Shown: positions 1 to 64,000 of the stretch, piece after piece | Layout: every line of letters begins with the position of its first letter | How positions within the stretch are numbered: the first letter of the stretch is position 1 | Source of the DNA: Moniliella sp. 'wahieum' | Taxonomy: Eukaryota | NCBI GenBank assembly: GCA_003971905.1 | Contig: RSEE01000119.1 | Location: 1-64,000 of the forward strand | Reading direction: 5' to 3' | DNA: 64,000 nt | The notes under the pieces: generated by a model | Databases searched by the model: none | What the model saw: only the letters and a program-made list of their open reading frames with translations | What the model was told of the DNA's origin: nothing | Program-made: the position numbers and the translations under genes

Positions 1-17
1 CCCTAACCCTAACCCTA
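1..17 (+). repeat. Telomeric repeat (CCCTAA)n, left chromosome end (truncated, ~3 units)
   Basis: Window begins ccctaaccctaacccta, the C-strand of the canonical TTAGGG fungal telomere. Confidence 0.9.
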
Positions 18-150
18 GGGGAGGGCCGAGGGTAGATAGCGAGCTACCCGAAGGGGAGAGAGTATGCCGAGGCGATAGCTCGCTATAAAATCGTCCGCTC
101 TATGCAGCATATGCCTCCGTTTTCCCATCCGACGCCCGTTCAAAAGTTAC

Positions 151-272
151 ACCCACCCCACCCTAACCCTAACCCCCCTCACCCACCCCACCCTAACCCT
201 CACCCCCTCACCCACACCCACCCTCACCCCCCTCACCCACCCCACCCTAACCCTCACCCCCCTCACCCACCA
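151..272 (+). repeat. Subtelomeric telomere-derived minisatellite, ~30-bp unit ACCCACCCCACCCTAACCCT(A/C)ACCCCCCTC, ~4 copies
   Basis: Units at 151-180, 181-209, 210-234 (shortened), 235-264 and a partial copy; they contain CCCTAA and CCCTCA variants. Confidence 0.85.
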
Positions 273-639
273 CCATGCCTGACACACACACCACCACCCG
301 TGACACACCAAGACCAGGCGTCGGATCAGAGTGAGAGTGGTAGGGGTGGATAGCTACAGCCTTGGGCTACTCAAACTAACTCACTCCCGTGGTCTTCCAG
401 TCAAAAGTTGTCTCAACCCTGAATGGGTGGGGTGGGCATGCCCTTGTAAAAATAGCGCGCCTGCGGAGCAAGAAAGAACGAAAAGAGGGAAAAAAAGAGG
501 GAAGACTGCGTGAGCGGCGCCGGACGCTCTATCAGGTTTGAGCCATACCCTTTTACTCCTCCCGTTTTTCAGTGCTGTTTACCCCGCTCCGAGCACCCCG
601 AAACCCTACTCACACCAGCTCGCTCCACTGCGGCGAGTA

Positions 640-895
640 TCCCCCTCGGGTCTCCCTAGGGCCCCCCCTAGGGTTCTCCCTTAGTCGATTCTCCCTCCCT
701 CCTCCCCTGTACTCTCTCCCCCTGGGGTATGCCCCCACTAGGGTTGCCCCTTGTGTATTCTCCCTCCCTCCTCCCTGTGTCCCCCAGGGTTGCCCCTTGG
801 TGTATTCTCCCCTCTGCCCCCCCCTCTGTCCTCCTACTGGGTATGCCCCAGTACGGTTCCCCCCCTCAACACCCTCCCCCCATTACCCCCCCTCC
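640..895 (+). repeat. Degenerate pyrimidine-rich subtelomeric repeat
   Basis: Recurrent blocks TCTCCCTCCCTCCTCCC (~690, ~759), GGGTTGCCCCTTG (741, 787), GGGTATGCCCC (~725, ~839) and TGTATTCTCCC (~754, ~802). Confidence 0.65.
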
Positions 896-1379
896 AAACT
901 CAACAGGCATCCGCGGCCATAGAACTGTGAAAGCACCGCATCCCGTCCGATCTGCGAGAACCGATTTCGTCGGACCAACTGGACTTGGCCGGACCCCTTG
1001 GGCTAGTCATGGGTCACACTCGAAACGAAGTCCCTCGACAGGTGGTTGTCACATGTCGGACGGGCTAGGGGAGGATTCTTGAGACGGGCGTGGGCTTGAC
1101 CTTTGTAACACAGGTGCCAACAATGACGCCATGCCAGTGGCTTCTATCAGTAGTTGCACTGATGAGGTGGGGGTGGATATGGTGCCATCCATTGCAGAGG
1201 GGCTCTCGTACCCCTACTTCCTCCATCAACCAGTGAAACTGGCTCACATCGTTCATGTTCCCCATGTCGGTGTTGTGGCCAAGAGGGGGCTAACGTTGCC
1301 ATCAAGGCACGCTGTATCGGGGGGGGTATCTCATCCGTCCGCCTGATTGGTTCCGACAAGCCCATCTCGCCGCCGTCTT

Positions 1380-1862
1380 CCTAGCTGGCGCATTTCCTTG
1401 CCGTCTTACGGCCGCGTTGTTGATGCACTTCCATGCTGCTGCCCCGTACGACATTGGCACAGCTATAGCCGCTATGCGTTCATCATGTACGAAGCCACCC
1501 ATGCCTTGCCTGCTGTGATGAACTGACCAGTGCGCTAAACAGGTGCAAATACGCTTGATGGAGCCGAATAGCTGACGCAATAAGCAAGGGATCGCCCTTG
1601 TAGCTGCAGAGGGTTTCTCTCCGCAGCAGATCATCCTCCGCTCCAGATTAAACCTGCCGGGGAAGAGACGGCGGAGACAGTACTGAAGCACTTCTCTTTG
1701 GCAAGGCAGGTCTGCCCTTTCTTCAAGGCCCGACGACAGCTGACGACACACCGCTCCTGTCGCTGCCCCCAAGACGGACAAGGGAGCAACGAGCCGGTTT
1801 GCCCATTGCCACATTGGGCGCAACCAGCTTGCCGAAAATGGAACCTCGCACCTATGGTCCTA
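1380..1862 (-). pseudogene. Possible C-terminal Cys-rich remnant of a telomere-linked RecQ helicase (TLH-like)
   Basis: Manual minus-strand translation across frameshifts gives GCAQCGNG..LLPCP..KEKCF.YCL..CSYKGDPLL..GWLR. This resembles my recollection of the CxxC/CFxC/CxY/WL pattern of TLH C-termini. Orientation towards the telomere is typical of TLH genes. No helicase core is present. Confidence 0.4.
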
Positions 1863-1863
1863 G

Positions 1864-2568
1864 TTGTCGGCGGGCGTGATCAGTGCGCGGGCGTGCTTGC
1901 GGCAGAGCCAGGCGCAGACGGGGTGCAGGCTGGTGCTCGACCGCACCTCGGGGCCAGAGCAGTGGAACATTGAGCTGGGGTTTCGCGATTTTTACGGGCA
2001 TGTGCTAGCAGCGTGGCCGCGGGTGACCATGGGGCGCGCGTTTGTGCAGCGGTACGAGGCGGTGGTGTGGGAGGAGGACGAGGCTGGGCTGCAGGCGTGG
2101 AAGGAGGGCCGGACGGGCTACCTGATCATGGACGCGTGCGTGCGGCAGTGCAACGCGCAAGGCGCGATGCACAACCGCGGGCGCATGATCGCCGCCGCGT
2201 TCCTCAGCAAGCATCTGATGCTGCACTGGCGGCGAGGCGAGCAGTACTTTATGCGCAACTTCATCGACGGCAACCTCGTGGCCAACACCGGCGGCTGGCA
2301 GTGGGCCGCGTCGACGGGGACGGACGCGCAGCCCTACTTCTGCATCTTCAACCCGGTGGCGTAGTCGGAGAAGAGCGATGCGAGCAGTGCGTTCGTCCGC
2401 TGGTGGGTGCCCGAGCTGCGCAGCGTCGAGGGCGCAACGATCCACATGCCCTACGAGCAGCTGCCGCGCGCGGTCTTTGCCAAGCTCGGCTACCCGGCAC
2501 CGATTGTCGACCACCGGCACGCCCGCGAGCGCGCGCTGTGCCGCTTCCAGACGCCGGGCCGGCGGTAG
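1864..2568 (+). pseudogene. phr1: DNA photolyase/cryptochrome FAD-binding domain, 5'-truncated, with internal stop
   Basis: LSAGVISARAC..ELGFRDFY..WKEGRTGYLIMDA..MHNRGRM..GGWQWAASTGTDAQPYFCIFNP*..WVPEL..YPAPIVDH. In-frame TAG at 2362-2364; N-terminal domain missing. Confidence 0.9.
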
Positions 2569-4061
2569 TAGCAGCCGCACTGGTTAGGGGGCGCTGGTCA
2601 CCTGACCTGACCCACCCGGTACGTCCTCGCCAGATTAAACATCTCGCCAAGCAAAGGCAAGTTCTGAGGACTATTATAAAGGCATAGATTGAGTCTTTGG
2701 CAGGCTTTTGTCGCCAAGTTGTGTCGATGAAGAAGGGGACGCGCATGTGCAAATTGCCTCGCAAACCCGAGGAAAGAGGGTCAGGCCTGAGGCTGTGCGA
2801 CCTGCAGGATGAGAAGCTGAGCTGGTGCTGATTGTTCCTCGTGATGTGCTTGGTCGCAGTGCCCGCCTCTCTCTGGGCTTACCGACTCAGGATGGGCATG
2901 ATGATACCTGTATGTGGTTCATTTCCTTCTGCGGTGGCCCAAGTTGCTGGCATTTCGCATTGTGGTGAGTAGGCGGCTCGACCCGTCAATGGCACCATCA
3001 GGACTCTATTGAGAGCATGGCGCGGCCCGAAAATGGTGAGGCTAATCCACAATCAGGCTGGTGACCAAGCCCTGGTAGATCGGACGAGGGGCAGGATGTG
3101 CTCGTCCACTTGTTCGGAAGGTCTTGCCTATGAGGCACGTTCGTTTGGTTGATGACGCTGGCTTGCACCTTGAGTGACCGCGCTAACGGGTTCCCTGCGC
3201 GTTATTAGTACGTTTATCTCCCAAGCGGCCTGCATGTAATGCATGAGATCTAGAAGGCTAGCCATACCACACACATCTATATTCAGTCTCACCCCAGTCC
3301 ATCCGATTTGTAGCACTGATCTCGACGTCAATTGTCACAACGGCTGTTTAGTCGATCTGCGTTTTATGTTCCAAGAACTGCGCTCTCGCTCGCTACCCCA
3401 TGCAGTACTCTCTTGGAGCGCAACCATGCTCGGGCTCACCAAAAGGGACAAAAGAAGGGCCCGGGCGAGGGAACCACAGAATGCGACCCACTGCTGGTGC
3501 CCCCGGCCACTTTCCTCCGATGCCCATGTCCCGGAATCGTCGGCCTTGATCCAGGTAGTAGGGCTGGGCACGCCTGCGTCTGATGTCGAGGAGAATGGGA
3601 TGCGGACATTCCTTTCCTCAAGAGTGATTTTGGGACGTGCCTGACAAACCTCAAGCTCGGTGGGACTGTCGCCCATGAGGATGATCACCGACCATCGGTC
3701 ATGCGCATGTGGCCAGCGCATGAAGCTCTTCATCTGCTTCAACCTGGCCGTTTGATTGTGGCCGTTTCCACCACGATCCCGTTGGCTTGCTATAATCGCA
3801 CCGAACACCAAACGCACAGTATGAAACATCACATATCCAGGGTCCGTTCTGAAACCGAAAGCACCAGTTGAGCTGCAAGGCGGGCAGGGAAGGAACGGTC
3901 GAGAGAAGAGAGAAGGCCATTGGCAAACAAGAAGGGAGTATGTCTATCAGAAGATGCAGGAACCGGCGAGGCAAGCAACGTCGTGTAGCGGCCAGCGCGA
4001 CGTTGCCGAAAGATAGGTAAATAGCGGCGGGACCAACCGTCTTCCCCCACCTGTTAGCGGC

Positions 4062-5042
4062 TTATGTCGACAAGGACGGTTTGCGTCGCTTCAGCTTCGA
4101 GAAGAAGCTGGCCGAGCGGGATAAGGCCGAGCCTCCTTCGAGAGAAGACGAGGGAACCTGCTGGGTCGCTGCCCGAGCTGGGTTAGAGGGAGGTGGGCTG
4201 GATTGGAACTTGACGCGTCCTTCCCGCTCCTCCTCCTTCCTGAACCGGCGCATGACCGAGCGGGAGCGTTTCGGTACATCGCTCGTCTGTGTTGTTGGCG
4301 GGGGCTGAGTAGCAACGCGTGCGGGGCCCTTGCCGCCTGTCAGGATCGTCTCCAGGTCCAAGGCGGAGGAGGCAGCCGAGGCAGTGAGGTACGGCTGCGG
4401 AGGCGCGAGGTGCTTAGGTGCATGCAGCAAAGTCTTGCCACGGCTCCTCACTCACGCCCCACACATCCGCGTTGAGGCTGGCCACACTTGGCGTGGCGGG
4501 GGGTGGTGGCGTGGGTAGCTCCTCGCCGTGGAAGGCAAGGACGGGGGCGGGGTGGCGTGGCGGTTGCGGTGGGCCGAGACGGCGTCGTAGGGCGAGTCGT
4601 GGTGGAAGAGCGAGCTGCCGCCCAATGCCGACGCATCCATCTGGTCAATCACGTCCATCCGCGTCGCCTGCTTGCTTGCCGCGCCTCGTCATGCTGCGTG
4701 CCATTTCGGTCACGGGGCGGTCTGAGTGGGCCGGGCGGGGGCGCTGGTCTGTCTGCACGACGCCTGCACGGCATCCTTCGAGCCTGGCGGAGAGGAGGGT
4801 GAGTATCCAGCGTCGGTGCGTGCGCAACGGGGGGGGGACGCACTGCGGCGGGGCATGGCGGGGGGGAGCGGGGGAGGCAGGGCAGGCGGAGGTGGTGGCG
4901 GAGCAGATGGGAGCGAGCGGGCAGCGCGGCGCTCGGAGCGGCCCAAGCGGAGGCAGACGTGGCGCGTGCGAGCAACCGCACCACGGGGCGCCTGCGTGCT
5001 CACACTGCCCCCGCGCTGCCTTCCCCGCAGGGGGGATGCCAT
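4062..5042 (-). CDS. Pal1-family cell morphology/endocytic protein (frameshifted in assembly)
   Basis: Pal1 signature DVIDQMDASALGGSSLFHHDSPYDAVSAHRN at ~4658-4566, Pro-rich N-terminus, C-terminus LSRSASFFSKLKRRK. Confidence 0.8.
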
Positions 5043-5105
5043 CGATCAGATGGGCCAGACGCGGGCACGGCGCGCGTGTGCTGTCTCAGCGCGGCGCCCA
5101 AGGCG

Positions 5106-5215
5106 GGTGACCGGTGAGTACTGAGTACTGAGTGGCCTTCCGCCGGCCGCCGCCCACGCACAGGGGCAGTGCCTGCGGGACTATGCACCACGGCTTACTG
5201 GTGTGACATGTGACA
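5106..5215. repeat. TNA-palindrome heptad arrays upstream of Pal1
   Basis: GG TGA CCGG TGA GTAC TGA GTAC TGA GT (5106-5133) and TG TGA CATG TGA CA (5202-5215). Confidence 0.85.
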
Positions 5216-6925
5216 GGGTGCCCTGGCCTGCACTGGCCGACACTGGCCACGCTCGGTTGCTCACATGCACAACACGTCACGCGCCTCACGCGCCATGCAC
5301 CATGGCCAGCCCGATGGGAACCCTAGCGGTCTCGAGGGGGACACATGGGCGCATTCGCCAAGCTTCTAGCTCTGTCGCTGCCCATCCTGACGCCACACAC
5401 CAAGTGACAACCAAACGACAGCGCCTTGCTACGTCGGTGCCAAGCCCCCGTCATCCCCATCGCACAAATCCAGAAAGGGGAAAGAGCGGGAAAGCGGGAT
5501 GGGGGGCGTACTGGGTCGTCCCCTCTTTATCAAACTCCGCCATTTGCCCACATCCAAGACTGGCTGGGGCACAGTAAGTAATTGTACAATGGTACACGAT
5601 AAACCAACACCATGACCGTGTCCATGGTCCTCACAGCCAAGACGCGCGCCATGGGGAAGGGGGAGGACTGAAGCCGCCGCATCCGGGCGTAACGCTTGTC
5701 TTGGTAGCCGGGATTGAAGAACCGTTGCATGATTCCCGCCGGGTACGGCGCCTATGACGCCACATGAAACTTCGCCATGACGCGCATGACGAGGCGGACA
5801 ACCGATCTTATCTTTGATGGGCGTACCCAGGCCAGGCCGCCCCCTCAGCATTTCAGGAGTGCCCAAGCCCTTGGCGGGTCAAGGCTTGGCTCTTGGGAAC
5901 TTCCTGCTTTCGGGCGTAATTAAGGATGGATCCGAGGGTTAGCTGGAAATTGAAGCTGGGAGACTGGAATGTGGGGAGACGAAACAGGGAGAGGAAGCAA
6001 TTGCCTGAAGTGATCCATTGAAGGAGGAGGAGGCACCGAGGAGGAGGCACCAATGGACCAGGGGAGAAAGCCCACCATCTATTCTGATCAGGCATAGGCG
6101 AGTCCAAAAGGGCACAACACAGTAGAGGGGGACGGGGTGGGGTGGTAAAGACAAATAGAGGGTTGGGAGTGGCCACCGAGAAGGCAGACTTATCGCGTAC
6201 AGTAAGTGTATGGAAGCAAACGGGCAAGCTACGCTGATTTTTCCAAAATCGGAACTCTGTGCGACTTCAGACGAACAGGCAATAAAACAACTAGAAACGC
6301 TTGGGTCCGCTAAGCTCATTAGTAGGCTGTCTTCACCCGCTGCAGATAATAAGCAGCACTGCAAAAGAGTGCATGGTCTTGGTTTGCACGACCCGTCGTC
6401 CTGTCGTCTGTCATTGGAATCGACACGTTTCCGGCATCATGATTGAAACCCCCTCCTTTTGGAGCACCCTAACTGATCGAAAGGTGGTGAGAGGGGTACT
6501 CTATGGGCTTATTGTGGCCCAGCCGCCCCTCTAAAGTTGGTCATTTCGTCCTTGCTGACGCAAGTTCGTTGGGCGCAGCGCTGGCACCTCGAGGATGAAC
6601 ATGGTTGGTGCCGTGCCTCCGACTACCTAAGCTTGCAGAAGGATGGAGTGTCGACACCATCTACGGAGGTGTGGGGCCACAGTACTAGAGTGAGGGAGAC
6701 AAAAGTGTTTTGAAGCTGATCTCGTTCATCTCATCTGCGCCTGAGCTGGACAAGGGTGGCCGTTGTCTCAACATTTCAAAATACCCGGGCGGAACTCGGG
6801 GCAGGCGGCATGCCACCAGCGGGCCATTCATTCCGCCCCGCCGCAACCAGCTGATCTGTTCCTCGGCACAAACATGGGATCAAAGGGATCGCGCTGCGGG
6901 TTTCAAGCTTGCCACCACCACCGCC

Positions 6926-8529
6926 ATGGCTGATTTCGACGACGAGCTTCTGCGTCTTGCGGGCGGCGGAGAGCAGGCGCGTGCGCGCTCCCGCTCCCCC
7001 GGGAGTGATATGCACGGCAGCAGCGATGGTTATGGTGCTCATGACGGGAGCGATGCCGAGGCAGACGACGTGGACCGTACCCTTACTCGGCATCTACAAG
7101 GATGAGGACGACCGCGAGTACATTGACGAGCTCCCCGAGTTGGAGCGCGAGGAGATTCTGCTTCTCGTCGGGACGAGAAGAGCAAGCGGGAACAAAAAGC
7201 GCTCGCTGTTGGCCATGTACCAGACGCAGCAAGGCCAAGGGCACGATTCTGAGACGAAGCGCAAGTCGGCCAAGCGTCGGGCTGAGTTCAACTCGGATGA
7301 GGAGACGGAGAGCGAGCGCGAATCAGAGTACGAGGATCCCGAAGAAGCGTCGTCTCGCCTCGGCGGCCAGCAAGCGAGACAAGCTCAAGCAGCTCTCGGC
7401 CCGAGCCAAAGCGAAGAAGGCAGGTCCGGCCGAAGCCAGTTCGGAGGAGGAGCCGGTGCGGCGGGGATATGCCTCGTCGGACTCGGAATCGGATTATGAG
7501 TACAGACGTCCAACCCAGCGCAAGCGCCATGGCAGTGTCGGTACCAGCGATGATGACGAATGGGACGCGATCACTCAGCCACCACCGCTGGAGGCCCTGA
7601 ACGCACTCAAGCTCGATCGCCAACTGGTGATCAACGTGATGCACCGCCAGGGATGGGAGGCATTCCTGCGGCACAAGTTATCAGATTCCCTGGGGTCGGG
7701 GTCCGAGATTGTGATGAAAGTGGTCATCGGTGGTGGATAGCCATGGCCGACCCGAGGAGGTGTTCCGCATCCACGAAGTCGAGGGCGTGAGCCATGGAGA
7801 TGAGTACTATGAGTTGGCGCCAGGCAAGGCAACCAATGTGCGGATTCAAATCCGCCTATTTGGGGAGAAGAAGACGGTGGATTTGCGCTATGTGTCCAAC
7901 CGCCCCTTTACCCAATCTGAGGTGGACCGATGGGCGGCTCCATTCGCGGAGTCCGCGGCCGGTTTCCCAGTGTGGGTGCAATGCGCGGAGCGGAGGAGCG
8001 GATGATTGCGTATCGCGACAAGGCGCAGACGCCAGAGGAGATCCGAGCCTTGCTCAAGAACAAAAAAGAGGCTCTGGCTGCCTTCAAGGCGCAGCACCAA
8101 AAACCGAGGAAAGGATCCGCGCGCGGCGCCTGGTCCGCCGCCACCGCCGCCGGCCAGTGTGGCGGCACAGGGAGTGAAGAAAACGAGCCGGGCGGAGGAG
8201 GCGCTGGCCCACGCGAACGGGCGGCACGGCAAGGCAGACAATGCGCGTCTGGCAGACGCGGAGAGGCGACAAGCGGGCGGCAAGATCGCAGGCGCCGAGC
8301 CAGTCGCAGAGCCAGTCGCAGAGCCTGGGCCAGGCGCCGCAGCCGCTGGACATGCCGCGCCCGGCGGGGCAACGGCTCGGGCTGAGTGCTGCTGCCCGAG
8401 GGGCTGAAGGCGCAGCTGACGGCGATGGTGGACAAGGCGCAGGATGCGTATGCGATGGCGCTGGCGGTGGGTGGATGTGGGCTCGGGGTGAGGCTGGCCG
8501 GTCTGGATCTGGAGCGCGACTATGAATGA
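6926..8529 (+). CDS. RTF1: RNA polymerase II-associated PAF1 complex subunit Rtf1 (Plus3 domain)
   Basis: MADFDDELLRLAG; HMD-like YKDEDDREYIDELPELEREEIL; Plus3-like LEALNALKLDR..FRIHEV..YVSNRPFTQSEVDRW. Several frameshifts. Confidence 0.88.
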
Positions 8530-8730
8530 ATCGAGCTGCGTGACGTGTGCATCGAAGGCGGGCAGGAGTGCGGCGGGGGTTGCTAGTTACTATTACAATC
8601 GAGCCAACACTGAAAGTGGTAGAAAAGCAGGGGAGGCGCAGCGACGAAGCGTGACGCGCGGCGCGCGAAGCGAGAGGTATACGAGGGGGACAGGTGATGA
8701 ATGCGTGAAGGTGGGTGGGTGGTGGCGGGG

Positions 8731-8878
8731 GGCAGTGTGGGGCGTGGCGCGGCGGGCGGGCAGGGCGGCAGTGTGTGGCGGGGCGAGGGCAGTGCCGGGG
8801 AGTGCTGGGGAGTGCTGGGGGGTGCCGGCGGTGCCTGGCAGTGCCTGGCAGTGTCGGGCAGTGCGTGGCAGTGCGTGG
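8731..8878 (+). repeat. Degenerate GGCAGTGC(C/T) ~10-bp repeat tract upstream of the Sec7-like gene
   Basis: Repeated ggcagtgt/ggcagtgcc/ggagtgctg units in a G-rich intergenic stretch. Confidence 0.6.
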
Positions 8879-9089
8879 GCGTGCTGGGCCAGCCGCTTCC
8901 GCCGACGCTTCCGCTCCGACGCCGGCTGGGCGGCTGGTCTGCTGGCTGGTCTGGCGCCACACCGTCCACATCCATCCGCTCCGGCGCCCGCCGCATCCAC
9001 TCCACCCGCGCCTTCGTCGTCCCCGCCACCCTCGCCGTCGCCGTCGCCACCCCCTCCCCCTCCCCCCCCCCCCCCGCCTGCGCTGCGCG

Positions 9090-12000
9090 ATGCCTCCCTC
9101 CTCGCCGCCGCCCAGCGGCGAGCCTGCGGCAGACACCGCGCTCCGCTCCCACGCCATCGCCAGCCTCCGCCGCGCCGCCTCCCACCGCACCCCCGCCCGC
9201 CCCCGCCCCCGTCCCGTCCCCTTTCCCCCCAGCGGCCCCAGCGGCCCCCCCACCCTCCCCACCCGCCTGGCCCACGCGCAGCGACGACACCGGTGACCAA
9301 GCAGGCGCTACCGACAACGACGACAGCGACGACGATCGTGACGAAGCGCACGACACCCGCCTGGGGATGGCCAGGCTCAGCAGGCCTATCCGCACCCACC
9401 GGCGAGGGCGACACAAACCTCCAGCTGCAAATCCAGCAGCTGCTCCAGACGCAGCAGCAGATCCAGCAGCTCCAGGCTTCGCTCCTGGCCCAGGGCCTCC
9501 CCGCCCACGTCGTCAACTACCCGTCTCCACCGGCCCCCAGGGACTCCCCTTGCTCACGACCCCGCCCGCCCCCCCTCTCACCTCCAGTCCAAACACCTTT
9601 TCCCCAGCTTAGCCCCGGCCTCTCGCCCTTGCTGGGGCTGCTCCCTTCCGGCACACTGGGCATGCCCGGATGGGTGCCGGGGTGGGGCTGGGCATTGCTG
9701 GCGCTGGCGCTGGCGTGAGCTCTGCGGACCCTTCCATTGCGCCATTGGTCACGCCTGCCCCGGTTTGGGCCTCCCCGCCGTGACCTCGCCCCCGCGCTCA
9801 CCTTGTCTGCCAACGCGTCCTTGCACCCCCTAGGAGAAAAGAGCCTCCGCAACGTAGCCCCTTGCCTTCGCTCGAGCAACTGCGTCAGCGCATCCTCAAC
9901 GAGCGCCAAAAGCAGTCTCTTCGCCGCAGCGCATCCACCTCGTCTTCGGCTCATTCCGTGGCGCGCGCACACGCCCTAGAAAAGCTGATCGGTGTCGGAG
10001 CCGGCATCAGCCAACGACGAGCCCTCCCCCACCGACCACTTAGAGGCAGGGCGCAACCGGGCCGCCGCCGAACACTTCTTGGCCAGCGGAACTTGAAGGG
10101 GACGAGGATGCATCTTTGGAGGACGAAGACGATCCGGACCGCATTGGTCGTTCCCCACGTCTTCCCCCGTTGCCGAACATTCCCCTGTCCGCTTTATCCC
10201 GTCCAGTGACTCGGACAGCGACGACAGCGAGGACGAAGATTTCCGGGGGGATGAGTTGCGGAACGAAAAGAGGGCATCGCGAATCCCTCTGTCTAAAACA
10301 TCTTTGGCACCCTCCTTGCACGAGGAGGCGCTGGAAGAGCGGGGGCGGCCGCGCTCGTCCCGCCCTATTCGCCAGAGCTCCCAAATGAGCAACGTATCAG
10401 ACCCTTCTCTCTTTCATACCCGGCCGACCTCAGACGTTCGCTCACGATTGGGGGACTGACGGCCATGGCCGAACAAGAGCACCGCGCCGCCTTTCTTGAA
10501 ACGCTCATCCAACCCGAGGAGGAGGACAGCGGCAACAGGCTCTGCCCTCGGCGCGGGACGCGGCTCGAGTGCAGCTGCTACGAAAACTTTCGGCCCGCAC
10601 GCCTTCCAACCGGATCGGTCCGGACGCAGCGCCTGTGAGTGCGACCCCACTTCCTCCGCGCCGCCCTGTACCACGCAAGGAAGCCTCAATGTCCCATCAA
10701 AGCGAAGTGAGTTCGGCCAGCACAGGAGCTAGCACAGAAGTCGGATCCGTAAGGAATGCGCGGGTTGTCCAGGTTCAACCCGTGTTGCGCACTGGTATGG
10801 CCCCTGTTTCGAGGGACATTGTGTCCTCCCCATCCGAGGGCAGCATCGTCCCGGTCATCATGGGCCCGTCAGGGGGTGCGCCCTTAGATACGGATGATTG
10901 GCCACGCTCACTCAAATCGTCCTCGGCCGTCATGCAAGGGCTGGAATCGTTGAGGACCATGACAGATGGTACGTGCGTTTCCCCTCTCAAATGATGATGA
11001 GACTGACCTAGCCGTTAGAAGACCAAGGCAATGATCCTACTGCTCGATCATCTCCAACCGAATCGCTCAATCTCGACGTGCCCCAGCGGCGGCCCGGAGT
11101 GGCCTTGCGCTCCCGTCCGCTTTCTGTCTCGCAAGACAGCAAACGATTCAGCATGTTGCGTCCTCATGACGGAAACGACTCGGAGTTGAGCGAGGTGAGC
11201 GACTCGGAGGAAGGGGATCAGCAAGGCGGGCATCCTTTACCGGAAGAAGGATCGGATCTGGCAGCGCAAGTGCCTCATTCCTCCTCCACTGCCCGGGCAC
11301 GGGCGACCGACTCCTTCTCCTCCGCAGTCGGGGATGCATCGACAGCTGCTGCACTGGCTGCTGCTACCGTGGCTGCTTCGCGGCGGGAATCTGCTCGTTC
11401 CTCAGCCTCCGCTCCCGTGCAGATGCGTCACCCCAATACCAGCACCACCTCCTCCCTCCACCACCCCCACGCAACACCCTCGATGCGTGGTTCCCCGCCT
11501 GCCTCTCCCACCGGCCGACACATTGTCCTTCCTCACAGCCGGACCCACTCGGCCACTTCGCCCTTGGCCAACGTGTTTCCCTACCATGCTCAATCTCCTC
11601 CAGCATCGCCTACGCCTCAAATCCCGCCACGTTCGCACTCGGTGGCCACAGGTACAGCCCAACCTGTGTCCTCGCCGCCAACGGGGGGCGGGTCCTGGGT
11701 GGCCAAGTCGGCGGCGCCGAAACCTGGATTGCGTCTTCCGACACCGCCGTCACCAACGGTTCACGGGCCGTATCTGCATACCTCCTCGAGATCTACCTCG
11801 CCTGGACCCGACTCTATGGGCGGGGCGCAACTTCCCCCCCAACTTATTCCAGACCCTGCCACGCATCACTCGGATCGCCCTCCCTCGCACCTAACCGCGG
11901 AACGATCACCCTCACTCTTGGGTCGGACCCAGTCGGGCCTAAAGCGATCGATTTTTGGCTCGCTGCGGAGAAAGAAAACACCCGAACCATTAAAAGTCGC

Positions 12001-14196
12001 TGGTCTTGCTGGCGAGACAATCGAACGGTCGGATCGTCTGCCTGAGCGGACGGAACGAGCGGAACGATGGGACCGAACGGAGCGGGCCCGCTCCACCTTC
12101 GGCTTGGTCCTCGCGCTACCCTTCCACGCCGGGACGGGGTGCCCACAACGCCCCCTGCCGTCTCCCCGGCGCATCCCGACAGCCCCTCGGCTATGGTGGG
12201 CGAACGAGGAACGTTGGCCCCTCCGCTCGTCCCGGGGGCAGGAGAGATTTCGGAGGAAGTGTTGGCACAGTTGTGGCATTTTGGCAGGATCCTTTCCAGC
12301 ACGGTCGGTGGCATCGCGGTCCCAGGCGTTGTTTCTCAGGCGGCATCCAATCCACCACGACAGTTGCTAAGGGCCGCGCCGGTGTACCAGGTGGTCACTG
12401 CGAGTGGGATCAAAGACCGATTCTTGTTTGGTTCAACGATATGATTGTGCTAGCCAAACCGCTCGCGTCACCGATGGGAGTGTGCGGTGCTCGGCATGGC
12501 GGATCTGAGCTGGACGTTCAGCGTAAGGCTGTCCTCGATTTGCGAACGGTGCGGCTGTCGATACCCAAAGAAACCGGCCACGGAGAGTGGGCGCCCGCAT
12601 CCGTTAATGAAGTCGCTCGTCAGTCGCTTTGCGCGCATGCCGAGGGCGCACTGCAGGATGCTGTGATGCGCCGGATTGCCTCTATACTGCGCCGACATGC
12701 GAACTTCTAGCTCAGACACCCGACCTGGACAAGGATTGTGTTGACCTCCTACTTGTGTGACCCCCGGCATGCGGATGTGCTGGATGCCTACTTGCCTCTC
12801 AGCGGCTGATGGCGTCTCCGTGGAAAGCGCACTGCGGGCGCTCCTACTGGACATCCGGTTGCTTCGCGCTACCAGGAGATGGAGCGGCTTATGCGCGCTT
12901 CGCGAGCCGATGGGTCGAGGTCAAATGTCGCTCATCAACCCGGCTTCACAAGAGACATTGCTGCTATCTTGGTCCTGGCCATGTTCCTGAACGATGCGAT
13001 GCACGCGGCGAAATGGAGGGGTACGGGATGGCCTCCCGGGTACGTTAGGACGGGGACACTTATACCAACCTACGAAAGCTCCGATGCATTTGTCGCTCGT
13101 GTTCGGGCGCAGGATGGGGCCACGTGTTGGCCGATGCCACGATCCTTCGGATTTATGCATCGATCCACACCGAACCCCTGGCCATGGCCTTGTCCTCCAC
13201 CGAGCCTGCTCCCCCCATCTTTCTCGCCTCGCCTTTGCCCTCGATACTCGTCTACAACAGCCAAGTGCCCTGTCACGGTGTTCATCCCGCACGCGGACCG
13301 GGACTTTGCGATTCGGCTCTATGGCCACGACATCCGCTTTGATCCGCCCGTCCTGAGCTTTACGCATTCGGCCCCACTGCAGCTTTACGATGCAGTCGCG
13401 CACGTTGGGGCCCAAACAGGTAGTCTTGTACGGGCCGGGCGCAACAGTCGCTACTTCCGGCACCTACACTTCCGACCGCGTGCAGGCGCGTCGGATGCCC
13501 CACCTCCCGGATCCGTCCCACTGCCCCGCAGCGCCACCCTCAAGGTAGAAAGGGCGTTCATGCTACACACGTTCCTCCTCACCTCGTCTGAGGGCAGCGA
13601 AACGCGACGCTACCTTTTCAGCCTCGAGGACGACAACAAGCGCGACTTTGTCACGGACGTGGTGGGCACGAAAATTGAAGCTGCGCGGCGGGCCGGCGGA
13701 TCAGCGAGTCAATCGGCCGTGCAGACCATTGCAATGGAAACCTTGCGCGAGGCGCTGGTGACTGGGACGCGAAGCAAATGCTGTGTCGCTTCAACGCAGT
13801 GCTAGCGCCGGTTGCAACACTCACCTCGCCTGCACGCACCTTGTCCCGCACATCGTCGCGCACGCGTGCTCCGCTCGTGGGCCGAAACCGAGCGCCGTCC
13901 ACAGCTTCGCCCCACCCGCCATCTGCTTCTAACCGCGGGCCGATTTGGACGGCGCTCGAGAGCCTAACACGCCGCCTCGACGATCTGCCAGCGCGAGCGT
14001 TCGCCATCCTCTCCTACGCGCCGACTCGACGCGCGACCCGGACCGCTCCCAGGCAGAGGACAAGGCGCCTTCCGTCGCGGTGCCTGCCCCTGGCCCCACC
14101 CCCGCCGGCCCGCCGATCCTAACTGGAAACGAGATTGTGGCGCTGTGTCAGCAAAACTCCTTGTTGCCGTTGCTCCTCACCCACCTGGAAGGATGA
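9090..14196 (+). CDS. Large basidiomycete Sec7-like (ARF-GEF-like) protein with PH-like segments and a long disordered N-terminus
   Basis: Start MPPSSPPP..SHAIASLRRAASH; PH-like VYQVVTASGIKDRFLFWFNDMIVLAKP; Sec7-like GVSVESALRALLLDIRL..QEMERLMRAFASRW..LVLAMFLNDAMH; C-terminus LTGNEIVALCQQNSLLPLLL. GT..CTGAC..AG intron at ~10969-11018. Many frameshifts. Confidence 0.75.
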
Positions 14197-14919
14197 GTCC
14201 TGACCCTGGACAAGCCGGGCGCGGCCAGGGGTCAGGGGTGTGGTATTTGAGTAGTAATATGCTGCGCACGAGCAATGAACCCCGCTTCCCAGTCCGGCCC
14301 CGCCCTTGCGCTCACCTCCGCCTCCACCTCCGCCTCCGCCTCAGACAGGCGGCGGCAACCTGCATCGCGATATACATCCATTCTTCTCTGTTTGCCATGC
14401 ATCCTGGCCCATCATGTACCGCCTTGTGTCGAAACCTGCCGTGGGGCTGGATCGATGAGGGGGGGGTTGGAGCGTGTGTGAGAGAGCGAATGCAGTGCAC
14501 TCGTTGCGCCACGTTAGCAGCACTCGCGTCGATCGCTCCTTGACCATCGTTGGAATTGGGGGCCAATTGGTGAAGTGACACCTACAATTCATATTTTACC
14601 GCAACACACGTTTATGGGCACAATGAGGGGAGGATATGGCATGGGAGTTAGCAGCTGCAGAGTATGCGCTGCTCCGCTCCTCCGTGCGCAGTGGTTAGTA
14701 AAAGAACTTACCCTTCTTCCTTCAACCTTAGTTGCTCGCATCTCAGATTTCGCTAGCAGAGTACATAAGCACGGATGGAAGGGATAGCAGGAGAAAGCAT
14801 GGTGTTAGAACAGCTCAGCCAGCGCTACTAGTACTAATAGTCAGCGCGCTCAGCAGGTTCATCAACGTCAAGCTTCAAACTTCTGGCATCTTCGAACATC
14901 AACGTCGAGACAAAGGAGA

Positions 14920-15004
14920 GTTTTGTTTGTTTGTTTGTTTGTTTGTTTGTTTGTTGTTGTTTGTTTGTGTTTGTTTGTTCGTTCGTTTGTTTGCTTGTTT
15001 GTTT
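14920..15004 (+). repeat. (GTTT)n microsatellite
   Basis: About 20 imperfect GTTT units. Confidence 0.95.
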
Positions 15005-15029
15005 ATGTCTGCGCAGATATGTGAATGTT

Positions 15030-15090
15030 AGTGACTACAGTGATTAGTTGTGATTAGTAGTGACTAGTGACTAGAGTGACTAGAGTGACT
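15030..15090. repeat. TNA-palindrome array (TGA-CTAG type)
   Basis: AG TGA CTAG TGA CTAG AG TGA CTAG AG TGA CT. Confidence 0.75.
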
Positions 15091-17331
15091 CGTGGCAGGG
15101 GCTGAGGTGACGAAGTGACTATAGTATTCGAGTGAAGATTGAGCGTTGACATGTTTCCCGCGTACATGTGCATGGGAGCCACATACTCTCTACCTTCAAG
15201 CTTCACAGGGGAAGAAGGTTGGCCCGTGTGCGTTGAAAGTGTTACGCGCGTATAGCAAGAGAGAAGAGCGCAAACACAAATGCATAATGTACAGCACATT
15301 TTTATAAAGCTTTTGGCATGCCACAGTAGTAAGAAGACGATTACAATGTAGGAGGGGGAGAGAAGGGAGATTGTGCCAAGCAACGAAACAAGTTGGGCCG
15401 GTTGTACCCTGCTGCCAGTACTAGCACTGAGTAGTAGTATCGCGAAACGACGCATGGGTGTTCCTATGGCTTTCACCCGTTGTACAAGCCGAATTACATG
15501 CAAACGCCAATCTCCACCCTTGTGCACTTGCAACCACTAGTACACACTCACACGCACAGCACTAGTATCGTGACTCTAAACCTGTTACGCCATCAATGGC
15601 AGGGCTTTGAATAACCACCAGTAGCCATTGCGGCTACCCTATCCAATTGTTCGCATCAGCCTTCTTTCTACGAGACTCATTCAGCACCCCCCCCACCCCA
15701 CCCTTGCAACCTCGGCCTTTCGGCTCGATGCTGTAATAATGCCTATATATGTGCAGCGATAAAGAATCAACAGTCACAGATGCTTGTGTTTGCACGTGTA
15801 GAGCGGCATTTTATGCTGAAGTACACACGAAGTACCAACAGTGCCCGCAAATGTGTCGTCCGTCAATATGCGTCAGTCCATCTCCACATTCGTCAGAGAA
15901 TATGAGTTCTTTTGAAAGGACCAGGGGATCTCTTATTAGTTCTCACTTCTATACAATCGATGAGAGTCGGGGAACCACATCTATCCTTATCATTTTCGCT
16001 CTCTCCACATTCCAGGACCAAATAACGCTTTCTTCTCTTCTACATCATCATGATGAGTGCATTCTGAGTACTTACGCATCACCTCGTTATCGTCACCGTG
16101 TCGCCGCATTACCCGCTTCCACTCAGAACGGTAAACCATTCCCGCGCATATGAATTGGGAGAGACCGTCTTCTCCAGTTGTGCTTTTTATCATTAGTACT
16201 ATCGGCAATGTATCAAGTTCACGGCCAGATCTCAGATCTCAGACCGGAAAGACTCGCTAAAAAGTGTCACGTACGTCACACTGTACCTACTGCACTGTCG
16301 TTACCGCACCTGTACTGGATTGCCCATCCCGCTGGGTCCATCTCTTCACTGCAGAACAAAGCGCGATTATGCACATGTTGTGACGCCGGTGATCTGACTT
16401 CGGAAGATGCATCAGAGGGAGAATAAGGTTAACCTTTTCCGGTAACCGTCAACGTTACTGGATCACATGTGTCACATATCCAAACCCACTGTATACAAAC
16501 AGTCGGGGTCTCTATACTCTCTAGACACTAATAATCACTGCAGTCACTATAGTCACTCCTGTCGCTTGTCACATCGATTCCCTCTATCGCACAACCCATA
16601 TGGCGTTTGATAGCTACCAGTAGGCAGCAAGGATCGAGGTGGATTAAAGGTGACATTGTTGACGAGAAAGGGGCATGGCCAACGTCCCGTGGTACGACAA
16701 GCGCCAAGCCCCGGTATGGAAATCGGATCAAGAGAAGTCTCGAAGAATCTTCATCTTGAGGAATGAGATTAATGAGAGCAGAGGCGGACAAGGCGAGCAG
16801 TTATGAGATCCGAGATACAAACGACTACGCCTGTAGGGCGCTTGAAGCGGTATAGCTGTTGATACCGAGAGATATCATGCATTATGCATAGGCGAGAACC
16901 TTTGCGGACGAGACAACAGTCCACAGTCATACAAACGCGACGCCCAAGCCTATTTTGCGCTTGAAGCGGCCAAAGCGTTGCAGGATTCACTGAGCGCTGC
17001 GAAACGTCTCAGTGAGCGAACGGATCCGAGTGAGACCATGTGAGCACATATGCATACTGAAAAGAAGGAAACAGACGGGGTACATGGACGCGAAGCGGTT
17101 AGGAGAGAGAGCTGTTATTTCCGTGTAAGGAAGACGACGGCCGAGAGGCAAAAAAGCACGCAGGTTCCCGGGAAGAGATCCAGACCAGCGGGAAGGGGTA
17201 GGCGAGGTATAATGCCTGTTGTAGTGGGGTAGGATCGATAGACCATGATTAATATGAGCATATAGTAGTAGGGTGGGATCGAAAGACCAAGATTAATATG
17301 AGCGTATATAAGGTAAAAGTTGGGGGTGTGA

Positions 17332-18828
17332 TTAAAAAGACGGTTGTGTGTTGGGGGCGAAGAAAGCATAGTCGGGCGAGGGCCCTTGGCCCACGGCTCT
17401 TCGCTTGCGTGGTGAATAAGATCCAGCCGCTGGGTCGGCTGAGCCGGATGGAGGAAGATGGCCCATTTTGGGGGCGAGAATGGAAGTTGTCGCGTCAGCA
17501 CTGCCGGAGGGGTGGGTAAGCCACATGCTCGGGGCCGGCATAGGGAAAGGGGCGCTCGTAGCGGGGCGATGGTGGTGGGACGGAGCGGTTAGGGGCCTAG
17601 TGGGGTGCACAGGCCTCGTGCATCCGGGGTGTTCGTACGCAAAAATGGGAGGGTTGTGGGATTGGGGAGGCTGGGTGTGGGGGGCTCGAATGGGCGCATG
17701 GTCATTGGTTTGGAAGCGGGCTGGGAGCGAGGGAATGGCGATCGTCTGGGTCAAGTGAGTGCTTTCCAGAATCTGAACCAGGGAGGTGTGGAGGTGGAGT
17801 GCAAAGGACCTGAGACTGGTATTCTCGGCTTGCTGTGCAACTAAGGCATCCGAGAGAGCGTGATCTGAGTTTGGACATGAGCATAGGAGATGTTCACGCC
17901 GTTTTGCAGGTCACGCGTCGCTTCCGATCGCACACTTTCCACGTCCAACGTGCGCCGACGAATCGTGTCAAGCAGATCGGGACGGTCACGGAGAAAGTAA
18001 GCATGGCTAAACTCCCACTGCTGCGGCTGTCCCGCAGTACGCGCCGATCGATGGGACTTGTTGGTCTTGTAGAAGCCGTACCTGCCCGCCCATGAACTGT
18101 ATGTGAGTGGCGGGAATAGCAAGATCGGAACGAACGCAGGGGAGGGGGAGGGATGACGTACATGTTGAGTTGACGAACGAAAGAACTAAAGTTATTGTGC
18201 AGAAAGTGCTTGCCGAGCACTCTTGAGCAAAATGCTTCCACGTCAGATATAATAACGCTGGTGCCCCTGCGACTCCAAGCGATTGTATCCTGACACGCCG
18301 GATCCTCAACCATGCGGCGCAACTTGTATACAAACCTCATCTTGCGATCACCATCGGGTTTGCCAGGAGCGGCCTCATCCGGCAGTGCCGGGGGAGGAGC
18401 AAAATAGAAGTGGTCCTTGGGGAGACAGGGTCGGCCGGGCGGAGGATATGATGGGCACTGGGCTCACTCGAAGAGGCCCAGGTTGTCTGTGCTCCGTAAT
18501 AGTCAGCGAACATGTCGGATGGGCCAGTTGCCGGCTCCGGCGGGTCGACAGGCAAGTCCATGGTGGATATGGGGAAAATGGCAGTTTCGTCGGCAGGGGT
18601 GGTGGGCTCTTCGTCGGAGAGAGCTGTGACAGGAAGAATGGGGGACAACGACGGAGACTGGTAAGAGGAAACTGGGTCGGAGGAGATCGGGGGTGGTAGG
18701 GGCCACGAGGCAGGCTCCTTGGTGGTAGTGTGTAGGGTGGGGTTCTCTTCGGACTTGAACTCGAGCTTGGGTGCGGCGGGAGTGGGGACGGGGCGGAGAT
18801 GGTGGGGGGGGAGTTGGACGGCAAGCAT
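17332..18828 (-). CDS. HSF-type DNA-binding transcription factor
   Basis: FVYKLRRMVED..IAWSRRGTSVII..FCSRVLGKHFLHNNFSSFVRQLNMY|GFYK..WEFSHAYFLRDRPDLLDTIRRR. GT-AG intron 18161-18082 splits the M codon of NMYGF. Confidence 0.92.
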
Positions 18829-19059
18829 GGTGGGGAGATGATGGCGAAGAGGCAGGGGGATGATCGATGATTTAAGGATTAAACGGGGTTGCGGGGGGGG
18901 AGACGACGGATGGCGGATGACGGAATGGGAGCTTGCTATGCACTGCAGCTGTGGACAGGCTGGGCACGCCATTTATGATTGCAGGCGCTGTGTAATGCAT
19001 AATGGCGCGCTGGGGTGCTGTGGGGTGCTGGGGCAGAGGCGGCGGGACAAGCATGGGCA

Positions 19060-20510
19060 TCTGAGATCTGAGATGACCGAGAGTTGCCGAGTACAAGAGT
19101 TACTAGTTACTAGTTATGAGCGCTGAGTTCAGCCCTGAGTGGGGGCTGAGGCCTGTGAGTGTACTGAGTACTCAAGTATCGAGTATACCTGAGAGTGCGT
19201 TGCTGCCCTTACGTGGCACTGAGAACTCAGACTGAGTTCTGCACTCTGACAAGTGTGGGTTGTGAGTACTGTGAGGAACTGAGTGCACATGAGAACTGCA
19301 GGAGCTGAGTACTGTGGGGACTCAACTGAGTACACAGTGTACGGAGTCCATTTGTGAGATCCCAAGACGATTTTCGATGCGGGCGCTGATCGATCTGATG
19401 CAATGTCTGCGATTGCGGTTTGAGATCTGAGACGATCAATCTATCTCAGAACCCAGGGTGTCGATAATCGAGATAATCGATAATCGATACTAGCAGACGT
19501 TCAACGTTCAGCGGCGCCCGTATACTATGAGGATGTGTGTGTGATGGTGACAAGTGTAACCGGCGGGAAGTAACTAGTAACCGGCAACTGGGGTAACCCC
19601 CGTAACCGGTAACCTGTAACCAGTAACCACAGTACTAGTAACATGTACAAGTAATCGGTAAGGTAATCGCTAATCGATAACAGGCAAGACGAGTCAGCTA
19701 GTCAGACCGGTCAAGTCAGGTCTCAAGGGCCTCAGGCGTAACGCGTAACACGCTTGCACTTGGACGACCGTCGGTAACCGGTAAGCGGTTGTAGTGGCTT
19801 TAAGCGTGTAATAAATGCAGGCGAATGAGTTATAGCCACACCTGGATCACACTGATCATCAGTGACATGTGACATGAAATGTGACACTAGTGACATGTTA
19901 CACAAACAATTCGGGCTAACCGGGCTAACCGGTAACCGGTAAGGCCGGCAACTGTGGTAACATGAACAGGTAACCAGTAACCGGCAACCGGTAACCTGGA
20001 GTAACTAATCCGAGATCTGATCCAGTTTGTTCGGCACAGTACTCTGAGTCACGTGTGACATGTGACGTGGCGCATGGGACATGCAATGGAGGCTGTGGCA
20101 TGCGTCGGCGCAATCCGTGTCTTTGGCGTTGGAAGACCAGGAAGACATTGATTGGATTGGCTTGGGTTGCCGGCGGATATCGATGGTGCAGACGGGGGCA
20201 TGGTTTTGAAACTGGGAGGGGATGATCGATGATCGATGATCGATGGAAGGGGAACATTTGAAAAGATAACAGGATGCCCGACGACGTCGAGGCTAGATGA
20301 TCTCAATGACGCGTGACGAGTGACTCCACGGTCGATGATCGATGACTTGGGGACTGGCAGCGGAGGCCGATGGCGATTGGGATGTATGTAGTGACGATCT
20401 TATCTGCTGGTGTGTATGGATGGCCGTGGCAGGCAGCCGCGTGCAAGCACGTCCCCACTCGTGCACTGGGCGAGGGGCTGCGGACAGATGGCAACATTCA
20501 ACGTTCAACT
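19060..20510. repeat. Dense cluster of TNA-palindrome arrays in the divergent HSF/RGS intergenic region
   Basis: TGA-GATC, TTA-CTAG, TGA-GCGC, TAA-TCGA, TCA-ACGT, TAA-CCGG, TAA-CGCG, TGA-CATG and TGA-TCGA arrays in succession. Confidence 0.85.
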
Positions 20511-20875
20511 TGAAACGACGCAAAAACGGCGCCACACAACGCCGGGCGGACTGGGTGGGTGTGGAGCGGCGTGTGGAGCACACATGACCTTTCGCTCCCC
20601 CCGCCGCCGCCCAGGCCCAGTGCGGTGCGGCTGTCGTGTCCGGTTTGCTTTTGCTTTTGCTTGCTGCTCCGGTCTCCCGTGGGTGGGCTGCTTGGATGGA
20701 GCAGCTGGCAGTGGTCTGCCCCCTGGTTGCCCCAGTGCCATCCGCTGTCTCCCAACTGAGCGCTGCGTCGCTGCAGAGCCCAACCGTAGTTGCCCTCCGC
20801 CTCACCCCGCAGGCGGGACGAGACCAAGTCAGTGCACACCCGCTCCGCTCTGCGTCGGCCGGCCTGCGCGCTGCC

Positions 20876-22796
20876 ATGGCCACTGCCTTCTCCTCCGTTT
20901 CCGCCGAGCGGCACAACGAGACGCTGCGGACGTCCCCAACAACCGGCGCGCTCTTTTGTGCCGTACGTCTGCTCCTGCCCCCCCCCCCCACCCCATCCGA
21001 GGCGGGGCAGCCATCGGCCATCGGCCGTTGCTCTCCCACCCCGCCACAGCGCTTCCCACGTACCGTACTGACCAGGCACGCAGAATCTGTACGAGCTCTT
21101 CTCGACGCTGGCCGTGTCGTTGGACCTGCGCACGCACAAGCGCGCCTTCCGCTCCTACCCCTGCTCCTTCACCCGGACGAAGCGCTGGCGAATCTGGCGT
21201 CGCTACAGCTGTGCCGCTCTGAGCGTCGGCCCCAGCCCGGCAGCCCCACCCGCACCGAGATCGTAACGATGACCAAAACATTTTGCTTGGCGCGTCCGGT
21301 CAGTCTCCAGCTGCTGCAGACCTTCTTGGAAGCCCACTTGATCCGCAGCGCCGCCGACGCCTCTGACCATGGCCCCATCCAGGAGGGGCGCGGGATCTAC
21401 CTCATCTCGTCGAAAGGTGTTGCTGTCATCCAGCGCTTCATTGCCCAAAACGGGATTGGCGCCGAACGACTGGCGGCGCTGTTTGATTCCCGCGAGACGG
21501 TGGAGCTTAGCTTTCTTTTTCGGAAAGAGGCTGACGATGGGTTGCGTCCCAGCCATACCGAGCTACTTGCGCTGTTCAAACGCTTTGCGGCCCCCAACAG
21601 GCCAAATCGCCGAGCCCGCCTCACCACCCCCACCGACGCTCGGATGGGGAGGGGTGTGCGAAGGCGAAATGTGGAGGCGAGTTTGGGAGAAGAGGTGGTG
21701 GCGTTTGATGACTGTTTTTCCGGCTGGGATGCGACCAGCTGGATCTTGAGTCATTCCACTGCCAATTCCCTCTTTGAGGCTTGCCAACTGTGTGCGCAGT
21801 TCTGCCAGATCGGGTTAATGGCGGCTTGCTTGGATGATCGTGAGGAGCCAGGCGGTGAGCATACCATTCAGACCGTCCTGCCCGGGGGCGAGACATTCTT
21901 AACCACCTTCCTTAACCATCCCAGCGCTTACTACCAATTCACCGCCCAGGGTGCACGCGAAGCCAATTCGACCTCTTCCTACGACGCGCTGGTGTCCAAG
22001 GAGGCGCACATGCAGGAATCGCACCACAAACAGCTCCAACAGATCTTGGACGACCCTGCTCGCCTCCCCCTCTTCCGTGACTTTCTTCGCACTCAATTGG
22101 CCGAGGAAAACTTGTGTTTCTGGCTGGACGTTGAGCATCTGCGAAAGCGGTACCACACCATCTCCTCCGCCACCGCTGGTAAGGCAGAGGAAAAGTCGAC
22201 GATGCATCACAGAGGTGGTTCCGGGGACTTTGGGCACACCCAAACGGTCTCCAAATCCTCCTTTGACTCTCGCGACGCTAGCTCGTCCAACCATTCCTCT
22301 CACTCGGATGCCGCCACTCAAGTGCAGCTGCACCACCACAACTGTCCGCCGAGGCGCTCGAGATTTACGCCAAGTACATCCCAAAGACTGCGTTGCAAGA
22401 GATCAACATGGCCTCGCACCTGCGTCAAAAGATGGTCCTATTTATCCAGTCCATCCCAAGTGTCAGCTCGGCCGGGGTGGGAGCGGAGGCAGCGCCGCCT
22501 CCGGCTCAGGGGCTCGAACGAAAAAGCAGTATGCGAGTGCGCCTGCGCGCCGCCAGTCCTGTCTCTCTCCGCCGGCTCCTTCCCCCGTTCCAGGTCCTGC
22601 CCTCAGCCCTGTACCCGCGTTGTCCCCGAGCCAACTGTGCACGATGGTACGTATTCTCTCTGAGATCCAAGAGGCAATCCGAACGGTCATGGCAACGGAT
22701 TTGGTGCCCCGGTTCTTGGAATCTTTCCCGCTCAGCTTGTCCACCCCTTCGGTATCTTGTCGCTCCCCCACTCCTTCTACATCGCTGTCGCAATGA
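20876..22796 (+). CDS. Regulator of G-protein signalling, FlbA/Sst2 family (DEP + RGS domains)
   Basis: ELFSTLAVSLDLRTHKRAFRSYPCSFT.DEALANL (FlbA N-terminus), DEP-like DCFSGWDATSWI, RGS LQQILDDP..FRDFLRTQLAEENLCFWLDV..MATDLVPRF. Intron ~20963-21075. Confidence 0.9.
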
Positions 22797-22949
22797 CCGA
22801 ATTCCCTTCCCACTACTACATGCCTCGTCTCGGGTTTCCATGCCAGGGGGGCAAAGTTCCTCACTAGTCTCAATAGCCCGCGGTATTTCCGTTTGTTTGA
22901 GCTCGGCTGGGCGAGATGGCAGGAAACAAGGAAAGGAAAGGGGAGGAAA

Positions 22950-22981
22950 GGAATGGATGGAATGGAATGGAATGGAATGGG
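22950..22981 (+). repeat. (GGAAT)n pentanucleotide repeat
   Basis: ggaatggatggaatggaatggaatggaatgg between the convergent RGS and TAF10 3' ends. Confidence 0.8.
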
Positions 22982-23000
22982 GAACATGGGGTTGGAAGTG

Positions 23001-23371
23001 CTAACGGAAGAACTCGGCACGACGAGCATTGACCCCCCATTCCGACAGGGCGGCACTCAAGTCGTCCATAGTGAGTACGGTGCGGGTCCGATCGCGAGCG
23101 TTGGCCTGGGTCTTGGGCCGCGCGCCTGGGCCGGCATTGGAGCGGATGCGAGCATAGTGGAACGCATCCGCCGCAATGTCCGACACGAACTTTTCTGCGG
23201 CGAGGGAGATGAGGCGCTTGAGACGCAAGTCGTCGCACTCGAACCCGGCGCGCTCGAGGTAAAAGTCGGTGACTTCGTCGGGGATGAGCGGGATGTAGTC
23301 GTCCAAGGTGGCACCAGCTCGGCCACCGACCGGTTCTTGCGTGCCTCTTCTTCCGCCCGCTGAGCAAACAA
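23001..23371 (-). CDS. TAF10: TFIID/SAGA subunit TAF10 (apparently the C-terminal part of a fusion with the upstream CBS-like ORF)
   Basis: LDDYIPLIPDEVTDFYLERAGFECDDLRLKRLISLAAEKFVSDIAADAFHYARIR..VLTMDDLSAALSEWGVNARRAEFF. Confidence 0.93.
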
Positions 23372-23399
23372 CGGTTTTCACCTTCCTCCAAAACCGAAT

Positions 23400-23972
23400 T
23401 GCCTCCCCCACTGCGCCGTTCCACCCACTTGGCCAGGTCCTCGCGCGTCACCACACCCAGCACAAACGCCCGCCCGGCATCGGTGACAAAGGCAAATGGC
23501 TGGGTCTTGAGGAAAGCTACCCAGTCACGCAAGGTCAGCACCTCCTACCCGGGGAGCATCAAGCTGTGCACACGTACCTTCCAAGTCGGCCAGGTCAGTC
23601 TGCGGGGGATGATGTGGTACGTCTTGCCGGCGGAGGGCGCGTGGAACTTGATCATGGCCTCGTCGACGCGGTCGGTGGGCTGGGAGAGGCCGGAGCGCAG
23701 ACGCTGCTGCAACTTGGCCACATCCACGTACCCGAGCAACTTGCGTTCCTTGGACAGAGCGGCAGCTGGCTGTAGTCGTGGTCGTGCGCCACGACCAACG
23801 CACGGTCAATCGTCGCGTCGCGGAACACACACACCGCCGGGCCAGGCTGCATGTCCTCCACCACCGCCCCACGGTACTTGGCCGCCACATCGGGCGACGC
23901 CGACGCCGGCAGCGGCACAGCCTGCACGCCTTGCGGGCCGCTGATCGGACCAGCAACAGCTCCACTTGACAT
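23400..23972 (-). CDS. Fungal CBS-domain-like protein region (no stop before TAF10)
   Basis: KYRGAVVEDMQPGPAV..AHDHDYSQLP..LLGYVDV..DLADLE|AFL..FAFVTDAGRAFVLGVVTREDLAKWVERR. Intron 23577-23517. Confidence 0.8.
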
Positions 23973-24258
23973 GGCCAGGGGGTTCAATGACCGTGGCCGC
24001 GCAGACGCAGCGCCGGCGACGGCCGCGGCCAGGCGTTCGCCACCCGCAGCGGAGTTGCCCATTCCGCCCGGGGGCGTCGATCACCGATCATCGATCATCA
24101 ATCATCGCCCGTCCTACAAAACGCAGGGCAAGGGCAGGAGCCAGTCAGGCCTCACGCCCCGATTAGGTCATCCTGACGTCATGCACCGCCGCTTAGCTGG
24201 GCTGGCGCAGAGGTAATGTTTAACCGGAAGGGGGGGGCGGCGCCAACGCACAGGCCAA

Positions 24259-25014
24259 ATGGTGCTGCTTCGCAACGCCTGCCGGCCCCTCTGCGCCGCC
24301 GCCTGCCTCCCGCGCGCACCCACCCGCCGGGCCTGCCCCTTGTCTGCCGCCCGCATGTCGACCCATGCGCACCAGAGCGTGGCGGATCTCGTGGCCGCTG
24401 GCCAGCTCAGCACGGGGAGTGGGTCGCTGCGCCATGGCGATCGTATGTACGTGGTCCGCGGGACATTACCAAGCTCGCTGTGGGTGCGATTGTGAATGCG
24501 GCCAATGAGCGGATGCTGGGTGGCGGGGGCGTCGATGGCGCGATCCACCGTGCAGCCGGCGCAAGTTGTTTGAAGAGTGCCTCAAAGTCCCCCCCGACCA
24601 GCGCGGCATACGTTGTCCGACCGGCGAGGCGCGTCTCACCCCGGCGCAACTTGCCTAGCCAATTTGTCATCCACACCGTTGGGCCAGTGTACATGAGCCA
24701 TGACCCAGCCACGTGCCAGACCTCTTGGCGAATGCCTACCGCAACAGTCTCCTCGTTGCAGCCAACGCCAGGTGACCAGCGTCGCATTCCCCTCCATCTC
24801 CACTGGTACGTCTCTCATCGTGTTACCTACTGGGACGTGGGCTCACTCACCTCTCCCCAGGCGTGTACGGATATCCGATCGAGGACGCAACACGTGGCCT
24901 TGAAGACTGTAGACGACACACTGGAAACACTGCCCGCTCAAACAAGTAATCTTCTGTGTCTTTTCCAAGAAAGACGAAGACGTGTACTACCACACGCTTC
25001 AGCAGATGCTGTGA
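24259..25014 (+). CDS. Macrodomain protein (MacroD/YmdB-like ADP-ribose hydrolase)
   Basis: GDITKLAVGAIVNAANERMLGGGGVDGAIHRAAG..VIHTVGP..SVAFPSISTG|VYGYP..IFCVF. Intron ~24806-24860. Confidence 0.9.
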
Positions 25015-25155
25015 CGCAAGAATGTTTTTGTGGCATGAAAGGACTGGCGTAGATAAGATATGGAGAGGGAGGGGATGGGTAAAGCGGGGTCACAAGATGT
25101 AGGTACCCAGGTGGGCAAGAGCAAGGACAAATTGAGGCAATGGGGGTGGAAGTGC

Positions 25156-25938
25156 TCAAGGCTCGATCTTCTTCTCCTTCTTTCCTTCTTTCCTTCTCTC
25201 TTTCTTCTCCTTCTTCTCCTTCTTCTCCTCCTTCTTCTCCTCTCTCCTCTTCTTCTCCTTCTTCTCCTTCTTCCCCTTCTTCTCCCCTTCCCGCCTTCTT
25301 CTCCTCCTTCTTCTCCGCCTTCTCCTCCTTCTTCTCTTTCTTTTCTTTCTTTTCCTTCTTTTCTTCTCCTTGTCCGCTTGACCTTCTTTCGGACTTGTCC
25401 TTCTTCTCGGCCTTGTCCTTCTTCTCGACTTGTCCTTCTTCTCGGTCTTGTCCTTCTTCTCAGCCTGTCCTTCTTGTCCTTCTTTTCCTTTGCCGACTCC
25501 TCTTTGCTCTTCTTGGATTTCTTCACGCGGGATCGTCAGGCTCTTGGCGTTTGCGCTTGGGGCTGGTCGAGGCCTGCGCCGGGGCTGGGGCTGGGGTGGA
25601 AGCTGGGCGGGTGCCTGCTGCGGACGCGGCGCTGTTGCTGTTGCTGTTGTTGGGCTTGCCGCGCTTGGCAGGACCCCGGTAATCCGTCCGCTGGTACTTT
25701 TCATCTCTCGTCACACAGTGTGCGGCTTCCACTCCTCGGGCTTGTCAAAGCGTTTGGAGCAGTCGAGGCAGGTAAACGGCGCGCCGCAGCGTTGCCAGTA
25801 GTGCTGGTCCAGCTTGCCCTTCTTGAGCACGTCGTGGCAACCCTCGCAACTGGGAAGGGGATGGAGAAGGGGCAGGGCAGGGTCAGCAGGGGAGAAGAAG
25901 AACTGACAGCGAGGCAGGCACATACTCAAAGGACACAT
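25156..25938 (-). CDS. LYAR-type C2HC zinc finger nucleolar protein with KKEKK tail
   Basis: MVSFD|CEGCHDVLKKGKLDQH..CGAPFTCLDCSKRF..HTVCVT.DEKYQ. Intron 25925-25850. Lys/Glu-repeat C-terminus at ~25515-25165. Confidence 0.88.
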
Positions 25939-26165
25939 CTGGAGGAGCGGGAAGGGTGGGCAAGGGTGGGTTGGAGGCCTGAAGCGTAGGCCCCGAGTGT
26001 CTAGGTGGGGAGCTGCAGCTGCCAGAGCCACGGCGGGCCACGCTGGCCTGCGCGGTCAAAACCGAGAAAAAGTTGTTTCAGGCAGGCCTTCGGTGCAACA
26101 GGGGTGTGTTTGCACCGATTGGCTGGGCCAGCGCGGATTCCCAGCAGCCTGTGGCCTGATTGTCT

Positions 26166-26192
26166 AGATCATCGATCATCGATCATCGATCA
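26166..26192. repeat. (TCA-TCGA)n heptad array upstream of LYAR
   Basis: GA TCA TCGA TCA TCGA TCA TCGA TCA. Confidence 0.85.
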
Positions 26193-26555
26193 TGGCCGAT
26201 TGGGAGGGCCATTGGGCCTTGGGAGGACCCAGCCATCACGCGAGCACGCCACGCCCCACTCGCACGCCCACCGCCCCCGCCTCCACCACGGCCAATGGGC
26301 GCAATGGGAAGACAGGACCGAGTTGCGTGGTCGAGGCGATGGCGATCGGGAAGCACGTACTACTCTATTGCTACTATCACCCCATCCTGCGAGTGGGACA
26401 GGTGGGAATCTACTGTGCCCCGCGCTACCTTCTTCCCAACAGCCTCCGCTCCTCCTTGCCCTGTCTATGTGCTCCCCATGCCCATGCGGACGGGCGGGTG
26501 GGTTGGATCGTGGGGCGCGCGAATATACATAACGACCCTCCAACTCTCTGCACCG

Positions 26556-28333
26556 TTACAGTTCGGCCCAGTCGGCCGGGATGTGGCAGCGGGCCATGCC
26601 GCGCTCGTCGTACGCGCCGGTGATGTAGACATAGCCAGCCTTGCGGTCGACAGCGATGCTGGACGGGGCGGTGGGAAGGAATCCCATCTCAAGTCCGGTG
26701 GCCGTCTCGATGCTGAGTGGTTTCCAGTCGGACGAAGGCCGGGAGCGGAAGACGGAGGCGGGAGCATATTCCTTGGGGATGAGCAGACCGCGAGTTCGCA
26801 CCTCTTTCATTCGTTCTTGCTCCCACGGATGCGCCACCTGGTTGCCCAGACGCCAGACATACGTTACCTGTTCCACCGCCGTGCCCGGCGCGGGGCCAGG
26901 GGCGTGCCCTGCGCCAGGTGCGCGCGTAGACTGTCCACCCACGCATCGAGCTCGACAGAGGAACTGCTGCCGGCAGTCCAGAACCGACCGAGATCATCAA
27001 TGCCCAGTGCGGATGCCGGCCGCGCCGGGCGGCGCGACCAAAAGTTGACAAAGGTGGGCAAGTAGGTGGCCACTTTACGGGCCGGCGGCGCTACGCCACT
27101 TTCTTCTTCGGACGGAATGCCCTCCAGTGCATCCTTGTACCCCTGGTAGGGTCGGCTACCCACGCCACGCCAGCCTCAACCCCCCGCACCCAGTGCTGTT
27201 CCCATTCGTGAACCGCTGCCTCCTCCGCGCCCGTGGAAAGAGTGAAGAGGATACCGGCGGTGGAGTTGAAACCGGCTTTGGCTCCGCCGCCGTCCCAAGC
27301 ACGTACGGTCGGTGCAAATCCGGGCCAGGAAGGGACGGAGGACAGGATGAGGCCCGTGAGACCCGCGCGCGCATTGTACATCCACACCCCGTTCCGCGGC
27401 GCCGCGTACCGGCCCGGGCGCAGAAGACGCATGACAAAGCCCAGGTAGGACGAAGCCGAGGCAAACTTGGTTCCCGATACAGATGGGTCGAAACTGGTGG
27501 GATCGGGCAGGGCAGAGAAGAGAAAAGAGGGCACTGCGACCAGCTGTGCATCGGCACGTGCAGCCACATGCGCGTGCTGCGACGGCAAGAGAGGCGAATA
27601 TTGTTCGCGGAACAGAGTGAGGCGGTAGGGCGACAAGGGCTTCTTCTCCCCTCGGGGACAAAGTGCTCGGGTCCGAGACGGAGGTGGTGCTGGAGGTGGG
27701 GCGCGGGGCACGCGGGACAGGAGGCAAGCTGCCCAGGTCGCCCTCCTGCGCACCTTGGGGCTCAAGCTGGTGAACCAACACATCCACCACCGAAGCCTTT
27801 CCTGGTTCGGGCTGCGACGAAAGCAGCAGCGTCAAGCTGCTTGGGTTCGTCGCGTTCTCCCAGTTGATATCCGGCGTTGCTCACGGCCAACGCAAGTGGG
27901 TGGAAGCTTCCCTGCTGGGCCAGTCGAGCACATCGAGTTTTTGCGGGCCGGCATCGCTGCGCGTGTCCCACATCCATACCCCGGCCTGGTCTTGGAACGA
28001 GGCAGGGGGCGACTCCCAAGTGCCACGCATCGGGTCGTACCACAACCGAGATGGGTCGCAGGTGACGTAGGCCATGCCTGAGGGCTCGTGAAGCGTCACA
28101 TCGTCACAGAAGGCGAGCCCAGGGGCCTTGATGAGTGCGCACTCGTGGAGGTTGAGCGAGGGCTTAGACTCGGTGACGGCGTGGAGCTTGACGTGGGTAT
28201 TATCTGGGAGGAAGGGTTAAGGGTTAGGCAATGCACGCCGCGAGGACAGGGGGGGGGGGAACGAACAGGGCAAGTACGTTGATACAGCAAACAGCGCCGC
28301 GAAGACGCTGCTGATGGCAACGGGGACCATCAT
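26556..28333 (-). CDS. Paraoxonase/arylesterase-like (calcium-dependent phosphotriesterase beta-propeller) protein
   Basis: Hydrophobic N-terminus, then ECALIKAPGLAFCDDVTLHEPSGMAYVTCDPSRLWYDP..FHPLALAV..C-terminal SSIAVDRKAGYVYITGAYDERGMARC. Intron ~28277-28205. Confidence 0.65.
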
Positions 28334-28769
28334 CGTGCCGACGAGGAGAGGCGGAGAGGGGCGATGAGGGGGTGGTGGGAGTCCGGGTGGCTGCGGCCTT
28401 CTTCTGGGCTCGCCTGGAACGGGGGGATGGATATAGGCGTTTGGCAACCGCCGTTTGAAAACTAAAGACAGACAACACGTGGTCGCAGCCGTTCCAACTT
28501 GCACCGATGCGATAGCGCGTGGTCGTGCGTTTTGCCCTGCTTTCCCAAGAGCTCAGGCGGAGCGCTGACGCGGAGCTGCCACGTGTGACTTGTGACTGGG
28601 ATGGCCAGGATCAGCGTTTGTCGATTGTCGATTGCACGTTGCCAGCGGAGCACGCGGCCAGCACATCGCTGGTCCGGCTATAGGTACCAAGGCCTAGCAG
28701 GATGGTGGGGAGACCGCAGAGAGATAAGATTGTGCCTGGATAGATTCGACCCCTCCTCCTCGCGTCTAT

Positions 28770-29110
28770 CTAGTTCTTGTGCGTCGTCGAGCCCTGGACA
28801 AAGAAGGCCGACTTGGACGCGTACACCAGCGACAGGTCAAACGCCCTCTCACCCACCGCTAGGTACTGGCCCAGCAGCGAGCGCGGCGTTCCCTCCGGCA
28901 GCTGGGCTGCGTCTGGCGTCAGCCCCGAGGCGCGCTTCAACCCCGCAAGGCCGACCGAGAGCAGCGCGGCATCAACGGTGAGGTGCACGGCTTTGCCCAG
29001 CAGCTGTTGCCAACAGGAATGCACAATGGCGCAGCGCACCACGCCGGCGAGGTCAGTCAGCCGCCGGGGCCCGCTACGAGCAGCAAGGGGGAGAGGGTAC
29101 GCACTCCCAT
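28770..29110 (-). CDS. DUF1748 family small fungal protein
   Basis: LLGKAVHLTVDAALLSVGLAGLKRASGLTP..GQYLAVGERAFDLS. Short first exon (ATG at 29110) followed by an intron. Confidence 0.8.
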
Positions 29111-30580
29111 CGTGGTCTAGACAGTAAAGTGGGGGGAATGGAGGAGTAGGTGGGGGAGAAAGAGTAGGGGTAGGGGTGGCAGTGGTAGGGGGAGTGTGGT
29201 AGTGGCAGTGGTAGTGGCAGTGGGCCTGGCCGCGGGGATGGTAGCGCGAGGGCTGGTGATAGCGCGAGTGGGAAAGGCCAGGCCAAGCCTCAGGGCCTCA
29301 GGTCAGGGGGACGCACCTCGGGCCACACACTGCCTCCCTGCCCGCTCGTGCGCGCAGCCAATCCACACTCAGCTGGTTCCGGCGTGTTCCGGGGGCGCCG
29401 ACTGGCTCCGGCTGGCTCCGGCTGGCACGGACTTTGCTCGGACCGAGAGTCGGACGAAGAGGGATGGCCGAGGAGGACGCCACTTGCAGCTTGCGTCTCC
29501 AGCTGCGGACGATTGGCGGCGGTGGAGGGAGGGCAAGAGCCTCTCCACTCAGCTTCAAGGTCTCATGCAGCTCCGTTGCCCTCGTCAACAGGATCGGCAT
29601 CAAGTGGATCCCAACCACACTGTGTCCTTTTAATGCCGCACGCTAACACACGAGTCGAGCGCCCGTTAAAGACGAGTGCATCGGCAATCATCCGAGGCCC
29701 GCATCGTGAGCTTGCGTACGGCCCTCGCACATGCTGCAGCCTCATCCACGAACGCAACAGAAAGTTGACATTCCGTCTCACTCCATGTGTGGCGTGACCA
29801 GCTGCATCCCCGTTTGCCATAATCATCTGGCCAGCTGGTATACGTCCCTCCCCCACCTCTGTTTATTCATCGATCACCCCCCCGCCGCCTTCGCGCCCAG
29901 ATCCCTTATTACTATCCATAGAGCCTTCCCACCCTCCTCTGTTGACACTGCCTACTGACCGGCTAGATACGAACGGCCAATCCTGCCCGCTCCCACATCG
30001 TTTTGTGCAGCCTCGCCCCCCCTCCTGCTTTATCTCGTCAAAGATGTCGAGCTGCTGGATGATCGATGACCGCCTGGGTCTCGTGCTCATCGGTCTGGCA
30101 CCGGTAATGGTGCCGGTTCTTTTTGTCGCGGCCGCGGATCACCAGCAGTCCCGTTGTCGGATTCTCAAGACAGTCCAGTGGAGGTGGCGTCGTACCAACC
30201 ACTGAGACTGGGGGCGGTCCTCGGTCCCGAACGTGGTAAAGTGGGTAGGATAGTGAGCATGCCTCGTTGGGACCGCGTTCCAGCCGGTCCGGGGCACAGG
30301 GTGAGCCGACAATAGCATCGGTAGGTAGGTAGGCGCAGCGCCAACCTGGGGTGGCGGCAGATGGTGAAAGCAGGTCTAATCGAGAGACTAATACAGCACA
30401 AGGGTTATAGGCAGGATCAGTCGTTGGTGGTTGAGACTCAGATCCATCTGCGGGTGGCGGCAGGTAGACGTTAGAGTCGAAGGAAGAGTTGATGGGGAAC
30501 CCCCCATCTGAAATGCAATCACCATCGCGCCTTCCTGGAAGGTCGTAACCGTAGCCGTAGCCAATCCAGCACCACCTGTC

Positions 30581-31800
30581 TCAGCCCGAAGCTTCAGCCC
30601 GCTTGCGTTTACGTTCCAACGCGCGTGCCCGGGCGGCCTCGACTTTGCGCGCGCGAGCCTCGCGTTCTGCGTCGGTTACGGAGGTGCCCGAGAGCGGGCC
30701 TGCGGCTCGGGTGGCAGTCGCTTTGGCTTCCGCTTCTGCTCAGCTTCAGCTCGTGCCAGTAACTGCTGCTCGACCAACCGCGACTGACGCGCGCGTTGCT
30801 CCCTTCGACGTCGGTCGTCGCCTGCTGGCCTTGGGACCGAGCCAGGGCGGGTGGAGACAAGCGGCGCACGACTGCTGCCCTGTCCCCCTCTCGCAGACTG
30901 GGAGCGCAACACATTCAGTCCGGCCGACAAGAGGTCCCGCTCACCACCTCGCCATCCTCGTTGCGCTCTACTCCCACGGGCAGCGTGGAGCGTTCGGAGC
31001 GAGAAGGCTGGCTCGCGGGGGCAAGGGGAGCGTCCGCAGCGGATTGCAAGGCTTGGTGACGTTCCTGCTGGGCACGCAGCATGGCACTGTGGTGGCTCGG
31101 GGCTTGTGCGCGTCCCCTTGTCTTGGCCGCTGCGGCTTGCTGCGCCTCGCGCTCCTCTTCCTCTTGCACCTGGGCCAGGTGGGCCTTGTACGCATCAGTG
31201 ACGAACGCCTCGGTGGCAGGGTACACCTCTGCCTCCTTGGCCCGCTCACGTTGGAGTAATTTCGACTCGGCCATCTCGCGATCCCGTTTGCGCAGCGCCG
31301 CCTTCTCCAAGAACGAGGCCATGTACTTTGGCTAGTCCAGCCAAACCAGAAGCAGCAGGGGAGTTAGCACCGAGCACCAAGCACCAAGCACCGAGCACCA
31401 AGCACCAAGTGGCAGCCCATCTTGTCTCACCACAGCGCAGGAGCAGGAACGAGCGGACGTACTTGACGTTCTTCCTTTTCGAGTTGTGCCGCCGCCTTGA
31501 TTTGTTCGCGCGCACCCTCGATCCGGTCCAGCGCCGCATCGTAGTCGTACAGGCCAGCGTCCTCGGCCAAGGCGGCCTGTTGGATGGCAACGTCGGCGCG
31601 GGAGCGGGGGGCCGAGATGGCCGGGCGCGAGACACGGGGGCCAAGCGCCGCTTGGCCATCGGGTTCGCCATTGGTTTCGCCATCGGCTTCGTGGCAGCGT
31701 CGAATGCTCCGAACGCCGGGCGGACGGGCGGGCGCGGAGCGCCGGATTTGGATTTGGATGGTGCAGCGGGCTTCTTGAGGTTGATGGAGATGCCTGACAT
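30581..31800 (-). CDS. NSRP1: Nuclear speckle splicing regulatory protein 1 / CCDC55 (DUF2040) homolog
   Basis: ALAEDAGLYDYDAALD..|PKYMASFLEKAALRKRDREMAESKLLQRERAKE..EAFVTDAYK..KVEAARARALERK. Intron 31462-31332. Confidence 0.85.
31366..31409 (+). repeat. (AGCACCR)6 heptamer repeat in the NSRP1 intron
   Basis: Six tandem 7-bp units. Confidence 0.9.
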
Positions 31801-32217
31801 GGCGGCAGTGTGATGGTGGTGGTGGGGTGGTGGTGGCGATGGGTGATGAAAGCGGAAGAGAGACAATAATGGATGACGATGCAATACGCAACTATAATCT
31901 GTTTTTTTTTTGCGACCCACGCCCGCGGTGTGCGCCGAGGGAGCCAAACAAGGGACAGAAGAAAGCAGAACGACACAAGTGACAGGGGATGGAATGCGGG
32001 CGGGTTGGCCCAAGACGGACTGATTACACACAAGATACACGCAACGAGCATAGGACGTATCGGGGCACAGAGACGGGGCGTGGGGGGAAGGGGCGGCTGA
32101 GAAGCCAAAGCAGACAACAGAAACGAATAGAAGGGGACGAGGGGCGACGACGTTGCATGACTGATGAGGGAATAATAGGGACAGCACCGATCTGCCATCC
32201 CAGCACCCAATGCTGAC

Positions 32218-34544
32218 CTACTGGAGCTTGGGCTGGCCAGCGCCTCGCGCGACGAGTACACCGGATTGAGGTGGTACGAGTCAAATGTAGTTTGGGACTG
32301 GTTGGCGCCGTGGGGGAGGGGCAAGCCACCATCGACGCTGGGCGTTTGGTCCCAGTACCCTGACTCGGACGCGTTGGCCGCATACGAATAGCCTGCCTTG
32401 GATGCGCCGGCCGCGCGCCGCCGCTTGCACAGAAATACACCCAGCCCCACCAGCGCCAGCACCACCGCGCCCACCGCGATCCCGACGCCGAGACCGATCT
32501 TGGCGCCGGAACTGAGGCTGGAGCCCGACGTGCCGGACGCAGTACCCATACCGGCCTTGGCGCCATCGACCGCGCCCGTGCCCGTGTAGATCTTGCTGGG
32601 AACCGCATCAAAGTCCGAGTGGTTGACGGCAGGGTAGAGCGGGCTGAGAGCCGGTCCGAGCTTGGGGGTCCAAGGGGCCATACCGACGGTGCTCATCGAT
32701 TCGCCAATCGAAATAAACTGCCCATGCGACGGCACGCCGCCAATCGTGACAAACAGCAGCGCTGGTCCCACCGTCAGCAGATTCGGGTTGGGCGGGAGCG
32801 GGTTGACGGTAAACACAACGCTGCCGTCAGCCTGAACGTGGTAGGTATGTTGCAATTGGACCGAGCGCTGGCCCATGTTCATCGCATGGGTGGAGAAGCC
32901 GGGGCGGATGATGATCACCTTGGCGCTAGCGGCGAGCGCATTGGCCGCCTTGCCCATCGACGATGCGGGCAGGGTCAGATTGAACGCACTCCCACCAAAG
33001 GGGATGGTATCGGGAATCCCTTGGGGCTGCGGACGCGGGGCAAAGTAGTAGTCCGGGTACCATTTTTCCACGACATAGGTCGTGTTGTACCCCTGCGGTG
33101 TGGAGGAGAGGGGCATGAGCTGATTGACGTCATTGTGGGGATTGCTCCCGGCAATCAACACGGCGCCGTCAGGGGCGAGAATGGCCGAGGAATGGTAGAG
33201 GCGCGCATAGGCGCTCGTGCCAAAGTTGGCATCCGTCAGACGCTTGCCCTTGGGCTGCGTCGGGTCGTACAGTAGCGGTGTCAAGGTCGGACCGGAACAC
33301 ATGCCTTCCAGGTGAACCTGCTGGCCATTGAGATTGATCACGTTCCAGGATGTGTTGCCGTACCCGGCCGTGCCGTTTTCGGCACCATTCACGATCAGCA
33401 TCTGGCCCGTGGGAAGGTGGACAAACTGCCCCATGGTCCTGCCGACGGGAAGATCGTCCTCCTGGACAAACGCAGGGTTGGACACCATGCTCCCATCTGC
33501 ATTCTCCGGCTGGATCGAGGCGCAAGAGCGGGAAGTTGGGGTCTGGTACATGTTTACGTTGGGCGCAGTATAGTTACCCCAATCGTCGTCGGTAGGCAGG
33601 ACCATGCCGCCACAAAAGAGGATCTCGGGAGTCCACTTGTTGGCCGGCGTAAGCGGCTTCATCGCCGTCGCAGCAGAGGCGGGTAGACACGGATCACGCC
33701 GCCAGGCGTGTCGGGCAAGGCAGTCTCGACGTTTCGATTGTGGTCCCAGAGGACGTTGGAGACATTGGCGTTCATAAAGATCTTGCCACTGGGCATAAGG
33801 AACATATGGGGGTACATGTTAAGACCGCTGGTGGTCGTCATGAACTTGGACATTTGCAGGCGTAGGATCCGTGTGCGGTAATGTTGGTGCGGTTGGGGAA
33901 GTACTCGTAGGTGGGGTTGGCGCCGCCCATGTCGAGGTTGGTGATGGAACCACCACCGGTAGCGGTGGCGAAAGTGGGATCGGTGTTGGGCGTGTTGCGG
34001 TTGATGTATCCGCCAGATGTGGAGCCGCCCATGATGACCAGTTCGCCCGTGGCCAAGCTCTCGACGGTGGGGTACCAGCGATTGGAGTTCATCTGCAAGT
34101 GGCCGTCGTCATCCCAGTTGTATCCGCTAGGCTGGAGATTAAGGATGTCAAGCAGACGGACGGCCTTGCGACCGTCCTTGGACTGGTACGGGTTGAAGCT
34201 GTCGGTGAGCGCGACGTTGCCGTACTTGACGGCTTGGTTGCCGCCAAAGACGGCCCAGGTGCCGTTGGGCAAGGTGCCACCGCCGGCACAGAACGCATTG
34301 GTCTCCACGTCGATCGGGCGCACGGAGCCGTCGGTGAGGTCGACGAGGGAACCCCAGACGGGCTTGCCAGAACCGAGCTTGGTGGGGTTGCCCTCGACCT
34401 TATCGAGAACAAAGGCGGGTTGTTGTCGACGAGGCCAAGCATCATGGCCGAGGCAAGCGAATCCTTGGTCAGCACCTCAAACGACATGGGCGTCCCCGCC
34501 AGCGCCGGGAGCGCTGCGGCCAGCACAGCCAAGGAGAGCAGCAT
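32218..34544 (-). CDS. Membrane-anchored glyoxal oxidase / copper radical oxidase (AA5_1)
   Basis: Signal peptide MLLSLAVLAAALPALA; FCAGG, RWYPT, NMYPHMFL, RLYHSSAIL and GFSTHAMNMGQR motifs; C-terminal TM helix IGLGVGIAVGAVVLALVGLGVFL followed by CKRRR. Stop position inferred across a frameshift. Confidence 0.92.
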
Positions 34545-35089
34545 AACGAGGGGGGGCGGGGGAGGTGGTTGGGGAGTAGTTGGGGAGGCGGCTGGGGGGG
34601 GATGTAGTTTCGGCGAATGGGCTGTAGAATGTTCATGCCAAGTCCACCTCGGCCGAGACAAAGGGGGTGCTGGGAACCAATAAAACCCAGCGTTTCGCGT
34701 CGCCCCGCACGGCACCAGTGGCCGCTGGCCGCTAGGAACGAGCAGCCCAGCAGCCAGCACAAAGTAAGAACCCTACGGCCTAACTGCACTCGGGCACACA
34801 TCTCACGCGTCCCGGGTAGTGGCCGTCCGCCCGCCGGCCGTGGCGGGTGGTCAGCGGTCGCATGTGGTCACACGTCCCCCGCCCCACGACCCTGGCGCCA
34901 CGCCTGCACAGGGGGAGTCCCAACAGCAGCGTGGACGGCAGGCATGTGTCGGGGGTGGAGTCTGCACGCTGGCCACCAGTGTCTACGCTGTCTGCCGGTG
35001 TCTACGGGCTGGCCTGCCTTCGCAGTGCGGTGCAGCGGCGACGCCAACCAGCCCAACAGCAGACGCGTCGACCACACATCACCCATGAC

Positions 35090-35212
35090 TGTCACATGCA
35101 CGTCACATGTCACAGGTCACAGGTCACAATGCAACACGAGGCATCACGTGCACGCCGCCTCCGGGACCAAGCGCTCAAGCTATAAGCTGTAGCTTCAAGC
35201 TTCAAGTTCAAG
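35090..35212. repeat. TNA-palindrome arrays upstream of glyoxal oxidase
   Basis: TCA CATG TCA CAGG TCA CAGG TCA; GCGC TCA AGCT; AGCT TCA AGCT TCA. Confidence 0.75.
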
Positions 35213-35359
35213 TCCGTCATGCGCGCGTGAGCCCCCCCTCCAAGCCGGGTCCAATCGATGGGGAGGCAGGAGGGCACAGGGATGAATGATGAATGCAATG
35301 CCATCGCCATAGCGTGCAGCTGCTTGCTGCTGCGCTGCGGCGGCGTGGGCGTGTGAGTC

Positions 35360-36982
35360 TCACGGGGTTTTGAAGATGCCTGCGACCAGGGCCAAGCACA
35401 GCGGCAGCTGGAGCAGCGCGATGCCAAACAAGAACTGGATGCGCTTGGATCGCTGGGAGAGGGTGATGGTGCCGCTGCTGGCGGAGGAAGGGTCGGGGAG
35501 GAGGACGTAGCGGAGCGAGCGGAGGGTAAAGAAGGCGTTGGCGGCGGTTGTGTAGAGCCACAGGGACCAGTACACCAGTGCGCCCGGGTTCAGCACCCCG
35601 ACCAACAAGCTGACCAGCGAGCCGACAAACTTGTACCCGCTAAACGCCACTAGGTCCACCAGCGTCGTCTCGTTCTGCACGTTGAGCAAGTAACATCCCA
35701 GCCGCACGACAAATACCTCGGCCAGGTGATGCCCAGTGCGCGCGACGCCGTGATGCCCAGTAGCTGCGGATTGAAGCGCAATTGAAACCCATGGATCATC
35801 GCCACCAGCAACATGTACGTCACCAGCGCCATACCTGCCCGAGGCAAATCCGTCAGTTCCACCCTTGTTCCGTGTCCCACCACCACAACCACCACACAAC
35901 GTACTGGGGATGTACAGGTCAGGACAATTCACGTCCTCCCGTGGGGGAGAGAAGCCTTCGGCGACGGTCTTGGGCCCCGAGGCGTCCGGCATGCCACCGC
36001 CGTACATGGCGCTGGGGCCGGTATGCCGATGGGTGCGGGACCAGGGCTTGTGCAGCCAGGGGAAGAGCACCAGGCGCAGTTTATGAATCACATAGCTGTT
36101 CGACACGTTGAACGCCAACTTGAGCGACGGGCCGGACAGGAACCGACTCCACTGTTGGACCTGCATCCGTAAGAGTTAGCAATTCGCTCCCCCGTGCCGC
36201 CTTCAACCAGCTTTCTGAGGCTGAAGCGAGACGCCGTCCCGGATCCCACCGTGCAACATACGTTTTTTGCATGTAACTGCCCCCGGCTGCGACGAACTGC
36301 GCGCCGATCTGCATACCCATTTGGGCGGTGGGGTCCATGCCCATGTCCATGCCCATACCCATGCCCTGCATTGCGCCGGCGGGGAACGCGGACCAAGTGA
36401 AGCTGTCAGCCTGGTGGGGCGGCCCGGAGCGCCCGAGCCAGCTCCATCCATCGTCCCGCCGGGTGGCTGAGACCCATGCCACTGCCCATCCTTCCCGGCT
36501 CCATCATGGGCTGCATCATTCCCATCGCGCCCTCCTGGCCCTGGCTCTCCACCGTGCCCATTCCCGTGCCCATTCCCGTGCCCATTCCCGTGCCCATTGC
36601 GGCCGCGGGCAGGTCGGCGGTACCGGTGCCTGTCACGGTGGCATAGTACGCGCGCCCGGACCTGGACGAGCAAAGGAGCGAGCGGCCGAGGCAGCGGCGG
36701 TGGATGCGCCGCCATAATAGGGCGTCTGCAGCGGGGGCGAGGCATAGCGTGCGTACCCTCCTGTTGGGGCGTGAGCGTGAGCATGGGTCGGGGCGGGGGC
36801 GGGGCGTGTGGGTTGGAGGGAGGGGCACGGCGTGCGCCAAGGTCAGAGGCAGAGGCAGAGGTGCGGGAGCTGGTGCTGGCGGTGGGGGGGGGCGTGACGG
36901 GCAGGGTGGGCTTGCGGGGCGGGTGGGTGGGCACGGGGTGGCGCAGCGGCGGCGGGCCGCGCGGCGCATACGGATTTTGCAT
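35360..36982 (-). CDS. YIF1: YIF1/Hrf1 ER-Golgi transport membrane protein
   Basis: PPPLRHPVPTHP N-terminus; DPTAQMGMQIG; FNVSNSYVIHKLRLVLFPWLHKPWSR; PPREDVNCPDLYIP; DLVAFSGYKFVG; NAFFTLRSLRYVLLPD. Two introns. Confidence 0.92.
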
Positions 36983-37449
36983 GGGGCGGTGTGGTTAGTG
37001 GTTGAGGATGCCGTCCCCCCGGGTGCACCACACCAACCACCCACCCAGCGCTAGGCGAGCTGCGCTCCCGCTCCCTTGCCTCTGCCTCCCACCGCCAACA
37101 CTCGCCCGTCCACGTCACTCGGCACTAGTCAAGCTAGTCACCACAGCCACCCGCCAGCGCGTCAGCGTCACTCGGGCTCACGCGCACGCGTTTCCGCCGG
37201 TTCCGCCCACGTGACGCGGTGGAGCCCACATTCTCAGGTCGCCTGCCGCTTCGCTACGTGGGCCGACGACTGGGTCCATCGCATCCCCGTCGGCTAAAGT
37301 CGGCTACGTCGCAGCCCAGGGCGCATGCCACGGGGGGCGAGAGAGAGGGAGCCTCATCGATTATCATATATCATGCATAGTACCCTGACATATCACACCT
37401 CACTTACACCTCCCTCGGCGCTGCGCCGGGGGCGCTAAAGAACCCGACC

Positions 37450-40400
37450 TTAGCCTGATGCGCGGGACAAGATGCAAGAGGATGAACAAAGTATCCCGCG
37501 GGCGGCGGTCCAGGCCTTGCCCACCGCCTCGCGCGTCGACGCGGCAGCGCCTCCTTGTGACCAATCACTCAACGCGTCGCGGAACGTGCTGCGCTCCGCG
37601 GCGGTGAGCGCCGCCGAGGCCGCCATGAACAGCGGGAAGAGGTAGTTGCCGCACCCGACCGCGACGCAGTACGCGCGCGCGCCCTGCCACGTCGAAGGTG
37701 TCTGTGCCTGCTGCGTCTCGGCGTCGGTCTCGGTCTCGGTTCGTCTCGGGCCCAGGCGCGGTCGGACCAAGGTTCAGTTCCAGCTCGGGCCCCAACTCGA
37801 ACTGCGAGTGGGTCCAGATGTGCGCTACTTGGCGCACGCAGCGCCGCACGAGCGGGAAGAGCGGGCCGAGACGAAAGACAGTGTGGTAGAGCAGCAGCTG
37901 GGCGGCCAAGCGTACCATTTCAGCGCACCCGGGCGAGCCGTAATACGACTGGGCACGGGTGAGGCGGAGCATGGTACGCGAGGCGAGGGTGCGTTGGATC
38001 TGCTTGGCGCGGTGGCGCAGACGAGGAGGCAAGTGTTTGCCCAACGACGCTTCGCCTCTCACGTCCCGCAGTTCCCCGCCCATATCGCCATCGTGCAGCC
38101 CGGCCTGTAGGCGCACGTTTCTTGGGCGAGCTGGCCAGGCTCGCTTCGTCCTCCTCCTATTCTCTTCTGCCTCTCCTCTTCCTCCTCGCCTTGCTCCTCC
38201 TCGTCCGAGGCACCCTCCGCGTCGTCCTGCACGGCCTCCGAAAGGGTCTGGGGGGTCCAAGTCGGGCGCCCCGAGCGAGGCAGTGGCGTCGCACTCGTTG
38301 CGCAAATGGGCAATGTCCGAGAGACACTTGAGCAGAAGGTCGGGGCAGTTGAAAGGCCTGCGCAGGGGTCAGTGGTTAGTGGATCCGGGGCAGACAAGAA
38401 CGAGGTGAGAACAGCTAAAGGGGAAAGGGTCAGGCGGACGTACGAGAGCGGGAACTGTTCTGAGCCGTTTCTTCCTCGACCAAGGTGGTACTGGACGGTT
38501 GGCCATGGGACGGGTGGGTTTGGAGGCGCAAGAGGCTGTGGGCGAGTCGATCTCGAGGATAAAGTAAGGGCGAGTGCCGCGCGCGATGGCTGCCGACGTG
38601 TCTGCCCACACGAGCACCGTCAGGCCCAGAGTTTCGACGCCGTGGCACTGCGACCATCGTACACGTCGGTTACCGCCCAAGACCAGATGGGCAATCCGCA
38701 GCGCTTCGTCCAAGCTGGCAAAATGCGCATCCAGGCTCACCTCGGCCCAATCAAAGATGGCCAGGTTCATCGCAGCCAGGAGCAGCAGGCTGTCGTACCG
38801 CTTCACCACATCCAGGTCAATCAGGCCCTCTGGATGGGACCAGGGGTAGGGGGACCGGTGCGGACCGCATTCACTTCCTCCTCCACCGCTTGGGCGGCCA
38901 TGCGGCGCAGGTGGTAGCTATAGCTGCTCAGGTGACGATCGAGGTGCCGGTGGAGCGTCTGTTGGGATTGAAGCGACGGATCGTGTCCTGCGCCTGCCTC
39001 TTGCGCCGCAGACGGTTGCTCCGCCCGGTCCCGGTCCGACGAGGGATCGAGCCGGGACAGTTCGAGCGAATCGCGTCGCAGGCCCGCGCTCCAGCGTTGG
39101 ATCAAGCTCAGATCCTCCGGCCAGCGCAACTGGTCGCCTGCAATGTAACATGCTGCCACTGCTGCGACCGACAAACGGACATAGGCCTTGGTGTCGATCT
39201 GGGCAAAGAGAGAACGAACAAGGTCCTCAAACAGCCGGCTGTGACCAATCTGCGAAGGATGACATCCTTCCACCCAGCACGTGATCACTGCTCCATAGTA
39301 ACCTAGGATGCTTTCCTTGGTGCTAGGCCACGGCGTGCTGGACATGGCGGCCGTAGGCAAGCCCGGAGGGATGGCATGGGGCGACAGGCGTTGAGGGAGG
39401 TCGGTGGGAGAAGAGCGGGTGCGGATGCAGCGACGGTCCATTGGGCTTAGGAGTCGTAGCAGAAAAGCTGGGGAACGGCGAGGAAGAGGCGAATTGCGTG
39501 GTGGCAGGAGCTGTGCTGGAGGGCAGCGTAGTACTAGGAGGAGGGGGCATGCTTCCCACGGCCAAGTTAACAGTCTGGTTCAAGCTCAATCGACATCCAT
39601 AGGTACAGGCGTCTGAAGCACATCTGGGTTCAGGCCACCGGTCAACGCCGGGCCAGTGGGTGTGGCAAGTGCATCAAGCTGCGGGGGCAGCGGGTGAATG
39701 GCCAACAGGCAATTGCAACAGATCGGACGGCCCGACAAGAGGCAGTCGCCCACAGTTGGGCAAACGCCGCCCATGGCGATCGGAGCCTGGGTCGGCATGC
39801 CAAGATCGACAAGGGCAGAGCGGGTACCGCAGTGGCCTGCACCGCGGGGCTTAAGGACAGGTCCCGCTGCGCTGGGATGGCCATTGAGGATGAATGGAAA
39901 GGGGTCTGCGTAGACGTGCGGCGGCGGACGTCAGGACGCGGTAAGGCCGCTGACGAGCACTGCTATCCCTACTGTTTCCCACAGGATGGAGGAGGGCGGG
40001 AAAGGTGATGGCGCCAGAGGCACGGCGGTCTGGGACGACAGCGTGCCCGATGCACCCTCGTACTCCGAGGGAGCAGTGCAGCCGGGCGCACGCTTGAGGG
40101 GAGGGAATCCTAGGCACTCAAAGCCAGCGCGACGACAGCGCATACACCCGCCTGTGACGGGATCGCGTTGCTGTGCAGAGGTAAGGGAGGGGGTCAGCAA
40201 GGGCAGCAAGGGTAACGTGACCGGAAGTACGCACATCCTCTTCTCCCCGTCGCACTTCTTCCTACGAGCCCGGCACGTGAGGCACCCACGGCGAGTACGA
40301 GTCACACGCGGACGGGGGGGCGCTGGGTGGCGGGGCTTGGTGCGTTGGGGTTGGAGGCAGACGCAGTAGAGGGGGTGCTACTGGCGTCGTGCGGGGAAGA

Positions 40401-40647
40401 GGGCGAGGCGGAAGAGGGGGATGGTTTGATGGGGTCCGGCACGGGCGATGTGCGATTCGCAGCAGGCAGAGGGGCAGAGCGGTGGAGGGGGTGTCGAGGG
40501 TGAGGGCAGCAGCGGCAAGAGGCATTGGGAGAGACAGCAGAGCGGGGGAATGGATCAGCCGCGGGGATAGGGGTACGCAAAGATACACCGAGTGCGGTTG
40601 TGCGTTTGGAGAACGGGTGCTTGAGGGTAGAGAAGCACGTCAAACAT
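37450..40647 (-). CDS. Zn(II)2Cys6 transcription factor with fungal-specific TF domain
   Basis: RTRRGCLTCRARRKKCDG|..CMRCRRAGFECLGF at ~40300-40110; C-terminal YLFPLFMAAS..WTAA. Start codon uncertain. Confidence 0.8.
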
Positions 40648-41086
40648 ATCCAACCCCGGCAGAGGTGGTGATAGTGATGGTGGTGGTTGTGGTGGTGGTG
40701 TGGTAGCGGCGGGGGGGGGGGGGGGGGGAGGCGGAGGCGGAGGATGGAGAAGGGGCGGGGTGGATGGGGAGGTGGCAGTGGGTGGGCGAGGCGGCTGGGG
40801 TTGGGGTTGGGGACGGGTGGCGGACAGGCGATTTTGAAACGAGGGACCTGGTGGCACATGGCACATGCACTACATGGCACGCAGGGACAGCACTTGGAAG
40901 CGGGCAGAGAACCAGACTGGCGCGCTGAGGGGCCAGCACACCGCGTGGGCTGCTGTCTCGGCAGCCCTGGCGCGAAGAAGCAGAGCGAAGACGCAGCAAA
41001 GCGCGCCAAGGCCCAGTGCGACGCCACTGCTCTCACCCGCACTCGCCCCTACTCGCCCTACTGGTCCCTACTGGCCCCCAAGGCCA

Positions 41087-41643
41087 GCGCTGAGCGAGCG
41101 CTGACAGCTGACAGATCAGGCTGATTAATGGTTGCAACAGGTTGCAACCCATCTGCCCTGCATGTACACAGCACAGCCCAAGGCTACTCAATTCAAACGG
41201 ACACGCCTGCCAACAGGAGCGCACAAGCCACCCGGATCATCGATCACTCCCATCACTCGGAATCGATCCTGCTCTGTTCCGTTCCGCTCCGTTCCCTTGT
41301 CCAGTGTCGCAGCCACGCCGAACAGCCGCCATCGACACTCCCAGATGCACGTGTTGCTTATTACGCAGCATGATGGAATGATAATGACCCTTGTCCGTCC
41401 TCGATCTCATGGATCATCGCTCCCTAGCCTGCGGCAGCTTCAACGAGCAGTGGCCTTGAGACGTTTCCTACAACTTATACTGGACGCGTTACGTCGCCCT
41501 GACTGAGCAACTCAACCCGCTGAGATCTACAGAACGTCCGCCCGGCTGCTGACATGTGACACATGTCAATACCATCACGCATGACTTGTTCCTAATCAAC
41601 CGGTCACCGGTCACCAAACATCGATCATCGATTATCGATTATC
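41087..41643. repeat. TNA-palindrome arrays upstream of the Zn2Cys6 gene
   Basis: GCGC TGA; TGA CATG TGA; CCGG TCA CCGG TCA; TCGA TCA TCGA TTA TCGA TTA. Confidence 0.8.
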
Positions 41644-43381
41644 CGATCGTCTCTCTTCTTTCTGTGGCGCTACACTGGTGTAGTGGCGCCGGTCGCCAAC
41701 CCGGACCCTTCGGCTCTCAGATCTCATTAATCATTCCTTGCAATTCCTTTTCCTGGAGGGCAGGATAATCACGTCCATTTCATTGCGCAACCCCCGATCT
41801 GCACGCTTTTACATCAGCGACCGGTGCCACGTTCCCTGACCGGTGCCACATTCCAGCCCACCCGCATGCATCGGTGATATTATGTTCCCTCTCCAGCGTG
41901 GAACGGTGGCTAAGGTGGCGAAGGGGGAACGGCAGCTGGGGCTTCGGCCCCAGCTGACCGGGCCGTAGGCCCGGTGGTGGTCCTCCTTGTATTCTCTATA
42001 GCCCTCTGCAGCTAATGTGCAATGCAATACACCATCCCTGCCTGCTCTCTGGTCTTCTACACTTTCGGGCAACTTGTTCGACGAGTACGCAAGGCACAAT
42101 ACCATACACGGCCCAATAACAGGGAACCTCCCCTAGAAACACAGGATTCCGGAGCGACGTAAAAGAACACACGACACGCGCACGCAGGAGTGGCTTGGCT
42201 TTAAGTGCCACACAGCATCAGACCCTCGGGCCCGTCAAGGACATCGGCGCGTCATGCGCACATGGCAACGGGCTTTGTACACCCAGCGCTCACCCTCGTC
42301 TCTGCAAAAGACAGAGTTGCTGGTCTTTGCACAGCTGAAAATTCGCAATTGCCAACAAAAATGTACTTGTCCACCACAGATGGGTATTTCATCGTACATG
42401 ATGCATGAGCTACAGAGGCTAGAGCATCTTCTTGCCCTCCAGAAAGGAATATTGGAAGGAATGCGCCTGTTATGCATGTTACGGGCCGCGTTGGATTTGA
42501 GATGTTCTGATGCAAGCTAGTGTCTGCCTGCTCTGCACATGGCCAGTAATAGAGCTCGCTCCGAAGTCCAGCCCAATTTGATGATGGTTTTGGTTAAATC
42601 AGGGACGGTGGCCCGAGGGGCTATGCATTCGCGCGACAATAGTCGCGCCCCGCCCAAGCCCAGGTCGGTTGGCCTAAATACGGCCAGCCAGTTTCCCTTA
42701 CCTTTGCGAACCCCCCGTTAACGGTCACCGGTCACGGTCACCACTTACTTTTTCTCTGTTGCACCTGCGGCAACTAACCCCCTCTTCTGACGTGTCTTGC
42801 TTTCTACATCCCTATTGTATCCGTTTTCCCTTTTTGATCTAGCCTGTACCTCTGGTTGGTGGGGTTCCTTTTCCCCACCTTTCATTCACTCGATTCCCCG
42901 TACCAACGGCTTGTCACATGAGTTCCCTTCCAGCCACATTGACAGCCGCCCCTGTCCAGCCTCAGTTCTGGCAGTGTTTGTCCTCCACTGCCTCTACCCG
43001 TCCCTATTCTTAAGCGCCTAGCCCTGGAGGCTTCACAGACACGTTTTACCACGGCCCAAACGGGTGCATACACAGTCTTGCCGCACGTGCAGCCGCCTCG
43101 GCTTCATGCCTAAAGGCCTCTGCCCGTCCCTAGCTCCGCTCGGATTCACCAACTAGCCCAAGCGCCAAACTGCCGTGAGTCAACCTACCGTCTTCTACGG
43201 CATTCTACCCCACAAACCTGGGCGAGCTCCCTGCCACTATACCAGTGTGGCGCCACAGAGCCGCAGGCCCCACTGCTGTGGTGCTAGTGAACGTTCTAAG
43301 GAGAAGTACAGAGGAGGCAAAAAGAGAAGGGCGTATCAATACGACGGAGCACAACGGAAGCATCCCGGGCTGGATTAGAGA

Positions 43382-44531
43382 GGTGACCGGTGACCAGTGA
43401 CCGGTGATGTCCACATCAAACATGCTGGTGGAGGGTGCATGTGATTGAGGGCATCTGTCTTAGGCCTAACCGGTAACCGGTAACCGGTAACCTTAGGCCT
43501 TAGGCCTTAGGCCTTACTCGTTCTGGGACCTGTATGTGCCAGGAGATCGGAGACGTCGTATGAGATGGAGAGGGAGAAGCAGATAGATTGGATACGCCAA
43601 AGGACGGCCTTAAGGCTGATATCAGTACGTACACTTTCGGCAGCGGATCTCACAGATCTCACATGTCACATGTCACATGGCACATGGCACATGGTCACAT
43701 GCATGTTATGCATGTCACGCGTGACGTCATGTCAGTCACTAGCTGACTAGTGGCTATTCCGGCGTACTCGGCGGTTCAGGCTACGTAGTACGTCAGATCT
43801 CAGAAGAAATGTGCATTGTGCTCTGTGCCTCGTACGTAGAGTCTGTGTTTGCGCTCCGTTGGGTTGTTTTGGTGGCCATTGTGTCACTTTTGCTTGTTTG
43901 TTACACGACGCTGGAGTGGCGCTGGCGGATTCGCACATCCTACGTAGCCTCCATTATGCTCTTCTTCCAGCTTTGAGCTTCAAGCCTCAATTCATGCTCT
44001 ATTCAATGCCCCGTACTTGGGCCGAGTACTCCGATGCCTCGCCTCGCCTCGCCTCGGCCTCATCTTCAGTAGGGAAGCGCTAATAAAATGCTCAATGCAG
44101 TCATGGAGTTCGCGCTGACCATCAAATTCGGGATTAACGATGTTAATAATGTCAGGAATCGCCCCACCATTTTGGTCTTTTCCACCGGGTCAAAGTGCCG
44201 CCAAGAGCTACTCATATATTGAGGGCGCTCAGCTGAGCCAGAGGTACTGTAAGGGCCTTTTGGCCGTAGGCCTTAGGCTTTATCGGCTGGTTGAACGTTG
44301 AGTACTGAGTAGCCACGCCAATGCGTAATGACTAAATGACACTGCGTACGGAGAGTACGTGAGTACTCTGAGTGGTACTGGGTACTGACTAGTGGCTCGT
44401 GACGCGTGACTATAGTGACTATGCTGGCGCCTCAGCCGCTCCGCGCGTTGGACGCCCAGCACAGCAGCGAGACCACAGATCCGACATTCTCACGATCTCA
44501 CAGGTGGAACGGCGGCCGATGATCGATGATC
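43382..44531. repeat. TNA-palindrome arrays upstream of the PH-like gene
   Basis: TTA GGCC TAA (CCGG TAA)3 CC (TTA GGCC)3 TTA at 43460-43516; TCA-CATG arrays at 43646-43750; GT TGA ACGT TGA GTAC TGA GT at 44290-44310; TGA CGCG TGA CTATAG TGA at ~44400-44418. Confidence 0.9.
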
Positions 44532-45045
44532 CTCCTCGGCGTACCTGAGCGCCTGAGCGGCTGAGTGGGTTCTGCGCAGAACGCCGAGGACGCCGGTCTT
44601 GCCCACCGACTCCCACTCTCATTCATATTCATGTTCAAGCTAGCTTCATTCTTCCTGAATCAGCGACCAGCCTGATCGAGATCGCTGACTGCTCACATTT
44701 CAGTCCTTACTTCTCCCCCAGCCACGCCCTCGTCGCAGTCCGTGGGAGAGCGGCGCGGCCAAGCCAGCGCAGGCGAAATATATTGTTTGATCGATTTCAG
44801 CCCCGATTTTTTTCCTTCTTCGTGCGATTGCTCCGAAGGGTCCCGAAGAGCGGGCGGGGCACAGCAGACTCCAAAACCCCACGGGTCGCCCCGAGCGAAA
44901 AGCAATTGAAGACATTGGGACACCGCATATCCGCCCCGCCCACTCCGTTGCCCGCCCTTCTGCCGTGCCCGCCTTTTGCGTGTGTCTTGCTCTCCTCCTT
45001 CCTGAGGCCTGATCCCCATCCACCTCTCCCTCCCTCTTCACCACC

Positions 45046-46872
45046 ATGTCCCTTCTGCCCAGCGCTGTGTGGGCTCAGCCCCCCGACCCAACCAGCTCGG
45101 CGCCCAGCTGGACGCCCGGCTGGGCCTCCCTGCCGACCCCGACCACACTCGCCATCCACCTGCCGCCGCCGGCCAGCGCTAGTGCTCAAGTCGACCTGTC
45201 AGCCTTTACCGTCGTCCGCACCCGCACTGTGCCCAGCATCACCACCTCGTCCCACCCCCCCGGCACGCCACTTGCCTCCTTTCCCTCTACCCGTGGCACC
45301 CCCGCTTCTCCCTGGCTCCGCTCCACCAAGCGATCTGCCACAACGCCCGACCCATCTGAGATGGGAACACGAGCTTGGCAAGTCGAGCTGCTTGCCCCTC
45401 CCCCGGCAGGGCGGCAAGGCGCGCCGCCAGACAGTATTAGTGCCGTTCGCTGGTCCGATGCTGATACAGGGCGGAGCGTAGCGGCAGCAGCGCAGGAAAA
45501 CCTATTTGTGTTCCGTGTTGAAGATGTGGAAACAGCCAAAGGGTGGGCAGCGACATTGGCGCCTCTGTTGGGGGCACCTCCCGCCTCGCCTCAAGTAGCC
45601 AAGTCCCCTGTTTCATCTCGCGGACCTTCGCTTTCCTCCACTGCCCTCTCGAATTCACCCGTTGTGCTTCCCAGCCTGCCCCTGCCGCCAGCCCCGTGGG
45701 TTCCGCCAAGGAAAACGTCCCTAACCTGGGTCAGATCCACGAGAGCTCATCTAAGCCGCACGGGGAATCCGATTCGGCCCCTTCCCCCGCCTGCCGCCCG
45801 GCCCTCGTTCCCCATCGTCGTCACCGTCGAGGAGAATGTCTAGCAAAGGCAAGGGCGGTCTGTGGTCGCGTCTTCTTCCTCGTGGTGTGGGACAGCGTGT
45901 GCGCACGTCAGCGTCGCTAGGCATGGGCAACACCAAGGAAGCCTCTGCTGCCACCGCCACTGCCACACGCCAAGCAGCCAGCACTCCGCAACCCTCTTAT
46001 GGTTCGACTCCGCCTCCGCTCCGACGTCCTCGTTCGTCGGGCAACCTTTGCCCCGCCGTATGCCCTCGCTGCGCTCCCGCTCCGCTCAAGACTTCTCCGG
46101 CGCAAACGCCGATACCCCCTCCTTGTCGCCGAGAGTCTACGAGCCAAGCACGGCCATCCCCTCGCCCCTTTCTTCCCGCACCGGCGGCCTGTCGGAATCC
46201 AACATGCTTCACCTCTCTGTGCCCAGCACGCAACATTCACCCCTACCCTCTCCTCTCCCATCGCCTTCCTTGCAGCAGGACTCGCTGGCGAGTCAGGCCG
46301 CGTTGGAGGAAGACATCCCCTCTTGGCTGCATCAGTTCCGGTACCAAGGGCCTGGAGCTCAACTGCCTGCGATGCGGCCAGCAGCTGCGCCCATGCACTC
46401 ATCCATGTCTAGGCGCATGCCCGCGCCCTCTGCGCGCCCCATGTCCTATGCCGCTCCGAGCCTATACCATGCCGCTTCGATGCCTGTGCTGCGGGAAAAG
46501 GTGGAGCCGCTGCCGCGGCGGAGAGGGATTCGTGACTCGTTCACGTTGACTGCCGAGGCAGTCGCTGGGATTGCGGACAAACTCGCGTCGGGATCCAGCT
46601 CGGTCTGGCACGCGTCCCCGAGGATGGGGTACGAGACGAGGTTGCCCGTGCCCGAGGCTGCGTCGGCAATGGCCCCCCATCCTTCGCCCTTTGACCCGCG
46701 CATCCCGCCTCCTTCCGAATGGGGCCACGAAGCTGAGTCCCCGCCTCGCTTTTCTGCCTACCTCCCGCCTGCAGCTACCTTTTCCCTTCCCCCTCGTGGA
46801 GGTACGGAGAGGAGGCTCCAGCGTCTCTGCCGGGCCTTCGCCAGCGGCGGTGGAGCAGAGAAGAATCAGTAG
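45046..46872 (+). CDS. Hypothetical protein, probable N-terminal PH-like domain and Ser/Pro-rich tail
   Basis: Long overlapping ORFs 45046-45843 and 45862-46872. ENLFVFRVEDVETAKGWAATL resembles the last strand and helix of a PH domain. End may lie near 47002. Confidence 0.55.
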
Positions 46873-49800
46873 ACCGTCATGCGCTTGTCCTTGCTGCTTT
46901 GCAACAAGACGCCCTGTCGGAACAACAGTTGGCCGGCACTTTTGGGCCGTACGAAGATGGATTGGGGTCGGTGTGGGGATGAAGAGCGGCTGCCGGCGCT
47001 GAGGTCGGTGCACGCCTAGTGCAACCCTGTGCGGCCCCGCGCGGCCCAGCGACAAAGTCGCGTCCCGCGTCGGGGGCCCAGGTTGGCTTGGCTACGCAGC
47101 TATACCAATCCGAATTTCCCATCCCGTATAGGTGCAATTCTACAAAACCTACTACTGGCCGGCAGAGGACGAAAGAACCAACCCAACCTCACCCCCTCGA
47201 ACCTGTGAACCTTTGCCCCTTTCCGCCAATACGGATCTTCTATCTTTATCTTGCTCGATTTGCACACCCTGCACCATCTTTCCCCCCTTGCTCGCCCTCT
47301 GTTGAACGAGTCGGCCTCCACGCTTGCCTGCCGTGCAGGCTTTTGTCGGTGCCCTGTCCGACAGGACGCCTTGCGTTTTGACACAGGACCTTGCCTTATA
47401 CACACCGTGCTTCCGAGTAATTTATCATTACTGCCCACCCATTAGATCTTTCTGTCGTTCGTTGTCTCTTGGCGGCGTTGTAAACTGGTACCATTCTCTC
47501 TCCCTTACTAGTTGGCACCCGTCGTCCTAACCGTCCTAATTGGATATCCCAGTTCGTAATGCATAACGTACGTGCGTAGAAACCTGTGCTGCACTCACAG
47601 ATCCATCTAGTAAGCCTGCTTGATACAATTCGATACCCGATAGCCACCGCTGCCCGGTCGCTCTCCAACCGGAATTCCGCGGTGGGCACTGCCACATCTC
47701 TTACTACAACCCCGCCGGGCCATGTGGTCTACCCTATGTATATCGGATTGCTTGGTGTACATCGGAATGCTTCATGTGCATCTTGGAGGTTGCTGTATGT
47801 GCTCAGCGCGCTCAGCCTGAGTGCTCAGAGACACTCAGTACTCACAGGGCCCTGGGCATTCAATATTCACCGGTATTCAATATTCACGGCACGTTCACCC
47901 GTACCGTTTGACGTATGTTCAACGTGTTCGCCGTTCTTATGTTTACGCGTTTACGGACGTGTGAATGTGCACAGCGGGCGTGAATGCGGTGGGGGAGCCA
48001 AAAGTTGACCTCCTCGCGTGGCTATTTACTGACCTGCACTGACTGAAGGACGCTCGGGAGCTGAATAATGCGAGCACGAAGGGGGAAATCAACGGCCAGC
48101 TGAGTGCCTGGCTGCAGTGTGAGTGAGAGTGTACGTTGACCTACTACTATTAATAGTAGCTTGTGACCTGCATGTGATCCTTTAAACGTTTTGAATGTAG
48201 GAAGACGGGAAGCGGGGTTTTGGTCATGCAAAGTACTATTTAGTAAGACACGCGAGCGCGATGACATGGACTTTATTGCATGATGCCAGTAAGACTGCAG
48301 ATTAGTTCCAGCGCAGCAAAAGGTCTAGCTAGTATCGTTTCATGACAACACTCCCGCTCCATCCTCTCATTCCTAGGTCCAAACCCCGAGTCCTGCTCTG
48401 AGAGATGAGTCTCATCACCATCAAGACCAACAAAGATCCATTTCTGGGGCCGGGTGATGCATGACGAGGCGCAGTGCCACGGACGAAGACAGGCTGGTTG
48501 ACCCGGCGGAGCCTACGCGCCCGTTCGCCTTCTAACCACGTCCCCAGGCTGGTCAAAGGGGTCGTATGTCCGATCTCAGTTGAGGCCTATCCGGGGACGG
48601 CAGGGCCACCCAATTGTCGGTATTTTCCTTTCCGCGACGATAGTCGACGCCCCGTTTACCTTACCTTTCTAGGTTGCCCGTGCCGGAACCGTCTCCCCTG
48701 TTCTCTCCTCTGTTCTCCCCGTTCCTCCCCCATTGCGTTTTTGTTTCCCTTTTAGTCCCTGTCTGTTAGCAATTAATGATTTGTGGTTTTCCCCCACGGT
48801 CCATTGGCGTTCCCCCCTACTCTCCTCTCGCCAATGGATCAATCCAGTACAGATAACTTCTCTTGGTTGTTCCGCCAGCTCACGTCTTCAGCCCTCTGTT
48901 CCCAAATCCAAGTGCAGCTCAGTTCAGCCGCGTGTGATCCCGCCTACAGCACGCCGCCCCCAGTCCCCATCCAGCTCCAGTCCAGCAATGTGTGTCCTCC
49001 GCTGCCTCCTCCCGTCTCTGAGCCCGAAGGCTTCAGACACGCTACTGCCGCCCAAGCTGATTCAAAGCACCCTTGCCACACTTTTGCAGCCGCATCTGCT
49101 ATACGCCGAGAGACCTATCCCCTTGTCCTTCGCTCCGCTCATCGGACCCACCAATCAGCCCTAGTGAGTAACTGCCGTGAGTCGACCTTTAGACCCCAAT
49201 GGATTGTACCCCCAAACCCCTTCGAGCGGGCCTCCTGGCCACGCCCGCGCACGACACGCAGCGCTCACAGCCAGAGCATTCGGGCTCATAAAAGACTGTA
49301 ACTGACCGACGTCCTTGTTATCCCCGGGAATCCATTCGATGTGGTATCTAATTAGCGTCCAAATCCACAGAATCCAGCTTCCTCTGTACGGATTGCTGCG
49401 GAAGTTGAGTGGCACAGTGAAAAGAACTGTTGTTTGACCTCTATAATTGCCCTGATGTGGCCTTCTCATGACAGACACTCTCTAGGACCACGGACTACCG
49501 CGACACGAGTTTTTCCCGATCCGGCGCATCCGCAAACTTTTGCCACGAGAACCGACATCCCGATTCACAGGGTGGGCCTAACTTTGCCTCTATCTAACTC
49601 CGTTCGAATGCGCCAACAGTGTCCGGTACGGTTCGAACAACAACCAAGAGTTTTCCGTCCTCCATGTGGGAAACCAACCTGCCCTGTGAATCGGGTTCAA
49701 GTTCGGGATCCTCCATGAAACCGACTACACTTGCGTTCGGCCATTTTATCAAGGAGACCCTCCTCGACCATCTGTGGCTATTCGATATGCCACGTTCAGC

Positions 49801-52800
49801 GAAGAGAGATGCAAGAGAAAATGTGTATCAAACCACTGATATATTAGCGGAAAAAAGTAGCAATGAGGAGAGGTTGAAGGCCGGGAGAAGAATTGCAAGA
49901 GTATGAAAGGAAATCGGATCGGTAGCTCGGAAAAACCCCAGCAGAGGAGCGAGTGCCCGGAATGTTATAAGCAATTTCCTCGGGGGGGGGGAGGTCGACT
50001 AGGCTTTCGTGCTACTGCCTGGGAGTGGTTCTCCCGCTCGACAGGGGGTGGCCTTGTACTCTGCCACACTGCAAACTAACTGGAGAGGCACTGTGGCTTG
50101 TCTAGCAAGGTGCAAGCAAAACTGACTTTGGAAGTGGGAACTTGACTGTCCATTTCGTACTGTGTGGGGAACGGAAGGAGATAGGCAGGGGAGAACCCAG
50201 ATAGATGTACAATGACTACAACGGAAAATATAGGCACGACCATCGTCATTCCCTTGCGACGTCTTATGAGTCTAGGCTCATAGGCATGCCTGACGGCATG
50301 ACGGCAAATGAGATGACGTAATGCCTACCAGGACAGGGGTAGCCGTATCCGTGATCAACAGAAGAAGGGTGCAGATGCAAGCATGCCTCAGGTACGTCCA
50401 CATCAATGTGTTCTCTAAACTATAAAAAGGGATATTATTATACCCGGAGCTTGCGTATAAGGAGCCAACATATCTAAGTGTACATCTTATTCCGTATCTC
50501 CTTCGCTCGTCTTCTTGGTCATTTGCCAGCAAGTACTCATCATTTCCGTCCCTATCTCGGTATGTCGTTAATATTCATAGAAAACGTGTAACCGTCATCG
50601 TCACACTTTCGTTATCTTCCCGGATGGCTCTGCTATATATGTTCTGCTCTCTGAGTTCCTGTGTCTCATTTCTATCAAACGATGCTCCAATTGATTGCTA
50701 CCTTTCCGTATTCCGTCTTTCTTCTGGCTTTCTGTCTCGTTGTTGAGCTTAGCGTTCGCCTCCTGGCGCGCTTTTGCCTCTTTGATCCTTCGGTGCCGAT
50801 TATGCGTTTCTCTTTGTCTCATTCCCCGTGTGTTGCATATAGTAGCCTCTTCCCTCTACCATATCCCTTCTTTGTATGGAGTTGTTTTGCCTGGCACAAT
50901 ACCGGACTTTCTATACTCATCGGCGTCGTCTTACCTGGACCTTACCCTCGCGCGTGAAGAGAAGACCAGATGCCTTAGGGATGGGGAGGATGAGAATGCG
51001 ATCAGTTGAATCGCTGTAGTACAGACAGAGAAGAACCATAAACCAAGGGGAACAGGGCCTATCCCAAACTTGGGTTCACACCACCTGCATGTGGCGACTA
51101 TATATAACCTCGCGCTACCTAGGGTACGGGACCGGATGGCGAGAGCCGGAGGGTCCTGATATCCTGGCGATCCCCCTGGTTCCTTGACCCTGGTGGCGCC
51201 CCCAAGTAACCCCCGCAAGATGAACGGTTAGGTTTAGACGTAGCGTTCCCCCTGTCCCAGCCTTAAGCTCTGCCAATGAAGTGGAACCAGGGGGGTGTAC
51301 GCTCGACAAGCATCAACATTTTTCGTTTACCGCCCTCTCCTCCTGTGTTTTTTTCTCTGCGACCAACACCGCGTCTCCATATTCAATTGTTTGTACATAT
51401 CTTCTTGCTCGGGATCCACAACAGAACCAACATCTGATTTCGCGTCCAGTTGATTACAGGGTAACACTACTATAGAAACAGAGAAAACAGCAACCAATCA
51501 GATGAGCAAAAAAATCAAAAGCTCCTTAGATGTGTCTTCTGACCTGTGCGCGCATTTGCCCTTCCCCCCGCTCTTACTCCCCCTCCTACATTTTATTCAG
51601 GCGACGGAAGGGAGATCTGACCACTCTCTCACACTTTCAAACGGTAAGATTGCTTCACCTGGTATATGTAGTACGAAAGGCCATACAACTACCCTTTGGA
51701 TGTTAAACGTTAACAGCAAATTCCTTTTTTTCTGCTGTTGTAGTTGAACGCTCATGAACTCGATGTGGACATATGAAATTGCATGGAAGACGTAAGTCTG
51801 GCTTTGAGACACATCACGATCTCTGTTGGAGTTCGTTCGCTCTTCGACCCACAGGAGAGGCGGAAGATCCACATCCACCAGCGTTCTCGGTGAGTACTCA
51901 GATCGATCAGACTGAGTACTGAGTACGCGTGAAGAGTACCCCCCGGGCCCTTGCATTGAAGGCTGGTGGGCAGATCATTAATCAGTCCTCAAGTATACTC
52001 AGTACTGAGACTCAACACTCTCAGCGCCTCAGCTAGTAGTAAGCAGAGCAGCTATCTTGATCAACCGTAATCACTTCGGATCACTCACTAGCGTGGCGAG
52101 TCACTTTGCTGGCTACTAGCAGTCACTAGTCAGAGCTATATTTGTAGCCACTGTGAGATGTGAGTTTGGCAGTTGGCTAGGCGTGCGCGTTTGTGGAGAA
52201 ACGCGCGGCGGAGACAGGCTGGGCAGATCTATGGGGGGGGCTTGTCAAAGAGGAGACGGCAGGGGCCGACGGATGCAGGATGCATGGAGGGAGCGTGTGT
52301 GGTCGATGGGTATTTTGCACAGACGAGGGGGTTCCGGCAGGCGGTGGTGTGGCATGAATGCGATGCGTGATGGTTCTACGCAGGATGCTTTTTCCGATGC
52401 CTCCCGAATGAAAGCGGAGTGGGCACATCTGGATTTCCGATCTAAGACCTACTGGAGTATCGAGATTATCCGGGAACTGCAACACATCACGCACCACACA
52501 TCATGCATGCATCATGGAGTGTGCCTCTGTGCGCAGGCCAAGCGCCGGGGATTTTTTTTTTTTTTTCAACACGAGCGCACGCTTGGCGCACAGGCCGCGC
52601 ATGCGCTTTCCCAAAGAGTGTGGGGTGTATTCCGTGTGTGGCGCACGTGTGGTGCGCTTGGCTGCTTATTGGAATATGCGCCGCTTCCGCCTCTTCTGCC
52701 TGCTTCCGCTCTCTGCGATGGAGAGCTGGCGTCGCTGAGCCTGCTGAGCCTCAGCGTAGCCAACATATGGTCTTGGGGGCATACGTGGTACGCGTTACGC

Positions 52801-53917
52801 GCGTTACGCAAAACATAATATGCGTTCCGCCGGTCGTACCAGGAATCCACCAGCAGGCAGGGTGCGGTGGTACCTGAGCTGACATTTGGTGGGGGCCGGA
52901 GGGGGCCTGCTGGGTCTGGCCTGGTGTGGCCTGGCCTGGCCTTGGCCCAGCTGGTGTTGGGTTCGCTCTAGCCGGCGCTGGTCCGCAGCAGGCAGACGCA
53001 CTGGCGCCATGCGCAGGGGAGACGCGGAGGACCCTGGTGTGCCCGAGCAGGTTGCCCCGAAGCGACATCGGAAAATGGCACAAGTGGCAGACCTGCCTGG
53101 AAGGTACGTAAGCGTACCCCGTACCTCCTAGTCCCTCCGGCTCAACCCAAGTGCCCAGAGCTGCTGTGTGTGGCTGCGCCCCCCGGCTGCGATCGGGCGG
53201 CACCAACACGGGGGCACGGGGCCTGTGCTGTGCGGTGCTGTGCTGGGCCTGCGGTGCTGTCCCGCTGTCCAGCCTTGTTCAGCCCGGCCCGGCCCGGGGC
53301 TCAGCAGGGTGCACCAGCAGGGCGCCTGTATGGGTGGATACGCCGGAAAGAGAGACGATCGGTGATCTGGCGTGGCAACCAGTGACCTGCACCTGCCCCA
53401 CCCTCCCTTGCAGGCAGGACGAGTTTTACTAGCTACTGCCCTGTCTCGCTCAGTCCGCACAGGGTGCACCAAAAACTTTTTTTTCTTTGCGTTGCCCCCC
53501 CTCGTGCTCGCAGATCAGATGCGCCGCAACAGGTGTCCCCAATATATACCACCGCCACCCATCCACCCGCATCTATCTCCTCTTTGCTCTTGCCGCCACC
53601 GCCACCGCCACCACCACCACCGTATCCCCCCACCCTCCAAGACGAGCTTCCCGTCATTAACGTCATCGTACTGCGTGCCACATTTCAGACCCGTGCTGAC
53701 GCGCTGAGCGCTACCGCCGAGTGACCCGAACAAGTCACCTGCAGGATTCAGTCGTTCTATCACCTATCACCTCCTTCTTCCCCCCACCTGCTGTGCTTGA
53801 AGTTGGATCGCCTGTGGCTGCGCTGGTGGGTGCCACGTTCCTAACCCATCTTCGCCCCGTCGAGCCAATCACCCACAAGCGCCCCTTCCTTCTTCTCTAC
53901 CACGCTTCCTCCTTGCC

Positions 53918-55120
53918 ATGGTCCGAGTGGCCACTCGGCCATTCGCCTCGCCCACCTCGGACGACAAGGCCACTCCAGTGCCTTCGCATGACGTTACTCC
54001 CAGCCAGCCTCAGCTGCCGCGACCGCCGCCGGGGTCAAAGGTGCCCCCGGCCGGAGCCGATGCTACGGACGCCAGCGCAGCTTCTGCCGCGCCCAAGAAG
54101 ACCAAGAAGCGGCCGCCTGGATCGGGCCGGCCGGTGCGCAAGCCGCGTCGCTCCAGTGCAGAGGTTCATGAGGAGTTGATGAAGGCGCAGGCGGACCTGG
54201 ACTGGCTCGAGGATAATCTGTGTACCGTCTGTTCTCAGCTAGTGCCAGGCCGGGAGCTGTACTGCTCCGCTTCGTGTCGCATGGCCGATGGCGGCACGCT
54301 GCCCACGTCCCCGACTAGCTTGGCGCCTTGCTCGGGGCTGGGCCGACTTTCGCTTTCTCATTCCCATTCTCATTCCAATTCTCATTCCTTCTCATTCTCA
54401 TTTGCGGCGTGCGTCGGTATCGCCTTGCTCGGCGCACAGCTGGGCGTCGGAAGAGCGGCGCGACTCGCCCTCGACCCTGACCGAGTCGGAATCGGAGCCT
54501 ACGCCAGACACGCCTTCGCCCTTTGCTGGGGCGAGGCGGACGGTGGTGCCGGAGCCACCGCCGCTGGGCCTACCTGCCTCGCTCGTCGACCTCGCCACCC
54601 CACGGCCACCATTGATGGGAACAACCAAGATGCGCTACAACCGTCGTCCTTCCAAGGCGCCCTTACCGCCGCCTGTGCTCTTGGACAGCCCTGCCTCGCC
54701 TACTTTGTGCCGCCGCGCCACCGCCACTCGTACGCCATGGGCATGTACGCCACCACCCCGCGCGCCGAGCCGTCCGAGCCGGCGACAGAGACCGACGCTC
54801 GCCTGTCCACCACGCCCCAGGCCGGTCGCTATACTGCCTTCCCCGCCGCCGTGCCGGCGGGAGGGCGGGCGTTGCGTCGGACGTCCTTGGTGGGGCCCCA
54901 GGCCTGCGCGGCGTCCGGCACCTCCTCTACCCCCTTTGGCGAGTGGAGGGTACCGTTTGGCACGCCGGCTTCGCCCCACCGCGTCATCTGGCACAGCGGT
55001 CCGCAAGCACCGGAAGCGTACCCCCACTGTAATCGTCGTGCCACGTCGCGGCCTCCGGCCCAGTTGGCCCTGCCTTTGCTCTCGCCCCTTCCGTCACCGA
55101 CGAACCGGAGCGGATTCTGA
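53918..55120 (+). CDS. Ecl1-like zinc-binding protein (extender of chronological lifespan family)
   Basis: NLCTVCSQLVPGRELYCSASCRMAD matches the CxxC..LYCSxxCRxxD pattern; remainder Ser/Pro-rich. Confidence 0.65.
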   Translation: MVRVATRPFASPTSDDKATPVPSHDVTPSQPQLPRPPPGSKVPPAGADATDASAASAAPKKTKKRPPGSGRPVRKPRRSSAEVHEELMKAQADLDWLEDNLCTVCSQLVPGRELYCSASCRMADGGTLPTSPTSLAPCSGLGRLSLSHSHSHSNSHSFSFSFAACVGIALLGAQLGVGRAARLALDPDRVGIGAYARHAFALCWGEADGGAGATAAGPTCLARRPRHPTATIDGNNQDALQPSSFQGALTAACALGQPCLAYFVPPRHRHSYAMGMYATTPRAEPSEPATETDARLSTTPQAGRYTAFPAAVPAGGRALRRTSLVGPQACAASGTSSTPFGEWRVPFGTPASPHRVIWHSGPQAPEAYPHCNRRATSRPPAQLALPLLSPLPSPTNRSGF

Positions 55121-55952
55121 GACGAAAGAGGTGCCGTGCTGCGCGGGATACGGGCGACTGACACCTTCACACCAGTCCTTGGATTCTACGCTTGGTTTGG
55201 CACCCTTGTCGATTGGGCCGGCGTACGGTGGCTTGTCACACCTTTTCTTTTGTACTTGCCTTTTCTCCTCCCCCCCCCCCCCAAAAAAAAGCCCTTCCAA
55301 ACCTAGGGCACACCCCGATCTGGGGACATACTCATCATCTCATCTGATCTTGCGATCAAGCATATCCACCCCGCACAGCCCATTTTTCAAAGGGCAAAGT
55401 AGTAGTAGTACCACACGCCAATTTATGGGTCCTACCTCCGCTCGTCCTCATCGACCATCGAATCATCGTCGATCCATAGAGCCTGGACAGCTACCCAGCG
55501 CCCTCCACAGGGCGGAACAAGTATAACCATACACATGCCGGAGAGCACTGCACGCGCGCAGAATGTCCATTGGCCTATTTACATTCTCCTGCCGCAGTGG
55601 CGGAGCCCTCAATCGGTGCATGTGCCGACGACCCTGTGTTCTTCGAGCTGCATGGGAGGAAGGGGACTCATAACCGTTCTGCACCACGTGTGCCGGCACA
55701 GCACTGTACGTCGACGACGAATTAGCCTGACAAAGTCAAAGTGCCTCGCTACAGAGGCAAATTGTGAGCACCAACACTATGATTACTCAGCCCCGCTCGG
55801 TCCAACCGGCATTCTGCCTGCATACGGGATACAACTGTCGGAACGACCGATATAAATTCAATCGATTACGAGGATCCAACGAGAGGAGAGGCAGTGCCTC
55901 CAGCGCTCACCCTGACCGGCCTTAGCCTTGGGCTCGGGGTTCGGTAGGGCGA

Positions 55953-58900
55953 CTAGCGGGGCTCTGGTTCGGGGTGCAGATAATAAAACGGCACGGCTTT
56001 GCGCATGGCCGAGCGAAAGGCCGGCAAGAGACGGCGGAGATGGAGCATGTGCGGCGGTGGAGCAGTGACCTTGTTGGGCGTGTAGTGCAAATCGCTCACC
56101 TCGGGTTCTGCGAGCAAATGTTGGCCACAGGGATCGAGCATCGTGAACCATAAGCCGGGTCGGCCTTGGCTTCGGTTCCGCGCGCCTCGTTGAGCAGCGG
56201 CCGGTATCCATGCGCGTGGTGGCGGGGCAATGCCCGCGTGCGCTGCTGCCAATGCGCCCGACCCAGCGGGCCGACGTTGCTTGGCATACTGAACCAGCAA
56301 ACGCTCCATGAGCAAATCTGTGTCCGCTGCGTCTTGGCCAAACTCCCGAGACGGTAGACAGGACCGACCTAGCCCCGCAGGAGGGTTGGCATCGTCATGC
56401 GCCAGCAGCACGTTCTTCCTTCCCACCAGCTGCGCGCGCACTTTTTCCCATAACGCCCAGCTTTGTAGCTCGTCCAGCTCCTCCACAATTTCCGCCACTC
56501 GGGCGTCTTGGCCGACTGGGCAATGAGGCGCTCGCAGTTCACCTCGAACCGACGCGCATCTTTGTGGTTCGGGCGCAGTGGGTCCGACGTAGAGGTGGCC
56601 ATAAAGTTGCACTGCAGTTGGCACCAGGTCAATAGGGGATATGAGATGCCTTCGACCATGACCATCTTGTGGGCAAAGTACCAGATCTTGTCGTAGTGCC
56701 GCGTCGCCAGGGCGATCCACGCATGGATGGCTATATAGAGAGGAAGAGGGATGTCAGCTTTTCTTCCTACACAAAGAGTGTTCCATCTAAAGGAGGGGGG
56801 AGCAACGCACAGTTATCTTTGCCTTGACGGACCTTGATGAGATCGTCCACACCTTTCTGCAAGTCGCCCAAATGAGCGGATAAGTCGGTGTGCTTGGCAG
56901 CGAGATCGACAATGGGGTAGAGCACGCCTTCAAGGAATTCTTTGATCAACGTTGGCACCAACGCGCCATCGACCGTGTCGATAATCATTTGAGCGTCCCG
57001 TTTGAGAAACGCTTCGCGGAGAAGAAGTTTGAGCAAGGCAAAGTGATACGCATCTTGGGCCTCCATCGCGCTGAGGCTGGGAATCTTTCCATCCCGTTGG
57101 GCCCGATGCGTGGAAAGGAAGGCCTGGTTGGCATCCTGGCGCGCTTGCTCACTGTACCGGGTCGAGGTGGGGGGGTAGGCGGCTTCCAGATGGCCACGGT
57201 ACTTGGACAACGCAAAGGCCCGCTGCATTTGCAGCACATGATCCGCTTCCTGCTCGCTGAGTTGGGGCCCGTGGTTGGAGGTGAGAAGGATGGTGGTCAG
57301 AATGTCGTCGCCCTGGTCGCGCGTGTTGTCCGTCATGTTCACTCGCTCCATACGTCCTGCGTGCTTGACAAACGACAAGACCTTTTGCACCAACGTTTCT
57401 TCTTGGATCGCCTCTCTCAAAGGCTTGATTCCCTCCTTATCGATAATTTTCATCTCGCGATGAAAGACGTACCCAACGATGCGCTGAATCAGACTTTTGG
57501 CTCCCCCCGGTCGGGCGAGAAGGATGGTGAGAAAGCCTTGGATAATCACGCGCGCATTCGCTACCTTGAGCGTTTGTTTGGCTGCCCACCAAGGGAAGAG
57601 CGTATTGACGCCTTTGATCAAGCGGAAGATGGTATCAGCATGAGGACCCTGGGTCAGCAGCTTGCGCAACCATCCAGCCGTTGTATCCCGGAGAAACTCG
57701 GCCACGCTCTGAAACGGGCGGGAAGCTCAAAGATGGTAGGAATGCTGTGTAGCGCCACGTATCCCTCAACCCGGCTGGCTGTTCAATGATGCGCTCCCAA
57801 AACGCATGAAAGTCCGCGTTGATTTGACGAACGTGCTGCCGGCCCGCTTCCACTGGTGGTAAATCCGTTCTTGCCTCTCCCGGCTGCCTTCACTGTTGAG
57901 GTCCGAACCAGGGAGGAACAAGTTGTTGATTGTTTCTTGCATCTTGGCGTCGATCCGAGCCGGTCGGTCCAAGCCACGCTTGACCGTTCCGCCCCCCACG
58001 CTTTTCCCATCCCCCATGCTTCAGATGCAGGAGGTCCTCGGCCGGGGCCTGCCAGCTCCCCCTTCCCGCGTACTCCCACACCACGTGCAAAGTAGTGCCC
58101 GACAAGGCCAACAAGAAGAAGGAGAATGTACCGAATGGGGGGCATCTGGGCTCCCTCGAGGGAGGAAGACAAGCTGCGAACCGCGACCTCGTCCAGAAAC
58201 GGTTGCACCCGCGAGTGCCAGAAATGGTCGGGCAGGTCGCACAGAAAGGGAATGGTGAGCAGACTGGTGTGCATCATCTGTTCAAACAGGATGGGATCTT
58301 GAATGCGCTCCGTGTGCTCCACCAAGTCACTTTTGGCTCGGGAAAAAGGGTCTTGGCTGAATCCCTGGTTGGCCGGGCCAGCACGGGTATACTCATTGTC
58401 GAGTTCGTTGCGCAGGGTGCGCATCTCAGGGCGGCGGGAACTGAAGGGAGGCCCGTACCGTGTCAAGGCACCCACCTTGAACATCTGCTCACTTTCGTCG
58501 GCCATCTGAATGTTGACCAGGGCACGAACGAGGTAATGCCGTTGCTCGGGAGTCAAAATGATCTCGCTTTCCGTCACACCTTGTTTGCGTGCCTCAATGT
58601 CCAGTGCCATGTAGCGCGGCGTGTCAATCTTGCGCGGTGTGGCAGACACGGATCCGCGCTCGAGCTGTGCGTGCGCCAAGCGCGTCTGCAGCAGACGCAG
58701 TTGCGCGTCTGGGTCGGCAGCCACGATGGACTCATAGTCGCTCTCGCTGCTCGAGTCACTGGCAGAGTAGCTGGTGGGGCCGGATCGGGGGGAGGAGGAA
58801 CGGGCAGAGCGGTGGGTGCTTGTTGACTGGGAGCGACCGCGATCCGGCTGGGCGACATGCTGCTCCAAGTCGGTTTGGAGCGCATCAATGCGGCGGCGTT

Positions 58901-59007
58901 CGGCGGCAATGATGTCGGACAGCTCGGGGGGCAGAGCAGCAGCCCAGGGGTCCTGGGCGCGGAGAGGAAGGGGCTGCTTGGGGCGGGTGCGTCGAGGGGG
59001 GTGGCAT
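55953..59007 (-). CDS. PXB (PX-associated) + DUF3818 protein, YPR097W/Lec1-related
   Basis: LTPEQRHYLVRAL..GALTRYGPPF..FWHSRVQPFLDE (PXB-like); FPWWAAKQTLKVANA..LLARPGGAKSLIQRI..DLSAHLGDLQK (DUF3818-like). Intron ~56810-56733. Start inferred. Confidence 0.8.
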
Positions 59008-59326
59008 GGGCGCGGTGGGGGTGGGGGTGGTGGGCGCGGGGGGGGGTGGAGAGCGGTATAAGGGCGATGCGTGGGCGGCGTGCGGTGCGGCTGGCGCGGG
59101 CTGGCTGGGAGAGGCCTGGCCGGGACGTGTGGGGAGGCGGCGCAGGCGGCGCTTTGCGCGCACTGTGCCTTGTCTTCCCCTCCCCGCCGCCCCGCCCAAA
59201 ATACCCCGCCTTGTGCCTGCGCCTTGGGTGTGCCTTGCGCCTTGGGCCCTGCGTCGTACCGTAAGCGCCTCAGCCTTCCCGCTGCAAGCGCCAGCGCGGC
59301 ACCGCAGCCGCCGCGTCTGGGATGCG

Positions 59327-59466
59327 ATCGATGAGTGGTGACGTCGATCGATGACAGGTGACTGTCACGTGTCACGTGCCCCATATGATCGTCATCGTCA
59401 TCCGTCATCCATCATCCATCTGCTTCACCCATCATGCATCAACGTTCAACGTTCAACGTACGTTCA
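59327..59466. repeat. TNA-palindrome arrays upstream of the PXB gene
   Basis: CA TCA TGCA TCA ACGT TCA ACGT TCA ACGTACGT TCA AC at 59430-59468, plus TCGA-TGA motifs. Confidence 0.85.
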
Positions 59467-59774
59467 ACCCCGCCGCTGCCCCGCATTTCGTCTTTCTCCG
59501 GCGCACTTCGTCTCGCGCGCACCCCCACCTCAGCGGGGCGCATTCAATTGCACGAGCAGCCTCACGAGGATAGAACTATGGACACACACGCTCTCTCCCC
59601 TGTCCCAGCTGATCCATCCAGGCAAACCTCCGTGCCCACGCCACACGCCACGAACGAGATGGAATCACCAGGACAAAGACGAAGACGAAAACGAAGACAA
59701 CGCCGCACAAGAAGCGAGAATAAAAAAGGGACCAGCCACTAGGGTGAGGACAAGGCGGAAGGAAGGAAGGGCAG

Positions 59775-60222
59775 ACAGCCAACAGCCAACAGCCAACAGC
59801 CGGCAGCCAACAGCAAGAGCAGTGGGTCGGGGCGCAGGTTCACGCTTCCCAGCCAGCCTCCCAGGCAACGAAGGGGTGCGGTCAAAAACGAGTGGGGTGC
59901 CAGACTTGGCAGGCGCAGGCCGCGGCGCGGAGCGGGGCGCGACTGCACCCGCACAAGGCGTGGGGTCGGGAGAGTCCAAGATGGGAAAAAGCGGGTATAC
60001 GGAAAACGAAGGTGGGGTCTGGACGAGGCAGGGCCCGAGACAGTGGGGAAGCACAAGCCAAAGAAGAAGAGCGGAAAGAAGAAGAAGAAGAAGAAGAGAG
60101 AAGAAGAAGAAGAAGAAGAAGAAGAAGAAGAAGGAAATCAAGCGCGGGAGGCGGAAGGGTAAAGCGGAGGGTAAAGCGAAGGGTAAAGCGAAGGGTAAAG
60201 CGAAGGGTAATGTGAAGGGTAA
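59775..60222 (+). repeat. Simple-repeat cluster: (ACAGCCA)n at 59775-59814, (AAG)n at 60061-60133, (GAAGGGTAAAGC)n at 60154-60222
   Basis: Directly visible tandem units. Confidence 0.9.
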
Positions 60223-60401
60223 GGGCGCGGGAGCAAGTCAAGTTGGAACGGGTGCCAATCGGATATTGCTAGCACGTGAGGGCCAGTAGGAATCCAAGGG
60301 GGACGGATCCAAGGGGGGCGAGTCGGAGTGGAGGAGGTTAGTGGTTAAGTGGGGCACGGAACCTGGGTCGCATGTCACATGTCACAAGGCATCACGAGTC
60401 A

Positions 60402-63400
60402 CTAGTCAGCGCGGTCCCGAACAACGTGCTGGGGTACACACCCACAGAGAAAAGCGGCGGATCTTTTTGCCCCGCGGCGCCGCCGGAGCTGAGCCGCGGT
60501 CCGGCCCGGGCGACGGTGGCGGCGGGGAGGAGGAAGGTTGGGAAGCACGAACGGGATCGGGATCCATCCTAGTATCGCCTTCCTCATCTGCTCCTTGTCC
60601 TTGTTCTTGTTCTTGTCCTTGTCCTTGTCCTGTTTCTTGTCCGGAATCTTATCCATCGCCTTGTCATGACGAGACGGAGAAACGGTGGCCAACGAGGCAG
60701 GCGAGATCATTCTCCCAAACCGGTACAACGCACGCTTGCGACCCGACTTGTCACGCCGTGCGGAAGGTGCGGTGGACGGAGACGCTTGCTTCGTACCGGG
60801 GCCCGGGGGGGGGCGGCGGGGTGGCCGTCTCGGGGCCGGTGGCAGCTGTGGTGGGACGGCGGACGACGACGTTTGGTCGTTTGGGGTAGGACCAGAGGGG
60901 GCGCCTCCTTACCTGCTTCCGCGGCCGGGGCCGGGGCCGGAGCCGGGGCCGTGGAGGTCAAAGCCCCATGCCCTGCCTCGCCCTCTTCCTCCTCCTCCTG
61001 AATCGCGGGCGGGACCACAGCTGGTTCCGATTTGCGCAACCGGTATGTCGGGGTCTCTTGGCCGTTTGACAACGCGAATGTGGGCAGCATACAGCGCTTG
61101 CCTGGATTTGCGCAGACGGCGGGCGGTCGAACTGTACACGCGCGGCGGCAAGGTGGACAGGCGTCCACCGCCGTTTTTCTCCCCTCGCCTTCGGCCAAAA
61201 GATCCGCATCCACATCGTCCAACAAGTCCCAGTCGTCGTCCTCGTCCAAGGGGAAGGAAGGATGAGCACTATGGTGCGAGGAATGGATGGAGGTGTGAAG
61301 AGAGCGGGAGCCTCGGCGGGACGGAGAAAAGGTAGCACTTGGCACCACATTCGGGTTGTCCAGACTCGCTTGCGCGGCGGCAGCGGCAAGAAACAATGTC
61401 CGTCGGTTTGCGCGCCGACACGCTGCGCCCCAACCGTCCCGGTTGGAACGGGGGAAGAGTCGTGGACTCGGGTATCTGTGCCTCCTCCACATCGGAGGCA
61501 GGGAAAGGGGCCACCTCGGCGGCAGGGGGAGGCGTCGAGAGGGAGAAGCAGAGTCGGGCATGAGCGGGGTGGTGGGAGCAATGGGCGAGCTGGCGGATGC
61601 AGTGGGTGCCGTGGGCGCCACGGGGCCTGCCTCAGAGATAGACCCCTGCTGCGAGTGCCGACCCGAGGATGGACGCCAGCGGAAAGTGAAGGCACGCTTG
61701 ATCGAACCGGAAGTAGAAAGCGTAGGAGGGGGTTTGCTCGTGGGGCTTGTGGGCCGGGAATGAGAGGCATGATGGGGCATGCAGGAGGTGAGGTAGTGAT
61801 CGCCGTTGTATTTCCCGTTGTAGCAGTCGTGTTACCCACGTCCGAGATCAAGGGGTCGTTTGTCCATCCCGAGAAGCTGGCTGACGAGTCCAATCCCGTT
61901 CCGACACTAGGTCGAGGTCCAATGGCTACTGGCGCAGAAGTGGGGGGGACGGAAGCAGAAGTAGGCAGCGGATCGACTGCCACAGGCACCGAGGTGGTTG
62001 GGCTGGTTTCCGATGCATTGGCTTGGCGGTCCAGCTCCTCCAGTACTGCATAAGCCAACAGCGCTGACGCTTGGTACTCTTCAAACTCGGCGGCCTCGGC
62101 AAGGGACCACCTGACCGACAGGGGATGGGACGGGGCGCGGACTCGGGCGGAGTGTGGACGAGCGGTACATAAGCCGGCACAGGCGAGGTCGGCGAGGAAG
62201 CCGAGACTTGCTCAGGTCCGCCAGAGGACTGGCGAGAGGATTCCACAATCTTGACTGTCGTCCCAGCCGGGGCGGGAACCCAAACGGGGGTGAGCGAGCG
62301 ACGAGGAGACCGAGGGCGCATTGGGTTTGTGACGACTTTGGGAGGAGACGATGGTCGATGCATGCCTTTCAAGGCTGCTTGGTGGGTAAGACGGCGTGGT
62401 ATCCAAGACTGGGGCGGGAATGGTGGTGTCTACGGCGGGGGGGGGGCGGGTGGGGGCCTCGTCCTCAATCGCGCTGACCATGGGCGGCGCCAGTGATGGC
62501 TCCCCATCATCCATACGCTCTGATGCAATGCTCGGGACATCAGCCGTTGAGCGTTTGGAAGGCGGCGACGAGTCTTGCTGAATGGTGGATGGTTCGGGAG
62601 CGGCAAGAGCCACACCAGACGAACCTGGTCCAGCAGAAGTAGGGGTCGAGCATACCTGAGGCGAGGGATGGGACGCCGCGGGGGCGTGGGCATGGGGAGG
62701 CCAGGCCAGACGGTGCCGATGGCAGGGGTTCTGCAATTGAGGCCATCCCGCTCGTTGCCGCATGACTCTGTTCTCTGTCAATCAGAGCCGAAGCTGTGGA
62801 GCGCGTAAGGGACGAGGAGGGTAAGCGTCGACCGGTCCATGATCCCGGACCGAAGCTGTAGCAAAGTCGGTAGCGACCACCCCACTGGACAGCGACGGGC
62901 TAGTCTCGGGCACGGCTGGTGCGAGTAGCCGGTGTGGTGGCCCGCGGAGTAGGACGGGCGGTGCTTGCTTTCCTCCTGTAGGAGGGAGATGGAGGTGTTT
63001 GAGGACGAGCCGTATACTGGACTCCCATGGAGCGGGCCACGAGGCAACGGTGCATGCGACTGCAACGAGCGGTTTTGAGCGGCCTCGTAAGCAGCAAGGC
63101 GAGCCTTCACGCTTCCTGGGCATATGCTGGTTTGGGTGTATGCCTGCTCCTTCATTCCAGGGAATGAGAAGTACCAGCGGAAAGGTCGTGTGTGGGCTCT
63201 TGCACCGTGGGCAACCCCACGAGCGCGGGGGCAGAGGGAGACGATAGCGATGACTGGTGACTGTGGGTGTGGTGGTTCAGCGTTCGAGCCTTGCGACAGA
63301 TCTCTTTCCCACTGGACTTGCTCGAGGGAATCGAGGGACAAGATCCATGCTTTCGCTGGTATCCATGCTCTGTTCTCGGGCATGCCCGCATCCGACATGC

Positions 63401-64000
63401 GTGCATCCTCATCAGAGTGGCCCTGGCGGGAGCACGTGTCCTGGTCTTCCTCATCCAAGTCCATCGCGCCATGTGCATCCGGGCCCGGATACTCGTCCGA
63501 AAGGAAAGTCTGACCCAGGTTCTGACCGGGCAGGCAGTGAAGTTGTACCTTCAAATAAGCTGCTAACCTCCTCTGGGTTGTCCCCTGTTGCGGCAACCGC
63601 TTGTCGGTACTTGTCCAACAGACGGACACGCTCCTTTTCCGCAGTCGCTTCGTCCTTTTCCCTCCGACGGCGGGCGCGAGATTGGGGGGTTTCATCAGAG
63701 ACTTCGTCGGTGTCCGGATCATCCGACTCGCCTTCGTCAAAGTCCAAGTTGGGACGGAGCCCAAGGAAAGACTCGTCAAAGTTGCGCGTGTCCTCTTGAT
63801 TGCAAGGATCCGTGTGTGGGACATAGGGAGGGATGTACCGGCGGTAGTGAATGTGGTCCCATTCAATCATGCCAAAGTACGGATGACGTTTCAGTCTGGG
63901 CTCCTGTAGGCGCAAGCCAGGGTCCTTTTGCAGCAAGCCACGGAGGAAGCCGCGGGTATCCTGGTCCCACGCTGTAGGGTCGTACCCCCTCGACGTGGGC
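60402..64000 (-). CDS. AGC-family (Akt/Ypk-like) Ser/Thr kinase, 3' part only, with a very long disordered tail
   Basis: DTRGFLRGLLQKDPGLRL..KRHPYFGMIEWDHIHYRRYIPPYVP..DTRNFDESFL (kinase subdomain XI plus AGC C-terminal region); DDDWDLL motif in the tail. Gene continues beyond the window and the stop is uncertain (~60402-60570). Confidence 0.85.

Follow-up and report, generated by a model that had tools for sequence, protein, structure and literature searches.

The non-coding DNA of the window, that is, the whole stretch of 64,000 nucleotides that was analysed, carries a real and very strong pattern in which T-N-A triplets (TNA) are separated by short palindromes. The whole of this grammar is a single rule: a site ab-TNA-cd becomes ab-TNA-cd-d'c'-TNA-cd, or the left-side mirror form. 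The dinucleotide beside TNA serves as the template of the palindrome, and TNA, its middle base N included, is directly duplicated. No published description of a TNA-palindrome grammar was found in the literature. On balance, we favour the view that these units are footprints left by the excision of a cut-and-paste element, now gone from these sites, which would have made 7-bp target duplications at nnTNAnn and left hAT-like flank hairpins, nicked roughly 2 nt away from the tip and then rejoined.

A preliminary description of the pattern had proposed comparison with control triplets and shuffled sequence, and in these counts TNA alone is enriched. The whole window has 94 matches to TNA-[4-bp palindrome]-TNA where 100 dinucleotide-preserving shuffles give 6.2±2.8, and the 94 10-mers fall into 76 in-phase groups. 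Put around a palindromic core, the other 15 XNY triplets stay at 0.6–1.7 times expectation. Neither TNA with a non-palindromic core (102 vs 92.9±9.7) nor the hexamer formed by T, a 4-bp palindrome and A (173 vs 172) is enriched. In a test set of four ORF-poor stretches (14,174 bases in total, each shuffled separately), TNA gives 69 matches against 2.31±1.80, and ANT, CNG and GNC, with 1, 4 and 3, are at expectation. The 11-mer N-A-xy-y'x'-T-N-A-xy, with A as its second base, is found 105 times on both strands (expectation 1.2); the versions with C, G or T there number only 4, 2 and 0. In 79 of the 94 matches both triplets share the middle base N (1.7±1.0 same-N matches expected in the whole window), in 7 it is complementary and in 8 otherwise unlike. 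Since N is duplicated directly, the unit is a direct 7-bp repeat and not a 10-bp palindrome.

Fifteen of the 16 possible 4-bp palindromes serve as cores, AATT being the sole one missing; the 14 reported previously were indeed not confined to one or two types, and TTAA, absent from that list, is present at 41717 and 51975. The suggestion that any even palindrome would do was overstated. Core length 4 prevails (94 vs 6.4) and is the rule, cores of 6 bp (8 vs 1.6) and 8 bp (4 vs 0.3) are minor by-products, and lengths 0, 2, 10 and 12 show no enrichment when all N combinations are counted in the whole window. Differing cores are kept in phase within an array, as had been noticed, more often than expected (26 vs 9.7). 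Run lengths have their mode at 12–13, isolated 12-mers of less than two copies occur, and runs end in two classes, 0 or 2 nt past TNA. The longest arrays reach 3.9 identical units. Other 7-mers are also exactly duplicated, and among the 56 period-7 runs, 27 are of a type other than TNA plus 4-bp palindrome.

The examples cited in the preliminary description are all present within a few bases of where it had placed them. The loci are as follows.

5106..5135, two-core array GG-TGA-CCGG-TGA-GTAC-TGA-GTAC-TGA-GT (TGA-CCGG starts at 5108); left core from flank GG, right core from GT; its sequence suggests the ancestor GG-TGA-GT
5202..5215, TGTGACA x2, CATG core at 5204; exact duplication of a palindromic 7-mer centred on TGA
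5776..5791, CATGACG + cg + CATGACG; non-palindromic, both copies intact, spacer the reverse complement of the final two bases
15058..15090, AGTGACT with periods 7 and 9 (7-mer + ag + 7-mer), CTAG core at 15061; spacer equals the predicted P nucleotides
16226..16243, (CAGATCT) x2.6 array of the TCA+GATC type, GATC at 16232; first unit without T
16535..16560, AGTCACT + at + AGTCACT; spacer equals one P nucleotide per side; includes the 6-bp cores CTGCAG and CTATAG
16762..16777, AATGAGA + tt + AATGAGA; non-palindromic, spacer the reverse complement of the initial two bases
18861..20507, densest field, 25 matches in 22 in-phase groups (GCGC 19117, TCGA 19474, ACGT 19501, CGCG 19739); flanked by an HSF-domain ORF (17897-18463, minus) and a DEP/RGS ORF (20588-22660, plus)
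19915, GCTAACC-gg-GCTAACC, inside the densest field
20221-20245, (GATGATC) x3.6, inside the densest field
26167..26193, (GATCATC) x3.9 array of the TCA+TCGA type, TCGA at 26169
28584..28597, TGTGACT x2; exact duplication of a non-palindromic TGA-centred 7-mer, 0 added bases
35115, 35281, 41100, 53758, 59363 and 59396, the other six exact non-palindromic duplications
35195, AGCT core
37364, TATA core
41599..41643, neighbouring arrays TCA+CCGG and TCA/TTA+TCGA
41715..41735, two-core array TC-TCA-GATC-TCA-TTAA-TCA-TT; both cores flank-derived
43382..43407, GGTGACC x2 and a second TGA-CCGG-TGA
43460..43516, (TAACCGG) x3.7 adjoining (CCTTAGG) x3.7, GGCC at 43460; both grow from a common CC, and the ancestor may have been TAA-CC-TTA
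43648..43694, TCTCACA + ga + TCTCACA (non-palindromic), then (TCACATG) x3 and the variant (GCACATG) x3
44290..44310, two-core array GT-TGA-ACGT-TGA-GTAC-TGA-GT (TGA-ACGT-TGA-GTAC-TGA from 44292)
47860, ATAT core
52499..52516, CATCATG + catg + CATCATG; 8-bp core formed by P2 added twice, which is what retention of both overhangs from opened hairpins would give
59430..59468, two-core array CA-TCA-TGCA-TCA-ACGT-TCA-ACGT-TCA-ACGTACGT-TCA-AC with a terminal P2+P2 unit, ACGT at 59432; just upstream of a PX-protein ORF (57786-59411, minus)

Dependence on the flanks is seen most directly at non-palindromic targets, where one-sided events number 45 against 0.37 expected and the next-best triplet gives 5. 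The pattern as a whole indicates a specific mutational or enzymatic process, one of the possibilities raised at the outset. The core matches the left or right flank in 42 of the 51 single same-N loci (chance about 12%). The cores are thus set by the two bases flanking TNA and are not free, which speaks against the proposed structure-defined, sequence-flexible element class. All four two-core same-N arrays match the rule on both sides, and the left-derived core stands left. A TNA-centred 7-mer is followed by the same 7-mer after 0, 2 or 4 nt in 32, 13 and 2 cases, compared with 0.03, 0.17 and 0.15 in shuffles. The 2-nt spacers are the predicted P nucleotides in 10 of the 13 TNA-centred repeats, including four with non-palindromic 7-mers, whereas control 7-mers lacking a central TNA have spacers that fit this prediction in only 14 of 72. 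Both 4-nt spacers are P2+P2. Exact duplications of non-palindromic TNA-centred 7-mers number 7 (0.12 expected). The putative nnTNAnn targets show a weak preference for G before T and C after A.

The near-absence of the pattern from coding sequence, first judged by eye, is confirmed by counting: Pfam-supported ORFs (11,052 bases) hold 1 of the 94 matches, compared with 16.2 if matches were uniform, and this lone match has a complementary N. ORF-poor DNA carries 69 matches in 14.2 kb, and scar density is about 4–5 per kb of non-coding DNA. Arrays are densest in non-coding DNA next to genes, divergent promoter regions included, and no positional rule relative to the ORFs was seen in the window. 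One-step variants are in excess by 10.6 over the two N sites, by 18.3 over the four core sites, and by 6.9 and 1.2 at the inner T/A. Decay is about equal at N, core and inner T/A positions, with about 5 excess variants per site. Such equal decay argues against a palindrome-reading protein or structure and for neutral scars; the idea of a protein that reads shape or spacing is accordingly not upheld. The scars are neutral, and they are absent from confirmed coding sequence save for the one complementary-N match. Forms without the outermost T or A have excesses of 18.7 and 11.8, above the roughly 5 per site of simple decay.

The rule, its specificity and its neutrality are demonstrated; the element, its superfamily and the nuclease are inferred, and could act in the following manner. 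A 7-bp staggered cut centred on T-N-A would allow the element to integrate into ab-TNA-cd, and N would be the same on both sides because both flanks carry the identical 7-mer after integration. Target-site duplication predicts the same N and symmetric hairpin or loop models a complementary one; the observed numbers are 79 and 7. The element would be excised by hAT/Mutator-like/Transib/RAG chemistry, with each flank closed as a DNA hairpin. A host nuclease resembling Artemis or Pso2 would then nick the hairpins about 2 nt past the tip, sometimes 0, 1 or 3, leaving the self-complementary 3' overhangs cd-d'c' at the left end and b'a'-ab at the right end. End joining that retains only one of the two overhangs would give ab-TNA-[cdd'c']-TNA-cd or ab-TNA-[b'a'ab]-TNA-cd. 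This predicted main product has a net gain of 7 bp and a flank-built 4-bp palindrome. Rarer products would keep both 7-mers with 0, 1+1, 2 or 2+2 P nucleotides, giving periods 7, 9 and 11 and the apparent 6- and 8-bp cores. Each scar would be a new TNA with perfectly symmetric flanks, whose opened hairpins are mutually cohesive. Arrays may thus grow by re-insertion and excision at scars, probably with a contribution from replication slippage. Confinement of scars to non-coding DNA would be expected because a +7 frameshift in coding sequence is selected out.

Certain observations count against excision footprints, among them the exact duplications of other 7-mers and the departure of nnTNAnn from the hAT target consensus. 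The dominant form needs very uniform hairpin opening together with regular loss of one overhang, and the products predicted for opening 1 nt off were found 0 and 1 times. Scar density is high for a seemingly transposon-poor window, and to account for the excess of forms without the outermost T or A, half-site targets and a 3-nt opening have to be added ad hoc. A scan of 286 ORFs in the window gave no transposase domain; a scar, for its part, would not be expected to keep the element. Nor does the window contain an insert bounded by TIRs and with a 7-bp TNA-centred duplication: three weak candidates are at chance level. No relative was found in metagenomes.

The sequence rule as such neither requires nor excludes an element, and an element-free process is an alternative to which we assign a minor chance. 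A nuclease or domesticated transposase would cut T-N-A, after which templated end joining (snap-back or template-switch) would copy the flank dinucleotide inverted and recopy TNA-cd, adding 7 bp each time. The window lacks both element and transposase, its scar density is very high, and enzymes of the PIF/Harbinger type are described as cutting at T-N-A (PMC4482050, PMC4561436). Known chemistry, however, gave no route to the product from a single break at TNA: the one-hairpin, two-hairpin and snap-back schemes that were tried yield a complementary N or a 2-nt core, and neither product is enriched (2-nt core with the same N, 4 and 22 vs 6.3 and 21.4; complementary N, 7). Non-palindromic 7-mers with P-nucleotide spacers also fit integration followed by excision, not a single cut. 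Footprints of the PIF/Harbinger superfamily (PHIS), with TNA/TWA insertion and a 3-bp duplication, are disfavoured and very unlikely, even though PHIS is the sole eukaryotic superfamily found to be reported with T-N-A targets, and PIF/Pong is described as indifferent to the middle base (PMC4482050, PMC4561436). The present duplication spans 7 bp, and excision of mPing is reportedly precise (PMC4561436). Scars made from element termini would have fixed cores such as GGCC, but 15 flank-matched cores are found and GGCC accounts for 7 of 94. If a piggyBac-like hairpin had TNA as its loop, N should be complementary (7 vs 79), and coreless TNA-TNA with one and the same N exceeds expectation only slightly (46 vs 29.8).

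Palindromic units can form slipped hairpins, and replication slippage of ordinary heptanucleotide microsatellites probably does contribute to the growth of arrays of up to 3.9 identical units. As the source of the pattern it is quite improbable: the absolute need for T-N-A is left unexplained when ANT, CNG and GNC of equal hairpin potential are at expectation, and so are the isolated 12-mers, the cores templated by unique flanks, the in-phase mixed cores, and the forms of period 9 and 11 that have P nucleotides as spacers. A matching 21-base array was found at 118 metagenome loci, none with the multi-core grammar. Slippage of a single unit had been doubted from the start, and the TNA-only, flank-templated, mixed-core arrays bear this out. 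The concentration in gene-flanking DNA could suggest functional arrays, either sites for a protein that reads shape or spacing or selected structural promoter elements. We hold this to be highly improbable, given 15 cores without a protein-readable base preference, copied from arbitrary flanks, the equal decay of unconstrained N and palindrome positions, and the lack of any positional rule. Nor is the pattern a single transcription-factor site, already thought implausible. An assembly or sequencing artefact is the least credible reading. The pattern avoids confirmed ORFs and shows graded mutational decay, and we know of no error mode that yields a flank-dependent rule with base-level specificity.

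If the footprint reading is true, 7-base scars in the non-coding DNA of a fungal chromosome end are a record of mobile DNA that was active in the past, and short repeat arrays near genes are seeded by them. It is possible, though doubtful, that no ordinary transposon left these marks and that they stem from an undescribed 'palindromising' insertion system, directed to T-N-A and active to this day. Candidates for it would be a hairpin-forming transposase, either domesticated or non-autonomous and highly mobile, or else a new superfamily whose targets are 7-bp nnTNAnn. Such a system would continually rewrite promoters in a compact fungal genome. It would make its own preferred symmetric targets, so that hotspots would be self-reinforcing, and it would be a source of a 7-bp palindromic microsatellite class and of potential dimer-binding sites.

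Among known systems, hairpin-prone or palindromic microsatellites share the fold-back tandem 7-bp arrays, but the TNA anchor, births at single-copy sites and in-phase mixed cores set the present arrays apart. Canonical Tc1/mariner footprints are likewise small palindromic scars, consisting of the duplication, a few bases, an inverted copy and the duplication; their scar bases are element termini, the same everywhere, at a TA target, whereas here they are host-flank bases in 15 cores. Elements of the hAT superfamily have short TIRs and a transposase with hAT dimerisation or BED domains. The hAT target consensus is nTnnnnAn, from which the present sites differ in that T and A are separated by one base at the centre of the 7-mer. 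PHIS (PIF/Harbinger-ISL2EU-Spy) elements share the TNA/TWA target, whose middle base is described as free and whose flanks as weakly palindromic; NuwaII, found in two basidiomycetes, has the target C|TNA|G (PMC4482050, PMC4561436). They differ in their 3-bp duplication and in precise excision via cohesive TNA overhangs, reported for mPing as TSD-derived 5' overhangs with precise repair (PMC4561436), as opposed to a 7-bp unit with flank-derived palindromes.

According to the text of PMC12730594, the hAT superfamily has an 8-bp target duplication, or 5, 6 or 7 bp in named subgroups, and the Basidiomycota families with 7 bp are hAT7 (Pucciniales) and Kyakuja/KDZ (Agaricomycotina). Both share this length with the unit deduced here, and within hAT the 7-bp unit fits the hAT7 subgroup alone. 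In the same source, hAT7 groups with fungal hAT families and with the plant families represented by Ac and Tam3, Kyakuja is described without TIRs, and the text has no occurrence of Ustilaginomycotina (PMC12730594). For hAT, Transib, RAG and Muta1, hairpins are reported to form on flanking DNA and to be opened by host enzymes such as Artemis, with end-joining footprints (PMC5499845). Two hallmarks of hairpin-type footprints are present in the window: the putative target duplication stands in two direct copies, and what is inserted between them is reverse-complementary to the adjoining flank ends. In Ac/Ds and V(D)J coding joints, as here, short flank-built palindromes are described at the rejoined donor site, between the target-duplication copies (PMC5873905, PMC5499845, PMC4561436); they are attributed to off-centre opening of hairpins on the flanks followed by end joining, and each host shows one or two prevailing forms. 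[quoted passage not shown] In contrast to Ac/Ds, with its 8-bp duplication, the unit here is 7 bp with T-N-A at its centre, opening is nearly always 2 nt from the tip, and the scars form a recurring grammar and iterated arrays across the window and not at a single reporter locus.

The 10-mer made of a 4-bp palindromic core between two TNA triplets (TNA+P4) occurs 94 times in the window, in 76 in-phase groups, compared with 6.2 ± 2.8 in 100 dinucleotide-preserving shuffles of the window. Against such shuffles, palindromic cores between the 15 other XNY triplets stay at 0.6–1.7 times expectation, and non-palindromic cores between TNAs number 102 against 92.9 expected. When four ORF-poor stretches (14,174 bases, 52.8% G+C) were each shuffled alone, which removes compositional heterogeneity, TNA gave 69 matches against 2.31 ± 1.80, and the symmetric controls ANT (1), CNG (4), and GNC (3) were all at expectation. 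Enrichment over control triplets and shuffled sequence, the check proposed in the preliminary description, is thus borne out, and the examples cited there were all located. The claimed diversity of cores also holds: 15 of the 16 possible cores are used, far more than one or two, with TCGA (18) and CCGG (12) at the top and AATT missing. The claim that any even palindrome can serve as a core has to be narrowed, since length 4 dominates (94 against 6.4), lengths 6 (8 against 1.6) and 8 (4 against 0.3) are minor, and lengths 0, 2, 10, and 12 show no overall enrichment in the window. Near-absence from coding sequence is upheld, with 1 of the 94 hits in Pfam-supported ORFs (11,052 bases) where 16.2 are expected. 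Period-7 runs of two or more full copies number 56, and 29 of them have TNA+P4 units (24 labelled so and 5 whose unit's second rotation has that form); periods 8, 9, and 10 give only 9, 20, and 8 runs. All these counts refer to a single 64-kb window.

The window is a chromosome end of about 60% G+C, with telomere repeats (CCCTAA) at its very start. The proteins it encodes are of fungal type: glyoxal oxidase, an HSF-type DNA-binding domain, a DEP/RGS protein, YIF1, mitofissin, a Macro domain, a PX-associated protein, a photolyase fragment, and Pal1. The photolyase ORF lies within 2.4 kb of the telomere, and the ORFs that overlap it in other frames point to a gene that is split or contains introns. 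The 6.4 kb at 47300–53700 have lower G+C (0.49–0.54 between 48 and 52 kb) and are rich in putative scars; they hold no ORF of at least 250 aa, and none of their 48 short ORFs has a Pfam match. This region could be a long promoter, an intergenic region, or a decayed element.

1–310: subtelomere, CCCTAA repeats followed by degenerate C-rich 24–54-bp repeats containing CCTCACC
1864–2361, forward strand: ORF with a photolyase FAD-binding domain (Pfam E 3e-47; GC3 0.91)
14922–15004: (TTTG)n microsatellite, an ordinary repeat unrelated to the scars
17221–17308: 44-bp tandem duplication, an ordinary repeat unrelated to the scars
25167–25490: long CTT/CTC-rich tract with a 35-bp repeat, an ordinary repeat unrelated to the scars

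In 79 hits (expected 1.7 ± 1.0) both triplets share their middle base N; it is complementary in 7 and differs otherwise in 8. Each TNA is thus a direct copy of the other, and the 10-mer as a whole is no palindrome. Flanking bases agree with the periodic expectation at positions ±1 and ±2 in 55–72% of groups and from ±3 onward in 26–43%, so that the pattern reaches exactly two bases beyond the TNAs. Runs end either 0 or 2 nt past a TNA, and their commonest lengths, 12–13, fall short of two 7-mer copies. It follows that the product is T-N-A-x-y-y'-x'-T-N-A-x-y (primes denote complements), that is, two copies of the pentamer TNAxy separated by the reverse complement of the pentamer's final two bases. 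On both strands together, the 11-mer N-A-xy-y'x'-T-N-A-xy occurs 105 times with A as its second base (1.2 expected) and 4, 2, and 0 times with C, G, and T; the base ahead of it is T for 77 of the 87 leftmost units.

The core sequence comes from the local flank. At 51 single loci with the same N, the core matches the left flank only in 21, the right only in 9, both in 12, and neither in 9, so that 42 of 51 show a match where chance gives about 12%. The excess of left-flank over right-flank cores on the plus strand (21 against 9) may be chance (about p = 0.04) or a bias of strand or replication direction. One-sided events, in which the opposite flank is unmatched and the target is thus non-palindromic, occur 45 times, where shuffles give 0.37; the triplets ranking next reach 5 and 4. 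Arrays that combine two different cores with the same N are flank-matched on both sides in four of four cases, with the left-derived core on the left.

5108, 41717, 44292, and 59432: two-core arrays with the same N

Each of these collapses to one ancestral ab-TNA-cd with unrelated flanks (5108, for example, to GG-TGA-GT), and the double array at 43460–43516 consists of two arrays extending in opposite directions from the common CC of TAA-CC-TTA. The key point of the preliminary description, that the core changes while the TNA and the 7-bp phase are kept, is explained by flank templating, as is an enrichment of different in-phase cores (26 against 9.7). The observation is thus confirmed, and its interpretation can be stated more sharply as a +7 insertion rule that is flank-templated and TNA-anchored.

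If left and right dinucleotides can both template cores at one TNA, the duplicated segment must be the 7-bp ab-TNA-cd, and such a unit is directly visible. A TNA-centred 7-mer followed by 2 nt and the identical 7-mer occurs 13 times (0.17 expected), and in 10 cases the spacer is the predicted P nucleotides (palindromic bases left by off-centre hairpin opening), counted as the reverse complement of the last two or first two bases or one complemented base per side. Four of the ten involve non-palindromic 7-mers:

5776: CATGACG, spacer CG
16762: AATGAGA, spacer TT
19915: GCTAACC, spacer GG
43648: TCTCACA, spacer GA

Three cases do not fit, namely two subtelomeric CCTCACC repeats and a single one at 52734. 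Control 7-mers lacking a central TNA have fitting spacers in 14 of 72 cases, which is chance level, and several of these are other registers of the same loci. Both 4-nt spacers (52499 and 59451) consist of the two predicted dinucleotides side by side, which explains the 8-bp cores. Of the eight 6-bp cores, five (CTATAG twice, GCGCGC twice, and CGCGCG) read, in our own assignment, as cd, one base per side, and ab; CGTACG, TCATGA, and CTGCAG do not fit. Exact duplications of non-palindromic TNA-centred 7-mers (7 against 0.12 expected) are weak evidence, because other 7-mers also show tandem 7-bp duplications.

Related motifs also occur. GCTCAGC, CCTGAGC, and GCTGAGC (xTNAx' cores) recur, often 8–9 bp apart, at 14820–14860, 44540–44565, 47801–47830, and 52020–52035; some fit the scheme of 7-mer, spacer, and 7-mer, and those at 44544 and 52734 do not. 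At 59363–59378, immediately within the start of the PX-protein ORF and upstream of the scar array there, 2.3 copies of TGTCACG place two E-box-like CACGTG hexamers 7 bp apart; the duplicated unit is a TNA-centred 7-mer, and its other rotation is a C...G hexamer. Period-7 arrays one base off TNA+P4 (GCA-CATG at 43674–43694, TTG-TCGA at 28618–28634, TGG-GTAC at 44374–44387, and GGA-TGCA at 52271–52284) are probably mutated founders that later expanded, in which case slippage operates without TNA dependence.

On balance, and with confidence a little above even, we attribute the scars to hairpin-type excision of a transposon with a 7-bp target duplication, a scheme that combines sequence inference with published chemistry. 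The forms match the empty donor site expected of a cut-and-paste element that would duplicate 7 bp on insertion and leave hairpin-closed flanks on excision. With ab-TNA-cd duplicated, a nick 2 nt past each tip would give the 3' overhangs cd-d'c' on the left and b'a'-ab on the right, with both nicked duplex ends stopping at TNA. If one overhang were kept and the other lost, exactly the two one-sided products seen here would result. Retention of both would give the 8-bp cores, a hairpin opened at the tip on one side the period-9 forms, and loss of both TNA-TNA, which with the same N is mildly raised (46 against 29.8). At a symmetric target the two overhangs would be identical and self-complementary and could simply anneal. 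Scarring would then be efficient where a scar already exists, which would explain the excess of both-flank matches (12 of 51 single loci) and how uniform arrays grow, to which replication slippage probably contributes. Hairpins on flanking DNA are described, in passages of PMC5499845, for hAT, Transib, RAG, and the Mutator-like Muta1, as are their opening by host enzymes such as Artemis and end joining into footprints. [quoted passage not shown]

Several other schemes were considered. Hairpins with a TNA loop flanking a TNA cut (piggyBac/PHIS-like) predict a complementary N or a 2-nt core, and are ruled out by 7 complementary against 79 same N and by 2-nt cores at expectation. Were the cores leftovers of element termini (Tc1-like), they should be unrelated to the flank, yet 42 of 51 loci show such a relation. 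For a 5-bp duplication TNAxy with P nucleotides from either end, the mirror product N'A-TNAxy is absent (3 and 7 cases), and a hairpin opened 1 nt from its tip, one side then being lost, is represented by 0 and 1 cases. A required palindromic 7-bp target is contradicted by the two-core arrays and the 45 one-sided events. Worked on paper, topoisomerase-II-like 4-bp fill-in, flap ligation, and simple snap-back synthesis do not yield the product. An element-free, TNA-directed process of break and repair is unlikely: we could not work out how a single break, processed by known chemistry, would give the product, and the simpler outcomes expected under such schemes are unenriched. Four further rivals (PHIS scars, pure slippage, functional binding arrays, and artefact) each conflict with specific counts.

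The decay of the scars bears on function. Over shuffles, one-step variants are in excess by 10.6 where N differs (2 sites), by 18.3 where one core pair is broken (4 sites), and by 6.9 and 1.2 where the inner A or T is changed, or about 5 per site against 77 intact. That the unconstrained N decays like the palindrome positions favours neutral scars over selection on palindromes; it speaks for neutrality with a mean divergence of roughly 5–6%, and against the suggestion that the element is read by a protein recognising shape or spacing. Forms without the outermost T or A are commoner than other one-step variants (excess 18.7 and 11.8); they could be half-site events, opened 3 nt from the tip with the inner T arising as the complement of A. 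Reconstructed targets show a weak extra preference: G precedes T in 0.44 against a background of 0.28 (symmetrised set), C or G occupies the N position in 49 of 63 arrays, and the 30 one-sided loci have G at -1 in 18 and C at -3 in 16.

Single excision scars normally escape recognition in genomes, since a target duplication can have any sequence; under the present reading, the T-N-A anchor and the uniformity of hairpin opening would make them countable. If the hairpin-excision reading is true, a few per cent of the non-coding DNA of this Moniliella is a readable archive of transposon excision, past cut-and-paste activity can be measured in a genome that appears nearly transposon-free, and an in vivo record of hairpin-opening position and end joining in this fungus is available. 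It would also provide a concrete source of 7-bp palindromic microsatellites and of many small promoter palindromes, material out of which binding sites for dimeric factors can form.

The reading predicts a directly searchable element family with 7-bp nnTNAnn duplications. No transposase domain was found in 286 window ORFs (140 of at least 150 aa, and 146 of 60–149 aa from ORF-poor regions, nine telomere-proximal short ORFs being left out), and no intact element with TIRs and a matching duplication was seen in the window. A scan for TIR-bounded inserts flanked by TNA, 5 bp, or 7 bp yielded 1 and 3 weak candidates, which lay at chance level or inside arrays. No public sequencing run was listed in a look-up made with 41000–50999. 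In metagenome contigs, the sole outside DNA and a negative control only, a 21-base window array used as query retrieved 119 stretches; none of the 118 loci tested has the multi-core grammar, and most have a single core, namely that of the seed. In the same kind of contigs, a search for relatives of the DEP/RGS protein gave 126 pattern matches, none of which was confirmed. A full-text literature search, its scope leaving outside most subscription journals and Repbase Reports, returned no description of the grammar.

Among known families, T-N-A targets are otherwise a hallmark of the PIF/Harbinger superfamily, for example C|TNA|G in NuwaII (sections of PMC4482050). Its member mPing tolerates any base in the middle and excises precisely, owing to the cohesive TNA overhangs that it leaves (passages of PMC4561436). 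The 3-bp duplications of PIF/Harbinger, however, fit neither the 7-bp unit of the window nor its flank-derived palindromes. In portions of PMC5751038, hAT elements are said to be ubiquitous among fungi, and Ustilaginomycotina are characterised as compact and poor in repeats. Transposon families with 7-bp duplications are reported from Basidiomycota in parts of PMC12730594: Kyakuja is found in Agaricomycotina, and hAT7 of Pucciniales clusters with other hAT families of fungi as well as with those of plants that Ac and Tam3 represent.
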